Assembly (NCBI GenBank): GCA_964597995.1 | Contig: CAZRAC010000003.1 | Location: 1 to 59,923, forward strand | Reading direction: 5' to 3' | Origin: an uncultured Syntrophaceae bacterium | Lineage (GTDB): Bacteria > Desulfobacterota > Syntrophia > Syntrophales > UBA4778 | Length of the DNA stretch: 59,923 nt | Part shown: positions 1 through 59,923 of the stretch, in pieces | Numbering within the stretch: position 1 is the stretch's first letter | How the letters are laid out: the number at the start of each line of letters is the position of its first letter | Position numbers and translations under genes: made by a program | Notes under the pieces: model-generated | Told to the model about the DNA's origin: nothing | Databases searched by the model: none | Seen by the model: the letters and a program-made list of their open reading frames with translations, nothing else

Positions 1-62
1 ATATGATGTAAGATTCTCTTTGGAGTGGCGACTTAACCACAGATGTGAATGGAGGAAGGTGC

Positions 63-1868
63 ATGTCTCAGGTAATTGTGACGATCGACAACATCGAAGT
101 GAAGGTTAGACCCGGAACGACGATTTTAGCGGCAGCGAAAGAGGCGGGGATAGATATCCCCACACTTTGCAACCACCGAGCGCTGTCCCCGACCGGTGCC
201 TGTCGGGTTTGCGTTGTAGAGGTCGAAGGGCAGCGGACCTTGCAGGCCGCCTGTGTTTTCCCTGTAGCCGAGGGGATGAAAATAAAGACGGACTCGGACC
301 GGGTGGTCAAGGCGCGAAAACTGGTTCTCGACATGATATTCGCTGAACGAAACCATTTCTGCCCATTCTGCGAGGCAAGCGGTGACTGTGAGTTGCAGAA
401 TCTTGGATACCGGTACGGGATCGATCATTGGGCTTACGAGACTTACTCGAAACCATACCCCCTTGACGCCACCCGCGAGTTTTTTCTGATGGATCACAAT
501 CGTTGCATCCTCTGCGGGCGTTGTATTCGTGCCTGTGACGAGCTTGTGGGCAATCACACCCTTGGCTTACAGCAGCGGGGCACAAGGTCCATGGTCGGCG
601 CCGACACCAACACCCCCTTCGGGGAATCGACTTGCGTGTCCTGCGGTACCTGCCTGCAGGTGTGCCCGACGGGCGCCATATTCGACGGCCGAGGTTCCTA
701 TATGGGGCGCGAGGTCCAGGTCGAACACATCAGGAGTACCTGTAGTCAATGTAGTATAGGATGCGGCATCGAAATCGCGACGCGGGGCGGCAATGTCGTG
801 CGGGTCAAGGGTGACTGGGATGCAGAAGTCAATAAGGGCTTGCTGTGCAGGAAGGGTCGCTTTGAAAGGCTGTACGACGGGCGCAAACGGGTAAAGTCCC
901 CCCTGTTGAGGCAAGGGGGCAGGCTTCAGGAAGTAAGCTGGGAAGAGGCCCTTAAAGCGACCGCCGAGCGTCTTAAAGACGCCGATGCCGGAGGTGTCGG
1001 AGTCCTGACGTCGAGTAACGCTACTAACGAGGCCCTGTTCATGCTTTCTGCGCTGCTCGGAGAAATGAAAGTAACCAACATCGGCTTGTTGAACGATGCT
1101 TCCGCAGGACTGTCGGGTATACGGAGAGGCGCACTCGCCGACATAGCGAAAGGGGATGTCATACTGGTCGTCGGTGCAGACCCGGTCATGAATCAGCCCG
1201 TTGCGTCATTTCTCATCAAACGGGCCGTCGATAAAGGGGCCCGGCTGATCGTCGTCGACGACGCAGACAATGACCTCGCTTGTTTAGCTACAATGAAATT
1301 CGGCGTGCCGGAGGTCCGGAAGGCCGTGGATGTCGCCGCCCGCGCGGAAAACCCCGTCGTTATCTACGGGGAAAGAGTGCCGCCACCCGCCGTCGGCGCC
1401 CTTGAGGCACTGCGACAAAGAGCTGTTTTTATCGCCCTGGAACCGGGCGTCAATACACAGGCTGCGGTGGCTTTTGGGTTGAAGAACGGTTTTAAGGCCT
1501 CCGCCGTTAAAACTTTGTTTGTCCTTTTCGGTGAAGAACAATGGGACGGCAAGGGCGTTGAGCTGGGAGAAATCGGTAAGGATGCCTTCGTGGCCGTCGT
1601 CTCCAGCTACATTTCACCGCTTACCGATAGGGCTGACGTTGTCCTGCCTATGGCCATATGGTCGGAAAGGTCCGGGACTATAACGAATGTCGAGGGTCGT
1701 GTTCAGAAGGTCTGCGCGGCCGTGGACCCTGAAGGTGAAGCCAAGCCCGACTGGGAGATAATCTCTTTGCTCGCCCGCATGCTGGGGAAGAAAATTGATG
1801 AATCACCGGATAAGATGTCCGATCGGGCAATCGAAGCATTGAAGGGAGGGGGAATCCATCGTGAGTAA
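63..1868 (+). CDS. hoxU: HoxU-like / NuoG-like multi-Fe-S subunit of an NAD-linked (group 3d) hydrogenase, with a C-terminal molybdopterin-oxidoreductase-like domain
   Basis: 2Fe-2S motif (C..TGACRVC..C), HxCxxCxxxxxC motif, two 4Fe-4S motifs (CILCGRCIRAC, CVSCGTCLQVCP), then CSQCSIGC..C. Stop overlaps the hoxY start. Start moved to ATG 63 because GGAGG lies just upstream. Confidence 0.8.
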   Translation: MSQVIVTIDNIEVKVRPGTTILAAAKEAGIDIPTLCNHRALSPTGACRVCVVEVEGQRTLQAACVFPVAEGMKIKTDSDRVVKARKLVLDMIFAERNHFCPFCEASGDCELQNLGYRYGIDHWAYETYSKPYPLDATREFFLMDHNRCILCGRCIRACDELVGNHTLGLQQRGTRSMVGADTNTPFGESTCVSCGTCLQVCPTGAIFDGRGSYMGREVQVEHIRSTCSQCSIGCGIEIATRGGNVVRVKGDWDAEVNKGLLCRKGRFERLYDGRKRVKSPLLRQGGRLQEVSWEEALKATAERLKDADAGGVGVLTSSNATNEALFMLSALLGEMKVTNIGLLNDASAGLSGIRRGALADIAKGDVILVVGADPVMNQPVASFLIKRAVDKGARLIVVDDADNDLACLATMKFGVPEVRKAVDVAARAENPVVIYGERVPPPAVGALEALRQRAVFIALEPGVNTQAAVAFGLKNGFKASAVKTLFVLFGEEQWDGKGVELGEIGKDAFVAVVSSYISPLTDRADVVLPMAIWSERSGTITNVEGRVQKVCAAVDPEGEAKPDWEIISLLARMLGKKIDESPDKMSDRAIEALKGGGIHRE

Positions 1869-2406
1869 GATAAAGATAGCTACGGACTGGCTGGCCGGCT
1901 GTGCAGGTTGTCACATGTCCTTGCTGGATATCGATGAGAGGATCGTCAAGCTGCTCGAATCGGTCGAATTTACTTCCAGCCCCGTGACGGACCTGAAACA
2001 CCCGCCGGAGGATGGAGTGACGATAGGTATTCTTGAAGGGGCGATATGCAACACGCATAACATAGAAGTAGCCAGGGAGATGCGCAAGCGTTGTCAGATA
2101 CTGATCGCCATCGGAGATTGCGCCACCTTCGGGGGTGTGCCCGCTATGCGCAATCTTGTGGGAACACAAGAGGCGTTGAAGCGTGCGTACATCGAGACGG
2201 AGAGTGTTGTCGGCGGCTTCATACCCGGTTCCTCTGAACTCGGTGAGCCCCTGGATACGGTGACGGGGGTGGACAAAGTGGTCAAGGTGGACGTTTTTAT
2301 TCCCGGCTGCCCGCCCAGCGCCGACGCGCTTTTCTTTGCCTTGTCGGAATTGTTGGCCGGACGTACGCCCGTCATTTTACCCCCTGAGTATTTAAAATAT
2401 GATTAG
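1861..2406 (+). CDS. hoxY: NiFe hydrogenase small subunit, HoxY type (proximal cluster only)
   Basis: WLAGCAGCHMS, AIGDCA and IPGCPP motifs; 181 aa; GTG start overlapping the upstream gene. Confidence 0.92.
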   Translation: MSKIKIATDWLAGCAGCHMSLLDIDERIVKLLESVEFTSSPVTDLKHPPEDGVTIGILEGAICNTHNIEVAREMRKRCQILIAIGDCATFGGVPAMRNLVGTQEALKRAYIETESVVGGFIPGSSELGEPLDTVTGVDKVVKVDVFIPGCPPSADALFFALSELLAGRTPVILPPEYLKYD

Positions 2407-2420
2407 AGGAGATGCGAGAT

Positions 2421-3848
2421 ATGGGTGCTCGAAAAATAACCATAGAACCGGTGACGCGGATCGAGGGTCATGCGCGGGTGACGATTCATCTGAACGATCA
2501 GGGTGGTGTGGAGCAGACTTTTTTCCATGTGGACGAATTCCGCGGTCTGGAGAAGTTCTGCGAAGGCCGTCCGTATTTTGAGATGCCGCAGATCACACAG
2601 CGGATCTGCGGGATATGCCCGGTCAGTCACCATCTGGCGGCCGCCAAGGCCTGTGACGGTGTCGCCCGTGTAGAACCGCCGCGACCTGCGAGGTTGTTAC
2701 GCGAGCTGATGCACATGGGTCAGTTAGTGCAGTCTCACGGCATGCACTTCTTCCATCTTGCGGCCCCCGACCTGGTTCTCGGGTTCGACGCCGACCCGGC
2801 GATCCGGAACGTCTTCGGCATCATCAAGGCCAACCCGGATCTGGCGCTCAAGGCGGTTAACCTACGGCGTTACGGCCAGCGGGTCATCGAACGGCTGGGC
2901 GGGAAGCGGATACACCCCAATTTAAGCGTACCGGGCGGCGTGAATGCCCCGCTGAATCCCACGGACCGGGACGAGATTTTAGCGGAAATGGAGACCATGA
3001 TGGACATCGCTAAGGTTGCGGTGGACATCGGCAAGAACTGGCTGGGCGCCAACAAAGATCTAGCGTCGACCTTCGCATCCTTTCCTTCGAACTACATGGG
3101 GCTGGTGGATGAGGAGGGAGGGCTTCAGCTCTATGACGGAGAGATCAGGGTCAAGAACGCCGAGGGCAAGTATGTCGCCCAGTTCAAGCCCGAACATTAC
3201 CTGGCCCATGTCGCCGAGCATGTGGAGCCCTGGTCATTCCTCAAATACCCTTACTATCGCAAGATGGGTTTCCCGGAAGGGTTCTACCGTGTCGGTCCCC
3301 TGGGGCGGCTGAATGTCTGCGACAAGATCGGAACTCCCCTGGCGAACGAAGAGTTCAAACTCTTCAGACAGTTGAACGGCGGTAAGCCCGTCGAAGGTTC
3401 CCTCTATTACCACTACGCGAGATTGATCGAACTCGTCTACGCCCTCGAGCGGATAGTCCAGTTGCTGGACGACCCCGATATCTTGTCCAAAGAGGTTCGG
3501 GCCTATCCGGAGGCGAGACTACCGGGGCAGGGAGTCGGTGTGATCGAAGCCCCCAGGGGCACTCTCTTCCACGATTACAGCACGGACGAGAACGGCCTGC
3601 TGACGCGGGTGAACCTCATCGTGGCGACAGGCAACAACAACTGGGCGATGCACACGGCCGCCGGGATGGTCGCGAAGGCCTGCGTAGACGGCAACAAGCT
3701 TACCGAAGGGATGTTGAACAGGGTGGAAGCTGCGATCCGGTGCTACGACCCATGCCTGTCTTGTTCCACGCACGCTATCGGGAAGATGCCGTTGAGAATC
3801 GAGCTAGTGGCAGTGGACGGGACGGTCCTGGACAGCATCTCCCGCTGA
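2421..3848 (+). CDS. hoxH: NiFe hydrogenase large subunit, group 3d
   Basis: [10 protein letters not shown]1 [11 protein letters not shown]2 DPCLSCSTH followed by a 24-aa cleavable tail. ATG 2421 has a better-spaced GAGGAG than ATG 2412. Confidence 0.95.
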
Positions 3849-3894
3849 CCGGGAGTGTCGGTGTAGAAAAACGGTGGGAAACCGAGGCTCGACG

Positions 3895-4443
3895 ATGGGC
3901 CGAACTCTCGTTATCGGTTATGGAAATTTAGACCGGGCGGATGACGGTGTCGCCTATTTCGTCATCGAGGCCCTGCGGCGTTCACTGGGCCAGGGTGCAC
4001 TCAAAGAAGATGACACGGGGCTCGAAGAGCTCGGCGGTGAGATAGATTCGGTGTTCCTGCAACAATTGACGCCGGATTTGCTCGAAGTTATGGCCGATTA
4101 TGACGAGGTTGTGTTTGTCGATGCCCATGTGGACGGTAAACTTGATGCGTTACATTGTGCCTCCGTTGTGCCGGAAGATGCGGCGCTGGCGTTTACTCAC
4201 CATATAACACCCGCCATGCTGATGGCATGGTTCCAGGCCCTTTACCATAGGAAGCCGTCCGCCCGGATCGTCTCCATAAAAGGTTGTGACTTTGATTTCC
4301 ACCGCGGCCTCTCTTCTTTCTCTGCTGAGTTAGTGGGGCCGGCCGTACGGCTTATCTTGAAAGAAGACATGACCTTTAGGAAGAGTTTGAAACAGTGTAA
4401 AGTCATATCAAAGAAGGAGGGGAACCGATGGAGAACGTCATAG
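3895..4443 (+). CDS. hoxW: Hydrogenase maturation endopeptidase (HoxW/HycI family)
   Basis: N-terminal LVIGYGNLDRADDG, VFVDA and THH motifs; directly after hoxH. Confidence 0.88.
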   Translation: MGRTLVIGYGNLDRADDGVAYFVIEALRRSLGQGALKEDDTGLEELGGEIDSVFLQQLTPDLLEVMADYDEVVFVDAHVDGKLDALHCASVVPEDAALAFTHHITPAMLMAWFQALYHRKPSARIVSIKGCDFDFHRGLSSFSAELVGPAVRLILKEDMTFRKSLKQCKVISKKEGNRWRTS

Positions 4444-4928
4444 ACATTTTAAGGCATTCTGTAATTTTCTCGAAGTTGACCGATGAGCAGCTGAAAAAGC
4501 TTGCGGCCATCGCCTCGATAGAAACCCATCCGGCCGGAACGGTTCTCTATCGTGAGGGGGATCCGGCCGCCAAGTTTTACATCGTCATCGACGGTAAGGT
4601 CGCTTTGGACATGCAATGCGATATGGGGCCGAATTTTCCTCCCCGGCAGGTCATCGTTGATGTTGTTGCAAAGGGCGAGTCTATGGGATGGTCTGCCGTC
4701 GTCGAGCCTTTCATATTCACGCTGAGTTGCCTTTGTTTGGACCGGACCGAATTGGTGGCGATCGACGCAGTGAAGTTGAGGGGAATCATCGACGAGGATT
4801 GCGAAATGGGCCTCGCGGTCATGAAGGCTGTCGCTAAGATGATTGCAACTCGTCTGACTCACACGAGAGTGGTTCTGGTGGGCGAACGTGCCCTCGGTAT
4901 CATGACCGAACATACTCAATACGCATAA
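4428..4928 (+). CDS. Stand-alone cyclic-nucleotide-binding (Crp-like) domain protein with no HTH
   Basis: FSKLTDEQLKKLA..LYREGDPA..FYIVIDGKV..GESMGWSA pattern; ends after the C-helix; overlaps hoxW by 16 nt. Confidence 0.85.
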   Translation: MENVIDILRHSVIFSKLTDEQLKKLAAIASIETHPAGTVLYREGDPAAKFYIVIDGKVALDMQCDMGPNFPPRQVIVDVVAKGESMGWSAVVEPFIFTLSCLCLDRTELVAIDAVKLRGIIDEDCEMGLAVMKAVAKMIATRLTHTRVVLVGERALGIMTEHTQYA

Positions 4929-4947
4929 AAAGAATCAAGAAGATAGG

Positions 4948-4984
4948 ACAAAGAGGTTTGGTCGGATAGGTCAAACCTCTTTGT
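4948..4984 (+). terminator. Stem-loop ending the hox operon
   Basis: Perfect 13-bp inverted repeat ACAAAGAGGTTTG / CAAACCTCTTTGT, 19 nt after the cNMP gene stop. Confidence 0.7.
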
Positions 4985-5042
4985 GTATCCGGGGGTGTCT
5001 TTCTCCGCATCGTTCTTTATTGCTATTTAGAGGTGCTTTAAG

Positions 5043-6422
5043 ATGAAGAAAAGATGGATTTATCCGGTCTTGGTGATCGAGCTGCTCATGCCTTTTTTCG
5101 CCCTGGCCCGGCAGCCGGTGGAACCACTGCACGTCGGACCCCGGTACCCGGTGAAAGAGACTGCACCTTCCCCGTTACCCCATGTAAGGCCTGAGTTCGA
5201 GGATGTAAACTACTGGATCGGGCGCCTACGGGACCCGGATAAGGTCCTGATGGAGGCCGAGGAGATCGAAAAAGTCAACCGCGCTGCGTTGAAAAACGAC
5301 CTGGACTCCCTGGACATCTTGTCTCTCCCCGACGAGATAGATACGGGAATCTTGAAAAGGAGACTGGCGAGGTCTTGGGCTCGATACGGAGGGTCGAGAC
5401 TTTACGACTCGGCAAGTCGGCCCCTTTCCACTGTCTACCTGGCAAGGCTTTTTACGCTGACGAACATCCAGGGTGTTCCTGACCATGTAATACCCCTCTA
5501 CGGGGTTGTCGTCCATGCGACAAACCTGCGTGTCTTTCCGACGGACGACCTTGTCATGGACAGGCCTTTTGACTACGCCTTCGACCGTTTCCAGGCGGGG
5601 AGGCTGGACGTCGGAACCGCCGTCGTAATCCTCCATTACGATGTGGACTGTACGTGGTGTTTTGTGGACACGGGATACGCGTGGGGATGGGTCAGGCCGA
5701 ACGACGTGGCTGTAGGAGACAAAGAACAAGTCATCAAATTTGCGGGCGGGAAACCACTTATCGTATCCGGCGACAGCGTGTCTTTTTACCATGACCATGA
5801 TTTCGGGGAATACGCCTTTGAACTCCCGATGGGAGCAAAACTGCCCCTTGCCGAGAGCGTTCATGGCGGGTATAGAGTCGTTATGCCCTGCCGTGACGGT
5901 TACGGACGCCTGTTTCTAACCGACGGTTTCGTGCGTGCCGATGCCGATGTCCATGAAGGCTATCTTCCTTACACGATGGGTGCTGTCTTGAGACAGGCCT
6001 TCAAGATCAAGGACGGGTATTACAGTTGGGGCGGTCTCAATAAGGGCAGGGATTGTTCGCGGTTCATCATGGACGTCTTCCGCTGTTTCGGGTTTCGGAT
6101 GCCGAGGGACAGTAACCGGCAGGCGCTTTTTTGCAAGAGGAATCGCTTGGAGCTGGAGGGGATTTCCGACGGCGCGAAAGTCGAGGCCCTGATGCGCATC
6201 GGACAGAAGCCGACGATCCTGTACATGCGCGGACATGTCATGCTTTTCTTAGGGGTGGTCGACGACAGGATATATGCCGTCCATAGCTTCTGGGAATACG
6301 ACGACGAGCACCACGGCGTTGTGTACCATGTTGGCCGTACCGTAGTGTCTGATCTGACGTTGGGGAAAGGCGGAAAAGAGACACTGCTGGGACACCTGAA
6401 GGCGGCACTTCCGCTGGACTGA
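5043..6422 (+). CDS. Secreted SH3b + NlpC/P60 cell-wall peptidase
   Basis: Signal peptide; YSWGG..GRDCSRF (catalytic Cys) and MRGHVMLFLG (His); long SH3-like N-terminal region. Confidence 0.85.
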   Translation: MKKRWIYPVLVIELLMPFFALARQPVEPLHVGPRYPVKETAPSPLPHVRPEFEDVNYWIGRLRDPDKVLMEAEEIEKVNRAALKNDLDSLDILSLPDEIDTGILKRRLARSWARYGGSRLYDSASRPLSTVYLARLFTLTNIQGVPDHVIPLYGVVVHATNLRVFPTDDLVMDRPFDYAFDRFQAGRLDVGTAVVILHYDVDCTWCFVDTGYAWGWVRPNDVAVGDKEQVIKFAGGKPLIVSGDSVSFYHDHDFGEYAFELPMGAKLPLAESVHGGYRVVMPCRDGYGRLFLTDGFVRADADVHEGYLPYTMGAVLRQAFKIKDGYYSWGGLNKGRDCSRFIMDVFRCFGFRMPRDSNRQALFCKRNRLELEGISDGAKVEALMRIGQKPTILYMRGHVMLFLGVVDDRIYAVHSFWEYDDEHHGVVYHVGRTVVSDLTLGKGGKETLLGHLKAALPLD

Positions 6423-6551
6423 ACTCCCGGTGACCGGCCTTTTCTCGCTTGGTGTGTTCATGCCCGAGCTTTCTTTGCGATTCCCGTGAAGGGGCATGAC
6501 GTCGGGACCGAACCAGGAGAAGCGCCGCCTACTTTGTAGGTGCTTTTCGGC

Positions 6552-6875
6552 TCAGGCGATTTTCTTTGCCAGCCTGCGGGTCCTTTTTTTCAGCCGGCTG
6601 ATTTTCCTCGTCAGGAGGAGCGTCTTCTTCTTATCAGCTCGCTTTCTCAAAGAGTCCCGCTGTTCCCTGATCTCTCGCATCTTGTGTTTCAGCTCGACCA
6701 CCGTCTCGATGGGTTTCTCGCGGGTTTCCTTCACTGGGAGGCCTTTTGCCTTCTTGATGGCGATGATCAGCTCCGTCTTCTTCATCGCTGAAACGCCGCT
6801 GATTCCACCCATGGCCAGGGCCATCTCCTTCAACTCCTTTATCGTCAAATCTTCCAGCGGTTTTTCGTGTTCCAT
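6552..6875 (-). CDS. Small basic protein with a Rho-termination-factor N-terminal-like domain and a coiled coil
   Basis: LEDLTIKELKEMA..GVSAMKKTELI motif; GGAGG upstream of ATG 6875; follows hisC. Confidence 0.75.
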   Translation of the reverse strand: MEHEKPLEDLTIKELKEMALAMGGISGVSAMKKTELIIAIKKAKGLPVKETREKPIETVVELKHKMREIREQRDSLRKRADKKKTLLLTRKISRLKKRTRRLAKKIA

Positions 6876-6905
6876 CTCTTCACCCTCCATTCGTGTTTGC
6901 TTCCT

Positions 6906-7958
6906 TCACCCGACCGCTGTCAGCCGGGTGAGTGCTTGAATCAGAGTAGAGTTTTCCTCTTCCGTCCCGACCGTGATCCGTAATTTATCCTCGAGGCGCG
7001 GCTGTTTGAAGTACCGAACGAGTATGCCCTCCGCCTTGAGGGCGAGATAAATCCTCTCCGCATCGCCCATCGGCGGTCTCGTCAGGATGAAATTCGCCTG
7101 TGACGGCCAGACACGGAAGCCCAGGTTCTCGAGGGTGGCGGACAGGTTTTTTCTTGATGCTTTGACCCGTTCTGCGGTCTCTTCCTTGTAAGTCTGGTCC
7201 TCGATGGCCGCTGCGCCGATGAGGCAGGACAAGGCATCCACATTGTAACTGTCCTTTATCTTCATCAGGTTTTCGATGATCGGCGGTTGGGCTATTCCGA
7301 AACCGAGCCTCAACCCGGCAAGGGAATAGCCCTTGGACAGGGTTCGCAAAATGATGATGTTTTTGTTGCTTTTGACCAACTCCAGGGCGTTTTCTTCGGC
7401 GAAATCCACGTAGGCCTCATCCACGACGAGCAGCCCGACGACAGAGGCGGACAGGCGCTCGAGGGATTCACGGGACACCGGCGTTCCCGACGGACTGTTC
7501 GGCGAGCAGACGATCGTCAAGGCGCCCCGCGCAGCGATCAGCCCCTCAACGGGGAGTCGGTAGTCGTCGTCGTAAGGGACTTCAATACACCTCGCACCCT
7601 GAATCTCTGCGAGGGTCCGATAGAGGACGTACGTCGGCATGGCGTACGCAGCCGCTCGGCGCGGTTCACAGCAGGCCCGCAAGAGTATGGAAAGTATTTC
7701 ATCGCTTCCGTTCCCGACGATAACCCAGTCTTCGTGAACGCCGAAGACGCGGCTCACCGCGCGGCGTACCCGCCCGGAAAAAGGGTCTGGGTAGCGGCGG
7801 AGGCATTCGGTGTCGATGTTGCTAAGTATTGCCATCGCTGTCGGTGAGGGCGGGTAAGGGTTTTCATTGGTGTTCAGCTTGATCACCTTCGCTCCCGGCA
7901 TTTGTTCACCCGGAATGTAACCGGACATCGATTCTATTTTTTTTCGGAAATAACGCAT
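6906..7958 (-). CDS. hisC: Histidinol-phosphate aminotransferase
   Basis: KLNTNENPYPP, GNGSDE, SPNSPSG, DEAYVDF, RTLSKGYSLAGLRLG (PLP lysine). Confidence 0.93.
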   Translation of the reverse strand: MRYFRKKIESMSGYIPGEQMPGAKVIKLNTNENPYPPSPTAMAILSNIDTECLRRYPDPFSGRVRRAVSRVFGVHEDWVIVGNGSDEILSILLRACCEPRRAAAYAMPTYVLYRTLAEIQGARCIEVPYDDDYRLPVEGLIAARGALTIVCSPNSPSGTPVSRESLERLSASVVGLLVVDEAYVDFAEENALELVKSNKNIIILRTLSKGYSLAGLRLGFGIAQPPIIENLMKIKDSYNVDALSCLIGAAAIEDQTYKEETAERVKASRKNLSATLENLGFRVWPSQANFILTRPPMGDAERIYLALKAEGILVRYFKQPRLEDKLRITVGTEEENSTLIQALTRLTAVG

Positions 7959-8070
7959 TGGGTAGCCTCACGACGAAAATTCTTATTAATATAATGATTT
8001 TAGCAAATTATGAAATTTATGGACCGGATAAAACGATCAAAACAGATCACCCATATTTCTACTATGTTTT

Positions 8071-9120
8071 TTAAAGAAGGTCCTTGTCAATGTACTGCCG
8101 ATCGTACATCTGCCAGAGGGAAAGGAGCAGGGCGGCGATGATCGGTCCGATGACGATGCCGGAAACGCCGAAGAGGGCGATCCCTCCGAGCGTAGAGAAC
8201 AGTATAAACAGGGGATGCATCTGAATGTCCCTTCCTACGAGGATGGGCCGCAGGGCATTGTCGACCATACTGATGATAAATGTTCCCGTCAACAGGATTG
8301 TAATGCCTTCCCAGGTGTGTCCCGTCAGGAGCATAACGATTCCTGCCGGCAGCCAGACAACGGAGCAGCCGATCCCCGGGATGACGGCGAGAAAGACCAT
8401 CAAAACCCACCAGATCAAGGCGCCTTCGATGCCCACCAGGAAAAACAGGAGCCCGCCAAGAGAACCTTGGATGAAGGCAAGAACGAGGGTTCCCTTGATG
8501 GTTGCCCTGGTTGCCGATGTGAACTGTTCATACAGCATTTTTTCACGCCTTTCCCCCAACGGAAAGAGATGAACGGCCTTACGCAAAAACGTTTCGCCGT
8601 CCCGGATGAAGAAGAACAGGGTGTACAGCATGATCAGGAACATGGTGACGAAGATCACTGTGTTTTGGGTGAAGCCTTTCAGGCTGGTAAAGATGAAATT
8701 TGTGACGTCCTTGGCCATGTCGGAAAGTTTTTCTGCCAGGAGCCCTTCGTCGATGTTCAGATTTCTTACATATGGGTTTTGCCTGACCCGCTCGGGAACG
8801 CCTTTGAGGAATTCTTTGACGGGACTATGGTCTTCGCTCAATGATGCGTATATTGCGATCGATTCATTTACCAATAGCGCCCCGATGAGGAAGATAGGCA
8901 GGATGATTATCAGAAGGACGGCGAGCAGCACAACCGACGCCGAAAGGCTCGGCCGTCGTATTTTTCCTTCCAACCAATTATAGAAGGGCCGGGAGAGGCT
9001 TGCAATCACCGCCGCCCAGAATATGGGATAGAAAAAGGGCTTGAGAAGATAGAGAAAAAGAACAGTGATGAAGCCAAGAAGGCTGAAGAATAGAATGTTT
9101 TTGGTTTTGCTGTCTCTCAT
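8071..9120 (-). CDS. AI-2E (PerM/YdiK) family membrane transporter
   Basis: Multi-TM protein; VDNALRPILVG..MHPLFILFSTLGGIALFGVSGIVIGP family signature. Confidence 0.9.
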   Translation of the reverse strand: MRDSKTKNILFFSLLGFITVLFLYLLKPFFYPIFWAAVIASLSRPFYNWLEGKIRRPSLSASVVLLAVLLIIILPIFLIGALLVNESIAIYASLSEDHSPVKEFLKGVPERVRQNPYVRNLNIDEGLLAEKLSDMAKDVTNFIFTSLKGFTQNTVIFVTMFLIMLYTLFFFIRDGETFLRKAVHLFPLGERREKMLYEQFTSATRATIKGTLVLAFIQGSLGGLLFFLVGIEGALIWWVLMVFLAVIPGIGCSVVWLPAGIVMLLTGHTWEGITILLTGTFIISMVDNALRPILVGRDIQMHPLFILFSTLGGIALFGVSGIVIGPIIAALLLSLWQMYDRQYIDKDLL

Positions 9121-9243
9121 GGAATCAAAGAGGATAGGGAGAAGTCAAAATATATCGAATATTAGAACCATACCCATTGTTCTCTTAAATTACAAGTTTT
9201 TGAAAAATTACCAGAGGTAGAACTCTCGGTCTTACCGCTTTGG

Positions 9244-11019
9244 TCAGGGGATTTTCAGCTTTCTGCCGACATAAAGCGGGTCTTTGAGCTTCATGCCGTT
9301 GGCTTTGAGCAGGGCTGCGGTCGAGATGTCATGCCTTTTGGCTATTCTTTCTATCGTGTCGCCCTTTTTTACCCTGTAGTAAAGCGGTTTAGACGGCTCG
9401 GCCTCGCGGATCTTCTTTGTTGAAACCGTTTCTGCGTTTTCACGCCCGGAAGCTGCGGGAACTTTGAGTCTTAGGTTTACGTACAGGGGATCACGGAGCT
9501 TCATATTGTTCAACCGGAGGAGGACGGCAACGGTCGTTTTGTTCCTTGTCGCGATCTTTTCCAGTGTGTCGCCTTTCCTTACGGTGTAAAAAGAATACTC
9601 GAGGGGTTGCACTGAAGGCCTTTTTTGGGCGACCTTTTCGGCTTCACCTTCCTTTTTGACGGCCGGCACTTTGATATTACTACCCGCATATAGCGGGCCG
9701 TCGGCCTTCATGCCGTTTAATTTCAGGAGGACGGCAACGGTGGTGCCGTGCATCTTCGCGATTTTTTCGAGGTGATCCCCTTTTTTGACCTTGTAGAGGA
9801 CCGTGTCAATAGTCGGTTCGACGACCTTTGCCCGGTCCGGAGAAGGGTTTGCCTTTTCCGATTGAACTGTGGCGGCGATTGTGACCGGAGGGATTTTGCG
9901 TCCCGTCAGGGTCTCGTCTACTGCGGCGGCGATAGCCTCTGCGATCTTAGTCTGGAAGGAGGGACTCCGCAGCAGCATCTCTTCCCTGGGATTGGAGATG
10001 TAGGCAGTCTCCACCAAAACAGACGGTATTTCCGGCGTCTTGAGGACCAGAAAGGGTGCATACTGGACCTGCTCGAACTTAAGAGGGTTGACGGCCTTGA
10101 TCTGCTTCAGGATCGACGCCGCCAGGTTTCTCGAGAGGTTCATCGCCTCTGTCTGGACCATGTGAAGAGTGATCGGGTCCGATTCATCGTTTCCCTGGTC
10201 ATTCTCTGCGCCCCCGATGATATCGGCCAGGTTTTCCTTGCTGGCCAGCAGTCGTGCGGCAACGCTACTCGCCCCGGTTGTGGACAAGCAGTAGACCGAA
10301 CTTCCCCTGGCGCTCTTGTTTCTTGCAGCGTCGGCATGGATGCTGAGGAAGAGGTCCGCACCGTACTCCCTGGCAATCTGAATTCTTTTCTTGAAAGAGG
10401 GATAGTAGTCGCCGCGGCGCGTCAGGAAGGCCCGGTAGCCCTGTTTTTTGTCCAAAATCTTCTGGAGCCTTTGGGCGATCTTGAGAACGACCTCTTTCTC
10501 CTTCGTCTTTCTCAATCCTACTGCCCCGGGGTCGTCCCCGCCATGACCGGCGTCGATCACGATGATCTTATCTTTCTTGAGTATTTTTTGTTGTTTTCTC
10601 TCTTCTCTCTCCTTTTTTTCCATCTCCGGGAGCGCTATATCGACGACGACGCGAAAAGACTTGTCGGCGACGGCCTTCAGTTTAAACACGCGTGTTTCAA
10701 CATAGTCGGCCAACTGGAGCTGAACCCGGACAGAGTTGTCGGGAAGGGGTACGACTACTATTTTTTTGATACCCGGTTTGTTCAGGATCTCTTCCGACGG
10801 AACGGTATCGCTAATTTCCGTGTCCTTGAAATCCAGGGTGATCGTTTGGTCCGTTCTGCTGACTACGGTGTCGGCTTCTTCGTCCGTGTCGATGACTATG
10901 CGGGTGTTTTCCGGAGCGACCCAGTGCCGAATGTTGAGTATCTCAGTAGTCGCGAAGGCGCATTCCGGGCTGAGAAGAAAAAAAAACAGGCCAAGAACGA
11001 TTTTTTTGAAACTGGACAT
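9244..11019 (-). CDS. N-acetylmuramoyl-L-alanine amidase (AMIN + Amidase_3 + 3 LysM)
   Basis: IVIDAGHGGDDPGA, EKEVVL, FLSIHADA, SVLVETAYISN; three YxVKKGDxLEKIA LysM repeats. Confidence 0.92.
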   Translation of the reverse strand: MSSFKKIVLGLFFFLLSPECAFATTEILNIRHWVAPENTRIVIDTDEEADTVVSRTDQTITLDFKDTEISDTVPSEEILNKPGIKKIVVVPLPDNSVRVQLQLADYVETRVFKLKAVADKSFRVVVDIALPEMEKKEREERKQQKILKKDKIIVIDAGHGGDDPGAVGLRKTKEKEVVLKIAQRLQKILDKKQGYRAFLTRRGDYYPSFKKRIQIAREYGADLFLSIHADAARNKSARGSSVYCLSTTGASSVAARLLASKENLADIIGGAENDQGNDESDPITLHMVQTEAMNLSRNLAASILKQIKAVNPLKFEQVQYAPFLVLKTPEIPSVLVETAYISNPREEMLLRSPSFQTKIAEAIAAAVDETLTGRKIPPVTIAATVQSEKANPSPDRAKVVEPTIDTVLYKVKKGDHLEKIAKMHGTTVAVLLKLNGMKADGPLYAGSNIKVPAVKKEGEAEKVAQKRPSVQPLEYSFYTVRKGDTLEKIATRNKTTVAVLLRLNNMKLRDPLYVNLRLKVPAASGRENAETVSTKKIREAEPSKPLYYRVKKGDTIERIAKRHDISTAALLKANGMKLKDPLYVGRKLKIP

Positions 11020-11178
11020 CTGAGGTATTCTTCCTTTATTTTAAAAACTTTAACAGATTAGGCGGTCTATTACAACCAGTAGGATAGAAAACTGGTTGAC
11101 AACTGGCGTTCTTAGTGACATTTTCCCGCATTGTAAAAAGGTCTGGAAGCGGCATCAATAGGAGTCGGGAAGGATCAG

Positions 11179-12051
11179 ATGAAGATCAGGGAACTTTTTC
11201 GTCAGGAGGTGTTGACTCTTTCCTTCGAGGTCTTTCCTCCCGTGAGGGAAGGGAACTTGGAGAGTCTTTACAGAGCTATCGGAGAGCTCAAAAGCTTGAA
11301 GCCGGATTTTTTCTCCGTCACCTACGGAGCGGGTGGTAGCACCCGAGACAGGTCTCTTGAGATCGCTTCGAAAGTCAGGAACGACTACGGTCAAGAGGTC
11401 ATGGCTCATTTGACCTGCGTACAATCGACGAAGGACGAGATAGCCGGGATTCTCGATGAACTGCGGGATTCGGGCATCGAGAACATCCTTGCCCTTCGGG
11501 GGGACCCACCGTTGGGACAGGAAAAATCAGTCAAGACAGAAGGCGGGTTCGGCTATGCGAACGAATTAGTCGAATTCATCAGGTCGAGGGGTGACTTTTG
11601 TATCGCCGTGGCCGGCTATCCCGAAGGTCACATCGAAGCGCCGAGCCTCGAAGAAGACCTTCGCAACCTGAAGAGGAAAGTCGACGCTGGTGCGGACTTT
11701 ATCATTTCTCAGCTATTCTTCGATAATGACGTCTTCTACCGCTTCCGTGACAGGGCCTGGAAGGCCGGCATCCGGGTTCCGCTTCTGCCCGGTGTTTTTC
11801 CGGTCATGAATTACAAACAGATGCTGCGGTGCATTTCCCTCTCCAACGCGAGCGTTCCGAAAAAGCTTGCCGAAAAGATGGATAGGCTCCAGGATAAACC
11901 GGAAGAAACGGAGAAGTATGGCGTCGAGTACGCGGTCGGCCAGGCGGAAGACCTGATCCGTAACGAGGTCCAAGGGCTCCATATCTACAGCATGAACCGG
12001 AGCGGACCCGTCATCCGGATCATCGAGCAGCTTGACCTGCCCGGGCGGTAA
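11179..12051 (+). CDS. metF: 5,10-methylenetetrahydrofolate reductase
   Basis: SFEVFPP, SVTYGAGG, AHLTC, LALRGDPP, AGYPEGH, KVDAGADFIISQLFF. Confidence 0.95.
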   Translation: MKIRELFRQEVLTLSFEVFPPVREGNLESLYRAIGELKSLKPDFFSVTYGAGGSTRDRSLEIASKVRNDYGQEVMAHLTCVQSTKDEIAGILDELRDSGIENILALRGDPPLGQEKSVKTEGGFGYANELVEFIRSRGDFCIAVAGYPEGHIEAPSLEEDLRNLKRKVDAGADFIISQLFFDNDVFYRFRDRAWKAGIRVPLLPGVFPVMNYKQMLRCISLSNASVPKKLAEKMDRLQDKPEETEKYGVEYAVGQAEDLIRNEVQGLHIYSMNRSGPVIRIIEQLDLPGR

Positions 12052-12177
12052 TGACCTCTGATCCTTGCTGGATATCAGTGCCAGCGTTCGGTAACACCTA
12101 TTTATGATCCAACGATCCTTTTTTGACCACCTCCTGGGTAACATTTAATTTGAGGCAATTCGTGGAGCTGAAATAGA

Positions 12178-12205
12178 TTGACAAGAAAAAAAAGTTTTCT
12201 ATAAT
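12178..12205 (+). promoter_or_regulatory. Consensus sigma70 promoter of the yqeY-dnaG-rpoD operon
   Basis: TTGACA-16 nt-TATAAT, 80 nt upstream of yqeY. Confidence 0.85.
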
Positions 12206-12285
12206 TAATCGTTTTCGTATTGTATTTTTGTCGTACTTCTAAAAATACCTGATCCATGTAAGGGTCAGACAGGTGAGGTTCTACC

Positions 12286-12732
12286 GTGGGTATAAAAGCG
12301 CAACTCGAAAGTGACATCATTGCAGCCGCTAAGGCGAAGGACAAACTGAGGCTTTCCGCTCTCCGGATGGTCAAGACGGCGATGCACAACAAAGAGATAG
12401 ACCTGAAGAGGGATCTGACGGAACCGGAAATGTTGCAGCTCCTCTCATCCCTCGCTAAACAACGCGCTGATTCCATCGAGCAATTCAGGAATGGCGGCAG
12501 GATGGACCTGGTTGAGAAGGAGGAGGCGGAACTTAAGATTATCAAAGGTTTTATGCCTGAGCAGATGTCCGAGAAAGACATCGAAGAGGAAGTCGGAAAG
12601 GCAATCGCGGAGGTAGGCGCCGTCGGGCCCAAGGATATGGGCAAGGTGATGAAGGCCCTGATGCCCAAAATGGCCGGCAAAGCGGACGGGAAACTCGTCA
12701 GCGAACTGGTGAAAAAGAGGCTCTCTGCGTGA
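12286..12732 (+). CDS. yqeY: GatB/YqeY domain protein
   Basis: GTG start; KQRADSIEQFRNGGRMDL..E, KDMGKVMK..GKADG signature; upstream of dnaG. Confidence 0.92.
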   Translation: MGIKAQLESDIIAAAKAKDKLRLSALRMVKTAMHNKEIDLKRDLTEPEMLQLLSSLAKQRADSIEQFRNGGRMDLVEKEEAELKIIKGFMPEQMSEKDIEEEVGKAIAEVGAVGPKDMGKVMKALMPKMAGKADGKLVSELVKKRLSA

Positions 12733-12969
12733 GCATGTCTGCTCTGATGTAAGATTTGGGACTCCGAGGTCGTCGAGTACCGACGAGTTGTGGTTATTGT
12801 AAACATTGATTGTATTCCTAATTTCTCGGGTGGAATTGCTTAATTGCCTGTGTTAAAAGACGTAGTTTGGGTTTTTGCGGCTCTGTCCTTTCTACGATGA
12901 GAGCTTCGTTACATCCGGGCTGGGAAAGTCTTTCTGTTGTGCTCAAGCTGGATGATGGGGAACCACCCT

Positions 12970-14757
12970 ATGGGTTTTGTTCGTTCTGAGGCAGAGGAAG
13001 TCAAGAGAAGGACGAACATCGTCGATGTCGTATCAGAATATGTTCCTCTCAAGAAATCCGGGGTCAACTATACCGGTCTCTGTCCTTTCCATAAGGAAAA
13101 GACACCTTCTTTCTCGGTGAATGAAGACAAGCAAATCTTCTACTGCTTCGGCTGCGGGGAGGGTGGTGACGTATTCGCTTTTATCATGAAAATCAATGAC
13201 ATGAGCTTTCCGGAGGCGCTCAGGTACGTTGCGGGAAAGGTCGGGATAAGTCTTTCTAAGGAATACAGGGGCGTAGGGAGTAGTGCCGGGAAGAGCCTGC
13301 GGGAGGAAATTCTCAGGGTTAACGGAATGGCAGCGGACTACTATGCCGGGAATCTTTTGTCCGTTGCGGGGGAAGAGGCCAGGGTTTACCTTAAACGAAG
13401 GGGTCTCCGGGAGGATGTGGTCAGGACATTCCGGCTGGGATATTCCCTCCCCGGATGGCACAATCTCAATGGTTATTTCGAGGGTAGGAAGGTTTCCTCG
13501 GGATTACTCGAGAAGGCCGGCCTCGTGATAAGAAGAGATGACGGTGCTTATTATGACCGCTTCAGGGGAAGGTTGATGTTCCCGATCGAGGGTGTCAACG
13601 GAAACGTGGTCGCCTTTGGGGGGAGGTCACTGGGGGATGAAGTCCCCAAGTACCTTAACTCGCCCGAATCCCCCGTTTATGTCAAAGGGAGGAACCTCTT
13701 CGGCCTGAGCAGGGCGAAAGAAGAAATCCGTCGTCACAACGAGGCGATAATAGTAGAAGGATACTTTGACCTTCTCCAACTCTGGAACGCCGGCATAAGG
13801 AACGTCGTTGCCACCCTTGGGACGGCACTGACCGCGGATCAACTCAGTCTGTTGCGCCGTTATACGAGGAACGTCGTTCTTCTGTTCGATTCCGACGAAG
13901 GGGGAAGGCATGCGATTGAACGAAGCCTGAAGCTTTTTGTTGCGGAGAAGATACATGCAAAGATCGTAATCCTTCCGGAAGGTTACGACCCGGACACCTA
14001 TGTTTTGAAGGAAGGAAAAGAGGCCTTGGCGGGTCTGATCTCCAAATCACAATCCATGATAGACTATTACATCGACCATATCATCGGAGCTAAAAAAGGT
14101 TTGGAAGACCGGCTGGAGACGCTCGGCCGGGCCGTAGGTTTCATCGTTCAAGTAGATGATGTAAAATTAAGGGATATAATGATGACGCGGGTCTCAGAGC
14201 GACTCAGGATTTCCGAAGAAATTCTTAGAACCGAGATCCGCAAGGCGATTTCGTCAAAAGAGGGCAAGCCCCGGGAAAGAGGCGAGGTTTTGCAGCCTTT
14301 GAGGTCCCGGAAAGCCGACCCGATCGAGCTGAATTTCATCCATCTTCTCGTGGAGCACCCTGAATGGCATAGGGCAGTTCAGGAGGAAAAAGTTCTGGAT
14401 AATCTGCTGAGCAGTGAACTGAGGGCTCTGGGCCAGTATATTCTTGAAGAATCCCGGAGAGGAGAGAAGATTGACGTCAATATGGTCGTCGACCGCGTCG
14501 ACGACGAGGAGATGAAAAAAAAACTGTTCAGACGTTTCATGGAGGGGGTCTATCATGATGCGGGGATCGCCGAGAAAGAGTTTACGGATACAGTTTTGAA
14601 GATAAAGAGACGATGGCTTAAACAGCGAAGAAAATTGCTGGAGATGGAACTCGTAAAGGCACAGGAAGACAAGAACCGTTGCGACCTCCTGCTTGGCGAG
14701 CAGCAGCGGTTGGTCGAGGAAGAAAAAGAATTATCATTCAGTATCAGGGAGCATTAA
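12970..14757 (+). CDS. dnaG: DNA primase
   Basis: [16 protein letters not shown] zinc finger, [31 protein letters not shown] and FDSDEGG. Confidence 0.97.
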
Positions 14758-14759
14758 AA

Positions 14760-16514
14760 ATGCGAAAGAGTATGCATTCAGACGAGATAAAGAAATTGAT
14801 TTCCCTGGGAGAGGAGAAGGGATTCTTGACTTACGACGACGTTAACGACATCCTGCCTTCCGATGTGACTTCTCCGGAAGAGATCGACGACATCATCATG
14901 CTCTTCGGCGAGAAGAACATCGATATCATAGACACGGACAAAGGTGAAAAGATAGTCCTCAAGAAGACGGCCGAGGAAATCGCCGAAGGGAAGGAGGAGG
15001 AAGAAGACCTCTCCGCCCTTCTGACCACGGCGGGAAAGACGGGCGATCCGGTGAAGATGTACCTGCGCGAGATGGGCGTAGTATCTTTGCTCAATCGCGA
15101 GGGCGAAATTGAGATCGCAAAGAAGATTGAGGAAGGTGAAAGAGAAGTCATGGAAGCGGTTTTCAGCGTTGCCACTTCCGTGAAGGATGTCATCGACATC
15201 GCCAAGAAGCTTCGTAGCGAGGACCTGCGGATCAAGAATGTCGTTGACAACCTCGAGGATGAAGACGGGTTCGTCGAGGAGGATATGCACCGGGAAAGAG
15301 TCCTGGAACTCATCGATAAGATTGCCCGGATCGAGAAGAGGAACGACACGCAGAGGAAGAAGATTGCCGATAGGTTCTCGACTGCAGAGGAAAAAAAGGC
15401 GGCAAAACAGGAGTTGGCCAAGAACACCAAGAAGATTGTCGAGCTTTCCCGGGAGATCAAGTTCAGCAAGAAGCAGATCAACCGCATGGTGTCAAGACTG
15501 AAAGACGCGGCGAATGAAATCAAGAAGGCCGAGGAGAAAGTCCTGCTGTGTAAGGATCGGACGGGTATGACCATCAAAGAAATGGAGAAGACCGTCGCTG
15601 AGATGAACCGGAATCCGGATAAGGCAGGCAAGATCGCGCGAGAATTGAGGGTTTCCATAAAGCGGATGAAGGAGTGCGAGGCAGCGATCAAGGAATGTCG
15701 GATAGTCACCAGGAAAGTTACGGCGGGAATCGGGCTTCCGGTCCCTCTTCTGAAAAACGTGGTTGCAAGGATAGAGGAAGGAGAGACGAAGGCCAACGAG
15801 GCCAAGAAAAAGCTGATAGAAGCCAATCTCAGGCTTGTGGTCAGCATAGCGAAAAAATATACCAACAGGGGCATGCAGTTTCTCGACCTCATCCAGGAAG
15901 GCAACATCGGTCTGATGAAGGCAGTCGATAAGTTCGAATATCAGCGCGGCTACAAGTTCTCGACTTATGCGACATGGTGGATACGCCAGGCGATCACCAG
16001 GGCGATTGCCGACCAGGCGCGGACGATCCGGATTCCGGTCCATATGATCGAGACCATCAACAAGCTCATCAGGACATCCCGCTATTTAGTGCAGGAATTA
16101 GGCCGAGAACCAAACCCGGAAGAAATCGCGGAAAAGATGGAGTTCCCCCTCGAAAAGGTCAGAAAAGTCCTGAGGATTGCCAAAGAACCTATTTCTCTCG
16201 AGACGCCCATAGGCGAAGAGGAAGACAGTCATCTGGGTGATTTCATAGAAGACAAGAAGATCATGTCACCCTCCGACGCCGCCATCAGCATGGACCTTGC
16301 CAAACAGACGCGAAAAATCTTGGCGACACTGACACCGCGGGAGGAAAAGGTCTTGCGGATGCGTTTCGGGATCGGCGAGCGCTCCGACTACATGGAAGAG
16401 GCCATAGACGACTTAGGCGCGACACTGGAGCGCACTAGGCAGATCGAGGCGAATGCACTGAAAATGTTAAGAAATCCGTCAAGGCGGCGGGAACTCAAGA
16501 TGGTCGTGAAATGA
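14760..16514 (+). CDS. rpoD: RNA polymerase sigma70 factor with an atypical region 4.2
   Basis: Regions 1.1/1.2 ([11 protein letters not shown]), 2 ([66 protein letters not shown]) and 3 are canonical; follows dnaG. ATG 14772 is an alternative start. Confidence 0.96.
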
Positions 16515-16632
16515 TCTTGTCAAAAATTCTTGACAAAAAGGATGAATGAGAATTACAAGAACAACTCACTCGTTGCGCCGTGAGATACACGGTATAAACG
16601 ATGATGATGCAGTGAGTGCGATGTTCATGAAC

Positions 16633-16705
16633 GGGCCCATAGCTCAACTGGAAGAGCCACCGGCTCATAACCGGTAGGTCCCTGGTTCGAACCCAGGTGG
16701 GCCCA
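16633..16705 (+). tRNA. tRNA with CAU anticodon, most likely tRNA-Ile2 (lysidine type); CCA not encoded
   Basis: Cloverleaf: GGGCCCA/TGGGCCC acceptor stem, GCTC/GAGC D arm, ACCGG-CTCATAA-CCGGT anticodon arm, CCTGG-TTCGAAC-CCAGG T arm. Position after rpoD matches ileX-type synteny. Confidence 0.92.
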
Positions 16706-16793
16706 CTATCAAGCGCGAATTGCGAGGTCCTGGTTCAAGATGCCTTTAAAAGCATATACTGTACAATCAGGATGCCCGTCTGGGTATGGTCTG

Positions 16794-16822
16794 AAATGCA
16801 CCTGTAAGGGTGCATTTTTTTT
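16794..16822 (+). terminator. Rho-independent terminator after the tRNA
   Basis: AAATGCACC-TGTAAG-GGTGCATTT followed by a T run. Confidence 0.75.
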
Positions 16823-16858
16823 AGCCTTTGAGTCAAATTAAGAACAGGAGGAAGATGA

Positions 16859-17578
16859 TTGAAAGAGGATCTTCAGCATTTGATTTCGCTACAGAGGATT
16901 GACGCCAGCCTGGCAAGCGCCAGTATCCAGAAGCAGGAAGTTCCAGGAAGAATAGCCCGCCTTGACCAAGATTATGACTTTCTCAGGGAAAGGGCAGATG
17001 AAGGAAAACGGCGGCTCGATGAACTCCTGAAGGAACACAGAGCGAAAGAAGACAGTCTGAAGATGGGCATCGAGCATCTAAAGAAAACTAAAGAGCGCCT
17101 CCTGGAAGTGAAGACGAACAAGGAATATCAGGCGATGCTCAAGGAAATCGACGGCATCGTCAAGAAGAATGAAGAAATCGAGGATGAGATAATTTCGAAG
17201 CTCGAAGACATCGATGCCGCGAGGAACAATCTCAAGGTAAGAGAAGCGGAACTGGCGGAATTCCGGCTCCGGTATGACAAGGAGAGGAAAGACCTTGAGG
17301 GTGAGATGAGCAGGATCGACGGTGAAACCACCCGCCTGATGAAGGATGTAGAAAGGGTAAGGGGGAAGATAGACTCTGATATTCTCAAGCAGTATGATAG
17401 AATAAAGGCAAAGCGGAACGGCAGTGCCGTGGCCCCGGTCTGGAAAGGGGTGTGTGAAGGTTGTCACATGAACCTGCCTCCTCAGATGTGCAATGAATTG
17501 CAAAAATCGGCAGAAATCATGCAGTGCCCTTTTTGCAGCCGGATCATTTACTGGGACGACAGGGGAGAAAATGGCTGA
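16859..17578 (+). CDS. Coiled-coil protein with a C4-type zinc ribbon (DUF164 family)
   Basis: TTG start 7 nt after AGGAGG; long coiled coil; CEGCHM..CPFCSRI. Confidence 0.9.
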   Translation: MKEDLQHLISLQRIDASLASASIQKQEVPGRIARLDQDYDFLRERADEGKRRLDELLKEHRAKEDSLKMGIEHLKKTKERLLEVKTNKEYQAMLKEIDGIVKKNEEIEDEIISKLEDIDAARNNLKVREAELAEFRLRYDKERKDLEGEMSRIDGETTRLMKDVERVRGKIDSDILKQYDRIKAKRNGSAVAPVWKGVCEGCHMNLPPQMCNELQKSAEIMQCPFCSRIIYWDDRGENG

Positions 17579-17990
17579 TACGCCGTTCAGGCTTTACACC
17601 GACGGTGCATGCCGGGGTAACCCTGGCCTTGGCGGGATCGGGGTCGTTTTCAAGGATGAACAGGGCAACATAGTCGGTACGATCAAGGGATTTATCGGTT
17701 CCTGCACCAACAACGAAGCGGAATACCAGGCCCTCATTGCCGGGTTGAAGGAGGCGGTGAGGCGCGGCTACTCCCGACTTTCCATCTATATGGATTCTGA
17801 ACTGGTGGTGAAACAGATAAACGGCGCTTACCGGGTGAAGAGCAAAAATCTATCCGAATATTTTCAGGAAGTGAAAGATCTTCTCTCCGCCATCGGGAAT
17901 TACAGGGTTTTTCATATCGGACGGAACGAGAACAAGCTGGCCGACCAGTTGGCCAACGAGGCAATAGACGAACACGAAGGAAGTCTTTAG
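17571..17990 (+). CDS. rnhA: Ribonuclease HI
   Basis: YTDGACRGNPG, TNNEAEY, DSELVVKQ, NKLADQLAN. Confidence 0.92.
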   Translation: MADTPFRLYTDGACRGNPGLGGIGVVFKDEQGNIVGTIKGFIGSCTNNEAEYQALIAGLKEAVRRGYSRLSIYMDSELVVKQINGAYRVKSKNLSEYFQEVKDLLSAIGNYRVFHIGRNENKLADQLANEAIDEHEGSL

Positions 17991-18006
17991 CTGAACGCTC
18001 TTTGAT

Positions 18007-18458
18007 GTTGGAGTAGACGAGATGATCGCCGGTCCGCTTGGGGTGGGCCGGAGGAAAGTCCGAGCTCCACAGGGCAGGATGGTCGCTAACGGCGACTGGG
18101 GGTGACCCCAAGGAAAGTGCCACAGAAAAGATACCGCCCACCGGCTGCAAGCTGGGATTCGGGTTTGGAATCGCCGAGTTTCGGTTAGTTTTGAATTCTG
18201 AACTCTGCGGTGATGACCGCGGTGGGTAAGGGTGAAAAGGTGAGGTAAGAGCTCACCAGTTTCCTGGGTGACCGGGAAAGCTTGGTAAACCCCATCCGGA
18301 GCAAGACCAAATAGGAGGACGCTTGAGGGCTGCCCGTCCGATGTCCTCGGGTAGAGTCGCTTGAGGCACCGGGCAACCGGTGTCCCAGAGGAATGATCAT
18401 CGCCCTTCAACGGGTGACCGTGAAAGGGAACAGAACTCGGCTTATCGGCTGCTCCAAC
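18007..18458 (+). ncRNA. rnpB: RNase P RNA (bacterial type A) with an expanded P12
   Basis: GGAGGAAAGTCCGAGCTC, GAAAGTGCCACAGAAA, GGTAAACCCCATCCGGAGCAAG, AGAACTCGGCTTAT; the 5' and 3' flanks pair (GTTGGAG/CTCCAAC). Confidence 0.97.
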
Positions 18459-18494
18459 ATCAAACACTCAGTAGAAACGACGAACTGATCTGAG

Positions 18495-20069
18495 ATGCAT
18501 CGCGCAATACTTTCAATCATAACCCTGTCGATCTTTCTTTGCATTTCTTTTGGCTTCGGCAGCGAAACCGAAGCGCCTTCTCATGTGCACGGCCTGGTAA
18601 AGGAAGGGAAATACCTGGAAGCAATCGCTGAGTGTCAGGCGATAGTGGAACATGCCCAGCAGGATGACACGAAAGCCACCGCGTTCCTGATGATCGGGGA
18701 TATTTACAGCTATTACCTCGACGACTATGATGCCGCTCTTCGGTATTACGACCTTGTAAAAACTGAGTACCCCAAAAGCAATGCCTCCGCCAACGCCTTT
18801 TTCAATTCTGGTATGATCCTTTACGAAAAGGGCAGATTCAAGGAAGCCTTGTTGCAGTTTAATGTTTACCTGAAAAATTATCCGCAGGGGACAAGAAGAG
18901 ACACGGCTTCTTACATGGTCGAGGCTTGTAGCCGGGAGATCCCGCTCACGGTGGCGAAAGAGGACAAGCCCGTGGGTCCTGCAGCGAGGGACATCGATAT
19001 TGTTAGGGTCCTTCTGGCGGCATCGGCAAAGCCGGTCGTGATTACAGTTACTTCATCAGTGGAGGTTATGGATGCGAATGAAAAGAGGACGTTGGGGAGA
19101 TTGGCTACCGGAGACAAGGTCGTAGGTGTATCGAATGGTATGCTGATGATTGATGGACAGCCCGTTGGGGATGGAGAGATCATACTTATTTGCGCCCCTG
19201 GAGAAAAGCTGAAACTGGACGGGAAAAGGTACCGCGGGAAGGTAAAGTTGAAGAAGACGGCATTGGGAGGTGTGGCTGCGGTCAATGTCTTGCGTACGGA
19301 AGAGTACCTTTACGGCGTTGTTCCCAGAGAAATGTTGCCGAGCTGGCCGTTGGAGGCATTGAAGACCCAGGCTGTCGCGGCTAGAACCTTCGTTCTTTAC
19401 CAGAAGGACAAGAACCGGAACGACGATTATGATGTAACTGCCACTACTTTGTCTCAAGTCTACGGGGGTTTTGATTGTGAAACCAGTGAGACGCGGCAGG
19501 CAGTAGATTGTACAAAAGGGGAAGTCATTACTCACGGGGGCAGGCTGATTCTCGCATACTATCATGCCAATAGCGGCGGCATGACGGAGGATGCCGGAAA
19601 CGTCTGGACAACCGACCTTCCTTACCTAAAGGGGGTGATAGACCCCTTCAGCGAGGGAGCGCCCGATTGTCGGTGGTCCGTCCTCCTCCGCTTGAAGGAC
19701 ATCGCGAGGTCTCTTTCGGAAAATGGTATTCGGGTGAATGTCGTCCATGACGTGACCCCTGTCGGGGTTAGTCCCTCCGGGAGGGTTACGAGGGTCAGGG
19801 TCGTGCACGACAGGGGCGAGACGATACTCCGCAGCAACGATTTCAGGATTAAGTTGGATGCGAGGCTGGTTAAAAGCACTCTCTTCGTGGCTGTGAGAGA
19901 AGGCGATGTCATTAGATTCGACGGAAGGGGCTATGGGCACGGTGTAGGGTTGAGCCAGTGGGGGGCCCGGGAAATGGCTCTTCAGGGCTACACCTACCGT
20001 GATATCCTCAAGCATTATTATACAGGGGTTGAGGTCGGGAACACATCACCGTTGGCCCAAAGGCGGTAG
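18495..20069 (+). CDS. TPR-containing SpoIID/LytB-domain protein (periplasmic peptidoglycan hydrolase)
   Basis: Signal peptide and TPR helices; EEYLYGVVPREM..EALKTQAVAART, QVYGG, GYGHGVGLSQWGA. Confidence 0.9.
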   Translation: MHRAILSIITLSIFLCISFGFGSETEAPSHVHGLVKEGKYLEAIAECQAIVEHAQQDDTKATAFLMIGDIYSYYLDDYDAALRYYDLVKTEYPKSNASANAFFNSGMILYEKGRFKEALLQFNVYLKNYPQGTRRDTASYMVEACSREIPLTVAKEDKPVGPAARDIDIVRVLLAASAKPVVITVTSSVEVMDANEKRTLGRLATGDKVVGVSNGMLMIDGQPVGDGEIILICAPGEKLKLDGKRYRGKVKLKKTALGGVAAVNVLRTEEYLYGVVPREMLPSWPLEALKTQAVAARTFVLYQKDKNRNDDYDVTATTLSQVYGGFDCETSETRQAVDCTKGEVITHGGRLILAYYHANSGGMTEDAGNVWTTDLPYLKGVIDPFSEGAPDCRWSVLLRLKDIARSLSENGIRVNVVHDVTPVGVSPSGRVTRVRVVHDRGETILRSNDFRIKLDARLVKSTLFVAVREGDVIRFDGRGYGHGVGLSQWGAREMALQGYTYRDILKHYYTGVEVGNTSPLAQRR

Positions 20070-20166
20070 TAGTGAGTACGGTTTCACCCCGTGTTTTACG
20101 GCCTTTGCCGGGAGACAAAGGCACGTGCATAGAACAATGATTGTCTCAACTGTTAAGCAAAAATGT

Positions 20167-20198
20167 AACGGGGAAGGCCGATGTCTTCCCCGTTTTTT
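20167..20198. terminator. Terminator between convergent spoIID-like gene and ppsA
   Basis: AACGGGGAAG-8 nt-CTTCCCCGTT; T tract on the + strand. Confidence 0.75.
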
Positions 20199-20216
20199 AA
20201 AAGTTCCAGTCTCTTG

Positions 20217-22649
20217 TTATCTTTTCTTCCGTTTGGGCGGTTTGATTCCCAACTCCTCTTCCGTTTTCAGGATGTCCAGAGTGGTCCTGATGACGGTGTC
20301 GGAGTTCAAAGACATGCTGTCGATGCCGCACTTTACAAGGAACCGGGCAAATTCCGGATAATCGCTCGGGGCCTGGCCGCAGATGCCGATCTTCTTCTTC
20401 ATCCTCCGCGCCTTCTTGATCGCCAGCGCCACGAGGTCGAGGACGGCCTGGTTCCTTTCGTCGAAGATATGAGCGACCTGGGCGGAATCCCTGTCGAGAC
20501 CCAGGGTGAGCTGGGTGAGGTCGTTGGACCCGATGGAGAATCCGTCGAATACCTTGCCGAATTCTTCGATCAGGATGACGTTGCTCGGGATCTCGACCAT
20601 CATATAAATCTCAAGCCCATTCTCTCCTTGTACAAGCCCATTTTCTCTCATGACTTCGATGACTCTTTTCCCTTCGTCGACGGTCCTGCAGAAGGGAATC
20701 ATGAGCTTGACGTTAGTCAGCCCCATCTCCTGGCGGACTTTGAGCATCGCCTTGCATTCCAGGGCAAATCCGTCCCGGTATTTTTCGTCGTAGTACCGTG
20801 AGGCGCCCCGCCAGCCGATCATGGGGTTTTCTTCGTGGGGTTCGAAGAAAGAACCCCCGACGAGGTTGGCGTACTCGTTACTCTTGAAATCGCTCATCCT
20901 GACGATCACGTCATTTGGATAGAAGGCGGCACCTATCTTGGCCACGCCCTGGGCGAGTTTGTCCACGAAACAGTCGCTCTTGTTCTCGTAGCCCTGTGTG
21001 AGGGTCTCGATCTCTTCCCTCACCTTCGGGTCCGTCACTTTGTCGAACTGGATAAGTGCCATTGGATGGAGCCTTATGCTGTTGATGATGAACTCCAATC
21101 TGGCCAGTCCAACGCCGTCGTTAGGGATGGATGCACTGTTGAAGGCCAGGTCAGGGTTGCCGATGTTCATCATGATACCGGTCTTCGGCCTCGCCATGTC
21201 CTTCAGGTTGATTTTCTGTATCTCGTACTTGAGGATGCCTTCGTAGACGTTTCCCACTTCACCCTCGGCGCAGGAGACGGTCGCTTCTTTCACACCGCGG
21301 AGCTTTTCGGTCCCTTCACCCGTTCCGACGACGCAGGGCACGCCCAGCTCCCTGCTCACGATAGCGGCATGACAGGTACGCCCCCCTTTGTTGGTCACGA
21401 TGGCGGCGGCGATCTTCATGATCGGCTCCCAATCCGGGTCCGTCATGTCCGTCACCAGGACCTGCCCTTTTTGGAAACTTTTGATGGCATCTACGTTTTC
21501 GATGATGTTGACCGGCCCGGCCCCTATCTTTGAGCCAACGGCGGTTCCCGTGACCAAGGGCGTTTTGGTTTCCAGGAGCCGATAGCTTTCGAGGACGTTG
21601 ACATCCTTCTGTGACTGGACGGTCTCAGGCCTTGCCTGGAGGATAAACAGTTCGCCGGTAGCGCCGTCTTTGCCCCATTCTATGTCCATAGGTTTGAAGA
21701 AGCCTGCCTTCGCAGAATAATGGTCTTCGATGATCATGGTCCACTCGGCAAGCCGGAGAATCTCATCGTCCGTCAGGCAGAAACGCCTCCGGTCGGCTTC
21801 GGGAACCGGCACGATGACGGTGGCTTCTTCATGCGTTTCGGTGGCATAGACCATCTTTATTTCTTTGGTGCCGAGCTTCTTCTGTAAGATCGGCCGGAAT
21901 CCCTTCCGGAGCGTAGGCTTGAAGACATAAAATTCATCTGGATTGACCGTGCCCTGGACCACCAGTTCACCTAAGCCGTAAGAGCCGGTTATCAGGACGG
22001 CGTCACGGAATCCCGATTCCGTATCGATGGAAAAAATAACGCCTGCGGAGGCGAGGTCGGAGCGCACCATCTTCTGCACGCCGATAGAGAGCGCCACGGA
22101 AAGGTGGTCGAACCCTTTGTCCACCCGGTAGGAAATCGCCCGGTCGGTAAAAAGGGAAGCGAAGCATTTCTTGCAGGCATCGATAAGCTCGGTTTCGCCC
22201 CTGACGTTCAGGTAAGTCTCCTGCTGCCCTGCGAAGCTTGCGTCCGGTAGGTCTTCCGCCGTTGCCGAGCTTCTTACCGCAACATCGACTTTACTGTCCG
22301 AGTATTCTTTACAAAGCTGTTTGTATGCATCCAGTATGTCTTTCTTCAGGTCCAGCGGCAGTTCGGCATTGTAGATGAGCGACCGGATTTTTTCCCCTCT
22401 TTCCGACAGATTTTCAATATCGTGGGTGTCCAGGTCCGCCAAGATATTTTTAATTTCCTCTGTGATGCCGGCACTTTCTAAAAGGTAACGATAGGCTTCG
22501 GCTGTTATGGCATAACCGTCAGGAATGTTCACCTTCTTCTTCGTGAGCTCCCTGCGCATCTCGCCGAGGGAGGCGTTTTTCCCCCCCACTTGGGGTATAT
22601 CTTTCAACTCTATTTCATCGAACCAAAGGACGAATTTGTTTTCTTTCAT
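20217..22649 (-). CDS. ppsA: Phosphoenolpyruvate synthase
   Basis: VGGKNASLGEM, VRSSATAEDLPDASFAGQQET, GGRTCHAAIV (phospho-His), SIGSNDLTQ, GICGQ. True start ATG 22649 with GGAGG. Confidence 0.97.
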   Translation of the reverse strand: MKENKFVLWFDEIELKDIPQVGGKNASLGEMRRELTKKKVNIPDGYAITAEAYRYLLESAGITEEIKNILADLDTHDIENLSERGEKIRSLIYNAELPLDLKKDILDAYKQLCKEYSDSKVDVAVRSSATAEDLPDASFAGQQETYLNVRGETELIDACKKCFASLFTDRAISYRVDKGFDHLSVALSIGVQKMVRSDLASAGVIFSIDTESGFRDAVLITGSYGLGELVVQGTVNPDEFYVFKPTLRKGFRPILQKKLGTKEIKMVYATETHEEATVIVPVPEADRRRFCLTDDEILRLAEWTMIIEDHYSAKAGFFKPMDIEWGKDGATGELFILQARPETVQSQKDVNVLESYRLLETKTPLVTGTAVGSKIGAGPVNIIENVDAIKSFQKGQVLVTDMTDPDWEPIMKIAAAIVTNKGGRTCHAAIVSRELGVPCVVGTGEGTEKLRGVKEATVSCAEGEVGNVYEGILKYEIQKINLKDMARPKTGIMMNIGNPDLAFNSASIPNDGVGLARLEFIINSIRLHPMALIQFDKVTDPKVREEIETLTQGYENKSDCFVDKLAQGVAKIGAAFYPNDVIVRMSDFKSNEYANLVGGSFFEPHEENPMIGWRGASRYYDEKYRDGFALECKAMLKVRQEMGLTNVKLMIPFCRTVDEGKRVIEVMRENGLVQGENGLEIYMMVEIPSNVILIEEFGKVFDGFSIGSNDLTQLTLGLDRDSAQVAHIFDERNQAVLDLVALAIKKARRMKKKIGICGQAPSDYPEFARFLVKCGIDSMSLNSDTVIRTTLDILKTEEELGIKPPKRKKR

Positions 22650-22771
22650 CTGTTCCTCCAGGTTTCTTGGTTTGTACGGCATCTTGAAGATAAGTTGGGC
22701 ATTTATACCAGCGCGGTAAATTCTAGTCAAATGGAAATCATGGACGCGAAATTCGCCACGGCCGGAAAACA

Positions 22772-22800
22772 AAAAAAGGCCGGAGAACCCGGCCTTTTTT
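22772..22800. terminator. Bidirectional terminator ending the atpE-Cache gene transcript
   Basis: AAAAAAGGCCGG-AGAAC-CCGGCCTTTTTT. Confidence 0.8.
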
Positions 22801-22812
22801 GTATGCTCAGAT

Positions 22813-22840
22813 GAAATCAATCACCTGAAATCAATCACCT
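22813..22840. repeat. Perfect 14-bp direct tandem repeat x2
   Basis: GAAATCAATCACCT GAAATCAATCACCT, abutting the stop codon of the Cache gene. Confidence 0.85.
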
Positions 22841-24158
22841 ACTTGTTGTCTTCTTCTTCATCTTCGTAATAGTCAACCACTTCCTGCGAACCTTCCGGCA
22901 CCTCGGCTGCGATGGACCGAGAAATTCCTCGAGCCAGTAAAGCGGAGATCAGGAAAAGAATGACCACAGATATGATCAGGATCAGGATGATCGTTGTCGA
23001 CCACGCCTTCGCTTCTTTTTCGATCTTCTGCGACGTTGCGACGGCAAGTTCGTTCCACTTTTCTACGTCGACACCCATCCCGACCCAACCAAAACCGCCC
23101 GGTTTAGGATAGTCGTCGGTGAAGAACTTGATCGGTGCATAGGCGACGAACTTCGTATGGCCACCGAATTTGTATGTCTTGATGCCGGAGTTTCCGGCGG
23201 CTGCGTCCTTCGCTATCTCAGGTAGGTTCGGGTCCATGAAGCCGAGAAGATTGAGGTTCAGGACTTCCTCTCCCTTTTTGACCTGCTCTTCGGCTGTCTT
23301 CTCCGTCAGAGGAGGAACCGGTCTCCCGTCTTTGTACAGGCCCGCGATATGGTAGTCGTTTGGGTGCGAGATCATGAACCCCTTGTTGTCGACCATATAG
23401 GCATAATTACCTGTGGAAGCGTCGGCCTCAAAAACAAGTTGTGCCTGTGTCGGGATGATATGATCGGTGAAGCCGGCGAGGTGCCTGTAATCAAGAGCCA
23501 GAACGACCACTCCGGCGAAACCTTCTTTGCTGAACAACGGGGTTGCAAAGCGGATAACCCCCGTGAATCTTTTATTTTGTTGCTCGAACTCCTGTCTATT
23601 GACGTACCATCCGGTGACACGGCCGACGTATATATCGCCCTTGTTCAGAGCCTTCGCCTTGTTGAAGTAGTCTTCCGACTTGTAAAGGGTGTTGGCCGGA
23701 TTGCTCACATTGACCAATTTTGACTTCGGCACAACCTGGCCGTTTGATATCTTGATCTGTTCATTGCCGTTTCTGTCAATGAGCGCCATCTCCGTGTAGA
23801 GGAGAGCAGGTTCCTGGACGATTTTGTCGTTCGACTTCACCCAGATATTTCTTTTGTTTTCATTGACGAACTGTTTGAACGCCGCCTCGGTGGCTGGGAT
23901 GATGGTGGCCACCAGCAGGTCCTTTTTTCTCTCACTGAGGAAGCTGGCGACCTCATCTGCTGTATTGATGGTCCGTATTTTTATTTCTTCCTGAGATTTT
24001 TGATCGAGAACGGTGACGGCACGTTCTTTTGCTGTAATCCCAAGTTTGAATATTCCATTGGCGATAAGAATCGCCATCAACGATAAGGGGATTACTATAA
24101 GCAGGAAGAAGACCCTTGCTACAGTGAAAAGCTGCTTGTCTTTTTTTGTGTCTGGCAT
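22839..24158 (-). CDS. Membrane-anchored Cache-domain sensor protein with no cytoplasmic output domain
   Basis: TM at ~13-35, a ~350-aa extracytoplasmic region (IRFATPLF..GVVVLALD, YAYMVDNKGFMISHP, FVAYAPI), second TM at ~390-410, then only a ~30-aa acidic tail. Confidence 0.8.
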   Translation of the reverse strand: MPDTKKDKQLFTVARVFFLLIVIPLSLMAILIANGIFKLGITAKERAVTVLDQKSQEEIKIRTINTADEVASFLSERKKDLLVATIIPATEAAFKQFVNENKRNIWVKSNDKIVQEPALLYTEMALIDRNGNEQIKISNGQVVPKSKLVNVSNPANTLYKSEDYFNKAKALNKGDIYVGRVTGWYVNRQEFEQQNKRFTGVIRFATPLFSKEGFAGVVVLALDYRHLAGFTDHIIPTQAQLVFEADASTGNYAYMVDNKGFMISHPNDYHIAGLYKDGRPVPPLTEKTAEEQVKKGEEVLNLNLLGFMDPNLPEIAKDAAAGNSGIKTYKFGGHTKFVAYAPIKFFTDDYPKPGGFGWVGMGVDVEKWNELAVATSQKIEKEAKAWSTTIILILIISVVILFLISALLARGISRSIAAEVPEGSQEVVDYYEDEEEDNK

Positions 24159-24210
24159 CGCCTTCTCCCCCTAACTTTGTTAGTTTTGAATTAATCGTTC
24201 GACCGTTAAA

Positions 24211-24585
24211 TTAACCCAAAAAATAACGCATATAGGGGTTTGCGTAGAGGAGAACGAGCGAAACGACCAGGGCGTAAATGGTAATCGATTCCGCCATTGC
24301 CATACCCACGAGCATCGTTGTCAAGATCTTACCCTGGACGCCGGGGTTTCTTCCGACAGCCTGGCATGCGCCGCTTGCGGCATTTCCGATTCCTGCACCG
24401 GCGCCGATTGCACCGCCACCAATCGCTATACCTGCAGCTATCATCGCACCTACAGCGAAGATCACCTTCGTGTAAGGTTCACCCGTCGGAAGGGCTTCCG
24501 CCGCGAATACTACCGGTGAACACACAAACAGAGTTACCACGGCTGAGAAAAGGGTTAGTAAAGTCTTTCCGAATTTCTTTAACAT
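24211..24585 (-). CDS. atpE: F-type ATP synthase subunit c, paralog 1, with a signal-peptide-like N-terminal extension
   Basis: GAIGAGAGIG glycine motif, GRNPG loop, MAESITIY (ion-binding Glu), LYANP; AAGGAG RBS. Confidence 0.95.
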   Translation of the reverse strand: MLKKFGKTLLTLFSAVVTLFVCSPVVFAAEALPTGEPYTKVIFAVGAMIAAGIAIGGGAIGAGAGIGNAASGACQAVGRNPGVQGKILTTMLVGMAMAESITIYALVVSLVLLYANPYMRYFLG

Positions 24586-24695
24586 CTGTCCAATCTCCTT
24601 TCATGGGGTAAAGTAACCTGAATGACCAACCTTTTCCTTGTAACATAATTCTGTATCCAAAGAAAAGGAAAAGCTCTTCAGTTGCCCGCCCTATA

Positions 24696-24711
24696 TGCAA
24701 TGAATGTGCCT
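24696..24711 (-). promoter_or_regulatory. sigma54 (-24/-12) promoter driving atpE paralog 1
   Basis: Minus strand reads AGGCAC-ATTCA-TTGCA with exact GG-N10-GC spacing, ~110 nt upstream of the ATG. Confidence 0.75.
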
Positions 24712-24811
24712 CAATCTTCGGGGGTCGTCAGATGTGGCTAAGGTTGGACAAACATAGGGCTAATTATTACCGTCGGCGAAGTGTAGTGAGTGCGTTTATA
24801 CGGACTGCGTT

Positions 24812-24866
24812 TGACGTTTCGTTACACTGGAGAGGGAAATTTAACGAAATGTTAAATGAAACGTCA
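24812..24866. promoter_or_regulatory. Candidate upstream activator sequences (nested inverted repeats)
   Basis: TGACGTTTC(24812-20)/GAAACGTCA(24858-66), TTTCGTTA/TAACGAAA and ATTTAAC-N5-GTTAAAT, ~100-155 bp upstream of the sigma54 site. Confidence 0.55.
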
Positions 24867-24909
24867 TGAGGCGATGAAAGAACGTAGGCCCACGGAGGGA
24901 TGTTTTTTA

Positions 24910-24938
24910 TTGAAAAATGACAGTCGGGGCGATAGTAT
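24910..24938 (+). promoter_or_regulatory. Candidate sigma70 promoter for the small-protein / kinase operon
   Basis: TTGAAA-17 nt-TAGTAT. Confidence 0.5.
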
Positions 24939-25052
24939 CCTTTTGTACACGATCATTTAAAATGGCAGAAGTGTTAGTGCTGTGCAAAGCTATGGAGTAT
25001 GTTTTTTTCGTCCTGTCTTTCACCTTTAGCTCAAGTTGGAGTGGATCAGAAG

Positions 25053-25232
25053 ATGCAGGAAATATTGACCGCTGTAACATACCTTGTGGCCTGGTTAGCA
25101 TGCGAAAAAGTTTTTCACATCGAAAGCGGCCTCACCAAACTTCTCATCTCTCTTGGTGCCGCCGTTGGCGTCTATGTCCTGATAGCTGTGAAGGAAAGCC
25201 GCGAGAAGACACGGAAGGGACGAGACGATTGA
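25053..25232 (+). CDS. Small (59 aa) membrane protein with two hydrophobic segments
   Basis: GGAG RBS upstream; two hydrophobic stretches and a charged tail; stop 7 nt before the kinase start. Confidence 0.65.
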   Translation: MQEILTAVTYLVAWLACEKVFHIESGLTKLLISLGAAVGVYVLIAVKESREKTRKGRDD

Positions 25233-25239
25233 GCGGTGC

Positions 25240-27831
25240 ATGACTCCATCTATGGAAAATAAAAGAATAATTCCTATATGGTTGGCGACCGTCATCGTCA
25301 TCTTGATGGTAATCCTTTTTTCCATGCTCATAAATCGTGCGCGGGAAAAGGAAATCGTCGAGCGGTTCAGCCGTCAGCAAATGGCCATAGCCAAGGGGTT
25401 GGCCGCGGGGATCGAAGACCTTATCGCCGACGTGGGAAAAAGTATGATGATCCATTCCCTGCGGCTGACCAGCGGGCGGAAGGCGATCGTCTCCTTAAGA
25501 GAAGATGTCAGGGTAATCTTTGACAGCTTAGGTGCCAAGGTGAAGTTCGTCGCGGCAGACGGCGCAGACGGTAGCCCTATTGTCTATCCCTCTGACTACC
25601 GGCAGGCCTTTTTGACTAAGAGGCCTGAGATGCAGGCACTGATGAGAGAGGTGAAAAGGACTGGGAAGCCCCATGTCGGCGATTTTCTAAGAAAAGAAGG
25701 AAATGTCGGTGCTGAAAGAATCGGCGAGGACGAAACACTGGTAGTGGTCGCGGTTCCGCGGTTTGGTCAAGACAGGGAGGTTATCGGCGCCTTTTATGCC
25801 GCCCTATCTCTTTCCACCGTCGTCGACAGGTATATTTTGCCGGCGAAAGATGAATTTTCTTGCGAGGTCTGGCTGGTAGACGAAAAGGGGATGATCGCCT
25901 TCCATACCAACGGGCATCTGGCGGGTCGAGAGGCGGATGTACTTGAGACGGAGCAGCCGTCAGGAGGTCTCTCCCTGAAGAGTAGGATGATGGCCGGGGG
26001 CGAAGGCATAGGTGAGTATCGGTTGCTTCGGGGAAAAGGCCGCGAGGAAAGGCAGATCGTCGCCTTTTCGCCGGTCGGGCTCGACTCGAGAAAGTGGTCG
26101 GTGGCAGTCAGTCTCCCGTACCAGGCAGCGGTATCCCACTTGAAAAAAACGTTCGTCATCTTGATGCTGGAGGCCCTTGTTCTGATCGTTACAGCCGTCG
26201 TTGGGGCTGCGATGATTTTCTATACCAGCAGGCGGCGCCTTGTCTTGGAACAGGAGTTGAAGCGGTTCAAAGAACGGGATGATTTGCAGGAGAAGCTTGC
26301 CAGAGAGAAACGCACTATGGAGGGGATCATTGAGGGTTCTCCTATACCCACTTTTGTCATCGACCGGGACCACAAGGTCATTTTCTGGAACCGGGCCTGT
26401 GAGGAGTTGACGGGGTGCCGGAGCGTGGAAATGATAGGGACGGACAAGCAGTATATGCCCTTTTATCCCGAGAAGCGGCCGGTGATCGCCGATTTGATCG
26501 TAGATAATGACTTTGAGGGCCTGGATAAGTATTACGGGAAGAAGCAGGTTCAGAAGTCGTCGGTGGTGGAGAAGGCATACGAGGCGAGAGATTTTTATGA
26601 GAATCTGGGCGGTCGCAGGCGGCACCTTTATTTTCTCGCGGCGCCCATCTATGATGAGAACGGCCAGATAATCGCGGCGATCGAGACACTCCAGGATGTG
26701 ACCCGAGAGAGGGAGATGGAGTTAGCCCTGAAGGAATACGCCGAGACACTGAAGAACGAACTCTACGAGAACATTAAGCTAAAAAAGGACATAGAGGAGC
26801 TTTACAACTATCTTCAGTTCATCCTGGAAAGTTCCCCGGACCGGATATTCGACGTGACGAGCGATGGAACGATCAATTTCGTCAGCCGCAGCCTAGACTC
26901 CGGCACAGGAGCAAAGCAACTTCAAGGGAGGCATTTTACGGAGTTTGTGGCGCCCGAGCACAAAGAGTTCCTCATGAAAAGGTGGGAAGAGATCAAAGGA
27001 GGTCAATACCATCCTTTCGAGATAGAGGCGACAGCGAGAGACGGGACGAAACGAAACCTGTTGATCACCCCAAGGCCTATCAAGGGAACGGACCGTTATC
27101 TGTTCGTCCAGCGGGATATCACTGAATTCAAGGACCTGGAGAAGAAATTTTACGACAGCCAGAAACTCGCGGCGGTGGGACAACTCTCGGCAGGCATCGC
27201 CCACGAGGTGAGGAACCCGCTTTCGTCGATCAAAATGAGCCTTCAGATCCTGCAAAAGCGACTTCGCCCGGAAGGCAATGACCTAAAGAGGTTCAAGATT
27301 GCCGAGAAAGAAGTGGAGCATCTGGAAAAGATCGTCAGTGACATACTGCTCTTCGCTAAACCCATGGAACCGGACATGAGGCCGGGAGACGTCAACTCCT
27401 TCATCGACAGTTCTTTGTTGATGGCGGAGAAAGAGATATTGGAAAAGAAGATCGAGGTCCGCGCCGATTACGACAGCGATATCCCGCAGGCAAACTACGA
27501 CCCCGGGATGCTCAGGCAGGCGCTCCTGAACCTCTACCTAAACGCCATAGATGCGATGGATGAAGGAGGAGTACTAACCATCTCGACACGTTTTGTCAGG
27601 AAAGGTGATGGTGAATGGGTGCTGATAGAGATCGAGGACAACGGGTCCGGTATCGACGAAGAGGACATCCCCCACCTCTTTAACCCGTTTTTCACTCGGA
27701 AGAAGTATGGGACCGGGTTGGGATTGGCACAGGTAAAGAAAATCATCGACCTCCATCGGGGTACAATAGAAATCGTCAGCGTGAAGGGCCGGGGGACGAA
27801 GGTGTCTGTTGCGCTACCGGCAGGCGGGTAA
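25240..27831 (+). CDS. Sensor histidine kinase (TM-Cache-TM-PAS-PAS-HisKA-HATPase)
   Basis: H box AGIAHEVRNPLSSI, N box NLYLNAIDAM, G boxes EDNGSGI and GTGLGL; two PAS-like segments. Confidence 0.95.
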   Translation: MTPSMENKRIIPIWLATVIVILMVILFSMLINRAREKEIVERFSRQQMAIAKGLAAGIEDLIADVGKSMMIHSLRLTSGRKAIVSLREDVRVIFDSLGAKVKFVAADGADGSPIVYPSDYRQAFLTKRPEMQALMREVKRTGKPHVGDFLRKEGNVGAERIGEDETLVVVAVPRFGQDREVIGAFYAALSLSTVVDRYILPAKDEFSCEVWLVDEKGMIAFHTNGHLAGREADVLETEQPSGGLSLKSRMMAGGEGIGEYRLLRGKGREERQIVAFSPVGLDSRKWSVAVSLPYQAAVSHLKKTFVILMLEALVLIVTAVVGAAMIFYTSRRRLVLEQELKRFKERDDLQEKLAREKRTMEGIIEGSPIPTFVIDRDHKVIFWNRACEELTGCRSVEMIGTDKQYMPFYPEKRPVIADLIVDNDFEGLDKYYGKKQVQKSSVVEKAYEARDFYENLGGRRRHLYFLAAPIYDENGQIIAAIETLQDVTREREMELALKEYAETLKNELYENIKLKKDIEELYNYLQFILESSPDRIFDVTSDGTINFVSRSLDSGTGAKQLQGRHFTEFVAPEHKEFLMKRWEEIKGGQYHPFEIEATARDGTKRNLLITPRPIKGTDRYLFVQRDITEFKDLEKKFYDSQKLAAVGQLSAGIAHEVRNPLSSIKMSLQILQKRLRPEGNDLKRFKIAEKEVEHLEKIVSDILLFAKPMEPDMRPGDVNSFIDSSLLMAEKEILEKKIEVRADYDSDIPQANYDPGMLRQALLNLYLNAIDAMDEGGVLTISTRFVRKGDGEWVLIEIEDNGSGIDEEDIPHLFNPFFTRKKYGTGLGLAQVKKIIDLHRGTIEIVSVKGRGTKVSVALPAGG

Positions 27832-27841
27832 CAATAGAGGG

Positions 27842-27899
27842 TATACGGTGAAGGGCAAACAGTAAACGGTGGTTTATGGGGTGAACGGAGCAACGGGTT
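27842..27899. repeat. Degenerate 7-bp-periodic intergenic repeat
   Basis: TATACGG TGAAGGG CAAACAG TAAACGG ... CAACGGG directly after the kinase stop. Confidence 0.5.
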
Positions 27900-27977
27900 G
27901 AGATGACATGAAAAATGTCTTTCAACTTTTTGTGAGTTCGTCGCCGCTTATTCCAACTGCTCACTTTCAGGGACGTT

Positions 27978-29348
27978 ATGGCCAAGATCATTGTGATTGA
28001 CGATGACAGGTCGATCAGTGAATCCCTCGAGTTGTATCTCTCGGAGGAGGGGCATGAGGTAATGACGGCCAATACAGGAACGGACGGCCTAAACTTGGTC
28101 CTCCAGACGTCGCCGGACATCGTCATCCTGGACATCCGACTGCCCGACATCGACGGGTTTACCGTCCTTGAAGACCTGAAAGAGGAGAACGTGGATGCCA
28201 AGGTGATAATGATAACCGCCCACCACGACATGGAGACCACGATCAAGGCCATGAAGGAAGGGGCCTTTGACTACATCCATAAACCCATAAACATAGATGA
28301 ATTGGACATCGCTATCCAGAAGGCCATCAATACGTTGGAGATGGAGAAGAAGATCAACGGCCTTCTCACGGAACCATCCCGGAGCTTCAAGGTCGGCGAC
28401 ATAATCGGCACCGGGAAGGCCATGCTGGATATCTTCAAAGTAATCGGCGTGGTCACCCAGAGCAAGACCACCGTCCTTATCCAGGGCGAGAGTGGAACCG
28501 GCAAGGAACTGATCGCCAAGGTGATCCACAACAATACTTCTCCCACCGAGCCTTATATCGCCATAAATTGCTCGGCCATCGTAGACACCTTGCTCGAGTC
28601 GGAACTCTTCGGGCATGAGAAGGGGTCTTTCACGGGGGCCATCAACCGGAAGCCGGGGAAGTTCGAACTTGCCCGCCATGGCACCGTCTTTCTGGATGAG
28701 ATCAGTGAGATGTCCCTGAACCTCCAGGCAAAACTCCTCAGGGTTCTCCAGGAGATGGAATTCGAGCGGGTGGGCGGGAAAGACCGCGTCAAGGTGAACG
28801 CAAGGATAATCGCCGCCACGAATAAGGACCTGAAGACCCTGGTCGAGGAAGGTAAGTTCAGGGACGACCTGTATTATCGCCTCAACATCGTCACGATCAA
28901 CATCCCTCCCCTCAGGGAGAGGAGGGAGGACATCCCCTTGCTCGTCGATTATCTGCTGAAGAAGATAAACCGGGATCTCCACAAGAACATCGTCGGCGTT
29001 TCGAAAGAAATGATGGACGTCTTCATGAAATACGGTTGGCCCGGTAACGTCCGTGAACTCGAGAATATCCTTGTACGTGCGGCCGTCGTCGCCAAAGGGC
29101 AGGTGCTCGGGCGCGAGGATTTCCCCGATTTGCTGGGTAGCGCGCAGGTACCGAAGGCACCGGCGGCGCTTGCCGGGGAAGAAGAGGAAGGGACCGGTTT
29201 TGAGACCCTTGACGAGATAGAGGAACGTCATATCCGCAGAGTCATCGCCAAGGTGGGCAGGAACAAAGGTGAAATCTGTGAGATCCTGGGTATATCACGC
29301 CCTACCCTCGAAAGAAAACTTGAGAAATACGGTATCCGTTTCGATTGA
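27978..29348 (+). CDS. NtrC-family sigma54-dependent response regulator (REC-AAA+-HTH)
   Basis: LDIRLPD receiver, QGESGTGKE Walker A, ESELFGHEKGSFTGA, FLDEISE, WPGNVRELEN, LGISRPTLERKL HTH. Confidence 0.96.
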   Translation: MAKIIVIDDDRSISESLELYLSEEGHEVMTANTGTDGLNLVLQTSPDIVILDIRLPDIDGFTVLEDLKEENVDAKVIMITAHHDMETTIKAMKEGAFDYIHKPINIDELDIAIQKAINTLEMEKKINGLLTEPSRSFKVGDIIGTGKAMLDIFKVIGVVTQSKTTVLIQGESGTGKELIAKVIHNNTSPTEPYIAINCSAIVDTLLESELFGHEKGSFTGAINRKPGKFELARHGTVFLDEISEMSLNLQAKLLRVLQEMEFERVGGKDRVKVNARIIAATNKDLKTLVEEGKFRDDLYYRLNIVTINIPPLRERREDIPLLVDYLLKKINRDLHKNIVGVSKEMMDVFMKYGWPGNVRELENILVRAAVVAKGQVLGREDFPDLLGSAQVPKAPAALAGEEEEGTGFETLDEIEERHIRRVIAKVGRNKGEICEILGISRPTLERKLEKYGIRFD

Positions 29349-29360
29349 AGGGCGAAGGGC
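29347..29360. repeat. 7-bp tandem repeat x2 at the regulator stop
   Basis: GAAGGGC GAAGGGC. Confidence 0.5.
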
Positions 29361-29409
29361 GGGCGGCTGAGAATGATCTTTTACGAATAGCTGAAAGCCC
29401 AAATTTTAC

Positions 29410-30006
29410 ATGAAAGTCACATCCGCAGAATTTGTTAAGAGTGCAGTAGAACCGTCCCAGTACCCCGATTCTCCTTATCCCGAGGTCGCTTTCGCCGGAA
29501 GGTCCAATGCGGGCAAGTCCTCGTTGATCAATGCCCTTGTCAATCGCAGAAAACTGGCCCAGACAAGCACGACACCGGGTAAGACCCGCCTGCTCAACTT
29601 TTTCGTCGTAAACCGGAGGCTGTCTTTTGTGGACTTGCCGGGATACGGTTTTGCGAATGTCTCCCGTAGCCTCCGGAGTGCCTGGAGGCCGATGGTGGAA
29701 GATTACTTGCGGCAGAGGAAGAACCTCTGCCTCGTCGTCCTCGTTCTAGACGTCCGGCGAGGCGTCTCCGAAGAAGATATCGCTCTTGCCGGGTGGCTCC
29801 GCCGTCACGACAGGGATTTCCTCGTCGTCCTGACGAAGAGCGATAAGGTATCAAAAGAGGAGGCGAAGCGGCGGTTGGCGGATGCCGCGGAGGTTTTAGG
29901 ACTATCCGGGGACCAGGTTCTTCTCTTTTCTGCTGTGAAAGGCCTGGGGAAAGAGGAGCTATGGAGGGAAATGGGAAAAAAGATTACTTTCGCCAAGTTG
30001 GCCTGA
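29410..30006 (+). CDS. engB: Ribosome biogenesis GTPase EngB/YihA
   Basis: GRSNAGKSSLIN, TPGKTRLLN, DLPGYG, TKSDK. Confidence 0.95.
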   Translation: MKVTSAEFVKSAVEPSQYPDSPYPEVAFAGRSNAGKSSLINALVNRRKLAQTSTTPGKTRLLNFFVVNRRLSFVDLPGYGFANVSRSLRSAWRPMVEDYLRQRKNLCLVVLVLDVRRGVSEEDIALAGWLRRHDRDFLVVLTKSDKVSKEEAKRRLADAAEVLGLSGDQVLLFSAVKGLGKEELWREMGKKITFAKLA

Positions 30007-30109
30007 GATGGGAAGCATTTCTTTCTCGCATGTAGTAGAACGCCTGGGCTATCCCACCGCTCCCATGGACATCATCCTTTCTAAATCTCATCTGTAGAGG
30101 CTTAAGGTA

Positions 30110-30949
30110 TCAATATTCCGGTGTCAGTCTGTCCAGCTCGGCAAGCGAGAATACAGGCCCGTCTTTGCATACATACTTACTACCCACATTGCAGCGCCCA
30201 CACTTGCCTATACCGCATTTCATCCGCATTTCCAAAGAGGTATAGATGTTTTCCTTGGAAAACCCGAGTTCGAAGAACACGGGCAAGGTAAAGCGGATCA
30301 TGATGGGAGGACCGCAGATCACAGTCACCGCGTCTTCTGCACTCGGGGCGACTTCTTTGCAAACGGTAGGGACAAAGCCTTCCCGCCCTTTCCAGGTCTC
30401 GTCCCCCTTGTCCACCGTGACGTGGAGCTCCATATCGTCTCGCTTCGACCAGGCCTCGAGCTCATCCTTGTAAAGGAGGAGTCCGGGCGTCCTCGCCCCG
30501 TAGATCGTCGTGATCTTGCCGAAGCGTTTGCGGTTGCTGTCGTTTAACATGTACTGGATGAGGGCGCGCAACGTAGTGAAGGCAAATCCACCGCCTACTA
30601 CCACGATGTTCTTGCCCTCCAAGTATTCGATGGGCCACGAATTTCCTAAGGGTCCGCGGACACCCATCATGGTCCCTTCTTCCATCTCATGCAGTGCCGT
30701 AGTTACTACGCCCGCCTTTTGCACGGTAAATTCTATGTAGCCGGGGTTGGTCGGTGACGAGGCGATGCCGATGGGCGACTCACCCTTTCCGAAGATGGAG
30801 AGCTCGGCGAATTGGCCGGGCAGATACTTGAAACTTTCCTCGTCTTCCTTGTTTACGAAAGCCAGTCGAAAGGTCTTGATATCTTTTGTATCCACCTCAG
30901 TCACGATCTTTATGACTTCGACCGGATAGGGTACATATGGATTCTGCAT
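30110..30949 (-). CDS. flxA: FlxA: FAD/NAD-binding oxidoreductase with a 2Fe-2S cluster
   Basis: PGQFAEL, RGPLGN, VGGGFA, CGPPIM, MKCGIGKCGRC..C.DGPVF; last gene of the hdr/flx operon. Confidence 0.85.
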   Translation of the reverse strand: MQNPYVPYPVEVIKIVTEVDTKDIKTFRLAFVNKEDEESFKYLPGQFAELSIFGKGESPIGIASSPTNPGYIEFTVQKAGVVTTALHEMEEGTMMGVRGPLGNSWPIEYLEGKNIVVVGGGFAFTTLRALIQYMLNDSNRKRFGKITTIYGARTPGLLLYKDELEAWSKRDDMELHVTVDKGDETWKGREGFVPTVCKEVAPSAEDAVTVICGPPIMIRFTLPVFFELGFSKENIYTSLEMRMKCGIGKCGRCNVGSKYVCKDGPVFSLAELDRLTPEY

Positions 30950-30962
30950 AACGTTCTCCCGA

Positions 30963-31988
30963 CTACTGTAATTTCGAAATATCTTCGACGATCTTCCGAA
31001 TATCGATATTGACAGGACAGTACATCACGCATCTGCCGCATCCCACACAGGCAATGGCATTAAAATTGTCCACGTAGTATTTGAATTTATGCATAACCCG
31101 CTGGCGCCAGCGCTCCTTTTGCGTCGGCCGGGGGTTGTGGCCGGACGTTTCTTTAGTGAATAGGGGAAACATGCAGGAGTCCCAGTTCCGAAGACGACGC
31201 CCGTCATCGTATTTCATCTCATCGTTTATGTCGAAGCAATGGCAGGTGGGACAAAGGTACGTACAGGTACCGCAGGCTAGACACCGTTTATGGATTGTGT
31301 CCCAGAAGGGGTGGTCAAAACTCACGTCAAGGATGGGCTTGATTTCCTGGGCGGGGATGTTGGATTTTATCTGCCCGACCGCCTCCTTGGCAGCCGTCTC
31401 CTTCTTGTTGTCCGCCTCGGCCGTTGCCTTTGCCTCCCCAAAGTACTTGGCCAGCCTTTCCCCCTTGGGCGTCAGAAACTCCACGAGGTATACGTCCCCG
31501 ATGTCGGTAACGAGGACATCGCTTCCCGTACTGTCTACAGGGCCGCCGCCCACAGAGGTACAAAAACACGTGGTGTAAGGAACGGGTGTGCAGGCAAGAG
31601 TTACCACGGTCGCTTTCTCGCGTTTGGCGATGTAATATGGGTCTTTGTATTTCTCCTGGTCGAATAAAAGGTCGAGGAGGACGAAACTCCTTGCGTCGCA
31701 AGGCCTGACACCGAAGAGCACCGCATCCCTTGCCTCTAACTCCACCCCTTTCAGTACCGTTCCCTTAGGAGTACGGACGTACCGGATCATTACTTCCGTC
31801 CTGGGGAAGAACACCCCCTTGGGAGCGTTCTTAGTGTTGGCAAAGGTTAGTAACGGTTCTTCTCCCGGTGCGAGCGGCTTGAACAGGACATTGTCTTCTA
31901 ATTTCACCGGGGCAAAGACGTTGAACTCTCCTCCGACCTTCTTTACGATCCCTAACAGCTCATCTTTTTTGATCAACCGTTTTTCCAT
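30963..31988 (-). CDS. flxB: FlxB: 4Fe-4S dicluster protein (AsrA-like)
   Basis: GVRPCDA, CLACGTCTYLCPTCHC, RNWDSC, CVGCGRCVMYCP; start ATG 31988. Confidence 0.85.
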   Translation of the reverse strand: MEKRLIKKDELLGIVKKVGGEFNVFAPVKLEDNVLFKPLAPGEEPLLTFANTKNAPKGVFFPRTEVMIRYVRTPKGTVLKGVELEARDAVLFGVRPCDARSFVLLDLLFDQEKYKDPYYIAKREKATVVTLACTPVPYTTCFCTSVGGGPVDSTGSDVLVTDIGDVYLVEFLTPKGERLAKYFGEAKATAEADNKKETAAKEAVGQIKSNIPAQEIKPILDVSFDHPFWDTIHKRCLACGTCTYLCPTCHCFDINDEMKYDDGRRLRNWDSCMFPLFTKETSGHNPRPTQKERWRQRVMHKFKYYVDNFNAIACVGCGRCVMYCPVNIDIRKIVEDISKLQ

Positions 31989-32014
31989 GGTATCCTTCAG
32001 TCTTCCAAGTTTTT

Positions 32015-32869
32015 TTACATCAGCCCCAAACCACTCATGAGCGGTGTGGGATCGACCATGTGGAGTTTGAACCAATCCGCCGGTCCTGGTATTCCCATCG
32101 CCAGGGCCATGAGCTCGGTGAAGTAAAATACCGGCAGCTTGACGTTATCACCGGCCCTCGTATCAAGATTCGCCATACAGACCGGACAGGCCGTCACGAC
32201 ACAGTTGGCGTCCGCCTCCCGAGCCATCGTCATCAGCCGGTCAACCAAGTTCCGTACGACGTCTGTCCGGCTGATCGTCAGGCTGCCGCCGCAACAATCC
32301 GTCTTGAAGGACCACTGTTTCACTTCTGCCCCCAGGGTCCCTAAGATTTCATCCAACATATAAGGATTCTCGTAGTTTTCGAACTGGCATACCTCGGGCG
32401 GCCTGACCAACAGGCAACCATAGTACGATACCGGTTTTAGACCGGTCAGCCTTCTCACGACCTTTTGAGCAATCGCCTCCATGCCGACATCGTCATGGAA
32501 AAGACCGATGGGATGCTTTACCGTTACCGTTCCTTGATATGGTCGGCCGATGATGCCGTCTATCGCCGCTTTCAATCTATCATCATGAGCAAGATGGTGC
32601 TGGGCGCTCTTGAATCTGTTGAAACAGGCGGCGCAGGGTACCATCACCTCCTTGTCCCCTGCCGACTCGATCAATACGAGGTTTCGTGCGGGCAACGCCA
32701 CGGATAGCTTGAAATTGGTAGAGTGGGCCGAAGTGGCACCGCAGCACGACCAGTCTTCTACCTCCGCGAGGTCTATCCCCAGTGCAGAAGACACCGCCTT
32801 CACAGACTGATCGTACTCCTTCGCTGTTCCATGCAGAGAGCATCCCGGATAGTATGAAACTTTCAACAC
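32015..32869 (-). CDS. hdrB: Heterodisulfide reductase subunit B (CCG domains)
   Basis: YYPGC, WSCCGA, PCAAC, YYGC, DCCGG, ACPVC; GTG/TTG start after AGGAGG. Confidence 0.93.
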   Translation of the reverse strand: MLKVSYYPGCSLHGTAKEYDQSVKAVSSALGIDLAEVEDWSCCGATSAHSTNFKLSVALPARNLVLIESAGDKEVMVPCAACFNRFKSAQHHLAHDDRLKAAIDGIIGRPYQGTVTVKHPIGLFHDDVGMEAIAQKVVRRLTGLKPVSYYGCLLVRPPEVCQFENYENPYMLDEILGTLGAEVKQWSFKTDCCGGSLTISRTDVVRNLVDRLMTMAREADANCVVTACPVCMANLDTRAGDNVKLPVFYFTELMALAMGIPGPADWFKLHMVDPTPLMSGLGLM

Positions 32870-32885
32870 TTGCCTCCTTATGAGA

Positions 32886-33410
32886 TCACTGTCTGGTCTT
32901 CTCGAAAATCTCCTTTACCGCCCTCAAGTTCTTGGTCTTGGGAGAGATCAGGGGGAGTTTTCCTTTGAGAAGCATTTCGACGCCCATCGACATATCGGAA
33001 AATAGGTCTCCCGACCGTAGCTTGTAATTAACCATCATGAGAGGTTCGTTTATCCGGCCACGGAGTTTGATGCCCCGCAGAAAGGCCTCATGGAAGAGTA
33101 CCACGTTCTTTTCTTTCGCGGGGACACCCTCCTTTAAGGCCATTTCCCTCAGAACATCCATCATCCTCGCGATATCCACCTCGTTGGGGCATCGGGTGAT
33201 GCACGTCTCGCAGGATGCGCATAACCAGATGGTCGAACTGTTCAGCACTTCCTTCTTCATCCCCATCTGGATCATCTTTATGACCCGATTGGGGTTGTAC
33301 TCCATGACCGATGCCAGAGGGCATCCGGCCGTGCACTTCCGACAATGGTAGCATCGCTGGATAGGTACACCGCTAATCTTTTCGTTCACTTCTTCGAGAA
33401 AGGTCTTCAT
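32886..33410 (-). CDS. hdrC: Heterodisulfide reductase subunit C
   Basis: CYHCRKCTAGCP and CASCETCITRCP. Confidence 0.92.
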   Translation of the reverse strand: MKTFLEEVNEKISGVPIQRCYHCRKCTAGCPLASVMEYNPNRVIKMIQMGMKKEVLNSSTIWLCASCETCITRCPNEVDIARMMDVLREMALKEGVPAKEKNVVLFHEAFLRGIKLRGRINEPLMMVNYKLRSGDLFSDMSMGVEMLLKGKLPLISPKTKNLRAVKEIFEKTRQ

Positions 33411-33428
33411 TATGCACTCCGTTTCACC

Positions 33429-34475
33429 TTACGGGTTGTAGATAAAGTCCTCGCATTCGTGCTCCCGGAAGGTTGCGAGCACGGGGGGGTCATCCAACGA
33501 GGCGCCGGCCCGACTCCCGAAGAGCTCATAGGCGTCCTTGTCCAATTTTTTCAGGAAGGTCCTCAGATCGACCCCCATGGGACAGACGGCGACACAGGAA
33601 CCGCAGTCCACGCACCGCCCCGCCATGTGGAAAATCCTCATGATTTGGAATACCTGCGTATCGGGGGCATTTTCTCCTATGCCTACCCATTGAGGTCTGC
33701 TTTGTTCGGCAAAGCATTCCGGGCAATAACAGGAGGGGCACGCTTGACGGCAGGCATAACACCGGATGCACTTTGCCATCTCTTTCTCGAAATAGGCCCA
33801 CCTCTCCTCGGAAGGCCGGGATTCGAAGGCCTTAACGGCGTCGTATTCTTCGTCCGCCCTCATGGCCGGCGCCGGCTCACCTACCGTCAGGTCGTTGATT
33901 ACGGGGTTGTTAAACCGGCAGGTGAGGCAATTATCGGCCAGGACGTCCGCTACTGCCACGATTCTATCACCGGCGGCTGTAGTCACCTTCAGTTGCTCGC
34001 CGTCCAAGGCCCCGTCAACGATTTCCTGTCCTTCGAGGAGGACGGAAAGCTTCTTCTTATCCACATACCCCCGACAGGGCACGCCCAGGACCACGATCTC
34101 CTCGCGAGTGTACTGCCGTTCCTGCAGATGGAGGATGATAGAACGAGTCGTACAGCCGCGCGCTACGACACCCACCACCTTCTTTGTCCTATTTTCCGGC
34201 TTCACCCGTTTCTGTGCGTTCCGATGCTGGAAGATGACGTCATGCACGTATTTTGCGAGGTTCTGTACGCATAAGGCGTTCCAGAGGAGCTTCGCCGTGT
34301 CTGAAGGATCAGTGACAAACGTGGGCACGGCCGTGAGCGGCAACGTCCCCGCCTCGTAACCCACGATGACATCGACCTTTTTTTCCTCTAACAGTTTCTT
34401 CGCCTCTTCCCGCAGCTTTTTCTCGATGGCTTCCACTTTTCTCGAATCCTCGTTTTGTTGATCTCTACCCGTCAC
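33429..34475 (-). CDS. flxC: FlxC: 4Fe-4S dicluster protein
   Basis: CIRCYACRQACPSCYC and CVDCGSCVAVCP; GTGA overlap with mvhD. Confidence 0.82.
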   Translation of the reverse strand: MTGRDQQNEDSRKVEAIEKKLREEAKKLLEEKKVDVIVGYEAGTLPLTAVPTFVTDPSDTAKLLWNALCVQNLAKYVHDVIFQHRNAQKRVKPENRTKKVVGVVARGCTTRSIILHLQERQYTREEIVVLGVPCRGYVDKKKLSVLLEGQEIVDGALDGEQLKVTTAAGDRIVAVADVLADNCLTCRFNNPVINDLTVGEPAPAMRADEEYDAVKAFESRPSEERWAYFEKEMAKCIRCYACRQACPSCYCPECFAEQSRPQWVGIGENAPDTQVFQIMRIFHMAGRCVDCGSCVAVCPMGVDLRTFLKKLDKDAYELFGSRAGASLDDPPVLATFREHECEDFIYNP

Positions 34476-34909
34476 AGTGATTTAACCAGCTTCTTTGCCG
34501 GCCCCAGTTGCCTGACCCTTTCCGTTACCCCACTAACTACCTTGGCGAATCGCTCACCTTCGGAAGCCGAACACCAGGTAAAGGTCGTCCGATCCGCCTC
34601 CAAACCGAGGTAATCGAGGAATCTCTTCAGCATGGCAAACTTTCGCCGGGCGCTGAGATTTCCGGTTATGTAGTGGCATTCACCGGGGTGGCAACCGGAC
34701 ACAAGAACTCCATCCGCTCCTTCCTGTAGGGCGCGCACGATGTAAAAAGGATTGATCCGTCCCGTGCAGGGGACACGGATGATGCGGACATTGGGGGGAT
34801 ACTGGATACGACTTATGCCGGCGAGGTCGGCACCGGCGTAAGTGCACCAGTTACACACGATGGCAGCTATCTTCGGATCCCAACCCTCTTTCACTCGGTC
34901 TTCTGACAT
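34472..34909 (-). CDS. mvhD: MvhD/FlxD 2Fe-2S subunit
   Basis: CNWCTYAGAD, RVPCTGR, SGCHPGECHY, WCSASEG; all Cys, no Sec. Confidence 0.93.
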   Translation of the reverse strand: MSEDRVKEGWDPKIAAIVCNWCTYAGADLAGISRIQYPPNVRIIRVPCTGRINPFYIVRALQEGADGVLVSGCHPGECHYITGNLSARRKFAMLKRFLDYLGLEADRTTFTWCSASEGERFAKVVSGVTERVRQLGPAKKLVKSL

Positions 34910-34978
34910 CTCGTTCTCCGTTTCTGAACCATAGTCTATTCCGCCCTTTCTCCTTGTGAGGGCGCGTCATTTGTCACG

Positions 34979-37900
34979 CTACAGGGCTGCAATCTGTGCA
35001 ATGACCTCTTCATTGGTGAAGCCGTTCAAATCGACGGCGTTCATGCGACACGATGCGGTACAGACGCCGCACCCCTTGCAGAGCACTGTGTTGACCTCCG
35101 CCACCCCTTCCACGGGATTTACGGCGATCGCCCCGAACGGACAATTCTGTTCGCAGAGCCCGCAACCTGAACAGCGTTCCTTGATTACGTAAGCCGTTTT
35201 CCCTTCCGCTTCGATGAAGTCCTTCGTCAGCACTGTACACGCCCGGGACACGGCGGCATTCGCTTGGACGATCGTGTCTTCGCTGAGTTTGGGGGCATGA
35301 GCCATCCCGCACATGAAGACGCCGTCGGTAGCAAAGTCCACGGGCCGCAACTTCACGTGAGCCTCAAGGAAGAACCCGTCCTGATTGGTGGGCACCTTTA
35401 GCATCTGACCGATGGCGGCGTTTTCGGGGTTCGGCACCGTACCTACCGAGAGGGCAAGCAGGTCTGCCGGCAGTTCCACCGACCCGTTGAGAATGGGGTC
35501 AAAGGCCCGGACGACCAGTCGGTCCCCAGCCTGGCTTATCTCCGGCTTGCGGTCCTCGTCGTAGCGGATGAACTTGACGTTGAGTTCCCGCGCCTTCTTG
35601 TAATAGTCCTCCTTCAACCCGAAGGTGCGGATATCACGGTAGATGATAGTCACATCTTTGTTCGGGTCCATCTCTTTGAGTTTCAGGGCGTTTTTCATCG
35701 CCTCCGAACAGCAGTACCGGCTGCAGTACGGCCGTTCTGGCGTTCGAGACCCCACACACTGGATCATGACGATATGGGACGCCTGAACTGCTTTATCATC
35801 ACGCTCCGCAATCATTTTTTCCAGGTTACGCTGGGTAATGACATTGGGGGACTGACCGTGGAGATACTCGTTCGTTTCCAGCTCATAGGCCCCCGTCGCC
35901 ACCACTACGACCCCGTGCTCGAACTGCTGTTCACCGTCCCGGGTTTTTATGGTGGTCTTGTAGTTGCCGATGAAACCCTCGATCTTGACGATCTCCGCAC
36001 CGGTGAACACGTGAATAAGTTTGCTCGCCTCTACCTGCCCTAAGAGCCCCGCCAGGTGCTTCTTCGTGTCGAGACCTTCCAGGGTGTAGTACAGATCCCG
36101 GTAATTACCCCCCAGATGAGGCTTCTTTTCGACGATGTACGATTCGAAGCCCTGTTCGGCGAGAGACAAGGCCGCCGTGATCCCGGCCAGTCCGCCGCCG
36201 ATGATCATCGTCGCCTTATTCACCCTCAGTTGGCCCGGTTTCAGCGGTTGCAGGAACTGGGCCTTGGCCACCGCCATCCGTACCAGGTCCTTTGCCTTTT
36301 CCGTCGCCTTTTCCGGCTCGTTCATGTGAACCCATGAATCCTGGTCGCGGATGTTTGCCATCTCGAACAGGTAGGGATTAAGTCCAGCCTTCTCGCAGTT
36401 TTCCTGGAATAGCGGTTCATGGGTCCGGGGAGAACACGAAGCGACGACTACCCGCGTGAGCTTGTACTCTTCGATCACCTCGGCCATCTTCACCGCCGTG
36501 TCCTGTGAGCAGGTGAAGAGATTATCGGCCACGTACACGACATTCGGTAATGTCTTGGCGTAATCCCGCACTTCCGGGACATTGACCACACCCCCGATGT
36601 TGATCCCGCAATGACAGACAAAAACGCCGATCCGGGGACCTATCCCTCGCAGGTCTTTCTCCATGGGCAGTTCTTCTTCTACGATCATCGTGCCCCGGCG
36701 TTCGGCGATGATACTCGAGGCACAGGCGGCGGCGCCGCTCGCCTCCATGACCGTCTCGGGGATGTCTTTTGGACCGCCGAAAGCACCGCAGACAAACACC
36801 CCATCCCGTGTCGTCTTTACCGGATTCTCGAGGTCGGTGGCACAGAAACCGTGATCCTCGAGCCCGATCCCCAGGGCCGTCGCCAATTCCCGCGCCTCGT
36901 GGGGTGGGGTGAGACCGACCGACAGCACCACCATGTCGAATTCTTCTTCTACCAGCGTACCGTCCTCCTGCACGTACTTGACGAGCAGGTTCTTCGTCTG
37001 CTGCAACTCCTTGATAGTGGAGGGGATGGAACGGATGTAGCGTATTCCGTACTCGTTCTTCGCCCGATTGACGAACCGGTCGAAGTCCTTACCGTGCGCC
37101 CGGATATCCATGAAGAAGATAGTCGGTTCCAGCTCTTTGACGTGTTCTTTCCCGATAATCGCTTCCTTAGTGGCGTACATACAGCATACGGAAGAACACC
37201 AGCTGTTTCCGCAGGCCGTGTCCCTCGAACCTACGCATTGGATGAAGGCGATTTTCTTCGGTTCCTTCCCGTCGGACAATCTTTGGACGTGCCCGAAATA
37301 GGGACCGGAGGCGGAGAGGATGCGCTCGAACTGGATACTCGTGACGACGTTGGCGTATACACCGTACCCGTACTCCGACCGGAGGGCTGCATCGAAGGTC
37401 TCGAACCCCGGTGCGGCGATGATGGCTCCTACCTCGATCGTTTCTTCTTCGAAGGTATCTTCATGATTGATCGCCTGGGCGAGGCAGGCCTCAACGCACT
37501 GGTAACATTCCGAGCAAATACCGCAACTCAGGCAGCGTTGCGCCTCCCGCACCGCCTCTTCTTCGCTGAAGCCGATCCCCACTTCGCGGAAATCGACTTT
37601 TCGCTCTTCCGGCTTGACATGGGGGTACTTCACCCGGCTGCTTTTGGGAACACGGGAGGTATCGCCGGGGTCGGCAAGTCCCTGCGTCCAATCCCGCTCC
37701 CGGCCCGCCTTGATGTCTTCCCCGCGGAGATAGCGATCGATAGACCTGGCGGCCTCTTTTCCCGCGTATACGGCTTTAACTACGGTCTGGGGGCCGGTCA
37801 CCACGTCTCCACCGGAAAACACCCCAGGGCCATCGGTAGCGAAGGTTACGGGGTCCACATCGATATTGTTCCATTTGTTGACGGAAATCCCGCTTCCCTC

Positions 37901-39403
37901 GGTGAGGAAGGACAAATCCGCTTCCTGCCCGATGGCGGGGATCACGGCGTCGCATGGGACGATGAATTCCGAGCCCTTGATTTCGATGGGGCGCCTCCGC
38001 CCGCTTGCGTCAGGTTCTCCCAGTTCCATGCGGGTACACTCTATACCCGTGACCTTGCCGTTCTCACCGATGATGCGTTTCGGCGCGACGAGGAATTCCA
38101 TCCGCACTCCTTCTTCCAAGGCTTCCTCGATTTCTTCGGGCGACGCCGGCATTTCGGCGCGGGACCTACGGTACAGGATGAAGACATCCTTCGACCCCGT
38201 CCTGATCGCCGTGCGGACGGCGTCCATGGCCACGTTGCCGCCGCCGATCACGGCTACTCTATCGCCGAGATACACCTTCTCCCCCAGGTTTATCCGTTGG
38301 AGAAAGTCTACGCCGTGGACCACGCCTTGCAGGTCTTCCCCCGGCACATTCAGTTTGCTGCTGCGCATCGTCCCGCACCCGATGAACACGGCATCGTAAT
38401 CTTTCTTTAGCTGATCAAAGGAAATATCCTTCCCGATACGGGTGTTGAGATGGATCTTTACGCCCAGGTCCTCGATCACCTTTATCTCTGCCCGCAGTAC
38501 GTCTTTCGGCAAGCGGTACTCGGGGATTCCCACGGCCAACCACCCACCGGCGACGGGCAGGGCTTCGAAGACGTCCACTTGATAACCCTCGATGGCGAGG
38601 TAATAGGCGCACGTCAGCCCGGCGGGACCCGCCCCCACGACAGCTACCTTCTTCCCATTGCTTTCCTTCTTCTCGGGGAGGTAGCGGGTTTCATCCTTCA
38701 AGTCAAGGTCGGCCACGAACCTCTTCAGATGCATTATGTCTATCGGCTCGTCGACATCACCCCTCTTGCACACCGACTCACAGGGATGGTTGCAGACCCG
38801 GCCGCATACGATCGGGAACGGGTTGTCCTCTTTGATGAGTTTTAAGGCCTCCTTAAACTTACCCGCGGCGATCAGCGCCACGTATCCCTGGACGCTGATA
38901 TGGGTCGGACAGGCGGCCTTACACGGCGACGTACCCCGTTTGTCGATGGCGAAGCCGCTGGGGATGGCCTGCGGAAAGTGACGATAGATGGCCTGCCGTT
39001 CCGACAGTCCTTCGTTGAAGTCCGACGGGATGTTTATCGGGCATACCTTCGCACAATCGCCGCACCCCGTGCACTTGTCCAGATCCACATAACGGGGGGC
39101 CCGCGTCATCTTCACCCGGAAATGACCGGCTTCTCCTTCCACGGCCGTTATCGTCCGCCGGGTGAGGATTTCTACATTCGGATGGCGGCCGACTTCTACC
39201 AGCTTGGGGGATAGTATACAGGCAGAGCAGTCATTTGTGGGAAAGGTCTTGTCGAGCTGAGCCATAACCCCGCCGATGCTGATGCCCTTTTCTACGAGGT
39301 ACACCTTCATGCCCGAATTGGCGAGATCCAATGACGCCTGGATGCCGGCGATGCCGGCCCCCGCTACCATCACTGCCCCGATTTTTTCCTTATCTTTTGT
39401 CAC
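34979..39403 (-). CDS. hdrA: Large HdrA (HdrL type): HdrA modules with an inserted GltD-like NAD(P)H module
   Basis: GAGIAGIQA..DKTFPTNDC, GAGPAGL, GGGNVAMD..YRRS, QCVGSRD..CSSVCC, CHCG.NI, QCVGSR..CSRYCC, terminal ferredoxin; 1474 aa. Confidence 0.93.
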   Translation of the reverse strand: MTKDKEKIGAVMVAGAGIAGIQASLDLANSGMKVYLVEKGISIGGVMAQLDKTFPTNDCSACILSPKLVEVGRHPNVEILTRRTITAVEGEAGHFRVKMTRAPRYVDLDKCTGCGDCAKVCPINIPSDFNEGLSERQAIYRHFPQAIPSGFAIDKRGTSPCKAACPTHISVQGYVALIAAGKFKEALKLIKEDNPFPIVCGRVCNHPCESVCKRGDVDEPIDIMHLKRFVADLDLKDETRYLPEKKESNGKKVAVVGAGPAGLTCAYYLAIEGYQVDVFEALPVAGGWLAVGIPEYRLPKDVLRAEIKVIEDLGVKIHLNTRIGKDISFDQLKKDYDAVFIGCGTMRSSKLNVPGEDLQGVVHGVDFLQRINLGEKVYLGDRVAVIGGGNVAMDAVRTAIRTGSKDVFILYRRSRAEMPASPEEIEEALEEGVRMEFLVAPKRIIGENGKVTGIECTRMELGEPDASGRRRPIEIKGSEFIVPCDAVIPAIGQEADLSFLTEGSGISVNKWNNIDVDPVTFATDGPGVFSGGDVVTGPQTVVKAVYAGKEAARSIDRYLRGEDIKAGRERDWTQGLADPGDTSRVPKSSRVKYPHVKPEERKVDFREVGIGFSEEEAVREAQRCLSCGICSECYQCVEACLAQAINHEDTFEEETIEVGAIIAAPGFETFDAALRSEYGYGVYANVVTSIQFERILSASGPYFGHVQRLSDGKEPKKIAFIQCVGSRDTACGNSWCSSVCCMYATKEAIIGKEHVKELEPTIFFMDIRAHGKDFDRFVNRAKNEYGIRYIRSIPSTIKELQQTKNLLVKYVQEDGTLVEEEFDMVVLSVGLTPPHEARELATALGIGLEDHGFCATDLENPVKTTRDGVFVCGAFGGPKDIPETVMEASGAAACASSIIAERRGTMIVEEELPMEKDLRGIGPRIGVFVCHCGINIGGVVNVPEVRDYAKTLPNVVYVADNLFTCSQDTAVKMAEVIEEYKLTRVVVASCSPRTHEPLFQENCEKAGLNPYLFEMANIRDQDSWVHMNEPEKATEKAKDLVRMAVAKAQFLQPLKPGQLRVNKATMIIGGGLAGITAALSLAEQGFESYIVEKKPHLGGNYRDLYYTLEGLDTKKHLAGLLGQVEASKLIHVFTGAEIVKIEGFIGNYKTTIKTRDGEQQFEHGVVVVATGAYELETNEYLHGQSPNVITQRNLEKMIAERDDKAVQASHIVMIQCVGSRTPERPYCSRYCCSEAMKNALKLKEMDPNKDVTIIYRDIRTFGLKEDYYKKARELNVKFIRYDEDRKPEISQAGDRLVVRAFDPILNGSVELPADLLALSVGTVPNPENAAIGQMLKVPTNQDGFFLEAHVKLRPVDFATDGVFMCGMAHAPKLSEDTIVQANAAVSRACTVLTKDFIEAEGKTAYVIKERCSGCGLCEQNCPFGAIAVNPVEGVAEVNTVLCKGCGVCTASCRMNAVDLNGFTNEEVIAQIAAL

Positions 39404-39593
39404 GTGTTGCCACCTCGCGATGTGTTTACCACCCTTCTCGGAAGGGCCATGTTAGACCTACTGAAACAACGCCCCTGGGAAAGACCGGGCGAGTCCTGCG
39501 AGAATCACCTGAATAGACTGGCAGGCGGTATCACGATTGGGTTGGCTCTGTCAAGGGCAAAATGCCTCTCATGTCTGTTTGTTCTTGGTGAAC

Positions 39594-39635
39594 GACAAAT
39601 TTTGTCTTGGCATTTATGATGCGTTTTGCTATAGT
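39594..39635 (+). promoter_or_regulatory. sigma70 promoter for nfnAB with an abutting palindrome
   Basis: TTGGCA(39607)-17 nt-TATAGT with extended TGn; GACAAA-T-TTTGTC immediately upstream. Confidence 0.6.
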
Positions 39636-39880
39636 TACACCTATTTGCAACATACTGAGATCACTGAGTATCAGGCCGACGGGAGGACGAATATAAGCTG
39701 TTGCCTATGCCGCGACATGTGCTGGCGCGTAATCTCGAAAGTACCCCGGGCATCATCAAAAAGGTCGCCTCCTTTCGTGGCAACCTTGCGAATGCCTTGG
39801 TAGTACGGTTAAGGACGGCCGTCTATCATCACAAGAAGCATATTCCATTACCTTAACCGGTTTCGACAGAGGGGAAGACG

Positions 39881-40717
39881 TTGTTCAAAATCACTGAAAA
39901 GACATTTTTACAGGAAAACGTGGTCCGAATGGTCTTGGAGGCCCCGGAGATTGCTCGTAAGCGAAAGGCCGGCCAATTCGTTGTTCTGATGATCGACGAA
40001 AAAGGGGAGAGGATCCCGCTTACCATCGTCGATTCCGACAACGAGAATGGGACGCTGACCATCATCTTTCAGGTCGTGGGCAAGACGACGGCCTACCTTG
40101 CGGAGCTCAATCCGGGGGATTCTATTCTGCATGTGTTGGGTCCCCTGGGCCATCCTACGGAGGTCGAAAACTTCGGAACCTCCGTCTGTGTGGGTGGCGG
40201 CGTTGGGGTCGGCGTCGTGTATCCCATAGCCGCGGCGCTCAAGAAGGCGGGCAACAAAGTTATCTCGATCATCGGGGCCCGAACGAGAGACCTCCTTATC
40301 CTCGAAGATGAGATGGGACGGGTGAGCGACCGGCTGCTGGTGGCAACCGATGACGGCAGTTACGGTTTTCACGGTTTCGTGAGCGCGGTGCTTCAGAGCG
40401 TCATCGATTTGGGGGAGAAGATCGACAGGGTCTTTGCCATCGGACCGGTTCCGATGATGCGGGTGATTTGCGATGTTACGAGGCCGTATGGCATCAAGAC
40501 GATCGTCAGCCTGAACCCGATCATGGTGGATGCCACGGGGATGTGCGGCGCCTGCAGGGTGTCCGTAGGGGGAACGACTAAGTTCGGCTGCGTGGATGGC
40601 CCGGAATTCGACGGCCATCAGGTGGACTTCGGCCTCTTGATGAGCAGGCTCAGGATGTACTGCGACCAGGAGAGGCAATCTATGGATTTGTTCAGGTGCG
40701 GTCGGCATGGAAAATAG
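39881..40717 (+). CDS. nfnA: NfnA (SudB-like) subunit of the electron-bifurcating transhydrogenase
   Basis: TTG start; AGQFVVL..GERIPLTI, GPLGHP, VGGGVG, MVDATGMCGACRV..CVDGPEFDGH. Confidence 0.9.
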   Translation: MFKITEKTFLQENVVRMVLEAPEIARKRKAGQFVVLMIDEKGERIPLTIVDSDNENGTLTIIFQVVGKTTAYLAELNPGDSILHVLGPLGHPTEVENFGTSVCVGGGVGVGVVYPIAAALKKAGNKVISIIGARTRDLLILEDEMGRVSDRLLVATDDGSYGFHGFVSAVLQSVIDLGEKIDRVFAIGPVPMMRVICDVTRPYGIKTIVSLNPIMVDATGMCGACRVSVGGTTKFGCVDGPEFDGHQVDFGLLMSRLRMYCDQERQSMDLFRCGRHGK

Positions 40718-42131
40718 AGAACAGGTTGAAAGAAAAGAAAAAAAGGAGAAGGTCCCCAGGCAGTCCATGCCCGAGCAGGACCCGAAAGAACGCATAAAGA
40801 ACTTCGAAGAAGTTCCTTACGGTTACACTACGGAGCAGGCCCTCCTTGAGGCAAGTCGGTGCATCCAATGCAAGAAACCGGGGTGCATCGCCGGGTGCCC
40901 GGTGGATGTCGATATTCCCGGTTTCATAAAACTGATCGCGGAGGGGAAATTCGTCGAGGCTGCATGGAAGTTGAAAGAAACAAACGCCCTTCCGGCAGTC
41001 TGCGGGAGGGTCTGTCCTCAGGAAGATCAGTGCGAAAAGGTATGCATCCTGGGCAAGAAGGGCGACCCGGTGGCAATCGGGAGGCTGGAGCGGTTCGCGG
41101 CGGATTACGAACGTGCGACGGGGAGCGTCCAGGTACCCAAGGTCGCAGCGGCTACGGGTAAGAGGGTAGCCGTCGTTGGTGCGGGGCCGGCTGGGCTGAC
41201 GATCGCCGGTGACCTTGTGAAAGTCGGCCACGACGTTACGGTGTTCGAGGCTCTTCACAAGCCGGGAGGGGTGTTGGTCTATGGGATTCCTGAGTTTCGT
41301 CTGCCCAAGGCCATCGTCGATGCCGAGGTGAGTTACCTCGAAAATCTCGGAGTGAAGATAGTCACGGATGCAGTGATAGGTAGGCTGAAGACCGTCGACG
41401 ACCTGTTTGCCGAAGGGTTTCAAGCGGTTTTTCTTGGTGTCGGCGCCGGTGCCCCCGTGTTTATGAACATACCGGGGGAGAACCTCTCCGGCATCTACTC
41501 CGCGAACGAATATCTTACTAGGTCCAACCTGATGAAGGCCTACCGTTTTCCCGAGTTCGACACACCGATCGTGAGAGGCAGAAATGTGGCCGTCATCGGG
41601 GGAGGGAACGTGGCCATGGATTCGGTGCGGACGGCCCTGCGTCTCGGGGCGGAAAACGCCTACATCATCTACCGGCGCTCGAAGGTGGAGATGCCCGCCA
41701 GGATAGAGGAGGTTCACCATGCCGAGGAGGAAGGCGTGCAGTTTAATTTTCTTACCAACCCCGTCGAGTACATCGGCGACGAAGACGGCTGGGTGAAAAA
41801 AATGGTCTGCAACCGGATGGAACTCGGCGAGCCCGATGGATCGGGCAGGCGCAGGCCCATCGTGATTCCGGGTTCGGAATTCACGATCGATGTAGACACC
41901 GTCGTCGTCGCAATCGGCACCACGGCCAACCCGGTGATCCCCAGGACTACGCCGGGGCTTGAAGTAAATAAATGGGGCTATATTGTGACGAAGGACGGCA
42001 CGGGAGAAACGACCCGCAAGGGCGTATACGCGGGCGGAGACATTGTCACCGGCTCCGCTACCGTCATCCTCGCCATGGGCGCCGGTCGTCAGGCGGCGAA
42101 GGCCGTCGACGAATACATAAGGACATTGTGA
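40707..42131 (+). CDS. nfnB: NfnB (GltD-like) subunit
   Basis: RCIQCKKPGC..GCP, VCGRVCPQEDQCE, GAGPAGL, GGGNVAMD..YRRS, AGGDIVTG; overlaps nfnA. Confidence 0.9.
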   Translation: MENREQVERKEKKEKVPRQSMPEQDPKERIKNFEEVPYGYTTEQALLEASRCIQCKKPGCIAGCPVDVDIPGFIKLIAEGKFVEAAWKLKETNALPAVCGRVCPQEDQCEKVCILGKKGDPVAIGRLERFAADYERATGSVQVPKVAAATGKRVAVVGAGPAGLTIAGDLVKVGHDVTVFEALHKPGGVLVYGIPEFRLPKAIVDAEVSYLENLGVKIVTDAVIGRLKTVDDLFAEGFQAVFLGVGAGAPVFMNIPGENLSGIYSANEYLTRSNLMKAYRFPEFDTPIVRGRNVAVIGGGNVAMDSVRTALRLGAENAYIIYRRSKVEMPARIEEVHHAEEEGVQFNFLTNPVEYIGDEDGWVKKMVCNRMELGEPDGSGRRRPIVIPGSEFTIDVDTVVVAIGTTANPVIPRTTPGLEVNKWGYIVTKDGTGETTRKGVYAGGDIVTGSATVILAMGAGRQAAKAVDEYIRTL

Positions 42132-42166
42132 GGGCGTAGCACCCCGATCGGGGGTCGTCAAAAGTG

Positions 42167-42196
42167 GAAAGGCAGGGCATCCGCCCTGCCTTTCTT
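42167..42196. terminator. Terminator between convergent nfnB and CoA-transferase genes
   Basis: GAAAGGCAGGGC-ATCC-GCCCTGCCTTTC. Confidence 0.8.
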
Positions 42197-42220
42197 GTAT
42201 ATACAAACCCTCTTCCCTGA

Positions 42221-43765
42221 TCAGTCGTCGCGCTTGGCGATGGGCTTTGGTTTGAGTTCCAGGTCCAAGTGACCGTATTTGTGGTCTTTCATCTGAGCCG
42301 GCGTGGGGAACCGGCGGTCTGGGGCACTCGTGAACATCCAGTGGTTGAGCTTAATGCCCAGTTTGTCCACCGTCTCCTTCGCCAGCCACTCCCTGTCGTC
42401 CGGGTGGGCGACGGATATGATCTTCGTCGCCTTCTCGGCGTCCGTACAGCCCTGGATGTTTACGATACCGTACTCGGTGCAGATGTAAGTGACGAGCTGG
42501 TCGGGAACGGCAACTACACTGCCCGGATCCAGCATCGGGACGAAGCGGGACCTGCCTCTCGCATCCCGTGAGGTCGCCGCAAGGACACCCCTGCCTCCCC
42601 TGGCCATAGAGGCGCCTACGATAAACTGAAATTGACCGCCCGTGGAGGAGATGGGACGGCCGGCCACATTACCCGCCGCGTCCTGGCCGCGGACGTCCAT
42701 CTGGGCGAAGTTGTTCACGGCGATAAAGTTGTCGAGCTGGGATATGACCGCGAGGTTGTTTGTGTAACCGATGTCGTAGCCGGCGAAGTAGGGGTTGCGG
42801 TGCACTCGTTCGTAGTAACGGGGTGTGTCCACGGGCATGATGTAAGCCCATGCGCACCGTCCCTTGTCGATGGTCTTGCGCGAATTATCGAGAACACCTG
42901 CATCCGTAAGGGTAAAGGCATATTCACCGATCATCTCGGTGTGAGTACCGATGTGACGCAGGTTTGATTCCCCAAGGGCGATGACCACCGCGGTGGGAAG
43001 GGCGCCGATGCCGACCTGGATGCAGTCTCCGTCCCGCATTATCGAGAGAATATTCTGTGCGATCGCCTTTTCCTCGGGCTTGGGCTGGATTTCCTTCTCT
43101 GCGATGTAGGGCCATTGGTATTTTGGGTCGTCCACGTCCACCTCGACGAAGTAATCGACGTCGTCGATGGGCAGATACATGGTCTCCCGTCCGCCCTCGC
43201 ACCAGGCATAGTCGGAACGAATCTCGCAGACGAACTTCTTGCAGGATTTTGCGGTGATCATAAAGTTGTTGACGCCGTAGCTGGCATTAACGAATCCTGC
43301 CTCAGGAACGGCGCAGGCCTGGACGCCCCAGTCCATGGCACGCTCCGCCCTGTTCTTGCGGTAGAACCGCGCGTATTCGGCGTCCATGCCGATCGCCCAT
43401 CCCCAGTGTTTCCAGTCGAGACCCTTGTAGCCGTTGCCTGCCAGCTTGCGCAGCGATCCCAAGAGGAATGACTCATGGACGACATGGTACTTCGCCTCAT
43501 GGTCGGCGGCGTCGAGGAAATTGTAACCGAGCGTGATCGCCTGGTTCCAGAGCTCGATGTTTTTCAGGTCGCCCGGGCCGTCACCGAATCTCGCAGCGAG
43601 GGCTTCCATGGTGACAGTAGTGTCGGAACCGGGACCGCCGCGGTTTATCCAGTCACCGGACTTGACCATCTCTGCCCACTTTTTGGCAGTGATCAGTTTA
43701 TCACGAAGTTTTTGCTGTATCGGTGTCGTCATCGTTACTTTGTTTTCGATCTTCTTTTGAGGCAT
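42221..43765 (-). CDS. Acetyl-CoA hydrolase/transferase family acyl-CoA transferase
   Basis: DGDCIQVGIGALP, HTEM (catalytic Glu), STGGQFQF..GA..ARGG, TEYGIVNI.G. Confidence 0.88.
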   Translation of the reverse strand: MPQKKIENKVTMTTPIQQKLRDKLITAKKWAEMVKSGDWINRGGPGSDTTVTMEALAARFGDGPGDLKNIELWNQAITLGYNFLDAADHEAKYHVVHESFLLGSLRKLAGNGYKGLDWKHWGWAIGMDAEYARFYRKNRAERAMDWGVQACAVPEAGFVNASYGVNNFMITAKSCKKFVCEIRSDYAWCEGGRETMYLPIDDVDYFVEVDVDDPKYQWPYIAEKEIQPKPEEKAIAQNILSIMRDGDCIQVGIGALPTAVVIALGESNLRHIGTHTEMIGEYAFTLTDAGVLDNSRKTIDKGRCAWAYIMPVDTPRYYERVHRNPYFAGYDIGYTNNLAVISQLDNFIAVNNFAQMDVRGQDAAGNVAGRPISSTGGQFQFIVGASMARGGRGVLAATSRDARGRSRFVPMLDPGSVVAVPDQLVTYICTEYGIVNIQGCTDAEKATKIISVAHPDDREWLAKETVDKLGIKLNHWMFTSAPDRRFPTPAQMKDHKYGHLDLELKPKPIAKRDD

Positions 43766-43934
43766 GTAGATACTCCCTCCATTGAAATTTTGGTTAAGGC
43801 TTCGTCAGATTTATTTACCGCAGAAAAATTTTCAGTTGATTGCCTTGATCCCCCCTTTCTAAGTGACATTATCTTGAGGTCCTCGCTCATCCCGTTGTCA
43901 AGTCTGTTCCGACCGGAGGAAGGGACCTTTCAGT

Positions 43935-44083
43935 TCCCCGTGGTGCCACACTGGGCATACACACCTGACGCGCTACTCCGCTGAAAATCAGTGGTGTAAC
44001 GCCATGAATTCAAGATGTTGTGGGTATGCCCGGCTCGAGTACCGAGCCGGGATTAGTCAAGGCCCAGCACGACAGCTTGGGGA
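43935..44083. ncRNA. Candidate structured RNA element of unknown family
   Basis: Nested pairings TCCCC/GGGGA, GTGCC/AGCAC, CTGGGCATAC/GTATGCCCGG, GCGCTAC/GTAACGC, plus a perfect 9-bp hairpin at 44029-44051. Confidence 0.4.
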
Positions 44084-44163
44084 TTTTGACCCCGTGATGA
44101 CTCTAAAGACGGCAGAGGTACTGTCATTCGGCCAGACCGGTGCTTCTCTCAAGCCCGTCTCCA

Positions 44164-44817
44164 CTAATGAGCCCCCTCCATCGCGCCGGCGATGTACATC
44201 ATCGAGAGGAGAGCGAAGACCAATGTCTGGATGATTGCGATGAAGACCTTCAGGGCCAGGATCGGCAACGGCACCAGGAAAGGAACCAGGATGAAGAGCA
44301 CGGCGAGGACTATGTGCCCGCCCTGGATGTTTCCGAATAGTCGCACCGAAAGCGATAGCGGCCTGGTAAGGTGGCTTATGATTTCGATAGGCAGCATCAA
44401 CGGGGTGAGCCACCAGACCGGCCCCAGGAACTGCTTGATGTATTTGAAGCCGTGGATTTTGATGCCCACGATGTGGGTCATGAAGAACACGCAAAGGGCC
44501 ATGGACACCGTCGTGTTGAGGTTCGATGTGGGCGACTCAAACCCTGGTATGAGACCGATGAGGTTCGATGTCAAGATGAAGATGGCGAGCGTTGCGATCA
44601 AGGGGAAATAAGCCTTTCCATGGGGACCCATAGTCTCGATTAGCAGGTTTTCTATGGCGCCCACGACAACTTCCATGATGTTCTGTATTTTGTTGGGGTA
44701 AATGTCCATCCGGCGGGTTGCGGCGACAGAAAGGAGAGCCAATAATATCATAGTCAACCACGTGTACGTCACGTGGGCCGGAAAGGGGATCCACTCAAGG
44801 TACAGGAAAGAATGCAT
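44164..44817 (-). CDS. atpB: F-type ATP synthase subunit a
   Basis: [35 protein letters not shown] (essential Arg), [13 protein letters not shown]. Confidence 0.95.
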
Positions 44818-44822
44818 CTTTG

Positions 44823-45224
44823 TTACTTAACCTCCCTGGTTTTTAGTATGTTATACTTCGACGCTTCGACGACAGCCGACACGATGATGTTCATGACGAC
44901 GACTGACAGGCCTACGAGAAGGCCGATCACATCGGCCGGTGTACCGGTGATGACAAAATACAGTACAACCCCCGTCACAGCGAAGCGGATGTAATATCGG
45001 ACCATGAGGGCTGTCTTGGCCTTGTTAGTCAGGTTTTGGAAGACCTTTCTTAAGCTTAAATAGAGCCAGTAAAAGTTTATGATGCTGATCAACCCGCCCA
45101 ACAGGACCCCGAGAGTGAAATTCAAGGGCATAAAAACGAGACTCAGCGTAAGCAACACCCCAAGTCCTATCCAGTTCCTCACTTCAAGCTTTTTTTGGAG
45201 AGGGTCTTTTACGGTGGGGTTCAC
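44823..45224 (-). CDS. atpI: ATP synthase protein I
   Basis: Four TM segments, [15 protein letters not shown]; directly upstream of atpB. Confidence 0.85.
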
Positions 45225-45471
45225 TCTTTATCCGCCTTTGAATCTCCTCCCCCTCATTGGGGAAGTTGCGCTTGACCATGGTATAGACATTCCTGAGCCC
45301 CGCGATGATCCCGACGAGGAAAAACAAGAGGGTCAGCTTATGTCCCGTGCCCAGCTTCCGGTCCAGCCAAGAACCGAGCAGAAGACCTCCGAAGACTGCA
45401 AGAACCATCGCAAAACCCACGCTACTGGCGTAGGTCAGCTGGATCATGAAGTTCTTTGTGTCTTTGTCCAT
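45184..45471 (-). CDS. atpZ: AtpZ/AtpI-family small membrane protein
   Basis: VGFAMVLAVFGGLLLGSWLDRKLGT..LFFLVGIIAGLRN signature. Confidence 0.85.
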   Translation of the reverse strand: MDKDTKNFMIQLTYASSVGFAMVLAVFGGLLLGSWLDRKLGTGHKLTLLFFLVGIIAGLRNVYTMVKRNFPNEGEEIQRRIKSEPHRKRPSPKKA

Positions 45472-45507
45472 GAGCGGGCGCCTTGTAACATACGTGACCG
45501 ATAAAGT

Positions 45508-45537
45508 CAACGATAAAACGGACAACGGGTTATGGGG
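45508..45537. repeat. Degenerate 7-bp-periodic intergenic repeat
   Basis: CAACGAT AAAACGG ACAACGG GTTATGG; shares CAACGGGTT and TTATGGGG with 27842-27899. Confidence 0.45.
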
Positions 45538-45604
45538 GTATAAGGCCAAAAACGCGGAGCCGGAAGCTACAGCAGACCCGTAAGACGGCTTAAAACGTGG
45601 ACGA

Positions 45605-47597
<1,993 letters not shown>

Positions 47598-47650
47598 ATT
47601 TCTTCCTTTGTCATCGTATTTTCATCTGTTTGCCGATAACCGTTCAGCCT

Positions 47651-48970
47651 TCATAGTCGCCAGTACCTCGCCCCCAGTTGTTCCGCTTCTTGTGGGTCGA
47701 AGATTCCCTTGATGTCCAGGACGACCGGTGCGCCGTCGGTGCAAAGCTCCACGACTTTTTTCAGGCCCAGGGCGCGGTAGGGATCGTGCGCCACGGCCAC
47801 TATGACCGCATGGGCGCCCGCGATTTTTCCCAAGGGTTTCAGTTCAAGGCCGTAATATTCACGGGTCTCCTCGGGACTGGCGAAAGGGTCGTGGACGACC
47901 ACCTCTATGCCGTAGTCCGTCAGCTCCCGGATGATATCGATGACCCGCGTATTCCTCAGGTCCGGTATGTTCTCCTTGAAGGTGAGCCCGAGTATGGCCA
48001 CCTTGCAGTGGCGGACGGGTCTTCCCGCGGCGATCAGGAGCTTGATCGTCCTCTCCGCGACGTACTTGCCCATACCGTCATTGATGCGTCGTCCGGCCAG
48101 GATCATCTCGGGGTGGTATCCCTCCATCTCCGCCTTGAAGGTCAGGTAATAGGGGTCGACGCCGATACAATGGCCGCCAACAAGCCCGGGTCGGAAAGGC
48201 AGGAAGTTCCATTTAGTTCCGGCCGTTTCGAGGACCTCCGTTGTGTCTATGCCGAGCCGGTTGAAGATGATCGCGAGCTCGTTCATCAAGGCGATGTTGA
48301 GGTCTCTCTGGGTGTTTTCGATGACCTTGGCCGCTTCGGCGACCTTGATCGAAGATGCTTTGTAGATGCCTGCCTTGACAACCTTCCCGTACACGCCTGC
48401 GAGTAGGCCGAGCGTCTCGTCGTCGGACGCGGAGACGACCTTCACGACGGATTCGAGCGTGTGGACCCTGTCGCCCGGGTTGATCCTCTCCGGTGAATAG
48501 CCCACAGTGAAACCTCTTCCCAGCTTCAACCCCGATTCCCTTTCCAGGATCGGCACGCAGATTTCCTCGGTAACGCCTGGGTACACGGTGGATTCGAAAA
48601 CGACGCAGGAGCCTCGCGTGATGTTCCTGCCTACTATTTCTGCGGCATTTTCAACATGTTCGAGGTTCGGGATGCGCGCTTCGTCTATCGGCGTGGGAAC
48701 AGTGACGATGATCAAACGGCAGGCCTTGATATCGGCGGCGTCGGATGAGAAGACAACGGACGTTTTCTGCAAGGCTGATTTCGACACCTCACGGGTCCGG
48801 TCGTGCCCTTTTTTTAGCTCGGCGACCCGCTTTTTCTGGATGTCGAAGCCGAGAACTGAGAAGTGATCACCCAGTTGAACGGCAAGGGGTAGTCCGACAT
48901 ACCCCAGGCCGACAACCGCAATCCCGTCTCTTCTGTTTACCAGGGAATCAAGGGTTACGTTGTTCCTCAT
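47651..48970 (-). CDS. UDP-N-acetyl-hexosamine 6-dehydrogenase (WbpO/TviB type)
   Basis: VGLGYVGLPLA, FESTVYPG, GYSPERINPGD, KVIENTQRD.NIA, GGHCIGVDPYYL. Confidence 0.9.
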   Translation of the reverse strand: MRNNVTLDSLVNRRDGIAVVGLGYVGLPLAVQLGDHFSVLGFDIQKKRVAELKKGHDRTREVSKSALQKTSVVFSSDAADIKACRLIIVTVPTPIDEARIPNLEHVENAAEIVGRNITRGSCVVFESTVYPGVTEEICVPILERESGLKLGRGFTVGYSPERINPGDRVHTLESVVKVVSASDDETLGLLAGVYGKVVKAGIYKASSIKVAEAAKVIENTQRDLNIALMNELAIIFNRLGIDTTEVLETAGTKWNFLPFRPGLVGGHCIGVDPYYLTFKAEMEGYHPEMILAGRRINDGMGKYVAERTIKLLIAAGRPVRHCKVAILGLTFKENIPDLRNTRVIDIIRELTDYGIEVVVHDPFASPEETREYYGLELKPLGKIAGAHAVIVAVAHDPYRALGLKKVVELCTDGAPVVLDIKGIFDPQEAEQLGARYWRL

Positions 48971-49029
48971 GGGGTGTCCCTTCGTTATGACTATGTTTGG
49001 TTCCCTTCATAACAATGCAACGACGATGC

Positions 49030-50334
49030 TCAACGCCGAGAATGCGGCGACGCCAAGATATTTTCGACCGCCTTGCCGCAGGCCTCGACCGTCCTTTCCA
49101 AGTCGTGGTCTGTATGAGCGATGGAGACGAAAGAGGCTTCGAACTGAGACGGCGCCAGGCTCACGCCCCGGCGAAGCATCTCCCGGAAGTAAGCGGCGTA
49201 GAGTCGTGTATCGCTTTTTAGGGCTGACGCGAAGTCATGAACCTCGCCGTCCGTGAAAAAGAAGGTAAACATGGATCCTTCTCTGTTCAAGTGTGTCGGC
49301 AGTCCTTTTTTCTCGAAGATTTTCCCCATCTCCTCGCACAGGTTGGAAGTGAAACGGTCGAGCATTTCGTAATGATTTCCGTCCCGGAGGACCTCGATGG
49401 TGGCGATCCCCGCGGCCATCGCGAGGGGGTTTCCGGAGAGTGTTCCTGCCTGGTACACGGGCCCGAGGGGGGCGAGCGCCTCCATGACATCCCTCCGTCC
49501 GCCGAAGGCCCCCACGGGAAGTCCACCCCCGATGATCTTGCCGAGGCAGGTCAGGTCTGGTTCGATGCCCTTGAGGGTCTGGTAACCGCCGTAAGCAAGC
49601 CGGAAACCAGTGATGACTTCATCGAAGATGAGGAGGATTCCCTTTTTCTTGGTGATAGCCCGCAAACCGTCGAGAAAAGGAGGACGGGGCGGGACGACGC
49701 CCATGTTCCCCGCCACGGGCTCCACAATCACGCAGGCGATGTCATCTCCGTAGAGGTCGACAGCGGCTTCGAAAGTGGCTAAGTCATTGAAGGGCAGGGA
49801 AACGGTCAATTCCGCGAGCCTATCCGGTACCCCCGGGCTCCCCGGGATGCCGAGCGTCGCCACGCCGGAGCCGGCCTTGACGAGGAGCGAATCGGCGTGG
49901 CCGTGGTAGCAACCGTCGAATTTAACGACTTTTTCCTTCCCGGTAAACCCCCTGGCGAGGCGGACGGCGCTCATGGCGGCTTCTGTCCCCGAGCTCACCA
50001 TCCGCACCATGTCGATGGACGGGAAGGCGTCGACGATCATCCGGGCCATCACGGTCTCCGCCTCCGTCGGTGCGCCGTAGCTCGTGCCTCTTTCGGCGGC
50101 TTTTATCACGGCTTCCAGGACATGGGGGTATGCGTGACCGAGGATCATCGGCCCCCAGGAGGAGACGTAATCGATGTATTCCCTCCCTTCGGTGTCGTAA
50201 ACCTTCGACCCCGCAGCGCGGGCCACAAAAAAAGGCGTCGAGTCCACCGCCCGGAACGCCCTCACAGGGCTGTTCACGCCTCCGGGGATGTATTTCTTCG
50301 CCTCCTCGAATAAGAGCTCGTTCTTTTTTCCCAT
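49030..50334 (-). CDS. hemL: Glutamate-1-semialdehyde 2,1-aminomutase
   Basis: [49 protein letters not shown]. Confidence 0.96.
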
Positions 50335-50348
50335 CTATTCGCCCTGAC

Positions 50349-50405
50349 CGTGAGCGTGAATCACGAAGTACAAGGAGTGGTCTTCACCCTTCACAGTTTA
50401 TCACC
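50349..50405. repeat. Degenerate short-period intergenic repeats between ahbB and hemL
   Basis: CGTGAG CGTGAA TCACG and TCACCCT TCACAGT TTATCAC. Confidence 0.4.
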
Positions 50406-50414
50406 CATCGTATT

Positions 50415-50882
50415 CTAAAAGTACTCCATGCTGCTCTTCTTGAACTCCTCTATGCTTTCGAGGACCTTAAAGTCGTCGATGCCCGTCGCCCTGGACAAGC
50501 CTTTCACTACTTGCAGGAGGTCTTCGCCCTCCCGAGCGTGGACCATGGTGAAGATGTTGTACCTTCCCTCGAAGGCCGGTGTCCTCTCGTAGCAGTGGGT
50601 TACTTGTCTTGACACAGAAAAGGCCTTTCCCTTTTCTTCGACATCCTCCGCCTTTACCGACCACAGGACCATCGCGTTTTTCGTATAGCCGGCCTTCTGG
50701 TGCCTCAGGATCGCGCTGAACTTTCGGATCCTCCCGTCATCACGCATCTTTTTGACGGCGGCGATGACCTCTTCCTCGATAGTCCCGATTTTTTCGGCGA
50801 TCATCTGGAACGGTCTTTTCTCTACGGGGATTTCTCCCTGGAGTGCTTTTCCAGTTTTTTTGACCTTTTCTTCTTCCATCAT
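50415..50882 (-). CDS. ahbB: Siroheme decarboxylase beta-like subunit (Lrp/AsnC-like, AhbB/NirH family)
   Basis: LQGEIPV..RPF..IA..IG, G.IRKFSAIL.H.KAGY..NAM..W, VTHCYER, YNIFTMVHA; upstream of hemL. Confidence 0.85.
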   Translation of the reverse strand: MMEEEKVKKTGKALQGEIPVEKRPFQMIAEKIGTIEEEVIAAVKKMRDDGRIRKFSAILRHQKAGYTKNAMVLWSVKAEDVEEKGKAFSVSRQVTHCYERTPAFEGRYNIFTMVHAREGEDLLQVVKGLSRATGIDDFKVLESIEEFKKSSMEYF

Positions 50883-50998
50883 CCGCAATCTCGGTCCGGG
50901 AGGTTTGTTTCTGCCGTTTTTTTCTCTTCCCTAGCAACTCATTTCCTGTTTCAGAGGCAGAAAAAGCCGAAGGGGACAATAACATAACCAAATAATTC

Positions 50999-51027
50999 TT
51001 GACAATTTTTTTTGCTGAAGCTAAAAG
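50999..51027 (+). promoter_or_regulatory. Candidate sigma70 promoter of atpE paralog 2
   Basis: TTGACA-17 nt-TAAAAG (no T at -7). Confidence 0.5.
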
Positions 51028-51142
51028 CTCCCCTTGAGTAGGAGAAAGAGTGTAGAAGGGGGGTGAAGGAGAGCGGGATAAAAAGCAGGAATAAAAAGCG
51101 GCAATGGCATTTCAGTCGAACTTAAACGAAAGGATGGTAAAA

Positions 51143-51520
51143 ATGAGGAAAGTAAGGATACTTGCAGCTTCTCTTTTGAGTCTCTTCGGAGTGCTCGTGT
51201 TTGCGACTTTTGCGATGGCAGCACAGGGAGCGGCGGCCACCGAGGGAAGCATCAACTACACCAAGGCAATCGTCGTGGGATGCTCTCTCATCGCCGCCGG
51301 ACTCTCGATTGGGTTGGGTGCTAACGGAACCGGCCACGGCATGGGGCAGGCGACAAGCGGCAGTGCAAGCGCCGTGGGAAGAAACCCGGAGGCACAGGGA
51401 AAGATCCTGCTGACCATGATGGTCGGTCTCGCGATGGCGGAATCGGTCGCGATTTACGCGCTCGTCGTTTCTCTCATCATTCTTTACGCCAACCCGTTGT
51501 TGAAGGTAATCGCCGGTTAA
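51143..51520 (+). CDS. atpE: F-type ATP synthase subunit c, paralog 2, with a signal-peptide-like N-terminal extension
   Basis: GANGTGHGMG motif, GRNPEA loop, MAESVAIY, LYANP; AAAGGA 8 nt before ATG 51143. Confidence 0.95.
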   Translation: MRKVRILAASLLSLFGVLVFATFAMAAQGAAATEGSINYTKAIVVGCSLIAAGLSIGLGANGTGHGMGQATSGSASAVGRNPEAQGKILLTMMVGLAMAESVAIYALVVSLIILYANPLLKVIAG

Positions 51521-51540
51521 GATACGGCCTCATTTGCGAA

Positions 51541-51583
51541 GGGAGAGGAAGCAAACAAAACGGACTTCTTCTCCCTTTTTTTT
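51541..51583 (+). terminator. Rho-independent terminator after atpE paralog 2
   Basis: GGGAGAGGAAG..CTTCTTCTCCC (one G-U pair) followed by 8 T. Confidence 0.75.
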
Positions 51584-51729
51584 GTCTTTTTTGTCTGTCC
51601 GGGAAAGGCATTTAGGAGAGTGACCATCCGCTCATAGCGCCTTTCCGCCGACAAGGGCGAGAGCGATGGAGCAGCTTCCTCGCCTTGCAATAATCAAGTT
51701 GCTTTTAAAGACGGGCAAGCGGCTGCCGA

Positions 51730-52146
51730 TCATTCGTCGAGTTCGACCTTCGAACGCAGCGTTTTCTTTTCCGATTTGAGGTGTTTTTCCTGGAGTATCT
51801 TTTCTTTGGCGCGCCGCGAGCGTCTTTTCTTCTGGCGCCTGATTTTTTCGACCCGCATTCTTTCCGCCTCGACCACGCCTTTTTGTATGCGCTCTATCCT
51901 GTCCGCGAGGAGGCGGCGGGCCAGGAATCGATTGACTGCCTGTGAACGGGACTGTTGACATTTCACGGACAAGCCCGTGGGCAGGTGGACGAGGTAAACG
52001 CCCGACGACGTTTTATTCACCTTCTGGCCACCGGGCCCCGAGGACCTGATGAAGGTTTCCCGGATGTCGTCCTCGGAAATGCCGAGGCGCTTCATTCGTT
52101 CCTGGAGCGCCCTTTCTTTTGCCGGGGTGATGGTGGGAGAAGACAT
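51730..52146 (-). CDS. GGQ-motif ribosome rescue / release-factor-like protein (ArfB-like)
   Basis: RSSGPGGQKVNKTSSGV, QQSRSQAVNR, basic C-terminal tail. Confidence 0.85.
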   Translation of the reverse strand: MSSPTITPAKERALQERMKRLGISEDDIRETFIRSSGPGGQKVNKTSSGVYLVHLPTGLSVKCQQSRSQAVNRFLARRLLADRIERIQKGVVEAERMRVEKIRRQKKRRSRRAKEKILQEKHLKSEKKTLRSKVELDE

Positions 52147-52444
52147 GTGCGCATTTCGTCCCGGGGATATCGCCGGGGTCCTTCGTAGAACCCACTGCGG
52201 CTTGTCGTGCGGAGCTTCGCCTCTATACAACCTTTCGTATCAGAGGCCGATTTTTCAAAGGATTACGCCGGAAGCCCAAAACAACTGAGTTGCGAATAGC
52301 TTGAGTTATCGGTATTGTCAAACCCTTTTTAAGTCGCGGCGGGAAATATACGGTTGCCCGCAAAGAGAGAACGAATTAAAATCTCTAAGAAAGCGTCAGG
52401 TAAGAGGGAAAGGAGATTCGGAGCCGCTTGGATAGCGCTCTCCG

Positions 52445-53443
52445 ATGAGAGCCGCCATGTTCAATGCCTATCTGGTTAACGACCCCTTCGGTGACCCGGG
52501 GGTTTATGTCGAGCTTAAATTCAGAGGGGAGGCCCTGATGTTCGACCTTGGTGACGTCCATACCCTGCCTTCCCGGAAGCTCCTCAAAGTTAAAAGCATT
52601 TTTGTTTCCCACACCCACATGGACCACTTTATCGGTTTCGACCACCTACTGAGGGTCTGTTTGGGCAGAGATAAGCGCCTCGCCCTCTTCGGGCCACCGG
52701 GATTCATGAGGAACGTAGAGGGCAAACTCGCCGCATATACGTGGAATCTCGTGGAGAATTACACGAATGATTTTGTCCTTTCCGTCGCCGAAGTCCACCC
52801 CGGCCACGTGATGACCGGGGAGTACCGGTGCAATGAGGCCTTTAGGCCGGTCGTGCCCATGGCGAAGAAGGATTTCGACGGGGTGTTGCTGGACGACCCG
52901 TTCTTCTTGGTCAGGGCCGTCTTCCTCCACCACAAGGTCCCCTGTCTGGCCTTTGCCCTGGAGGAGAAGACGAGGGTTAACATCAAGAAGAACGTGCTCG
53001 AGGAGATGGGGTTGGCCACCGGGCCCTGGCTCTTGGACCTGAAGAGACGAATCCTGAGAAATGACCCCGATGACACACCGATCAGGGCACCGTCGGCGGT
53101 GGGCGGGAAGGTTTTCCCCTTGGGAGTGCTTCGGGATCGGGTCGCGAAACTGACCCCAGGGAAGAAGATCGCCTATGTTGCCGATGTCCTGTACAGCGAA
53201 GAAGATGCCCGGAGGATAGAGGACCTTGCTCGTGGGGCGGAAATTCTCTTCATCGAAGGTGGGTTCCTCGAGGCCGACGCCGAGAGGGCCGCGGAAAAGC
53301 ATCACCTGACGGCGCTGCAATCCGGGGAGCTGGCAAAGAGGGCCGGCGTGAAACGGATGGTTCTGTTCCATTTTTCGCCCAAATACCAGGGGCAGGGGCG
53401 GCTCCTTGCCGAGGAGGCACAACGGGCGTTCGAGGGTTCATAG
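52445..53443 (+). CDS. Ribonuclease Z-like metallo-beta-lactamase-fold hydrolase
   Basis: SHTHMDHFIG, HHKVPC, YVADV, HHLT, LFHFSPKY. Confidence 0.85.
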   Translation: MRAAMFNAYLVNDPFGDPGVYVELKFRGEALMFDLGDVHTLPSRKLLKVKSIFVSHTHMDHFIGFDHLLRVCLGRDKRLALFGPPGFMRNVEGKLAAYTWNLVENYTNDFVLSVAEVHPGHVMTGEYRCNEAFRPVVPMAKKDFDGVLLDDPFFLVRAVFLHHKVPCLAFALEEKTRVNIKKNVLEEMGLATGPWLLDLKRRILRNDPDDTPIRAPSAVGGKVFPLGVLRDRVAKLTPGKKIAYVADVLYSEEDARRIEDLARGAEILFIEGGFLEADAERAAEKHHLTALQSGELAKRAGVKRMVLFHFSPKYQGQGRLLAEEAQRAFEGS

Positions 53444-53456
53444 AGGTTCTGAAGAA

Positions 53457-55046
53457 ATGGTACGTTTATTCGATGTCGTTTTGAATCTTGGCGAGGACGA
53501 GTCCCTCCTTCCCCGGCGGGCGGCCGAGCTTCTCAATGTCCCTGTGGAACACGTCCGGGTGGAAAGGTTGGTCAGGAAGTCGCTCGACGCAAGGAGAAAC
53601 AGACCTCCCCGCTTTGTCTACGTCTTGGATGTCTCCTTCCCCGACGAGGAAGGAGTGGTAGAAAGGGTGGGGGGTAAGCTTAAGCTCAAGCCCATGAACG
53701 AATCGACTGCACCGCCTGTCGTTCGCAAGGCTCCGGCACCTGAAAGGCGGCCGGTGGTCGTCGGGAGCGGTCCCGCAGGTCTTTTTGCTTCTCTGACCTT
53801 GGCGTCCCGGGGAATACCCGTGATTCTCCTCGAGCGGGGCAGGCCCCTGCAACAGCGAATAGCCGACACGACCTCTTTCTGGGAACACGGGATACTAGAC
53901 CCCGAGAGCAACGTCAATTTCGGTGAGGGCGGCGCAGGGACTTTTTCCGACGGCAAACTGACGACGAGACTCAGGGACAGTAGAATCGGCATGGTCAAGA
54001 GGGTGCTTGTCGACTTCGGCGCCCCGCCTGAGATACTGACCGACGGGAAACCCCATGTGGGAACCGACCGGTTGAGGCAGGTGGTTGCGGAATTTCGGCG
54101 GGAGTTGATCCGGCTTGGTTGCGAAGTCCGTTTCGGGGCAAAGGTTTCGGACATCTTAGTCCGAAGGGGAGAAATAGCAGGAGTCGTTGTCAACGGAAGC
54201 GAAGAGATCCGGACGGGCCATCTTGTCCTTGCAATAGGCCAGAGTGCCGCGGACACTTACAGGAGGCTTATGGAGCGGGGGATGCAGCTCGAAGCCAAGC
54301 CTTTTGCCATGGGGTTGAGGGTCGAGCACCCGCAGGAACTCATAAACCGGATACAGTACGGAAGATGGTGTACCCGCCCGGAGCTTCCTCCGGCGGATTA
54401 CTTCCTTGCCGTCAACGTCCCGGGCCTAAACCGCTCGGTCTATACCTTTTGCATGTGTCCGGGCGGTCAGATCATCGGTTGCAGTTCCGAAAAAGGGGGG
54501 GTGGTCACGAACGGCATGAGCCTGTACAGCCGGAGTAGTCCCTTCGCGAACAGCGCCGTCGTGGTGAATGTCCGTAAGGAGGACTTCGCCGGCCCCTCCC
54601 CTCTGAGCGGGATCTCCTTCCGCAGACAATGGGAAGAGAACGCCTTTGTTCTTGGGGGGCGCGACTACCACGCGCCGGCGCAGCGGCTGACGGACTTCGT
54701 CTACGAGAAAGAAAGTCGTGACGTAGGGCCGACAAGCTTTAGGCCCGGCGTCGCCGTCGCCCCGCTCAGGGAGGTCCTGCCGTCCTTCGTCTACGAGGCA
54801 CTGCGGAAAGGTTTGGTGCTGTTCGAGCAAAAAATGCCCGGTTTTCTGACCTCGGAGGCCGTTCTCGTGGGGGTGGAGACAAGGACATCCTCTCCCGTGA
54901 GGATATTGCGCGGCGAGGACGGCCAAAGCCTTGCGGTTCTGGGGGTTTATCCCTGCGGAGAGGGCGCGGGGTATGCCGGCGGCATCGTGAGCTCTGCGGT
55001 CGACGGGATGAAGGCCGCAGAAAGAATCGTCAACTCTCTGGCATGA
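53457..55046 (+). CDS. Uncharacterised FAD-dependent oxidoreductase
   Basis: VGSGPAGL, FGEGGAGTFSDGKLTTR, CMCPGG, GVETRTSSP, GEGAGYAGGIVSSAVDG. Confidence 0.9.
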   Translation: MVRLFDVVLNLGEDESLLPRRAAELLNVPVEHVRVERLVRKSLDARRNRPPRFVYVLDVSFPDEEGVVERVGGKLKLKPMNESTAPPVVRKAPAPERRPVVVGSGPAGLFASLTLASRGIPVILLERGRPLQQRIADTTSFWEHGILDPESNVNFGEGGAGTFSDGKLTTRLRDSRIGMVKRVLVDFGAPPEILTDGKPHVGTDRLRQVVAEFRRELIRLGCEVRFGAKVSDILVRRGEIAGVVVNGSEEIRTGHLVLAIGQSAADTYRRLMERGMQLEAKPFAMGLRVEHPQELINRIQYGRWCTRPELPPADYFLAVNVPGLNRSVYTFCMCPGGQIIGCSSEKGGVVTNGMSLYSRSSPFANSAVVVNVRKEDFAGPSPLSGISFRRQWEENAFVLGGRDYHAPAQRLTDFVYEKESRDVGPTSFRPGVAVAPLREVLPSFVYEALRKGLVLFEQKMPGFLTSEAVLVGVETRTSSPVRILRGEDGQSLAVLGVYPCGEGAGYAGGIVSSAVDGMKAAERIVNSLA

Positions 55047-55064
55047 AATGCCGGGCTTGTGCTC

Positions 55065-56180
55065 TCAGTCTTGTTCGCCGACACGGGCGTCGATGACCAC
55101 GTCGTCGCCGACACGGGAAACCTTCCGAAAGTACAGAGGGAGGGCGTTGCTCACCTGCTCTATGCCGAGGTCGCCCACCGTCTCGACGCCCTTCCCGATT
55201 ATTTTTGGGGCGATGACGGCAAGGAGTCTCTGGGCCCTCTTCTCGCGGAGGAAAGTAGTGATGACCCCGGAGCCCCCTTCTACAAGAAGAGAAGATACCC
55301 CTCGTTTACCCAGCTCATCGAGGAGCCTCCCGATGCTGACGCCGCCGTCACGGCCCCTGGGGAGAGACAGGGTTTCTACGCCGACCCGGTGGAGTTCATC
55401 CCGTTTCTCACGGCTGCCCAGCCGTGTCGTCACGACAAGCGTCTTCGCCCTGTCCTGGTCTTTAAGTACCTTCGCCCCGAGCGGGGTCCTCAACCGCGAA
55501 TCGAGGATCACACGCAGGGGGTTTCTCCCCCGCACGAGCCTTACTGTCAACTCTGGGTCGTCCTGCAGGACGGTCCCCACTCCCACGAGGACGGCGTCGT
55601 GAAGGCTTCTCTCCCTGTGGGCGAGGCGGAGCGACGGCCCGGAACTGATCCAGCGGGAATTACCCGTCACGGTGGCGACTCTCCCGTCGAGGGATTGGGC
55701 GAATTTAACGGTCACGAAAGGCCGCCCCGTATGCATAAAGTGAAAGTAGGCCTCGTTCAGGGCGCGACAACTTTCTTCGAGGACTCCCACGACGGTCTCG
55801 ATGCCTTGTTTTTCCAGGGTCTTCACACCCTTGCCTGATACCAGCGGGTTGGGGTCCGTCGTCCCGATGACTACCCGCGCCGGCCTCGCTTCTATGAGGC
55901 GGTCCACGCAGGGAGGTGTCTTGCCGTAATGAGTACACGGCTCCAGGGTGATGTAGACCGTGGAACCCCTTGCCGCTTCGGATGCCCTTTCGAGTGCGTT
56001 GATCTCGGCATGTTTTCCCCCGAACCTCTCGTGGAAGCCTTCGCCGACGACCCTCCCGTCTCTGACGACGACTGCCCCCACCATGGGGTTCGGGCTGACC
56101 CGTCCCGCCCCTCTCGCGGCGAGGCGCAGGGCGCGTTTCATGTAATATTCGTCCGGTTTTCGGTCTTTTGATTTTTGCAT
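55065..56180 (-). CDS. ribD: Bifunctional riboflavin biosynthesis deaminase/reductase
   Basis: PNPMVGAV, HAEINAL, TLEPCTHYGKTPPC, SLDGRVA, VEGGSG. Confidence 0.95.
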   Translation of the reverse strand: MQKSKDRKPDEYYMKRALRLAARGAGRVSPNPMVGAVVVRDGRVVGEGFHERFGGKHAEINALERASEAARGSTVYITLEPCTHYGKTPPCVDRLIEARPARVVIGTTDPNPLVSGKGVKTLEKQGIETVVGVLEESCRALNEAYFHFMHTGRPFVTVKFAQSLDGRVATVTGNSRWISSGPSLRLAHRERSLHDAVLVGVGTVLQDDPELTVRLVRGRNPLRVILDSRLRTPLGAKVLKDQDRAKTLVVTTRLGSREKRDELHRVGVETLSLPRGRDGGVSIGRLLDELGKRGVSSLLVEGGSGVITTFLREKRAQRLLAVIAPKIIGKGVETVGDLGIEQVSNALPLYFRKVSRVGDDVVIDARVGEQD

Positions 56181-56319
56181 CGTACCTTGGTGTACAGAGA
56201 GCTCTATGCCCTCTGCTAACCCCCGGCGGTTTCGCCCTTCATAGCACATCCCCGTGGTCATAAACAATGATGAAGGGAGCGTGACAGCTCGGATGATGTG
56301 CTGCAAGGGCATGTTTCGA

Positions 56320-56348
56320 TTGGCCGAGCTGAGAAAATATGGTATAAA
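56320..56348 (+). promoter_or_regulatory. sigma70 promoter for rmlA-rmlC
   Basis: TTGGCC-17 nt-TATAAA with extended TGn. Confidence 0.55.
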
Positions 56349-56402
56349 CTTTCAAATTTTTCGGCTTGTAAGAGATAGAATTTAAAAGGGGTACGGGAAA
56401 AC

Positions 56403-57134
56403 ATGAAAGGTGTTGTACTCGCAGGCGGCCTGGGAAGCAGGCTTCATCCTCTTACCAAGGTGACGAACAAGCATCTGCTCCCGGTGTACAAAGAGCCGAT
56501 GATCTACTATCCCATCCGAACGCTCGTGAACGCGGGCATCGACGAGATCCTGATAGTCACGGGGGGCAACAACGCTGGTGACTTCCTGCGGCTGCTCGGC
56601 AACGGGTCGGAGTTCGGGTTGAGGCACCTGAACTACACGTATCAGGAAGGGGAGGGCGGCATCGCGGCGGCCCTGAGCCTTGCAGAGCACTTTGCCGACA
56701 ACGACAAGATCGTGGTTGTCCTCGGCGACAACATCATCGAAAAAAATATCGGGAAGGCCGTTGAGTCGTTCAGAGGTCAGAAGGAGGGGGCGAAGATACT
56801 TTTGAAGGAGGTGCCCGACCCGCAGAGGTTCGGTGTCCCGGTTTTCGAAGAGGGGAAGATCATAAGGGTCGATGAAAAGCCGAAGGCGCCCGCGTCGTCG
56901 TACGCCGTGATCGGTATTTACATGTACGACAGCGGTGTTTTTGATTTTATCAAGACCCTGAAACCGTCGGAGAGGGGGGAGCTGGAGATCACGGATGTCA
57001 ACAACTTTTACATCCGCGCAGGGAAAATGACCTGGGACGTCCTCGACGGGTGGTGGACGGACGCGGGGACTTTCGAATCACTGCAGTACGCCGGGAACAT
57101 GGTAGCGAAGACGGGGGCCAACAAGCTGAATTAG
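56403..57134 (+). CDS. rmlA: Glucose-1-phosphate thymidylyltransferase (short form)
   Basis: LAGGLGSRL.PLT...NKHLLPVY, LGDNI, EKP, RGELEITD, WTDAGT. Confidence 0.88.
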   Translation: MKGVVLAGGLGSRLHPLTKVTNKHLLPVYKEPMIYYPIRTLVNAGIDEILIVTGGNNAGDFLRLLGNGSEFGLRHLNYTYQEGEGGIAAALSLAEHFADNDKIVVVLGDNIIEKNIGKAVESFRGQKEGAKILLKEVPDPQRFGVPVFEEGKIIRVDEKPKAPASSYAVIGIYMYDSGVFDFIKTLKPSERGELEITDVNNFYIRAGKMTWDVLDGWWTDAGTFESLQYAGNMVAKTGANKLN

Positions 57135-57160
57135 ATGAAAAGACGGTAGGATGAATCGGA

Positions 57161-57622
57161 GTGGAGATGATCGAAGGTGTGATGGTCAAGAAGCTCAGGG
57201 TGATCCCGGACGAACGCGGCAGGTTGATGGAGATCCTCAGGAACGACGACGAGATGTTCGAATCCTTCGGGCAGGTGTACATGACGACGGCCTATCCCGG
57301 TGTGGTGAAGGGCTGGCATTACCACAAGAGGCAGTATGACAACATGGCCGTGGTCAAAGGCATGATGAAGATAGTGCTCTTCGATGGGAGAAAGGAGTCG
57401 GTGACTTACGGCGAGGTGAATGAATTCTTTGCCGGCGAACACAACCCCATCCTCGTCCACATCCCGCCTTATGTCTATCATGGTTTCAAGTGCATCTCCG
57501 AGGATGAGGCTATCGTGGTCAACACACCGACCGCGGTATATCAGTACGAAGAGCCGGACGAGTACCGGGTTCATCCTTACGAAAACGACATCCCCTATGA
57601 CTGGGGTAGAAAAGATGGTTAA
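57161..57622 (+). CDS. rmlC: dTDP-4-dehydrorhamnose 3,5-epimerase family (cupin)
   Basis: DERGRLME, PGVVKGWHYH, HIPP.VYHGF; ATG 57167 is an alternative start. Confidence 0.85.
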   Translation: MEMIEGVMVKKLRVIPDERGRLMEILRNDDEMFESFGQVYMTTAYPGVVKGWHYHKRQYDNMAVVKGMMKIVLFDGRKESVTYGEVNEFFAGEHNPILVHIPPYVYHGFKCISEDEAIVVNTPTAVYQYEEPDEYRVHPYENDIPYDWGRKDG

Positions 57623-57702
57623 ACGAACGATGGAGGGGATAGACCTTCTCACCCGGTCCTCGTTGTAAGGACCACTTTTCTGGCATAGGTTGTCGAGCGG
57701 TT

Positions 57703-58473
57703 ATGAGTGTTCTTCCCGGCCTATTCATAGCCCTTTTAGGCGCCGTCATCGGTAGCTTCCTCAACGTATGCATCTGCCGGATTCCCGAGGGCAGGTCTCT
57801 CGTCGCCCCGGGGTCGGCCTGCCCGGGCTGCGGGCACCCGATAAGGCCTTACGACAACATACCGGTACTGAGCTACCTCATCCTGAAGGGGCGTTGTCGG
57901 GATTGCGGCCGGAGAATATCTCCCCGTTACATCGCGGTCGAGCTGATCACGGCCGTGATAGCCCTTTTTCTCTTCCGGCAATACGGCTTCTCGCTTCAAT
58001 TTCTCTCCGCCTTCGTCTTCGCGGCCGCGTTGGTCGTCGTGACTTTTATCGACCTCGAGCACGGCATCATCCCCGACGTGATCACCCTTCCAGGGATACC
58101 CTTGTTCATGGTTCTGGCGGTCCTCGTCATGGGGGTTTCGTTCCTCGACGCCTTCCTTGGTGCGGCCGTCGGCAGCGGCATATTCTATCTGATAGCCGAA
58201 GGGTACGGTTTTTTTACCGGGAGAGAAGGGATGGGCGGCGGCGACATCAAACTGCTTGCCATGCTGGGAGCTTTCTTGGGCTGGCAATCGCTTGTCTTCG
58301 TCCTGCTCGCGAGCTCGCTTCTCGGGAGCGTTGTCGGCATCGGGGTCATGGTGGCGAAGCGGGAAGGATTGAGGTATGCTATCCCGTTCGGGCCGTTCCT
58401 GGCAGTTTCCGCCCTGGCCTACATCTTTTGGGGGTACGACTTCGGCCGGATGATGAACCTCTGTTGGGGATGA
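57703..58473 (+). CDS. pilD: Prepilin peptidase
   Basis: GSFLNVCI.R.P, CPGC and CRDC zinc pairs, IDLEH, MGGGDIKL, IPFGPFL. Confidence 0.95.
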   Translation: MSVLPGLFIALLGAVIGSFLNVCICRIPEGRSLVAPGSACPGCGHPIRPYDNIPVLSYLILKGRCRDCGRRISPRYIAVELITAVIALFLFRQYGFSLQFLSAFVFAAALVVVTFIDLEHGIIPDVITLPGIPLFMVLAVLVMGVSFLDAFLGAAVGSGIFYLIAEGYGFFTGREGMGGGDIKLLAMLGAFLGWQSLVFVLLASSLLGSVVGIGVMVAKREGLRYAIPFGPFLAVSALAYIFWGYDFGRMMNLCWG

Positions 58474-58476
58474 CGG

Positions 58477-58941
58477 ATGTTCTTGCATAGAAAGAAAAAT
58501 CGGGGGTTTACGCTGATCGAGCTCATGGTCGTCCTGGCGATCTTGGGCATCATGGCGGCGATCGTCGTGCCCAATTTCAAGCAATACCTTCTTCAGAGAA
58601 GACTTAACGGTGCCGCCAGGCAGATCATGTCGGACCTGATGTCGGCAAGGATGAAGGCGATAACCCAGAACAGGAAGGTGAAGGTATTCTTTTCCGGCAG
58701 CAACCACCAGTATACCGTATGCGACGACGCCAACGGTGACGGGACCGTGGGAAGCGGCGAAGGAACCGTTCAGGTTAGGGATATCCAGTATGATTATCCC
58801 GGAGTGACCTACACGGCGACGGCGAACCCGATCTTCAACAAGAACGGGACGGCTGCCGTCATGGCGACGGTCACGGTGAGCAATCCGAGTGGAAGCAAGA
58901 ATGTAAGCGTCGCGATAACGGGGCGGGTGTCGATCCAGTAA
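58477..58941 (+). CDS. FimT/GspH-like minor pilin
   Basis: Class III signal RG|FTLIELMVVLAILGI; ARMKAI motif. Confidence 0.88.
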   Translation: MFLHRKKNRGFTLIELMVVLAILGIMAAIVVPNFKQYLLQRRLNGAARQIMSDLMSARMKAITQNRKVKVFFSGSNHQYTVCDDANGDGTVGSGEGTVQVRDIQYDYPGVTYTATANPIFNKNGTAAVMATVTVSNPSGSKNVSVAITGRVSIQ

Positions 58942-58958
58942 GCGAAGGGGCTGTGTCC

Positions 58959-59420
58959 ATGCGTTTGTGTGCTATGGTGGGTGGACCTGAAAAATTAAAT
59001 TTTAGTCCCCTGACCGTTCGCCCGGGACGCCGAGGGTGTCGCCAGGGCTCTTGCGGCGGGTTCACGATACTGGAAGTCCTTGTCGCTATCTTTATTTTCG
59101 TCGTCGCGCTGCTGGGTCTCGTCTCGGTGACAACGAGTGTCATACACGGAAACGCATACAGCAAGCAGGTGACGACAGCGACCAATTTGGCACAGGACCT
59201 GATGGAAGACCTGAAGAGGAAGGGGTACGACCATTCCGATGTGTCCGCCGGCACGCACAATGACCCGGGCGATCCCCTTTCAGGGATTTATACGAGAACA
59301 TGGAGTGTGGTGGATAATAACCCGGTCACAAACATCAAAACGCTGACCGTTACGGTCGCGTGGAGCTGGCGCGGTGCGGCGCGGAACGTGCAACTGGTCA
59401 CATACATCACTAAAAATTGA
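58959..59420 (+). CDS. PilV-like minor pilin
   Basis: GG|FTILEVLVAIFIFVVALLG; start codon uncertain (long leader). Confidence 0.8.
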   Translation: MRLCAMVGGPEKLNFSPLTVRPGRRGCRQGSCGGFTILEVLVAIFIFVVALLGLVSVTTSVIHGNAYSKQVTTATNLAQDLMEDLKRKGYDHSDVSAGTHNDPGDPLSGIYTRTWSVVDNNPVTNIKTLTVTVAWSWRGAARNVQLVTYITKN

Positions 59421-59429
59421 GCTGGTAAC

Positions 59430-59923
59430 ATGATGCGGACTGTCATAAAAGCCGATTCCTGTAAGAGCGAGAAGGGCTATTCGATCGTTGAATTGCTCGT
59501 GGCGCTGGGGATGGGGATGGTCGCGCTTGCCGCTTTTTACAGCGTCTTTTCCGTTCAGAGCAGGAGGTTGAGTGTTGAGGAGCAGATTGTCGAGATGCAG
59601 CAGAATGTCAGGAACGGCATGGACGTGATGATCGCGGAGGTACGGATGGCGGGATACGACCCCACCGGCGCCGGTAATTTTGACGGCATCACGTGCGATA
59701 CCACTCAACTTCGGGTGAAGTTGGACCTGGACGGCGATGGCTCCGTCACGGGGGCTAACGAGGATGTTATTTACAAATACGACAGTGCGAACCTGCGCAT
59801 TACGAGAAACACGGGGGGCGGGGCACAGCCCTTCATGGAGAACATCCAGGCCTTTTCTTTTCAGTATCTGGACTCGAACGGCAACGTGACGACCGACCCC
59901 GCGCAGGTGCGTCAGGTCAAGAT
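59430..59923 (+). CDS. PilW-like minor pilin, truncated by the window end
   Basis: MMRTVIKADSCKSEKG|YSIVELLVALGMG..MQQNVRNGMDVMIAEVRMAGY; open to the end of the window and absent from the ORF track. Confidence 0.85.
   Translation, partial: MMRTVIKADSCKSEKGYSIVELLVALGMGMVALAAFYSVFSVQSRRLSVEEQIVEMQQNVRNGMDVMIAEVRMAGYDPTGAGNFDGITCDTTQLRVKLDLDGDGSVTGANEDVIYKYDSANLRITRNTGGGAQPFMENIQAFSFQYLDSNGNVTTDPAQVRQVK

Follow-up and report, generated by a model that had tools for sequence, protein, structure and literature searches.

Divergent and repeatedly lost region 4.2 of the primary sigma factor RpoD in Syntrophales that keep consensus −35 promoter elements

The window analyzed here is a 59,923-nucleotide stretch of contig CAZRAC010000003.1 (assembly GCA_964597995.1) from an uncultured Syntrophaceae bacterium of the order Syntrophales (UBA4778). 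It contains a yqeY-dnaG-rpoD operon (Table 1), in which the ATG of rpoD lies three bases past the stop codon of dnaG. Downstream of rpoD are a tRNA-Met(CAT) gene, a gene for a CT398-like zinc-ribbon protein, an RNase H gene, and the RNase P RNA (positions 18010 to 18459). An open reading frame on the minus strand (12102 to 12806), which has no Pfam match, overlaps the operon promoter.

Table 1. Features of the rpoD locus, with positions in the window
Feature	Position	Strand	Evidence or remark
Perfect sigma70-consensus promoter, TTGACA-N16-TATAAT, before yqeY-dnaG-rpoD (predicted)	12178..12205	+	Promoter scan, 12/12 match
yqeY (GatB/YqeY-like), first gene in operon	12286..12729	+	Pfam YqeY, 169 bits; same gene order in relatives
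dnaG (DNA primase), exact start codon uncertain	12937..14757	+	Pfam Zn_ribbon_DnaG, DNAG_N, Toprim
rpoD, encoding the orthologous group 1 (primary) sigma factor of 584 aa	14760..16514	+	Pfam r1.1, r1.2, r2, r3, r4; dnaG-linked
Region 4.1 of RpoD, residues 511-540, canonical	16290..16379	+	Almost all columns invariant in 44 Syntrophales sequences; entropy 0.18 bits
First helix and turn of region 4.2 (residues 541-555), which evolve fast and include the one-residue deletion	16380..16424	+	pN/pS, entropy
Region 4.2, recognition helix, residues 556-575	16425..16484	+	Alignment to solved sigma70 chains; pN/pS
Basic C-terminal tail RRELKMVVK and stop codon	16485..16514	+	S-R-[RK]-R motif common to nearly all Syntrophales sequences seen
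Inverted repeat, 7 bp, TTGTCAA-N6-TTGACAA, just past the rpoD stop codon	16517..16536	.	Read from the sequence
Predicted tRNA-Met promoter: TTGACA (16530-16535), 17-nt spacer, weak −10 TTACAA (16553-16558)	16530..16558	+	
tRNA-Met (CAT)	16633..16706	+	ARAGORN; Rfam tRNA, 66.8 bits

A scan of one genome per species provided 80 loci for comparison. Of these, 50 are from Syntrophales, among them the complete genome of Syntrophus buswellii DM-2 (L019) and many Smithella, and 30 are from an outgroup of Myxococcota, Desulfobacterales, Desulfarculaceae, and Desulfatiglandales. The linkage of dnaG and rpoD was found at 46 of the 50 Syntrophales loci and at 29 of the 30 outgroup loci, and its retention identifies the Syntrophales genes as orthologues, rather than paralogues, of canonical rpoD. 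Regions 1.1 to 4.1 of the window RpoD are canonical, in agreement with a preliminary description of this DNA that had judged regions 2, 3, and 4.1 to be near-canonical. The Pfam domains for regions 1.1, 1.2, 2, and 3 score normally (66.9, 44.7, 85.1, and 104.7 bits, respectively), each over its cut-off. By domain content and synteny, the window protein is classified as a group 1 sigma factor, one whose region 4 passes its cut-off weakly: the Sigma70_r4 profile (PF04545) matches with 39.8 bits over profile positions 2 to 49 against a cut-off of 24.1, and an outgroup RpoD scores 69.2, i.e., 30 bits higher.

Region 4.2 of the primary sigma factor is among the most conserved segments of bacterial proteins and is the textbook reader of the −35 element. 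Its canonical form in group 1 sigma factors is a helix-turn-helix bound to the −35 hexamer, as for example in PDB 1KU7. The preliminary description had called this region strongly divergent in the window RpoD, and a HMMER alignment of its 100 C-terminal residues with sigma70 chains of solved structure bears this out. The one-residue deletion and all of the substitutions listed there (in E. coli numbering, R584L, I587T, G577I, K593N, R596K, K597M, and H600N) are present. The one-residue gap falls after "DY", and further changes are L573M, V576A, K578D, Q579D, F580L, D581G, and V582A. The tail is also altered, reading SRRRELK... versus the canonical SRSxxL.... Positions 16386 to 16514 (+) correspond to D543 to K584 of RpoD in its own numbering, plus the stop codon. 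E585, R586, R588, and Q589 are kept; three of the four residues of the −35 contact set R584/E585/R588/Q589 are thus retained, and residue 584 is leucine. In E. coli and T. aquaticus, R584 contacts position −31.

The window RpoD resembles E. coli sigma70 and T. aquaticus sigmaA in its position next to dnaG, in regions 1.1 to 4.1, and in the four retained residues, but differs from them in the deletion, the rewritten first helix, R584L, and the new basic tail. Compared with E. coli sigma70, it also lacks the basic activator patch (K593N, K597M, and H600N). AlphaFold2 applied to the full RpoD with a 44-sequence Syntrophales alignment gave an unusable model (mean pLDDT, 61.8; invariant region 2, below 50). 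The model of the sigma-4 domain alone (pLDDT, 76; pTM, 0.39) fused both helices of the helix-turn-helix into one, and a Foldseek search of the PDB with it returned only meaningless matches (TM, ~0.3; rmsd, 16 Å), so that neither model is informative on how region 4.2 of the window RpoD folds.

That this sequence stems from an error in sequencing or assembly, or from a pseudogene in decay, is a practically negligible possibility; apart from its unusualness nothing speaks for that reading, which is already refuted. The rpoD open reading frame is intact. P0001, a protein from an independent ENA assembly that is 99% identical to the window RpoD, has an identical C terminus and belongs to a cluster of 25 sequences, and the DNA that encodes it (L090) has many synonymous differences from the window (pS, 0.2 to 0.5) and zero amino acid changes in region 4.2. 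A divergent region 4.2 is also encoded in the complete genome of the cultured S. buswellii DM-2. The other two reading frames of seven Syntrophales rpoD 3' ends contain many stops and no TRERIRQIE, which rules out a compensated frameshift hiding a canonical region 4.2. The recognition helix, moreover, does not evolve neutrally.

This last point comes from Nei-Gojobori counts among nine species of the window's clade (77 to 99% amino acid identity). The pN/pS values, which are relative rates and not true omega, as synonymous sites are saturated (pS, 0.7 to 0.85) except in the comparison with L090, are 0.21 to 0.23 for the first helix and turn of region 4.2 (residues 541 to 555) and 0.005 to 0.07 for the recognition helix (residues 556 to 575). 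The first helix thus changes at a rate similar to that of the non-conserved region (0.16 to 0.21). The comparison of region 4.2 with region 2 among relatives that had been proposed in the preliminary description accordingly gives a clear difference for the first helix, against a pN/pS of 0.02 for regions 2 to 4.1. No segment of RpoD in this clade has a pN/pS above 1. Against L090, the recognition helix is unchanged in amino acids at a pS of about 0.5. The low value of the recognition helix, [LV]ERT[RK]QIEANAL.., indicates that it is held by selection and that relaxation in the window's clade is confined to the first helix. R584 is replaced by L or V across the clade. As far as sequence can tell, the recognition helix of the window RpoD most likely still contacts −35 DNA.

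The divergence extends to the whole order. Region 4.2 is non-canonical at all 50 Syntrophales loci and is canonical and essentially invariant at the 30 outgroup loci. The recognition helix has a column entropy of 1.96 bits among 47 Syntrophales versus 0.00 among 29 outgroup species, and the first helix and turn have one of 2.36 versus 0.17 bits; regions 2, 3, and 4.1 have entropies of 0.11 to 0.18 bits in Syntrophales and vary less there than in the outgroup. The best 120 homologues of the window RpoD (67 to 99% identity; Syntrophales or Syntrophaceae where named) are near-invariant up to RMRFGI[GS][ED], past which they depart from the canon and from one another. When 1.8 billion proteins clustered at 50% identity were searched, the 150 best cluster representatives comprised 139 with [TS]RER[IV]RQ.., 6 that are truncated, and only 5 that deviate. 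Two of these deviants are Syntrophales-like, one belongs to a separate lineage (P0262), and two are point variants. The divergence of the window region 4.2 is far beyond what chance would be expected to produce. The preliminary description had held that sharing of the sequence by close orthologs, together with normal transcription of TTGACA promoters, would speak against its reading; the sharing is there, but it makes the case broader instead of ordinary.

In several lineages region 4.2 is not merely altered. The series of Sigma70_r4 scores that leads from the outgroup to the window continues to 32.8 bits in L003 and to 20 to 24 bits in Smithella, S. buswellii, and L002. RpoD of Smithella, Syntrophus, and L002 lies under the gathering cut-off and matches only profile positions 2 to 18, the region 4.1 part. 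In the lineages without a helix-turn-helix, an acidic, proline-containing stretch followed by a basic tail stands in its place. The length of the segment after RMRFGI is kept (44 to 49 residues where the helix-turn-helix is lost versus 47 to 48 in the outgroup), and on average it carries a charge of about −9 in Smithella-like sequences versus about 0 in the outgroup. The last 13 residues have a mean charge of +4.6 to +6.8 in Syntrophales, the lineages without a helix-turn-helix standing at +6.8, versus +2.7 in the outgroup. On a rough neighbor-joining tree of the whole sequence that precedes region 4.2, Syntrophales form a single clade, and complete loss of the helix-turn-helix falls in at least four or five places (Smithellaceae, Syntrophus, L002, L017, and L027). 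L002 is the sister to the window's clade on this tree; unlike canonical sigma70, sister lineages of the window lack the entire helix-turn-helix. Relaxed selection, which the preliminary description had offered as one explanation and ascribed to a second primary sigma factor, is supported at the level of the order, where region 4.2 is hypervariable throughout, and the relaxation appears to date to the base of Syntrophales. In the openly accessible literature searched, we found no paper on the sigma factors of Syntrophales, Syntrophaceae, Syntrophus, or Smithella, and no report of a primary sigma factor without region 4 like the Syntrophales case.

The promoters described here are all predictions from conservation. 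The TTGACA-N16-TATAAT promoter of the yqeY-dnaG-rpoD operon, which sits about 80 nt upstream of yqeY, is kept in six relatives in which the spacers have diverged and in which residue 584 is L or V. S. buswellii and L002, both of which have lost the helix-turn-helix, keep TTGACA-N16-TAnnnT before the rpoD operon. The tRNA-Met gene downstream of rpoD is preceded by cTTGACAAA-N17-TAnnn[AT] in nine of nine members of the window's clade, and in the window its −35 element is the right arm of the inverted repeat, so that TTGACA is present on both strands. In the interval from the rpoD stop codon to tRNA-Met, an exact TTGACA is present at 49 of 49 Syntrophales loci, that is, at 26 of 26 loci that keep a helix and at 23 of 23 without a helix-turn-helix, and a TATA-type −10 element follows 15 to 17 nt after it across Syntrophales. 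Smithella-like loci have additional conserved TTGACA or TTGAAA-N17-TAnnnT sites.

Intergenic TTGACA is found 50 times versus 19 expected in the helix-like Syntrophales and 19 times versus 6 expected in the tail-only Syntrophales; in the Smithella-like loci it is barely enriched (30 observed versus 23 expected), and 12 of those 30 occurrences are the tRNA-Met promoter. The extended −10 motif TGn is not enriched upstream of intergenic −10-like hexamers: its frequency there is 0.039 to 0.046 in the groups of Syntrophales versus 0.028 in the outgroup and does not exceed that of coding-sequence controls. Given this lack of TGn enrichment and the conserved TTGACA, a −35-independent, "extended −10" regime is rejected. 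Because canonical promoters persist in lineages that lack the helix-turn-helix, something other than RpoD region 4.2 probably reads TTGACA there, and recognition of the −35 element in Syntrophales would not hinge on the helix-turn-helix of RpoD itself.

These promoters also bear on the suggestion, made in the preliminary description, that region 4.2 has been retuned toward a different −35 sequence. The replacement of R584 by L or V in the window's clade and the use of TTGAAA instead of TTGACA at some Smithella-like promoters would fit such a change, but the rpoD-operon and tRNA-Met promoters of the very clade in which residue 584 is L or V have a perfect TTGACA, including the C at position 5. 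TTGACA is also invariant before tRNA-Met in the order, and sister lineages with the same promoter sequences differ greatly in region 4.2, so that altered specificity is a most unlikely account. Escape from an anti-sigma factor or a phage protein, likewise raised there, has gained no positive evidence, and we consider it highly unlikely that the region has diversified in an arms race against region 4-binding proteins of phage or host origin, be they AsiA-like or Rsd-like. The confinement of change to a short, surface-exposed segment of an otherwise frozen protein is what might be expected from such a race. However, pN/pS is 0.2 in the fastest segment, far lower in the recognition helix, and nowhere above 1, no anti-sigma gene was seen nearby, and the exchange of the helix-turn-helix for low-complexity acidic sequence in several lineages is loss and not escape; outright loss is not predicted by an arms race.

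The explanation we prefer, and to which we give roughly even credence, is an order-wide relaxation caused by a redundant reader of the −35 element. Constraint on the helix-turn-helix of RpoD appears to have loosened early in the evolution of Syntrophales, as the tree suggests, and the first helix has drifted across the order from then on. The recognition helix either persists in a remodelled form or has disappeared outright, the latter at least four separate times, with the helix-turn-helix giving way to a roughly equally long stretch of acidic, proline-containing linker plus basic tail. In the window's clade, the helix persists under strong purifying selection and most likely still docks on −35 DNA. 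A redundant −35 reader, we infer, is the most economical cause by which the RpoD helix-turn-helix could have become dispensable, and the likeliest such reader would be a second sigma70-family protein with an intact region 4.2. HMM searches of all open reading frames, with regions 2 to 4 and with region 4 alone, found rpoD itself but no second sigma70-family gene, either in the 60-kb window or in the 10 kb on each side of rpoD at the 80 loci. The extreme constraint on the rest of RpoD argues that it is still the principal sigma factor and not a retiring paralogue, which counts against redundancy.

Both of these observations fit an alternative in which RpoD is the sole housekeeping sigma factor and TTGACA is read in trans by an adaptor, or by another part of RNA polymerase, docking on the basic tail or on region 4.1. 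It is also in line with the S-R-[RK]-R tail and the C-terminal segment length (44 to 49 residues), which are kept in nearly all Syntrophales sequences, even those without a helix-turn-helix, and with the TTGACA before tRNA-Met, which is invariant regardless of the state of the helix-turn-helix. On the other hand, no candidate adaptor was identified, no free-standing region-4-like open reading frame was present at the loci searched, we know of no cellular general −35 adaptor of this kind, and a second sigma factor is the simpler explanation; on balance we find the adaptor unlikely. We are similarly doubtful of its more specific form, in which Syntrophales have no second sigma factor with a canonical region 4.2 and an unknown host −35-binding partner or another RNA polymerase module docks on the basic tail of RpoD. 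If true, such a tail-docking partner would be the cell's own, constitutive equivalent of phage "sigma appropriation."

In that process, the phage T4 proteins AsiA and MotA pass recognition of the −35 region to a protein that docks on the far C terminus of sigma70. The T4 system differs from the Syntrophales case in that it is phage encoded, remodels an intact region 4, and redirects transcription to another DNA motif. That a primary sigma factor can work without its −35 reader is suggested by a truncation attributed to Kumar et al. in 1993, in which E. coli sigma70 cut before region 4.2 reportedly still transcribes "extended −10" promoters; a natural loss is thus plausible. That truncation, however, is laboratory made and needs TGn, whereas Syntrophales show no TGn enrichment (about 4%) and conserve TTGACA. 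The promoters of the primary sigma factors of Campylobacter and Helicobacter have no conserved −35 box. They resemble Syntrophales in a lineage-wide shift in the use of the −35 element by the housekeeping holoenzyme, but there the promoters changed, whereas in Syntrophales the textbook TTGACA stays and the sigma module decays.

Group 2 sigma factors, such as those reported for cyanobacteria and Corynebacterium, are primary-like and recognize the same −35/−10 consensus; a protein of this type could be the redundant factor that eases selection on region 4.2 of RpoD. The difference is that the primary sigma factor of cyanobacteria and Corynebacterium retains a canonical region 4.2. Rhizobium etli SigA, whose region 4 is reported to confer transcriptional laxity (PMC4943231), is likewise a natural variant of a primary sigma factor region 4 that alters the strictness of promoter recognition, but its changes are modest, lie inside an intact helix-turn-helix, and involve no clade-wide decay or loss. 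The laboratory truncation, the Campylobacter and Helicobacter promoters, T4 sigma appropriation, and redundant group 2 sigma factors each share one aspect with Syntrophales, and the combination found in Syntrophales differs from all four.

In Syntrophales, a whole order of syntrophs of environmental importance to which cultured Syntrophus belongs, region 4.2 of the orthologous rpoD has drifted or vanished, and consensus TTGACA/TATAAT promoters, that of rpoD itself included, have meanwhile been kept. Nature thus offers, across the lineages of the order, a range of region 4.2 variants that runs from remodelled to absent. Either two sigma factors split the recognition of housekeeping promoters in these organisms or another protein has taken over the reading of the −35 element, and either outcome would revise what is assumed about promoter recognition, and about promoter prediction, in Syntrophales.

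Degeneration of region 4.2 is also found in a second RpoD-like lineage (P0262 and P0271 from the protein-database searches), which is unrelated to the window RpoD and has at most 49% identity to all other sequences; its region 4.2 reads RLRFGITEGAEGIIERVEDEDGETEGVITFDPRALIRARMSARKRRKSSVE. Because the gene encoding it lies without linkage to dnaG, it may be a paralogue. Separately, the 985-amino-acid protein P0207, a cluster representative, carries R584L as in the window RpoD, together with R586G, in an otherwise canonical RpoD. The background of P0207 is unrelated to that of the window RpoD.

The promoter of the tRNA-Met gene downstream of rpoD varies within the order. The orthologous promoter has a spacer of 15 to 16 nt in most Syntrophales (L021 to L044 and other rpoD loci), where a conserved TGGG stands directly 5' of TATAtt, approximately 15 nt downstream of the tRNA-Met TTGACA. 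The spacer is 17 nt in the nine species of the window clade and in the outgroups, and the −10 element of the window clade is weak (TAACTA or TTACAA). The inverted repeat that follows rpoD in the window places TTGACA on each strand and might serve as a dimeric operator or form a hairpin that overlaps the −35 element of the tRNA-Met promoter; its conservation in the independent assembly of a close relative (L090) is only partial. At the Smithella-like loci, two orthologous promoter-like sites are kept across many Smithellaceae, and position 5 of their −35 hexamer is A, not C.

Features in the window and at the compared loci
Feature	Location	Strand	Remarks
234-aa ORF	window 12102-12806	−	opposite yqeY
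Perfect 7-bp inverted repeat, TTGTCAA-N6-TTGACAA	window 16517-16536		directly 3' of rpoD stop
CT398/HP0958-like coiled-coil and zinc-ribbon protein gene	window 16859-17578	+	adjoins rpoD and tRNA-Met
dCache/PAS histidine kinase, then sigma-54-dependent response regulator	window 25240-29348	+	Sigma54_activat, 224.7 bits
Multidomain flavin and iron-sulfur oxidoreductase, 1473 aa	window 34979-39403	−	very large
Promoter-like sites, TTGAAA-N17-TA...T	e.g., L035:5848, L028:13398, L031:16964		Smithella-like loci
P0262/P0271 gene	L091:10001-11707		NCBI GCA_964505185.1, 482-kb contig

The ORF opposite yqeY had no match in a Pfam search and is probably spurious; under a naive ORF-based definition of intergenic sequence, it hides the yqeY promoter region.

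Sigma-54 binding has been reported for the CT398/HP0958-like family. A gene of this family lies beside rpoD and tRNA-Met at 37 of the 50 Syntrophales loci and also at 10 of the 30 outgroup loci, and the adjacency is therefore not specific to the order. The oxidoreductase, which combines Pyr_redox_2, Fer4_20, FAD_oxidored, and several 4Fe-4S domains, is consistent with the kind of electron-transfer metabolism that a syntroph would be expected to have. Given the sigma-54-dependent response regulator encoded in the window, the organism uses sigma-54 promoters too.

Follow-up and report, generated by a model that had tools for sequence, protein, structure and literature searches.

A Cache protein without an output domain is encoded with an extra ATP synthase c subunit in syntrophic bacteria

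On the reverse strand of the window, the whole stretch of 59,923 nucleotides that was analysed, a solitary paralog of the ATP synthase c-subunit gene (c1) is followed by the gene for CacheA, a Cache protein that lacks an output domain. The divergently encoded genes specify a 59-aa protein with two transmembrane (TM) helices, a histidine kinase and a sigma54-dependent response regulator, and a second solitary c-subunit gene (c2) and an atpZ-atpI-atpB cluster lie elsewhere in the window (Table 1). The CacheA reading frame begins with ATG, with GGGGGAGAAGG ahead of the start codon.

Table 1. Positions of the genes, protein segments and regulatory elements discussed in the text
Feature	Position	Strand	Remarks
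Intrinsic terminator after the Cache gene	22772..22800	-	13-pair stem, 6 pairs GC, then T-run
CacheA, output-less Cache protein	22839..24158	-	439 aa; ORF, Pfam, ortholog frames, AF2, Foldseek
Cytoplasmic juxtamembrane segment and acidic C-terminal tail (predicted topology)	22842..22931	-	residues 410-439
TM2	22932..23003	-	about residues 386-409; hydrophobic stretch within model helix 365-419
Periplasmic double-Cache (dCache) domain (predicted topology)	23004..24047	-	about residues 38-385; AF2 and Foldseek
TM1	24048..24122	-	about residues 13-37; best-conserved CacheA segment
c1-Cache intergenic spacer	24159..24210	-	52 nt; holds the Cache ribosome-binding site
c1, solitary ATP synthase c-subunit paralog	24211..24585	-	124 aa; PF00137, 63.7 bits (cut-off 24 bits)
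Sigma54-type -24/-12 promoter element, upstream of c1	24697..24710	-	GGCAC-N5-TTGC
59-aa two-TM protein	25053..25232	+	7 nt upstream of the kinase
dCache-PAS-PAS-HisKA-HATPase histidine kinase	25240..27831	+	Pfam
NtrC/AtoC-type sigma54-dependent response regulator	27978..29348	+	Receiver, Sigma54_activat (224.7 bits), HTH_8
atpZ-atpI-atpB cluster, no atpE behind	44164..45549	-	Pfam ATPase_gene1, ATP-synt_I, ATP-synt_A
c2, second solitary c-subunit gene	51104..51520	+	138 aa; presumed housekeeping copy

Pfam recognizes in CacheA a dCache_1 domain (PF02743, E 4.6e-10, 39.9 bits, short of the gathering cut-off of 45 bits) plus HK_sensor_dom_bact, and no other domain; HAMP, HisKA, HATPase, MCPsignal and GGDEF were all absent from the scan. 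PF02743 is nonetheless listed for the protein in the database's precomputed annotation, and the dCache assignment stands despite the sub-threshold score because the evidence from the fold outweighs the shortfall. In the AlphaFold2 (AF2) model (pLDDT 90.4, pTM 0.83), residues 5-84 form an N-terminal TM/stalk helix and residues 365-419 a C-terminal one, with two alpha/beta modules between them; the final 11 residues are disordered. The top Foldseek matches of the model in the PDB are all dCache sensor domains (3LID, 2P7J, Mlp24; probability 1.00, E-values of about 1e-11 to 1e-10, beginning at 2e-11). The predicted topology places the dCache domain outside the cytoplasm, between the two TM helices. 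Pfam, AF2 and Foldseek thus confirm the TM-Cache-TM architecture, with an acidic tail and without a HAMP, kinase or MCP domain, that the initial annotation had described. A PDB profile search with the homolog alignment was dominated by the kinase columns of the long homologs and yielded nothing on the ligand pocket.

Conservation is highest at the N-terminal membrane anchor: mean pairwise identity among 32 CacheA orthologs is 0.86 in TM1 versus 0.64 in the periplasmic domain, and a TM1 motif, FFxLIVxPL....I..G..K.G, is common to CacheA and the clade of a second protein, CacheB, described below. An alignment of 72 homologs, kinase- and MCP-linked ones included, has 29 positions with conservation of 90% or more, and the dCache domain of CacheA retains the conserved residue at every one of them; His, Asp and Glu are among the conserved residues, several times in all. 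Directly after TM2 stands a conserved LLARGI(S/T)RSI motif; homologs have a HAMP domain right after TM2, whereas in CacheA the HAMP proline is replaced and the chain ends. The C-terminus is rich in Asp and Glu in all 32 orthologs, and in weaker form in CacheB.

Orthologs of CacheA, 55-98% identical to the window's protein, were found in 82 of 121 genomes of the order. All are open frames of about 420-490 aa, and none of the 82 has a C-terminal output domain; the outcome that the initial annotation had named as a refutation, a truncated copy among orthologs that keep such a domain, thus did not arise. To judge from these frames, CacheA is a full-length protein and not a truncated copy. Relatives that bear HAMP, kinase or MCP modules could suggest that it is the decaying remnant of a sensor kinase; given 82 orthologs of like length, retention of every family-wide invariant residue, a confident AF2 model and RNA-library contigs over the gene, that origin has next to no probability, and truncation or pseudogene status is refuted for practical purposes by the ortholog frames and the conservation.

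CacheA is 33-40% identical to the sensor parts of kinases, MCPs and HAMP-GAF proteins. One natural copy, with 57% identity, forms part of a fusion protein with a PAS-GAF-PAS kinase and is not adjacent to c1. Because the TM1 motif is retained in this kinase-fused paralog as well, its conservation need not reflect binding to c1. When metagenomes were scanned, the fused relative P0122 gave no match as a query, and P0123 recovered the same species only.

The c1 stop codon (24211-24213) and the CacheA start (24158) are separated by 52 nt, a gap in which no terminator-like site was found and whose RNA fold is no better than that of shuffled sequences (z -1.17). Coordinates and terminator search therefore bear out the arrangement first proposed, with CacheA 52 nt behind atpE, no terminator between the two genes and one after the second. 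Two RNA-library contigs from metatranscriptome studies of digesters in which the organism lives (runs X1-X7), X1 record 5 (23494-24282) and X2 record 16 (23836-24672), bridge the c1-Cache junction and support the proposed co-transcription of c1 and CacheA. The contigs stop at about 24667-24672 with adapter sequence and no cover beyond, at most a weak hint of a transcription start, which contigs cannot prove; cover is also missing over ppsA, the divergent promoter and parts of the Cache gene, gaps that are not interpretable in such low-cover contig data. Contig ends near 22836-22843 in two studies may faintly hint at a 3' end.

Upstream of c1 lies a -24/-12 promoter element of the sigma54 type. 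Two matches to this element occur in the window versus 0.43 expected, one of them being the c1 site, and the genome encodes rpoN (PF04552 match on contig C8). Among about 20 orthologous loci, nearly all, including those that lack the Cache gene, have the sequence TGGCA[CT]-N5-TTGCA at a distance of 83-129 nt ahead of the c1 start.

The c1 product has the features of an F-type c subunit, namely a PF00137 hairpin, a helix-2 carboxylate (Glu), a polar R-N-P loop and a GxGxGxG packing motif, preceded by a signal-peptide-like N-terminus; an AES..Y motif and a GRNPGVQGK loop are conserved among 36 orthologs. It is 61% identical to c2 over 87 residues, c1 orthologs form their own clade apart from c2 (SH-aLRT 99), and genomes of the order that have neither c1 nor Cache carry a c2-type c subunit only. 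The gene next downstream of the atpZ-atpI-atpB cluster encodes no c subunit, and both c1 and c2 are solitary, outside the atp operon. The whole genome has a single atpB and a single F1 set for its two c genes. If c1 acts in a rotor at all, it must therefore do so in the one ATP synthase that this genome encodes. The Na+ motif ESTxxY (PMC2881411) has an extra Thr that is missing from the ES..Y of both c1 and c2, and neither protein bears a clear Na+ signature. A change of ion specificity or ring size between c1 and c2 was considered and dropped, because the sequence differences are too modest.

The order c1-then-Cache is widely kept. In 74 of the 82 ortholog-bearing genomes, which represent 19 families and 41 genera within the order, the gene directly upstream of CacheA is c1, in the same orientation and 39-82 nt away, and the exceptions are at contig ends. 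This linkage is far beyond chance, and on genomic evidence the pair appears to be present through most of this order of syntrophs. The divergent kinase operon adjoins c1-CacheA in 18 of 20 loci examined, so that both associations for which neighbourhood conservation had been proposed as a check, with atpE and with the kinase, hold up. The kinase operon has moved away in two genomes (G033, G031), where the Cache gene remains beside c1, and in every locus examined the Cache gene is absent from the kinase operon. The c1-CacheA pair, here termed cassette A, has ppsA as a neighbour. The c1 gene and its sigma54 promoter also persist without a Cache gene, in family f21 (Syntrophus-like, 7 genomes) and in two further genomes (G085, G098), and c1 therefore does not need CacheA.

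A second pair, cassette B, is found in family f67 of a different order, where a c-subunit gene (cB) and then the gene for CacheB, about 41% identical to CacheA, stand side by side in all 6 genomes that have them and on one metagenome contig. The promoter of cB-CacheB is sigma70-like, no two-component system was found near the cB-CacheB pairs, and the cassette adjoins rnfABC in 4 of 6 genera. Three genomes hold both c-Cache pairs; those with cassette B only lack the 59-aa protein, and CacheB still stands behind a c subunit in them. Within f67 the c subunit of the canonical atpZ-I-B-E operon has no Cache partner, and the solitary c paralogs alone have one. Because the association is kept in this second paralogous pair without a kinase, the link of Cache to a c subunit is more general than its link to the kinase. 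An output-less Cache receptor seems, from these comparisons, to have been kept with an alternative c isoform through at least one ancient duplication.

The existence of two such pairs bears on the idea that CacheA is an independent receptor, with a partner elsewhere or with none (a ligand buffer or scaffold), and is co-transcribed with c1 only for a shared condition. CacheA contains no known transmitter module and c1 is able to function without it, as this idea would have it; co-regulation alone, however, seldom preserves adjacency and order in two pairs of 41% identity with different promoters and neighbours, and we regard independence as unlikely. That solitary c paralogs are strictly paired with Cache-only proteins, that the housekeeping c of the same genomes lacks a Cache partner, and that energy-related genes adjoin the pairs (ppsA in cassette A, rnfABC in 4 of 6 genera in cassette B) would also suit a scheme in which c1 and CacheA together form a sensor and not a motor part, the Glu of c1 reporting proton-motive force or pH, the Cache domain a periplasmic ligand, and the pair feeding the kinase or another partner. 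We know of no precedent for such a sensor. As c1 retains every hallmark of a rotor subunit, its R-N-P loop for docking F1 included, and stands alone in f21, with neither Cache nor an adjacent kinase, this scheme is quite improbable.

The closest NCBIfam family of the kinase is AtoS-like, below cut-off. The N-terminal sensor of the kinase varies among orthologs, and at about a third of the loci that contain the kinase (~6/18) its Cache and TM regions are missing altogether. The window's kinase has its own Cache domain, which shows no significant similarity to CacheA, and a paralogous relation of the two was rejected. The 59-aa protein (44-97% identity) is encoded directly upstream of the kinase in every examined locus with a kinase, matches no family in Pfam or NCBIfam, and in one genome (G071) shares a single open frame with the kinase. 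Its distribution follows that of CacheA: among 121 genomes, 80 have both, 36 have neither and 5 are exceptions, with Cache only in two fragmented assemblies (G008, G054) and the 59-aa protein only in one genome where the locus is at the end of a contig (G018) and in two of genus g31 that also lack c1 (G036, G070). The response regulator has orthologs in all genomes tested, Cache-less ones included, and lineages that keep c1 and the regulator without Cache are also without the 59-aa protein, with no kinase adjoining the regulator there.

These distributions support the chief rival explanation, that CacheA is a third part of the two-component system, a co-sensor in trans or a feedback modulator of the kinase that would work through the 59-aa protein or the TM helices of the kinase, with c1 as the regulated output. 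Homologous sensor modules drive kinases, MCPs and HAMP-GAF proteins, and the 57%-identical copy is itself fused to a kinase; a separate sensor would make good the periplasmic and TM parts that the kinase lacks at some loci, and the single open frame in G071 ties the 59-aa protein to the kinase. There is also precedent in an output-less Cache_heme-HAMP receptor that is paired with a Ser/Thr kinase of the same operon (bioRxiv 10.64898/2026.05.25.727664). Against this, the CacheB pairs have no two-component system nearby and genomes with cassette B only have no 59-aa protein, the Cache gene is in the kinase operon at none of the loci examined and stays beside c1 when that operon is elsewhere, CacheA has neither HAMP nor any other known transmitter, and the window's kinase already possesses an unrelated Cache domain. 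A role as co-sensor is a possibility that we hold with some doubt. The initial annotation had offered either feedback on the Cache kinase or direct coupling to Fo; both links proved to be conserved, and the data favour neither decisively. Its more particular wording, that CacheA modulates a Cache kinase, gains from the co-occurrence with the 59-aa protein and is too specific, because the kinase is devoid of a Cache or TM region in about a third of loci.

We favour, with a probability of roughly 0.4, the reading that CacheA binds a ligand and acts in the membrane as a partner of Fo or of the extra c subunit. An ancestral dCache receptor would have lost its HAMP and output domains, leaving two TM helices and the acidic tail. 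CacheA would be made together with c1, the extra isoform of the rotor subunit, from the sigma54 promoter, which the divergently encoded NtrC-type regulator most likely activates. Through the membrane or through its tail CacheA would then contact c1, either as unassembled subunits or in the c1-containing Fo ring, and binding of a periplasmic ligand would modulate assembly or operation of the c1 ring.

Several observations argue for such a partnership: the c-then-Cache order in 74 of 82 genomes and its repetition in cB-CacheB, where no two-component system is at hand; the persistence of the Cache gene with c1 and not with the kinase in G033 and G031; the confinement of Cache partners in f67 to solitary c paralogs, to the exclusion of the atp-operon c; and the presence of two c genes for one ATP synthase, together with RNA contigs that span c1 and Cache. 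As CacheA has no output domain, only its TM helices and tail can transmit a signal, and TM1 is the most conserved segment. Arguing against the partnership are the near-perfect co-distribution of CacheA with the 59-aa protein, which a signalling role fits at least equally well, the persistence of c1 and its promoter in Cache-less f21, G085 and G098, the retention of the TM1 motif in the kinase-fused paralog, and the modest differences between c1 and c2, which point to no change of ion specificity. Moreover, a protein outside the rotating ring would hit the stator, so that special geometry is needed: a position inside the ring, action as a brake, or a part in assembly only. A bolder proposal would make CacheA a genuine accessory subunit, or a regulator, of the rotor in a bacterial F-type enzyme, with its TM helices against or inside the c1 ring and a periplasmic ligand altering assembly, stoichiometry or rotation; this we regard as possible but doubtful.

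The free-energy differences on which syntrophic degraders of fatty acids and aromatic acids subsist are tiny. For the question of how such organisms set their ion/ATP ratio and their reverse electron transport, this locus offers a concrete, conserved module of five genes that lends itself to testing. Full-text literature searches for a pairing of Cache with a c subunit found no description, and to our knowledge no ligand-sensing protein is dedicated to the rotor subunit of an F-type ATP synthase; the c1-CacheA pair may point to a mode of sensing for the energy machine of the cell, or of acting on it, that has so far gone undescribed. Were CacheA a rotor accessory, it would provide a ligand-responsive 'gear or brake' on an ATP synthase at the thermodynamic limit, adding to the choice of c isoform by sigma54 and the two-component system. 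Were it a signalling protein, the locus would encode a natural split sensor in which the 59-aa membrane protein connects a Cache receptor to a soluble PAS kinase, and the receptor would transmit without any known transmitter domain.

Among known systems, the dCache_1 sensors of kinases and chemoreceptors (vpHK1S-Z8, 3LID; Mlp24, 6IOP; PctA, 5T7M) have the same fold, a stalk helix and two PAS-like modules between TM helices. CacheA differs in ending about 30 residues past TM2, with no HAMP or output domain, and in its longer periplasmic part (about 350 aa, against about 230-280 aa in solved dCache domains). The CHH receptor, a Cache protein with no enzymatic output, acts through a physically associated, operon-encoded Ser/Thr kinase, binds heme/NO and uses HAMP as the docking surface (bioRxiv 10.64898/2026.05.25.727664). 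CHH and CacheA are both Cache receptors with no output of their own whose gene shares an operon with that of a partner. CacheA differs in lacking HAMP and any CXXCH motif, and the gene that constantly accompanies it codes for a c subunit where CHH has a kinase. As for feedback modulators encoded with their targets, CpxP modulates CpxA and MgrB modulates PhoQ. CacheA resembles them in being located in the envelope and encoded in the presumed target operon, divergently from the kinase and regulator genes; they differ from it in being small, in not being ligand-binding Cache receptors and in having no tie to a structural gene such as atpE.

Counterparts of such a rotor partner occur in the V-ATPase, where Ac45, PRR and Voa1 are located inside the c-ring. 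ATP6AP1/Ac45, ATP6AP2/PRR and the yeast protein Voa1 are counted within the rotating c-ring assembly (bioRxiv 10.1101/2024.04.01.587493). Each of these membrane proteins, like CacheA, combines few TM helices with a large domain outside the cytoplasm. They belong to eukaryotic V-type enzymes and their folds are unrelated to that of CacheA, whose likeness to a ring component is one of architecture. We know of no subunit of this type in a bacterial F-type enzyme. AtpI/UncI and AtpZ are small membrane proteins whose genes accompany those of Fo and which have a link to the assembly of the c-ring; they lack the ligand-binding fold and the extracytoplasmic domain of CacheA, and they sit with atpB and not with c1. 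The alpha2-delta subunits of voltage-gated calcium channels, from which the name Cache originates, differ from CacheA in being eukaryotic, in having a VWA domain and in being anchored by GPI or a single TM helix. They are, like CacheA, Cache proteins without a signalling output, and offer, as an analogy only, the example of extracytoplasmic auxiliaries of an ion-translocating complex.

CacheA, the Cache protein encoded behind the c-subunit paralog c1, is a real double-Cache receptor that lacks an output. Its Pfam matches comprise only dCache_1, at 39.9 bits (below the 45-bit cut-off), and a bacterial kinase-sensor domain, and no transmitter domain was found by Pfam. The AlphaFold2 model, built with 72 homologs as input, is confident (pLDDT 90.4, pTM 0.83) and consists of a TM/stalk helix (residues 5-84), two alpha/beta modules and a C-terminal helix (365-419) with TM2; the final 11 residues are modeled as disordered. 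The top PDB matches in Foldseek (3LID, 2P7J, Mlp24, TlpC, PctA, CtaA) are all double-Cache sensor domains, with E from 2e-11, and a language-model search returned Cache/PDC clusters only. Pfam and the model thus bear out the initial annotation, which had described a TM-Cache-TM protein with an acidic tail and no HAMP, kinase or MCP domain.

A library-wide HMMER search yielded 468 related proteins, and Pfam architecture was examined for the best 10 of these. Eight of the 10 are longer, carrying the TM-Cache-TM module (33-40% identity) before a HAMP or PAS domain, with outputs that include histidine-kinase domains in four, MCP in one and GAF in one. HAMP starts directly after TM2 in the longer relatives; in CacheA the conserved HAMP proline is substituted (LLARGISRSI) and the chain stops about 25 residues on, in a D/E-rich tail. 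CacheA retains each of the 29 positions with 90% or higher conservation in the 72-sequence alignment, so its sensor is constrained like those of its signaling relatives. Among 32 orthologs TM1 is the best-conserved segment (mean pairwise identity 0.86; periplasmic domain, 0.64; TM2, 0.62), while the tail keeps its acidic character as its sequence drifts. Lacking a transmitter, CacheA could act only via its TM helices, juxtamembrane segment or acidic tail, or by periplasmic binding.

Features of the c1-CacheA gene pair, the divergent kinase operon and the second c-subunit gene (window coordinates)
Feature	Position	Strand	Remark
Sigma54-type element GGCAC-N5-TTGC	24710..24697	-	2 matches in window vs 0.43 expected
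c1, 124-aa ATP synthase c-subunit gene	24585..24211	-	PF00137, 63.7 bits
c1-CacheA spacer, 52 nt		-	strong ribosome-binding site inside
CacheA ORF, 439 aa	24158..22839	-
13-bp GC-rich hairpin + T-run	22800..22772	-	after CacheA
ppsA		-	beyond hairpin/T-run, 3' of CacheA
59-aa two-TM ORF	25053..25232	+	divergent to c1-CacheA
dCache-PAS-PAS histidine kinase	25240..27831	+	divergent to c1-CacheA
NtrC/AtoC-type sigma54 activator	27978..29348	+	divergent to c1-CacheA
c2, solitary c-subunit gene	51104-51520

The gene arrangement was likewise described correctly, as were all details checked: CacheA lies 52 nt behind an atpE gene (c1), with a terminator after it. No terminator-like site was found between c1 and CacheA, and folding of the spacer RNA is not stronger than that of shuffled versions (z -1.17). 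Two tandem copies of GGTGATTGATTTCA occupy 22810-22837 (-), between the CacheA stop and the terminator. The co-transcription that the initial annotation held probable is supported by contigs from two RNA-library runs of one activated-sludge study, which span the c1-CacheA junction at 98-99% identity (23494-24282 and 23836-24672), DNA carry-over being conceivable. Contig cover runs into adapter sequence at about 24667-24672, a point 25-30 nt 3' of the -12 element, and no cover was found upstream; these ends are compatible with a sigma54 start, though contigs cannot prove one. Nearly all orthologous loci, including those that lack CacheA, keep the element TGGCA[CT]-N5-TTGCA at 83-129 nt ahead of the c1 start, and rpoN was found in the window genome.

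In 121 genomes drawn evenly from the Syntrophales, a CacheA ortholog occurs in 82, representing 41 of 59 genera. The orthologs are 55-98% identical, with open frames of about 420-490 aa, and none has a longer form. The suggestion that orthologs might carry a C-terminal output domain, the present copy being truncated, is therefore effectively ruled out. Linkage to atpE, the absence of which had also been contemplated, is the rule: 74 of the 82 genomes have a c1-type gene immediately upstream of CacheA in the same orientation, at 39-82 nt (median about 54 nt). In each of the eight remaining genomes, a match falls at the edge of a contig or on a short one from a fragmented assembly. In one of these (G030) c1 closes one contig and CacheA opens another; this genus, g27, has two CacheA paralogs either side of ppsA (L017, G030:C50:1-6329), 58% and 66% identical to that of the window, with the assembly break exactly between c1 and the first copy. 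In a single-contig genome (G016:C1:584601-586322) the CacheA ortholog has seven in-frame stops and c1 one, which points either to decay of the cassette or to a long-read assembly with many errors. In genus g13 (L010, L040; G037, G122) a c2-type gene replaces ppsA, convergent and just downstream of CacheA, so both c isoforms and CacheA form one cluster.

Family f67, of the same phylum and outside the window's order, holds the complete cassette (59-aa protein, kinase, regulator, c1 and CacheA) in G166, G236 and G327 and a fragmented one in G458. Six f67 genomes contain a second, older pair, cassette B, in which CacheB, an output-less Cache protein of 431-437 aa, is encoded about 130-230 nt behind cB, a different solitary c paralog. 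CacheB is about 41% identical to CacheA and shares with it the TM1 motif FFxLIVxPL, LLARG after TM2 and a short acidic C-terminus. Cassette B has no sigma54 element and no two-component system nearby. The region upstream of cB (L062, L065, L067-L070, L072) contains a conserved sigma70-like promoter (TTGCAT ... TATAAA) and, 3' of it, a perfect leader palindrome (ATTCAGA-N7-TCTGAAT) that is likely an operator or RNA element. In four of six genera rnfA-B-C follows; genomes holding cassette B alone are without the 59-aa protein, and the c subunit of the canonical atpZ-I-B-E operon in cassette-B genomes has no Cache neighbor. Since the same pairing recurs in two paralogous lineages with different regulation and neighbors, the constant partner is the solitary upstream c-subunit gene.

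These observations favor, with a probability of roughly 0.4, CacheA being a partner of c1 or Fo. Such a role best explains the invariant c-then-Cache order in both pairs, the want of any kinase in cassette B, and the persistence of the order when the kinase operon moves, as in G033 and G031, where that operon is elsewhere in the genome and CacheA is still behind c1. Against it, CacheA is not strictly needed by c1. In family f21, c1 and its promoter lie directly before ppsA, and CacheA, kinase and 59-aa protein are all absent; G085 and G098 have the regulator in divergent orientation to c1, with no adjoining kinase, no 59-aa protein and no CacheA. The core of the system is c1 plus the regulator. 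In one f21 member, a Syntrophus-like genome (L075, G079:C1:2394000-2407000), an orphan regulator ortholog adjoins atpB at a distance of about 800 bp; thus the regulator stays near ATP synthase genes without kinase or CacheA. That CacheA is an unrelated receptor, merely co-regulated, is unlikely.

Only two c-subunit genes accompany the one atpB and one F1 alpha/beta pair of the window genome. The atpZ-atpI-atpB cluster (44164-45549) lacks atpE; c2, the presumed housekeeping copy, lies about 6 kb away beside heme-biosynthesis genes, including hemL and a 157-aa ORF that we provisionally take from its sequence to be AhbA/B-like. The two proteins, 61% identical over the hairpin, share a signal-peptide-like N-terminus. 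Two clearly distinct c types exist across the order, genomes without CacheA mostly holding c2 alone, and in the c-subunit tree c1 forms one clade (SH-aLRT 99) and cB another (97), the deeper branches not being resolved. The N-ATPase paper (PMC2881411) describes the Syntrophus aciditrophicus F-type enzyme as specific for H+. Genomes of f67 contain a second F-type operon with a fused c subunit of 326-494 aa and 4-6 or more hairpins (L074, G166:C41:116000-123000; G435:C47; G504:C137; G458:C296) and an 85-aa c subunit bearing ESTGIYS, a motif of the Na+ type; the arrangement recalls the enzyme of Acetobacterium woodii.

The conserved neighborhood proposed for checking extends to the kinase: the operon of 59-aa protein, kinase and regulator is divergent to c1-CacheA in 18 of 20 larger loci inspected. 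The kinase N-terminus is variable, with a weakly conserved Cache domain in 12 loci and none in six, where PAS repeats begin within about 100 residues of the start; CacheA does not significantly resemble the Cache domain of the kinase. The 59-aa protein is kept directly upstream of the kinase across the order. In G071, where it occupies G071:C150:15038-15211, it shares a single 958-aa frame with the kinase, a hint that it may be a membrane module detached from the latter. Its co-distribution with CacheA is almost perfect: among the 121 genomes 80 have both, 36 neither, two CacheA alone and three the 59-aa protein alone, three of the five exceptions being explained by fragmented assemblies or contig ends.

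A role for CacheA as co-sensor or feedback component of the two-component system, while somewhat less probable, is also compatible with the data and would best explain why its distribution tracks that of the 59-aa protein and kinase so closely and why some kinases have no sensor of their own. A 57%-identical version of the CacheA module, TM1 motif included, is fused to PAS-GAF-PAS-HisKA-HATPase in three family f2 genera, showing that it is capable of transmembrane control of a kinase; retention of the TM1 motif there weakens TM1 conservation as a sign of c1 binding. The fusion gene is not beside c1, and these genomes retain a separate c1, with CacheA directly behind it in the three better-assembled ones. 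The target-encoded modulators CpxP and MgrB are precedents. Another is a Cache-HAMP receptor that passes its signal to an operon-encoded kinase (bioRxiv 10.64898/2026.05.25.727664). Left unexplained by a co-sensor are cassette B and the absence of the CacheA gene from the kinase operon in every locus examined. A mixed model, with CacheA touching c1 and also signaling to the kinase, is conceivable; that c1 and CacheA jointly sense proton-motive force and ligand is improbable.

As a partner of c1 or Fo, CacheA might help or gate assembly of a ring of c1, serve as a brake that ligand releases, or ride along with the ring. Full-text literature searches revealed no account of an atpE-linked Cache protein, nor of a c-subunit isoform under sigma54 control in these bacteria, and confirmation of a rotor partner would make the system categorically new. 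A ring-riding CacheA would resemble the V-ATPase accessory proteins ATP6AP1 and ATP6AP2, which are counted among the rotor parts of that enzyme (bioRxiv 10.1101/2024.04.01.587493).

Follow-up and report, generated by a model that had tools for sequence, protein, structure and literature searches.

Gene content of the c1 locus

The genes described here lie in a window of 59,923 nucleotides (59.9 kb; the window is the whole stretch of DNA that was analysed) and form two divergent units (Table 1). On the minus strand, the gene for c1, a paralogue of the F-type ATP synthase c subunit, is followed by the gene for a membrane protein with the arrangement TM1-dCache-TM2, called the sensor half below. 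On the plus strand are genes for a small 2-TM protein, a sensor histidine kinase and an NtrC-family response regulator. A second c-subunit paralogue, c2, and the genes atpZ-atpI-atpB are found elsewhere in the window.

Table 1. Features of the c1 module and of related ATP synthase genes in the window
Feature	Position	Strand	Description
Intrinsic terminator of the c1-dCache operon	22772-22800	minus	Before ppsA; 13-bp G+C-rich stem, then T run
TM1-dCache-TM2 membrane protein (sensor half)	24158-22839	minus	439 aa; co-transcribed with c1
c1, F-type ATP synthase c-subunit paralogue	24585-24211	minus	124 aa; Pfam ATP-synt_C, TIGR01260
c1 leader	24586-24685	minus	About 100 nt from predicted start site; hairpin at about 24630-24668
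Sigma-54 -24/-12 element	24711-24696	minus	AGGCACATTCATTGCA; GGCAC-N5-TTGCA, GG-N10-GC spacing
IHF-like AT-rich site	24740-24770		Between activator sites and promoter; weak match in the window
Putative promoter-proximal activator site	24810-24826		17-bp palindrome TGTAACGAAACGTCAAA (minus strand); centre 107 nt upstream of -24 element
Putative promoter-distal activator site	24840-24856		17-bp palindrome TTTAACATTTCGTTAAA (minus strand); centre 137 nt upstream of -24 element
Candidate sigma-70 promoter of small-protein/kinase/regulator operon	24910-24938	plus	TTGAAA-N17-TAGTAT, 9/12 matches
Small 2-TM protein	25053-25232	plus	First gene of kinase operon; 59 aa from M19 of a 77-aa ORF starting at 24999
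Sensor histidine kinase	25240-27831	plus	863 aa; TM-dCache-TM-PAS-PAS-HisKA-HATPase (Pfam)
NtrC-family response regulator, sigma-54 activator	27978-29348	plus	456 aa; REC-AAA+-HTH_8 (PF00072, PF00158, PF02954)
atpZ-atpI-atpB (Fo a subunit and accessory genes)	45549-44164	minus	PF09527, PF03899, NCBIfam subunit A
c2, sigma-70-driven c-subunit paralogue	50999-51583	plus	Promoter 50999-51027, CDS 51143-51520, terminator 51538-51583

Its profile matches, the polar R-x-P loop of its two-helix hairpin and the carboxylate in helix 2 mark the c1 protein as a c subunit. It matches PF00137 (ATP-synt_C) with an E value of 1.8e-17 and 63.7 bits (cut-off 24), and TIGR01260 with 49.9 bits, over the cut-off of 43.95. 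The R-N-P loop (AVGRNPGVQGK) and the helix-2 Glu (MAMAES..IY) are invariant across c1 orthologues. At the N-terminus there is a signal-peptide-like extension, and a periplasmic N-terminal peptide, AEALPxGESY, is conserved. No further atp gene adjoins c1 in the window, and the description of this gene as an orphan atpE in an earlier note on this DNA is therefore correct. The c1-dCache operon ends in a strong terminator 39 nt past the dCache stop codon.

All three genes of the divergent set that the earlier note had described were found, and their domains were assigned as in Table 1. The candidate promoter in front of them is a consensus match only, as the count of such sites in the region is not over chance. 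Nearly all tblastn matches to the small protein begin at residue 19; it matches no Pfam or NCBIfam family, and in two loci (L018 and L021) it is fused in frame to the kinase. The kinase has the H-box HEVRNP. Its N-terminal sensor varies among orthologues, and the PAS-PAS-kinase core is the sole constant part: in about 22 of 60 orthologous loci the kinase lacks the periplasmic domain and is a soluble protein or one with two TM helices next to each other. This weighs against the proposal that the signal is extracytoplasmic. The regulator matches Sigma54_activat (PF00158) with an E value of 7.4e-67 and has all of the motifs of a bacterial enhancer-binding protein – Asp52, Walker A GESGTGKE, Walker B VFLDE and a GSFTGA loop. 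The last is a one-residue variant of GAFTGA and is conserved in 56 of 58 regulator orthologues. Identity with AtoS/AtoC was considered and rejected, with the regulator at 481.9 bits (AtoC cut-off 714) and the kinase, though AtoS-like, at 269.8 (AtoS cut-off 646).

Conservation of the module in Syntrophales

Two sets of loci were surveyed: 80 genome loci with synteny of the two-component genes and the c1-dCache pair, and, as a reciprocal test, 80 metagenome loci seeded with c1. The synteny survey, which the earlier note had asked for, showed a layout common to about 150 independent Syntrophales loci, and c1 was present in all Syntrophales loci examined. The dCache gene followed c1 in all 73 of the c1-seeded metagenome loci, 72 of the 73 had the -24/-12 element, and in 61 of 62 the two-component genes were upstream of c1. 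In some loci the adjacent two-component genes have been lost, yet c1 and dCache are still paired there, and both the promoter and the activator sites remain. The second c-subunit gene, the orphan membrane sensor, the sigma-54 promoter and the neighbouring two-component regulator are a conserved Syntrophales module, and the anatomy, domain content and conservation of each of its elements are direct observations. No published description of a c1-dCache sigma-54 module was found in a literature search. The module suggests that in Syntrophales the energy-converting machinery is rebuilt or regulated in response to a signal.

The c1 control region

The -24/-12 element is located 111 nt upstream of c1, and GGCAC-N5-TTGCA has no other exact match in the window. 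With one mismatch allowed, the sigma-54 pattern was found twice in the window (2.97 expected), no excess over chance; the element stands above chance because it is conserved across loci. About 68 of 71 genome loci have TGGCA[CT]-N5-TTGCA 90–115 nt upstream of the c1 start codon, as do 72 of 73 metagenome loci; this agrees with the sigma-54 promoter previously proposed for this gene. A scan for rpoN in the window took in the ten largest ORFs upstream of this region and did not find the gene among them.

The inverted repeats that had been noticed at enhancer distance (24810-24866) resolve into two 17-bp palindromes with the consensus TTGAACG-N3-CGTTCAA. In 52 loci the distance between their centres is exactly 30 bp, and their density is 1.96 sites per locus, a 20-fold enrichment over shuffled sequence (0.095). 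An IHF-like block is conserved about 52 nt upstream of the -24 GG, where AT content peaks at 0.74. A perfect copy of the IHF-like sequence WATCAANNNNTTR is present in L026, L050 and L069, and 20 of 71 loci match it with no more than one mismatch; the copy in the window, TAATTAGCCCTATGTTTG, is degenerate. Conditional control of c1 is well supported by these sequence features.

The predicted c1 leader is structured. Its hairpin, made of inverted repeats I5 and I9, has a pyrimidine-rich 5' arm and a purine-rich, SD-like 3' arm, and the leader in the window folds with -25.5 kcal/mol. Across 69 distinct orthologous leaders the mean fold z-score was -1.63, with 96% below 0. The loop motif UGUGYUA is present in 51 of 71 leaders, and RNAalifold found 7 pairs, 4 of them with compensatory changes.

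Two c-subunit paralogues

The second atpE, at 51143, has both the TTGACA promoter and the terminator of its own that the earlier note had attributed to it. TTGACA is at 50999-51004 with TAAAAG 17 nt further on, and the terminator has a 14-bp hairpin followed by U8. The sequence TTGACA-N17-TAnAAT upstream of c2 is conserved in three lineages, and no sigma-54 site was found at the c2 promoter in the same comparison. Given a conserved sigma-70-type promoter for c2, it is reasonable to name c1 the conditional (alternative) paralogue. The c2 protein scores 44.0 bits with TIGR01260 (cut-off 43.95), is distributed as widely as c1, has a neighbourhood that is conserved in another genus and is never accompanied by a dCache partner. 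In the window, as in L081 and L082, about 6 kb separates atpB from c2; in the window the next gene downstream of atpB is unrelated and does not encode a c subunit.

The two proteins form distinct clades, with mature parts that are 61% identical. The context of the helix-2 carboxylate (ES..IY) is identical in both, and the same glycines make up the GxGxGxG packing motif. Sodium-binding c subunits of the Ilyobacter tartaricus type have a Gln in helix 1 and a Glu-Ser-Thr triad in helix 2. With the register read from the R-N-P loop, the position of the Gln is hydrophobic in c1 (Ile) and c2 (Met), and the residue after helix-2 E-S is I, V or L in both, not Thr; both were therefore rejected as Na+-binding c subunits. 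Since the ion-site context and the packing glycines are the same, the sequence gives no reason to expect another ion or another ring size, and the proposal that c1 retunes coupling by changing the ion-to-ATP ratio finds no support there. The N-ATPase (alternate F1F0) is similar in that a second type of c subunit occurs in one genome; c1 was rejected as an N-ATPase c subunit, as it is below the TIGR03322 cut-off (64.8 bits vs 130.85) and is an orphan outside any atpDCQRBEFAG context.

The paralogue tree is unrooted, and on such a tree c1 is possibly the ancestral or main subunit. It could then be the principal c subunit of Syntrophales, with the sigma-54/two-component circuit setting the amount of enzyme by energy state and c2 as the accessory. 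In four loci (L048, L064, L070 and L080) atpZ-atpI-atpB directly adjoins the c1 module, as if the regulators had been inserted between atpB and atpE; the slightly higher TIGR01260 score of c1 and its presence in all loci examined point the same way. Against this, c2 is equally widespread, its sigma-70 promoter with a consensus -35 is conserved, in two genera the genes around it are conserved and atpZIB is about 6 kb away, and an essential enzyme would not usually have its most abundant subunit under a strictly activator-dependent promoter. A principal role for c1 is unlikely, though it is not fully exclusive of the preferred reading given below, in which c1 is made conditionally.

The dCache sensor half

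The earlier note, though its range covers the dCache gene, left this operon partner of c1 undiscussed. As the obligate partner in 73 of 73 loci, the dCache protein has to be included in any account of the c1 operon. The sensor half matches Pfam dCache_1 (PF02743) with an E value of 4.6e-10 and 39.9 bits, under the 45-bit cut-off, and HK_sensor_dom_bact with 6.8e-06. Two homologues pass the dCache_1 cut-off (P0242 with 47.2 and P0244 with 57.7 bits), and precomputed Pfam annotation assigns PF02743 to all 120 sensor-half orthologues. No homologue with a solved structure was found by sequence, and the AF2 model, with a pLDDT of 40, is unusable. Orthologues are 65–98% identical across Syntrophales, and TM1 is the most conserved stretch (97.7%). 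Below 50% identity, the nearest relatives are N-terminal sensor modules of histidine kinases and MCPs. The sensor half has no HisKA/HATPase or other domain and only a 29-residue acidic tail past TM2; lacking a cytoplasmic output domain, it most likely acts within the membrane.

There is evidence that the sensor half is one part of a split kinase. A fused form, P0242, is 57% identical to it and is found in an Mrp antiporter cluster. This cluster carries either fused kinases (P0242, P0391) or sensor-less ones (P0429, P0435, P0428), and the TM1 and TM2 motifs of the sensor half are shared with its sensor-less PAS-GAF-PAS kinase. One of the latter, P0429, is in the same assembly (JAQULO01) as the c1 locus L064, the only MAG for which co-occurrence in the same genome is documented. 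With a fused orthologue elsewhere and both halves in one genome, the sensor half and the Mrp-cluster kinase look like a split (fission) sensor kinase, where the Rosetta-stone link to the Mrp kinase consists of the shared ancestry of the TM helices.

Two other roles for the sensor half were weighed. The c1 and dCache proteins might form a membrane device independent of F1, in which the ligand-binding dCache protein would dock through TM1 and gate or read out the proton conduction or occupancy of a c1 ring; it would serve as a sensor of a periplasmic signal or of the PMF, or as a regulated proton leak. The pairing of c1 and dCache without exception, never seen with c2, fits such a device, as do the conservation of TM1 and of the periplasmic peptide of c1 and the lack of a cytoplasmic output domain. 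However, the polar R-N-P loop is the F1-contacting element of c subunits, and a c1 ring that had no F1 to bind would not need to keep it invariant; pairing with the Mrp-cluster kinase, which bears the same helices, would account for the conserved TM helices just as well. To our knowledge an F1-independent c-ring/dCache device has no precedent, and it is rather improbable here. Least probable of all is that the dCache protein, together with the small 2-TM protein, is the external sensor of the adjacent kinase, so that the operon is mainly a positive-feedback loop with c1 as one output among others. In favour of this, both proteins are always present even though many orthologous kinases are soluble or lack the periplasmic domain, the two loci named above have the small protein and the kinase as one fused product, and the adjacent kinase and the fused P0242 kinase have similar PAS1 domains. 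Against it, the dCache protein is no paralogue of that kinase's own sensor, its TM helices are unlike those of the adjacent kinase and match the Mrp-cluster kinase instead, and the c1-dCache pair persists where the adjacent two-component genes have been lost.

Proposed mechanism

The preferred reading is two-component, sigma-54-dependent induction of c1 and the sensor half, with c1 entering Fo and the sensor half pairing with the Mrp kinase; the probability of this whole scheme is put at roughly 0.6. The small 2-TM protein, the PAS histidine kinase and the REC-AAA+-HTH activator would make up an NtrC-family system. The phosphorylated activator would bind the two 17-bp palindromes, about 130–160 bp upstream of the start site, and with a DNA bend at the IHF-like site would switch on the sigma-54 promoter. 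The transcript would carry the structured leader of about 100 nt, c1 and the TM1-dCache-TM2 sensor half. In the likeliest case, c1 is a rotor subunit made only under certain conditions, which joins the single Fo (a subunit encoded by atpB) and either replaces c2 or mixes with it. The sensor half, induced along with c1, most likely works within the membrane by way of TM helices that are almost invariant. The best candidate for its partner is the PAS-GAF-PAS kinase of the Mrp cluster, which lacks a sensor and has the same TM1 and TM2; such a pairing would tie remodelling of the rotor to the control of cation/proton cycling.

Three steps of this scheme are inferences: that the neighbouring regulator is the one that activates c1, that c1 enters the ATP synthase, and that the sensor half pairs with the Mrp-cluster kinase. 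The claim of sigma-54/two-component control of c1 holds for the conserved promoter, the tandem sites, the IHF-like site and the NtrC-family neighbours, and less firmly for the neighbouring regulator as the activator.

A further possibility, and a doubtful one, is that the Fo rotor is a signal-dependent assembly. Swapping or mixing in c1 would change the ring (its size and hence the H+/ATP ratio, or leak, or reversibility), and the dCache protein would dock through its invariant TM1, either onto rings of c1 or onto the kinase of the Mrp cluster. If so, both ATP synthase gearing and Mrp-type cation/proton cycling would answer directly to a periplasmic ligand.

Comparison with known systems

The control circuit is similar to NtrBC, AtoSC and ZraSR in the regulator (REC, AAA+ with a GAFTGA-type loop, HTH_8), the kinase (PAS, HisKA, HATPase), the tandem palindromic upstream sites, the IHF-like site and the -24/-12 element. 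It differs in that it is below the equivalog cut-offs of the named systems, has a GSFTGA rather than a GAFTGA loop, and has a c-subunit paralogue and an orphan sensor as its target. A literature search found no sigma-54 regulon with such a target.

In YycH/YycI-WalK and UhpC-UhpB, a histidine kinase is controlled through TM contacts by an accessory or split membrane sensor. Like these sensors, the sensor half has a large extracytoplasmic domain and no transmitter, and helix-helix signalling is expected. In contrast to them, it is a truncated kinase sensor module whose TM1 and TM2 recur in a sensor-less kinase, a fused version of it is found in a sister lineage, and its gene accompanies that of an ATP synthase subunit and not that of the kinase.

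Acetobacterium woodii has a hetero-oligomeric c ring, with atpE1, atpE2 and atpE3 co-expressed in one atp operon and one of the c subunits a duplicated, V-type-like protein. There, as proposed for Syntrophales, several c-subunit genes serve a single F1Fo and mixed rings are possible. In Syntrophales, however, c1 and c2 are both two-helix F-type orphans that use different sigma factors and are under separate control.

Duplicate, differentially regulated ATP synthases have been described in Photobacterium profundum SS9 (PMC10054830), and in Pelobacter carbinolicus, which also has duplicate ATP synthases, ColRS-dependent (two-component) control has been proposed (PMC3543383). In both, as probably in Syntrophales, ATP synthase genes are chosen or regulated by conditions. 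Whole operons are duplicated in those two organisms, whereas in Syntrophales the rotor subunit alone is duplicated and separately regulated.

Gene content of the c1-dCache operon

The orphan F-type c-subunit gene c1 is followed by the gene for a dCache protein, which has its own ribosome-binding site (GGGGGAG), and there is no terminator between the two. The dCache protein begins with a TM helix, followed by some 350 periplasmic residues (with a dCache_1 match below threshold), another TM helix and an acidic tail of 29 residues; no output domain was found in it. The next gene, ppsA, was ruled out as a member of the operon because a strong terminator separates them.

The coordinates of these and other features are listed in the table. 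c1 scores above the c-subunit cut-off and no other atp gene adjoins it in the window, as the earlier note had it in describing an orphan atpE. The divergent set that it described – genes for a small protein, a histidine kinase and a sigma-54 activator – is also there, with all three genes on the plus strand. The small 2-TM protein was assigned to no family in Pfam or NCBIfam, and a suspected likeness to AtpZ was not confirmed. An Rfam scan of the window returned only an RNase P RNA and one tRNA, with no match in the c1 leader. Like these two RNAs, dnaG and rpoD are ordinary housekeeping features.

Features of the c1 and c2 loci and other landmarks in the window
Feature	Position	Strand	Remarks
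c1, 124 aa	24585–24211	−	Pfam ATP-synt_C, E 1.8e-17; NCBIfam F0 c equivalog, 49.9 vs 43.95 bits
dCache protein, 439 aa	24158–22839	−	start 52 nt downstream of c1
Operon terminator	22800–22772	−	13-bp G+C-rich hairpin, then T run, ahead of ppsA
c1 leader (inferred 5'UTR)	24586–24685	−	~100 nt; hairpin ~24630–24668
Sigma-54 element	24711–24696	−	AGGCACATTCATTGCA; inside 413-bp intergenic region
Palindromes	24840–24856 and 24810–24826		consensus TTGAACG-N3-CGTTCAA
Small ORF	25053–25232	+	conserved part from M19; two TM segments
Histidine kinase, 863 aa		+	TM-dCache-TM-PAS-PAS-HisKA-HATPase
Sigma-54 activator, 456 aa		+	REC-AAA+-HTH_8; Asp52, Walker A and B motifs, GSFTGA loop
atpZ-atpI-atpB	45549–44164	−	no c gene after them
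c2	51143–51520	+	second orphan c gene
c2 promoter	50999–51027	+	TTGACA-N17-TAAAAG
c2 terminator	51538–51583	+	14-bp hairpin and U8
Second sigma-54-like element	39608–39623	+	TGGCATTTATGATGCG; ~260 nt upstream of gene pair
Gene pair	39881–42131		looks like NfnAB/GltD-type oxidoreductase (translations read by eye)
dnaG and rpoD	12937–16514		
tRNA gene	16633–16705		
RNase P RNA	18010–18459		class A, 321.8 bits

Conservation across the Syntrophales

Orthologues of the dCache protein are found throughout the Syntrophales at 65–98% identity, the top one in Syntrophaceae bacterium UBA5761 (98%). A genome scan seeded on the dCache gene gave 80 loci from different species-level genomes. By tblastn, nearly all loci with enough flanking sequence have the gene order engB-regulator-kinase-small protein, with c1-dCache divergent from it and ppsA often next. 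Because these loci were seeded on the dCache gene, the test was also run the other way round, by searching metagenome contigs with an alignment of c1. All 73 c1-seeded loci with downstream sequence have the dCache gene after c1, 72 of 73 have the −24/−12 element, and 61 of 62 have the two-component genes upstream. Gene content, motifs, the conservation of every cis element and the pairing of c1 with the dCache gene were all observed directly, and the case for a real regulated module throughout the order is strong.

Unrelated genes replace the two-component system in five loci, which still hold the promoter motif TGGCA[CT]-N5-TTGCA. In locus L024, the two-component genes are replaced, a few kb ahead of c1, by genes resembling V-type ATPase subunits I and K (1319–3543, read by eye).

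A sigma-54 promoter with paired activator sites

The element upstream of c1 is the only exact match to GGCAC-N5-TTGCA in the window. Such a lone match is unremarkable by itself, since a one-mismatch search of the window found 2 matches against 2.97 expected. In about 68 of 71 genome loci, TGGCA[CT]-N5-TTGCA is found 90–115 nt ahead of the c1 start. The sigma-54 element proposed for the orphan atpE is therefore present and conserved, and the inverted repeats noted upstream of it are real: they are two 17-bp palindromes. When upstream regions were aligned on the −24 element, both palindromes had the same consensus, with centres ~138 and ~108 nt upstream of that element. Their spacing is exactly 30 bp, about three helical turns, in 52 loci, and there are 1.96 activator sites per locus vs 0.095 in shuffled controls. 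No further copy of the palindrome site and no other strong sigma-54 element occur in the window; the second sigma-54-like element, at 39608, has no c1-type activator site near it.

Midway between the palindromes and the promoter, ~52 nt upstream of the GG, is an AT-rich block. In some loci its agreement with the IHF consensus is perfect (TATCAAATGTTTG in L026); in the window it is weak. Palindromes, an IHF-like block and a −24/−12 element make up the textbook layout of an enhancer-dependent promoter. Because this layout is kept across the order, control of c1-dCache by sigma-54 and an activator is very likely (probability roughly 0.85–0.9), and we infer with high confidence that the adjacent regulator activates the promoter.

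A conserved hairpin in the c1 leader

The leader hairpin occurs at the same position in L001–L080. Its 5' arm is pyrimidine-rich (UUUCCCUUUCC), its 3' arm is purine-rich and Shine-Dalgarno-like, and its apex carries a UGUGYUA motif in 51 of 71 loci. Among 69 distinct leaders the mean folding z-score was −1.63, with 96% below zero, and the stems vary in sequence yet remain complementary across loci. RNAalifold gave no consensus structure for a 30-sequence MAFFT alignment because stem lengths differ; for a tighter set of 16 leaders it gave a helix of 7 pairs, of which 4 show compensatory changes. Judged by eye, base pairing of the 5' arm with the c1 ribosome-binding site (GAAAGGAGA) is possible as well, so the leader may act as a translational switch.

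Input to the two-component system

Orthologues of the kinase in L001–L080 differ in their N-terminal input, which has been unstable in evolution. About 35 of the ~60 kinases examined have the TM-periplasmic-TM architecture found in the window, 7 have two adjacent TM helices with no periplasmic domain, and ~15 are soluble PAS-only proteins. The PAS-PAS-kinase core and the small 2-TM protein alone are constant; in L018 and L021 the small protein and the kinase form one in-frame fusion. The earlier note had an extracytoplasmic signal as the inducer. Because the periplasmic domain is not constant, and is missing in many orthologues, such a signal cannot, on this comparison, be the general input.

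Two families of c subunits

c1 and its paralogue c2 belong to two clean clades, both widespread in the Syntrophales. All 120 relatives of c2 among those listed are Syntrophales paralogues, and the duplication is unrooted. The mature parts of c1 and c2 are 61% identical, and both have signal-peptide-like N-terminal extensions with AxA sites; cleavage by the AxA rule would leave ~96 aa of c1 and ~99 aa of c2. Such extensions are known from the c subunits of Aquifex and other lineages with split atp operons.

The TTGACA promoter and separate terminator described for the other atpE are both present at c2. The promoter is of the sigma-70 type (TTGACA-N17-TAnAAT, with a consensus −35), is conserved in three lineages, and is accompanied by no sigma-54 site in any of the three; c1 is thus plausibly the conditional paralogue. 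The c2 neighbourhood (atpZIB ... hemL, ahbAB-like gene / c2 / arfB) is kept in another genus. In one subclade (L015, L023, L028 and many of L088–L152), c2 lies on the strand opposite to the dCache gene and directly downstream of it, and c1 and c2 are therefore neighbours.

Both proteins have an invariant R-N-P loop, a helix-2 Glu followed by Ser and, five residues on, by Tyr, and identical glycines in the GxGxGxG motif of helix 1. The position that we take to be that of the Na+-ligand Gln is Ile in c1 and Met in c2. With these residues in place of Gln, a Na+-site signature was rejected for both, as was membership in the N-ATPases. They differ in the loop after the R-N-P region (GVQGK in c1, EAQGK in c2), at the x positions of the glycine motif (A/A/I in c1; in c2, T and M on either side of a variable middle position) and in the place of a conserved Cys, which lies towards the end of helix 1 in c1 (GAC) and at the start of helix 1 in c2 (GCS). 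Behind the predicted cleavage site, c1 alone carries a conserved N-terminal peptide on the periplasmic side, AEALPxGESY. The idea that c1 retunes the ion/ATP ratio is neither supported nor contradicted by these sequences, since the two share the loop, the Glu and the glycines; a change in coupling ratio through c1 is speculative and rather unlikely.

With moderate confidence, c1 is probably a conditional subunit of a single Fo. The rival view that c1 is the main or ancestral c subunit has the conserved sigma-70 promoter of c2 to account for, and is kept alive by four loci in which atpZIB adjoins the c1 module (in L048, L064, L070 and L080, atpZ-atpI-atpB abuts the regulator gene). A second rival view has c1 and the dCache protein acting together as a device of their own, without F1.

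The regulatory machinery of c1 is an ordinary member of the NtrC family, and its two-component system is no equivalog of AtoSC, NtrBC or ZraSR. The literature searched described neither sigma-54 nor two-component control of atpE, nor a c1-dCache operon, and no precedent was found there for a target made up of a c subunit and an orphan sensor. To our knowledge, regulation of only the c subunit of a single F1Fo by sigma-54 and a two-component system would be the first case. Syntrophs live on energy quanta smaller than one ATP, and their ATP synthase runs forwards or backwards depending on substrate and partner. An order-wide circuit for a second rotor subunit would offer a testable handle on how they adjust it, with a single promoter, a single regulator and two small proteins that are easy to tell apart. 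Among the nearest cases to c1/c2 are the multiple, co-expressed c genes of Acetobacterium. Others are Photobacterium profundum SS9, whose duplicate ATPase operons are regulated differently (PMC10054830), and Pelobacter carbinolicus, for which ColRS control was predicted (PMC3543383).

The dCache sensor half and the Mrp-cluster kinase

An exhaustive profile search gave 468 representative relatives of the dCache protein. Once orthologues and fragments are set aside, the whole query aligns in almost every case with the N-terminal 400–430 residues of a longer protein; histidine kinases, MCPs and HAMP/GAF proteins are among these. By this comparison the dCache protein is therefore a sensor module whose transmitter has been lost. 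Its obligate pairing with c1 is of interest for signal transduction in itself. A profile of the protein found nothing at E < 0.5 among PDB sequences, and an AF2 model from a 14-sequence alignment was unusable (pLDDT 39.8). In 116 orthologues TM1 is the most conserved 25-residue stretch, with a mean frequency of the commonest residue of 0.977 vs 0.81 in the periplasmic domain.

The closest full-length relative is the kinase P0242 (dCache-PAS-GAF-PAS-HisKA-HATPase), 57% identical over TM1-dCache-TM2. P0242 and a second fused kinase, P0391, are encoded within an Mrp-type antiporter cluster, in which the genes run MrpD-like / kinase / REC-PAS-HATPase / REC / Usp / Usp, then MnhE, MnhB, MrpF, MnhG, MbhD, MbhE, NuoK-like, MrpD-like. 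This cluster was found in L084–L086, L167, L170 and L171, the dCache-bearing kinase in one deltaproteobacterial lineage. Syntrophales genomes have the same cluster with an orthologous kinase lacking the dCache domain (P0429, P0435 and P0428; 810–833 aa, 59–65% identical to the kinase part of P0242). The P0429-type kinase retains TM1 (KIFFLLIVIPLALMALLL) and TM2 (...ILILSVILLLLIAALLSRGISRQY) with a loop of ~35 residues between them, and these closely match the helices of the dCache protein, RVFFLLIVIPLSLMAILI and ILILIISVVILFLISALLARGISRSI. P0429 and the c1 locus L064 belong to one MAG assembly, JAQULO01.

This is a fission (Rosetta-stone) pattern, with the putative sensor half in the c1 operon and the kinase half in the Mrp cluster, and it predicts an interaction. 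Pairing with the Mrp-cluster kinase is the best current explanation for the invariant TM1, and we tentatively suggest that the two halves work together. Both retain the helices that make up the TM bundle in a kinase dimer, and the c1 operon would be linked to a second ion-translocating system. The recurrence of the helices thus suggests a split sensor-kinase linking two ion-translocating machines. An alternative is that the dCache protein serves as an external sensor of the adjacent kinase, which in the window has a dCache domain of its own. The protein was ruled out as a duplicate of that kinase's sensor (BLASTP E 0.069).

A related PAS-GAF-PAS kinase, P0438 (L168 and L169), begins with a 2-TM module for which Pfam ATPase_gene1 (AtpZ-like) scores 30.6 bits vs a cut-off of 26.6, so that its membrane input resembles an ATP synthase accessory protein.

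Follow-up and report, generated by a model that had tools for sequence, protein, structure and literature searches.

In Acetobacterium woodii, one F-type ATP synthase is served by more than one c-subunit gene; these genes lie inside the atp operon, and the c1 protein there is without one carboxylate. For Aquifex aeolicus, in which the atp genes are dispersed, Zhang et al. (FEBS J, 2013) reportedly described an N-terminal signal peptide on the c subunit. To our knowledge, a single c gene has been described in it, and no paralog pair, sigma-54 control or Cache partner has been reported. In c15/c14-type rings, the helix-1 Gln hydrogen-bonds the Glu, and in mammals the mature c proteins are identical, only the presequence being different. 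According to PMC3542316, both mammals (ATP5G1-3) and Trypanosoma brucei possess several separately regulated genes for c precursors, whose N-terminal targeting extensions are removed.

The window considered here (the whole stretch of DNA that was analysed, 59,923 nucleotides) also contains more than one c-subunit gene, namely c1 and c2. Among PDB sequences, c1 is best matched by 4bem, the hybrid rotor ring of A. woodii; however, c1 of that organism has four helices through duplication (182 aa in 4bem) and belongs to an Na+-coupled enzyme, whereas c1 and c2 here are both single hairpins with Glu65, unlinked, under different promoters and predicted to be of the proton type. Unlike the mammalian isoforms, mature c1 and c2 are only 61% identical and carry family-specific residues at the ion site. 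Aquifex aeolicus is similar in that the c subunit of a bacterium carries a cleavable signal peptide (here predicted) and that the atp genes are dispersed. Among the closest matches (E ~1e-16) are the ExxTxY-type H+ rings of Spirulina platensis (c15, PDB 2wie) and chloroplasts (c14), which share the helix-1 pattern G-x-I-G-x-G-x-G-x-G and whose EALTIY is resembled by ESITIY of c1, but they keep the helix-1 Gln, which is replaced by Ile or Met in c1 and c2. Moreover, the surroundings of c1 resemble NtrC-type control in the -24 GG/-12 GC element, the pair of upstream palindromes in tandem, and the neighbouring genes for a kinase and a Sigma54_activat activator. We know of no published case of NtrC/sigma-54 control of an ATP-synthase rotor subunit, and a limited literature search found none.

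Two orphan c-subunit genes

Both c1 and c2 (Table 1) are genuine F-type c subunits, scoring 63.7 and 59.6 bits, respectively, against PF00137 (ATP-synt_C, Pfam; cut-off 24 bits) and passing TIGR01260. Their ORFs translate into ...GGGAIGAGAGIGNAASGACQAVGRNPG...MAMAESITIY for c1 and ...GLGANGTGHGMGQATSGSASAVGRNPE...LAMAESVAIY for c2, just as an earlier note on this DNA had quoted them. Homologues of c1, most of them 124 aa in length, share 73-100% identity, and the identity between c1 and c2 was calculated over the aligned mature region. The ORF of c2 opens at 51104 (51104-51520 on the plus strand, 138 aa), but translation probably begins with the ATG at 51143, because the Shine-Dalgarno-like AAAGGATGG precedes this ATG and the homologues are 120-129 aa long. 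Both proteins appear to be made as precursors with a cleavable Sec-type signal peptide. In c1, a basic n-region is joined to a hydrophobic h-region, and the relatives share the cleavage-type motif SP[VLI][VA][FY][AS]/AE, while the relatives of c2 conserve AP[FL][AV][MFL]A/A (the slash marks the cleavage site).

Table 1. Features of the c1 and c2 loci and of the atp cluster (slash in peptide sequences, cleavage site).
Feature	Coordinates	Strand	Details	Basis
dCacheTM, membrane protein	22839..24158	-	439 aa; TM1, periplasmic dCache-like domain, TM2, acidic tail	
c1, F-type ATP synthase subunit c paralog	24211..24585	-	124-aa precursor	translation, PF00137, alignment
c1 Sec-type signal peptide, predicted	24502..24585	-	28 aa; MLKKFGK...SPVVFA/AEALP	by inspection
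Hairpin at c1 mRNA 5' end	24630..24668	-	pyrimidine-rich arm and purine-rich arm; apical UUUxUGYUA motif	
Sigma-54-type -24/-12 element	24696..24711	-	AGGCAC-N5-TTGCA, upstream of c1	
Two tandem palindromes	24810..24856	-	TTTAAC-N5-GTTAAA (24840-24856); TGTAAC-N5-GTCAAA (24810-26)	inverted-repeat finding
Hydrophobic small protein, conserved	25053..25232	+	59 aa; directly 5' of kinase gene	read by hand
Sensor histidine kinase, divergent from c1	25240..27831	+	dCache_1, PAS, PAS, HisKA, HATPase_c	Pfam
NtrC-type response regulator and sigma-54 activator	27978..29348	+	Response_reg, Sigma54_activat, HTH_8	Pfam
atpZ, atpI, atpB	44164..45549	-	atpZ 45184-45549, atpI 44823-45224, atpB 44164-44817; ATPase_gene1, ATP-synt_I, ATP-synt_A	Pfam
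c2 sigma-70-type promoter	50999..51027	+	TTGACA, 17 nt, TAAAAG	read from sequence
c2, second subunit c paralog	51143..51520	+	125 aa from probable start	translation, PF00137, alignment
c2 Sec-type signal peptide, predicted	51143..51220	+	26 aa; MRKVRIL...TFAMA/AQGA	by inspection
Intrinsic-terminator-like hairpin 3' of c2	51541..51583	+	11-bp stem GGGAGAGGAAG/CTTCTTCTCCC, 13-nt loop, then T8	

The ends of the interval 24211-51520 are set by two unlinked genes, between which lie about 26.5 kb of unrelated genes, and neither c1 nor c2 is located in an atp operon. No c-like ORF follows atpB in 43766-44163, and atpZ-atpI-atpB without atpE is likewise found in loci L002, L006 and L007; that is to say, c1 and c2 are orphan genes because this cluster lost atpE. 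The c2 loci adjoin ahbAB/hemL/.../atpZIB. The annotation of Ca. Smithella cisternae has a single F1, a single atpB and just two 'subunit C' genes, one of the latter eight genes from atpB, like c2 here (PMC5606693 Table S9), and only by analogy with this annotation would a third, divergent c gene be excluded in the host organism. The two genes are an old paralog pair conserved across the order Syntrophales: c1-type and c2-type sequences occur together in at least eight assemblies (pattern scan), lie on the same contig in JGI Ga0573185_08874 and form two separate clades in an NJ tree.

Ion site and family-specific residues

For residue numbering, c1 and c2 were aligned (MAFFT) with the c subunit of Ilyobacter tartaricus. 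The reference sequence matched PDB 1yce over residues 1-89 (phmmer, E = 8.6e-50), which supports it as a whole and not residue by residue. At position 32 (Gln in I. tartaricus) there is Ile in c1 and Met in c2, at position 67 (Thr in I. tartaricus) Ile and Val, respectively, while Glu65, Ser66 and Tyr70 are retained by both. The Ile of c1 falls at the Gln position of the Spirulina c15 ring (2wie) too in the phmmer alignment. Gln32 is present in 0/130 c1-type and 1/130 c2-type sequences, Ser or Thr at 67 in none of the 130 c1-type and 130 c2-type sequences, and the ion-site residues are constant inside each family. It has been reported that c subunits lacking even one Na+ ligand are predicted to translocate protons only (PMC2359735). 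Since both c1 and c2 are without Gln32 and Thr67, both are most likely proton-coupled, each most likely with a one-carboxylate site in which Glu65 is supported by Ser66 and Tyr70. The earlier note had read the Na+-site residues in the same way and called both proteins probably H+-type, and this call agrees with the published ligand criterion, two Na+ ligands (Gln/Glu32 and a polar residue 67) being missing family-wide.

Other parts of that note fared differently. It had held that the helix-1 glycine motif differs between the paralogs and that different ring sizes may result; however, G24, A25, G27, G29, G31 and G33 are the same positions in c1 and c2 and the x positions alone vary, and therefore there is no specific sequence reason to expect unequal ring sizes. 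The buried Asn, Thr and His that it saw in c2 are present (Asn26, Thr28 and His30 in the MAFFT alignment), but Asn26 occurs in 8/130 and His30 in 4/130 c2-type sequences, position 30 being elsewhere L, N, V, I or Q. N26 and H30, like A64 of c2, are lineage-specific, and a conserved role of the His in pH sensing, as had been suggested, is unlikely. The family-defining positions are instead 32 (I in the c1 family, M/L in the c2 family), 64 (A versus I/T), 40 (Cys, invariant in the c1 family), 36 (A versus L/T), 48-49 (GV versus EA), 55 and 58. Among them, consistent isoform differences adjoin the ion site (I32 versus M32; A64 versus I/T64) or lie within the F1-facing loop (GV versus EA). The note had not mentioned that the genes are orphans, that signal peptides are predicted, that the pair is kept throughout the order, that the promoters are of unlike types or that c1 has a dCache partner.

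Promoters, partners and transcripts

The promoter of c1 is predicted to be of the sigma-54 type. A sigma-54 element with a score of at least 9 of 11 is found at a fixed position in 44/48 c1-type loci versus 3/43 c2-type loci. The tandem palindromes, which precede the -24 element by about 110-140 nt, are a candidate enhancer (UAS) for the NtrC-type activator; both are kept in 16/16 aligned c1 upstream regions, and the palindrome pattern has its only strict match in the window here. Ten of 10 orthologous c1 leaders fold to the same kind of hairpin (z-scores -2.3 to -3.9 in 8/10), the stem sequences vary between lineages, and no consensus structure was obtained for the leader from RNAalifold on the MAFFT alignment. 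On the divergent side, the 59-aa protein (probably two-helix, no Pfam family) has an orthologue called as a gene in L001 and L004, the histidine kinase is syntenic with c1 in many loci, and the NtrC-type regulator is 72-86% identical among syntenic loci. On the other side is dCacheTM, which follows c1 after a gap of 42-56 nt in 36 of the 42 c1 loci with room for it. It is without an output domain, its dCache_1 match (E = 4.6e-10) is under the Pfam gathering score, and its homologues, 70-100% identical and most conserved at TM1, are named only 'cache domain-containing' or hypothetical. In Desulfomonilia-type loci with the c-dCacheTM pair, no comparable sigma-54 element was found upstream. The genus Syntrophus keeps c1 without the dCache partner and without the adjacent kinase and regulator; therefore, the regulatory module is not universal.

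The c2 gene, in contrast, is monocistronic and lies between a sigma-70-type promoter and a terminator. The promoter is conserved in L002 and L006, and a sigma-70-type element with a score of at least 10 of 12 is present in 28/43 c2-type loci versus 6/48 c1-type loci. The terminator hairpin was read by eye; it escaped the terminator scan, which admits loops of 3-8 nt only.

The RNA data are assembled metatranscriptome contigs from related strains (90-99% identical), which may include DNA. An 850-nt contig spans both c1 and dCacheTM; its end at 24672 is a short way downstream of the -12 element and about 13 nt past the expected sigma-54 start, with zero coverage upstream of 24672 in these contigs; c1 and dCacheTM are co-transcribed. 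Contigs of c2 are confined to 51137-51571 and end at 51541-51571. In run X27, the one comparable run, the word depth was 32.8 for the c1 contig versus about 4 for atpB, contig depth being a poor measure of expression. At an 80% threshold, which takes in unidentified community members, c1-type tail contigs had depths of 118-568 and c2-type contigs 26-65 in the same runs. Both paralog types are transcribed in digesters, and c1, whose type is abundant among the transcripts, may simply be the main housekeeping c and not conditional.

Explanations of the paralog pair

The explanation that is probably correct, with moderate confidence, is that one F1Fo has c1 and c2 as proton-type isoforms, wired to different regulators. 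Both are expressed and most likely serve a single F1Fo ATP synthase, and their main contrast lies in regulatory wiring: c2 stands alone between its sigma-70-type promoter and its terminator, whereas c1 shares its transcript with the conserved dCache membrane protein and has a predicted sigma-54-type promoter, which, with its two upstream palindromes, adjoins the divergent operon of the small membrane protein, the Cache-PAS histidine kinase and the NtrC-type activator. Through this different wiring, a signal from outside the cell or from the periplasm would determine how much of the rotor ring is c1; the dependence of c1 on RpoN, the regulator and any signal is what we infer.

A rather unlikely alternative is that the two are functionally equivalent, duplicated for dosage and regulation, with c1 making up most of the ring and c2 topping it up, so that c1-only, c2-only and mixed rings behave alike and any divergence in sequence is neutral or reflects no more than co-adaptation. 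The identical glycine positions and E65/S66/Y70 and the 61% mature identity are consistent with this, as are the need for high c expression (compare the depths of c1 and atpB in run X27) and the several c genes, differing mainly outside the mature protein, that mammals and T. brucei retain (PMC3542316). However, the two clades are distinct across an order, and invariant family-specific residues near the ion site (32, 64, C40) and in the F1-contact loop are unlike neutral drift.

It is quite improbable that the ring is a heteromer in which c1 and c2 are combined in fixed proportions, like the hybrid rotor of A. woodii. The c1 and c2/3 ring of that organism (PDB 4bem) is a precedent, the helix-packing glycines are shared, and transcripts of both types occur in the same digester samples, but these are not assignable to single cells or strains, a fixed stoichiometry fits poorly with unlinked genes under different sigma factors, and each of the two proteins is a normal single hairpin that has the carboxylate, in which they differ from c1 of A. 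woodii.

Two ion currencies, with one isoform Na+-coupled and the other H+-coupled, are very doubtful: Ser66 and Tyr70 are retained, further polar side chains lie close to the site in c2-type proteins (T28, Q/N/H34, often T64), a protein of the c2 type is labelled 'sodium ion specific' in one automated annotation and Syntrophus relatives use Na+-linked enzymes (PMC8805022), but Gln/Glu32 and a polar 67 are absent in practically all members of both families, Na+ cannot be liganded by Met or Ile at 32, and any missing ligand predicts protons (PMC2359735). Just as doubtful is a non-ATP-synthase complex of c1 and dCacheTM, such as a periplasmic-ligand-gated proteolipid ring or channel, with the rotor made from c2 alone: the gene pair is tight, conserved and present also in the Desulfomonilia-type loci that show no such sigma-54 element, dCacheTM is most conserved at TM1 and atpZIB lies near c2 and not c1, but the F1-contact loop of c1 (GRNPGVQGK) and its carboxylate are essentially invariant, transcripts of the c1 type are no less abundant than those of the c2 type, and Syntrophus has c1 without dCacheTM.

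For two proton-type isoforms of one F1Fo under different regulators, the meaning is that, if c1 is signal-controlled and c2 is on an ordinary promoter, the make-up of the rotor may be adjustable.

Subunit c paralogs and their ion-binding site

Judged by family scores and hairpin features, c1 and c2 are F-type c subunits of the ATP synthase, and their assembly into rings is predicted. PF00137 (ATP-synt_C) matched c1 with 63.7 bits and c2 with 59.6 bits (cut-off 24), and the TIGR01260 equivalog matched them with 49.9 and 44.2 bits, respectively (cut-off 43.95). The carboxylate E65, the RNP loop and the glycines G27, G29, G31 and G33 of both proteins align with the c subunits of I. tartaricus, whose numbering is used here, and of Spirulina; the carboxylate, the RNP loop and the helix-1 glycines are kept in at least 97% of 130 c1-type and 130 c2-type family members. 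In their mature forms, c1 and c2 are 61% identical. In the hybrid F/V rotor of A. woodii, one c subunit is a duplicated four-helix form lacking one carboxylate, whereas c1 and c2 are single hairpins of 96–99 mature residues with Glu65 present. The coordinates of both genes and of the other features are collected in the table, and the ATG that is the probable start of c2 has AAAGGATGG just before it.

The N-termini of both proteins run from a basic stretch through a hydrophobic stretch to a small-x-small motif, with cleavage-type motifs found by inspection (c1 ...SPVVFA/AE; c2 ...TFAMA/AQ, the slash marking the site). They look like Sec-type signal peptides that would be cleaved, a pattern kept in all relatives inspected for both paralogs, shared with the c precursors of the Aquifex type, and fitting the periplasmic location of the subunit c N-terminus. 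The possibility that c1 is a lipoprotein (LFVC) was rejected, as this Cys is not conserved among relatives.

Features of the window
Feature	Position (nt)	Strand	Basis or detail
c1	24211-24585	-	124 aa, translated ORF
c2	51104-51520	+	138 aa counted as ORF; likely start ATG at 51143
atpZ, atpI, atpB	45549 down to 44164	-	Pfam
Sigma-54-type -24/-12 element of c1, AGGCAC-N5-TTGCA	24696-24711	-	sequence, canonical spacing
Tandem palindromes TTTAAC-N5-GTTAAA, TGTAAC-N5-GTCAAA	24810-24856		about 110-140 nt upstream of the sigma-54-type element
c2 promoter, TTGACA, 17 nt, TAAAAG	upstream of c2	+	sigma-70-type, sequence
c1 leader hairpin	24630-24668	-	pyrimidine arm against purine arm
dCacheTM	22839-24158	-	439-aa membrane protein
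59-aa hydrophobic protein	25053-25232	+	begins MQEILTAVTYLVAWLACEKVFHIESGL; 8 nt upstream of the kinase gene
Cache-PAS histidine kinase	25240-27831	+	
NtrC-type regulator	27978-29348	+	
Putative Fe-S and flavoprotein cluster	30110-39403	-	includes a 1474-aa HdrA-like fusion protein
Second sigma-54-like element, TGGCAT-N5-ATGCG	39608-39623	+	about 260 nt upstream of ORFs 39881-40717 and 40707-42131
tRNA-Met	16633-16706	+	
RNase P RNA, bacterial class A	18010-18459	+	321.8 bits

Aligned with I. tartaricus c, c1 has Ile and c2 Met at the place of Gln32, and Thr67 is replaced by Ile and Val, respectively; Glu65, Ser66 and Tyr70 are retained by both and invariant across both families, and c2 has Asn26, Thr28 and His30. 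Translation and alignment returned the two ORFs and the residues at positions 32, 65, 66, 67 and 70 as the earlier note had described them. The reference sequence, taken as that of I. tartaricus c, matched residues 1–89 of PDB 1yce in phmmer (E = 8.6e-50; per-residue identity not displayed), and the phmmer alignment with the Spirulina c15 ring is consistent with it.

A published ligand criterion predicts that c subunits in which even one Na+ ligand is missing are restricted to protons; by it, the Na+ type needs a polar residue (S, T, Q or R) at position 67, which holds the water ligand (PMC2359735). Family-wide, position 32 is Ile in 100% of c1-type and Met or Leu in 97% of c2-type sequences (Gln in 1 of 130), and position 67 is I, V, L or C in both types. 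Since Gln/Glu32 and a polar residue at 67 are absent from both families, proton coupling is the best reading under this criterion; c1 and c2 are thus predicted to be proton-coupled, and their earlier designation as probably H+-type is reasonable. As a caveat to the proton reading, Ser66 is retained near the ion site, and c2-type proteins add polar T28, Q/N/H34 and often T64. The sole c2-type protein with Gln32 (P0043, 125 aa; GTGIGQGMG) yet has ESIAIY without a polar residue at 67, and its ion site may be intermediate or a reversion. One c2-type protein carries the automated annotation 'sodium ion specific', so such labels are unsafe for these proteins.

The helix-1 motif influences ring stoichiometry (PMC7594442), and different or mixed rings had been suggested from the differing motifs of c1 and c2. 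This argument is weak: Gly/Ala stand at identical positions in both (G24, A25, G27, G29, G31 and G33), so that no specific ring-size prediction is possible. The proposed pH sensitivity through His30 fares no better, as His30 occurs in just 4 of 130 c2-type sequences. Asn26 (8/130) and the A64 of the window's c2 (8/130) are likewise rare in the c2 family, and these three residues are therefore unlikely to make a functional distinction; a functional role of His30 or Asn26 was rejected as they are lineage-specific. The residues that separate the families, c1 against c2, are I32 vs M/L32, A64 vs I/T64, A36 vs L/T and the loop G48-V49 vs E48-A49, together with an invariant C40 in c1, positions 55 and 58, and the N-terminal part of helix 1. 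Positions 32 and 64 flank the carboxylate, and in c rings the loop with positions 48–49 faces F1.

In addition, each family has a conserved helix-1 Cys of its own, and the two differ in depth. Cys40 of c1 (precursor residue 74, window ~24364–24366; 130 of 130 c1-type sequences) is near the cytoplasmic loop end, and the Cys of c2 (precursor residue 47, window ~51281–51283; 89% of c2-type sequences) is near the N-terminal end.

Gene context and conservation of the pair

The subunit c gene is usually, but not obligatorily, located in the atp operon beside atpB. In the window, c1 is ~20 kb and c2 ~6 kb away from atpB, in separate transcription units, and neither is in the atp operon. After atpB, no c-like ORF was found in 43766–44163, the 400 nt before the next gene, and the window contains no F1 genes; atpZ-atpI-atpB without atpE also occurs in all syntenic relatives examined (e.g., L002, L006 and L007). 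The c2 gene is a solitary one, flanked by siroheme-decarboxylase-like and arfB-like genes, and the c2 loci of relatives have ahbAB, hemL, sugar-nucleotide genes and atpZIB to one side and arfB to the other.

Downstream of c1, the gene of the 439-aa membrane protein dCacheTM follows after 52 nt, and then PEP synthase; divergently upstream are the genes of a 59-aa hydrophobic protein, a dCache-PAS-PAS histidine kinase and an NtrC-type sigma-54 activator. Among the matches listed, dCacheTM lies 42–56 nt after c1 in 36 of the 42 c1 loci with downstream room, with the kinase and regulator genes mostly upstream in divergent orientation. The exceptions to the c1–dCacheTM pairing belong mainly to the genus Syntrophus, in which c1 runs directly into PEP synthase: dCacheTM is absent from loci L030, L033, L062, L080 and L115, including the complete genome of S. 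buswellii DM-2, and there is no adjacent kinase or regulator where the upstream sequence reaches far enough (e.g., L030). The conserved 59-aa protein, probably of two helices, is annotated as a gene in the relatives' loci L001 and L004 and matched no Pfam family. In one Syntrophaceae MAG (L116, 620–3030), c2 adjoins the c1–dCacheTM operon convergently, with both paralogs within 2.5 kb.

Database searches returned hundreds of proteins of each type; the c1-type ones are mostly 124 aa long (73–100% identical among the 120 listed) and the c2-type ones are more variable (57–99%). All named matches of both types, among those listed, are Syntrophales, Smithella or 'Deltaproteobacteria'. Moreover, GTDB species genomes were scanned with a degenerate DNA pattern for the loop that both types share, fixed 8-kb blocks being examined; the nearest genome among the matches listed is Syntrophaceae bacterium UBA5761. 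As evidence for presence and synteny, the scan gave at least 51 c1-type and at least 48 c2-type loci, at least 29 or so ordinary short c genes (Lachnospiraceae, Saccharimonadia and others) being set aside. At least eight assemblies (PLLC01, CAWJQM01, CAXXWJ01, JAKPCH01, OY820932, CAWETF01, CAWASK01 and CAITLA01) have both types, and they stand together on one 447-kb JGI contig. In a neighbour-joining tree of the mature region (a short alignment without bootstrap), a tight c1 clade is set apart from a looser c2 clade. For Ca. Smithella cisternae, the published annotation gives a single F1 and a single atpB, two b subunits and exactly two 'subunit C' genes; of the latter, one is eight genes away from atpB, as is c2 in the window, a point not discussed in that paper (PMC5606693, Table S9). 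By analogy, this supports a single enzyme served by two c genes, without a third.

Elsewhere in the window, the ORFs over 17734–18467 are spurious and stem from the RNase P RNA gene. The translations of the large cluster listed in the table have Cys-rich Fe-S and flavin-binding motifs, and the cluster resembles the Hdr/Mvh-type electron-transfer module described for Smithella relatives.

Promoter elements and transcripts

Upstream of c1 is a sigma-54-type element, and upstream of c2 a sigma-70-type one. Among the matches listed, an element of the first type scoring at least 9/11 is at the equivalent position in 44 of 48 c1 loci vs 3 of 43 c2 loci, and one of the second type scoring at least 10/12 in 28 of 43 c2 loci vs 6 of 48 c1 loci. 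Both palindromes (TTNAAC-N5-GTTNAA type) are kept in 16 of 16 aligned c1 relatives, and the strict pattern has no other match in the 60-kb window. Palindromes upstream of a -24/-12 element are the classic enhancer layout for an NtrC-type activator, and the adjacent regulator carries Sigma54_activat and HTH_8 domains; by this layout, the palindromes are a candidate enhancer for that activator. In the five Syntrophus c1 loci, a weaker sigma-54-like element persists, with the palindrome also in three of them. An 11-bp hairpin followed by T8 comes after the stop codon of c2. As for the second sigma-54-like element in the window, ORF 40707–42131 downstream of it resembles, from its sequence, a GltD/NfnB-type pyridine-nucleotide oxidoreductase.

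Metagenomes and metatranscriptomes from anaerobic digesters, activated sludge and wastewater contained the window sequence, as did metagenomes from oil fields. The RNA data are assembled contigs from related strains and serve as supporting evidence only. One 850-nt contig spans all of c1, the spacer and the start of the dCacheTM gene; it ends at 24672, ~25 nt past the -12 element and ~13 nt beyond the expected sigma-54 start, with adapter sequence beyond, and none of the four runs contained RNA upstream of 24672. This fits co-transcription of c1 and dCacheTM from the predicted sigma-54-type promoter. The c2 contigs are confined to 51137–51571, their end falling at the terminator. For the single run that allows the comparison, the contig depth of c1 was about eight times that of atpB. 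At a relaxed threshold (80% likeness), c1-type and c2-type community transcripts were both abundant; at this likeness, the conserved half attracts c transcripts from many community members, so the result shows only expression of both paralog types somewhere in the community.

The c1 leader contains a hairpin with an apical UUUxUGYUA motif, and the 5′ end of the RNA contig lies at its base. Ten orthologous leaders fold alike with differing stem sequences (single-sequence folds), and RNAalifold on a MAFFT alignment of the c1 leaders gave no consensus structure.

The partner dCacheTM and possible rotor tuning

dCacheTM carries a transmembrane helix near each terminus and a putative, divergent double-Cache domain, which dCache_1 scores at 39.9 bits, below the cut-off of 45. 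dCache_1 sensor proteins have a cytoplasmic output domain (kinase, MCP, cyclase or similar), whereas dCacheTM has none, only a tail of ~30 acidic residues following TM2. The homologues 70–100% identical to it are all unnamed, and conservation is highest in TM1 (RVFFLLIVIP), even among homologues of 40% identity. A profile search of PDB sequences gave no meaningful match, and the AlphaFold2 model (27 homologues) was poor, with a mean pLDDT of 52. That dCacheTM might be a recent copy of the kinase's sensor was rejected, since BLASTP found no real similarity between it and the kinase sensor domain.

dCacheTM may serve the kinase as a co-sensor, or its target may be the c ring. Among the matches listed, four loci, one of them labelled Desulfomonilia, have a dCacheTM homologue of 37–42% identity ~200 nt downstream of a c2-like c gene, and no comparable sigma-54 element was found upstream of these Desulfomonilia-type loci. 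Because the four pairings occur without the sigma-54/kinase context, the genomic evidence leans slightly towards a link of dCacheTM with the c subunit itself. In locus L051 (1116–4780, minus strand), genes for an Rnf/Nqr membrane subunit and an RnfB-like Fe-S protein come after the c gene and the dCacheTM homologue, all on one strand; this MAG (UBA6087) is labelled Syntrophaceae, and its c gene clusters with the Desulfomonilia-type loci.

A signal-controlled 'gear shifting' of the ATP synthase can be imagined, although we regard it as unlikely. The Cache-PAS kinase and the sigma-54 activator would sense an environmental cue, perhaps, speculatively, one tied to syntrophic energy stress, and the activated circuit would induce c1 together with dCacheTM. 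The replacement of c2 by c1 would then change the ring stoichiometry or proton affinity and with it the H+/ATP ratio, while the strongly conserved transmembrane helices of dCacheTM might dock on the c1 ring or within it, much as Ac45/Voa1, accessory subunits of the V-ATPase, lie inside its c rings; dCacheTM would in that case be a new accessory subunit or assembly factor of the F-type Fo.

Paralogous c genes are already known elsewhere, and no description of the present c1/c2 arrangement, including any Syntrophus c paralogs, was found in the searchable literature. As read from the genomes, the interest is an order-wide pair of rotor-subunit isoforms that appear to be wired separately, one to a sigma-70-type promoter and the other to a sensor-kinase/sigma-54 circuit with a conserved partner that has a putative Cache domain. 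That is to say, c2 is read as constitutive, and c1 as gated by a sensor kinase and a sigma-54 activator and paired with a conserved membrane protein with a periplasmic domain, which belongs to an uncharacterised family with a c-subunit gene as its sole consistent genomic neighbour. Syntrophic bacteria grow near the thermodynamic limit, living on fractions of an ATP, and the isoform pair offers a concrete, testable handle on whether syntrophs tune the rotor at all.
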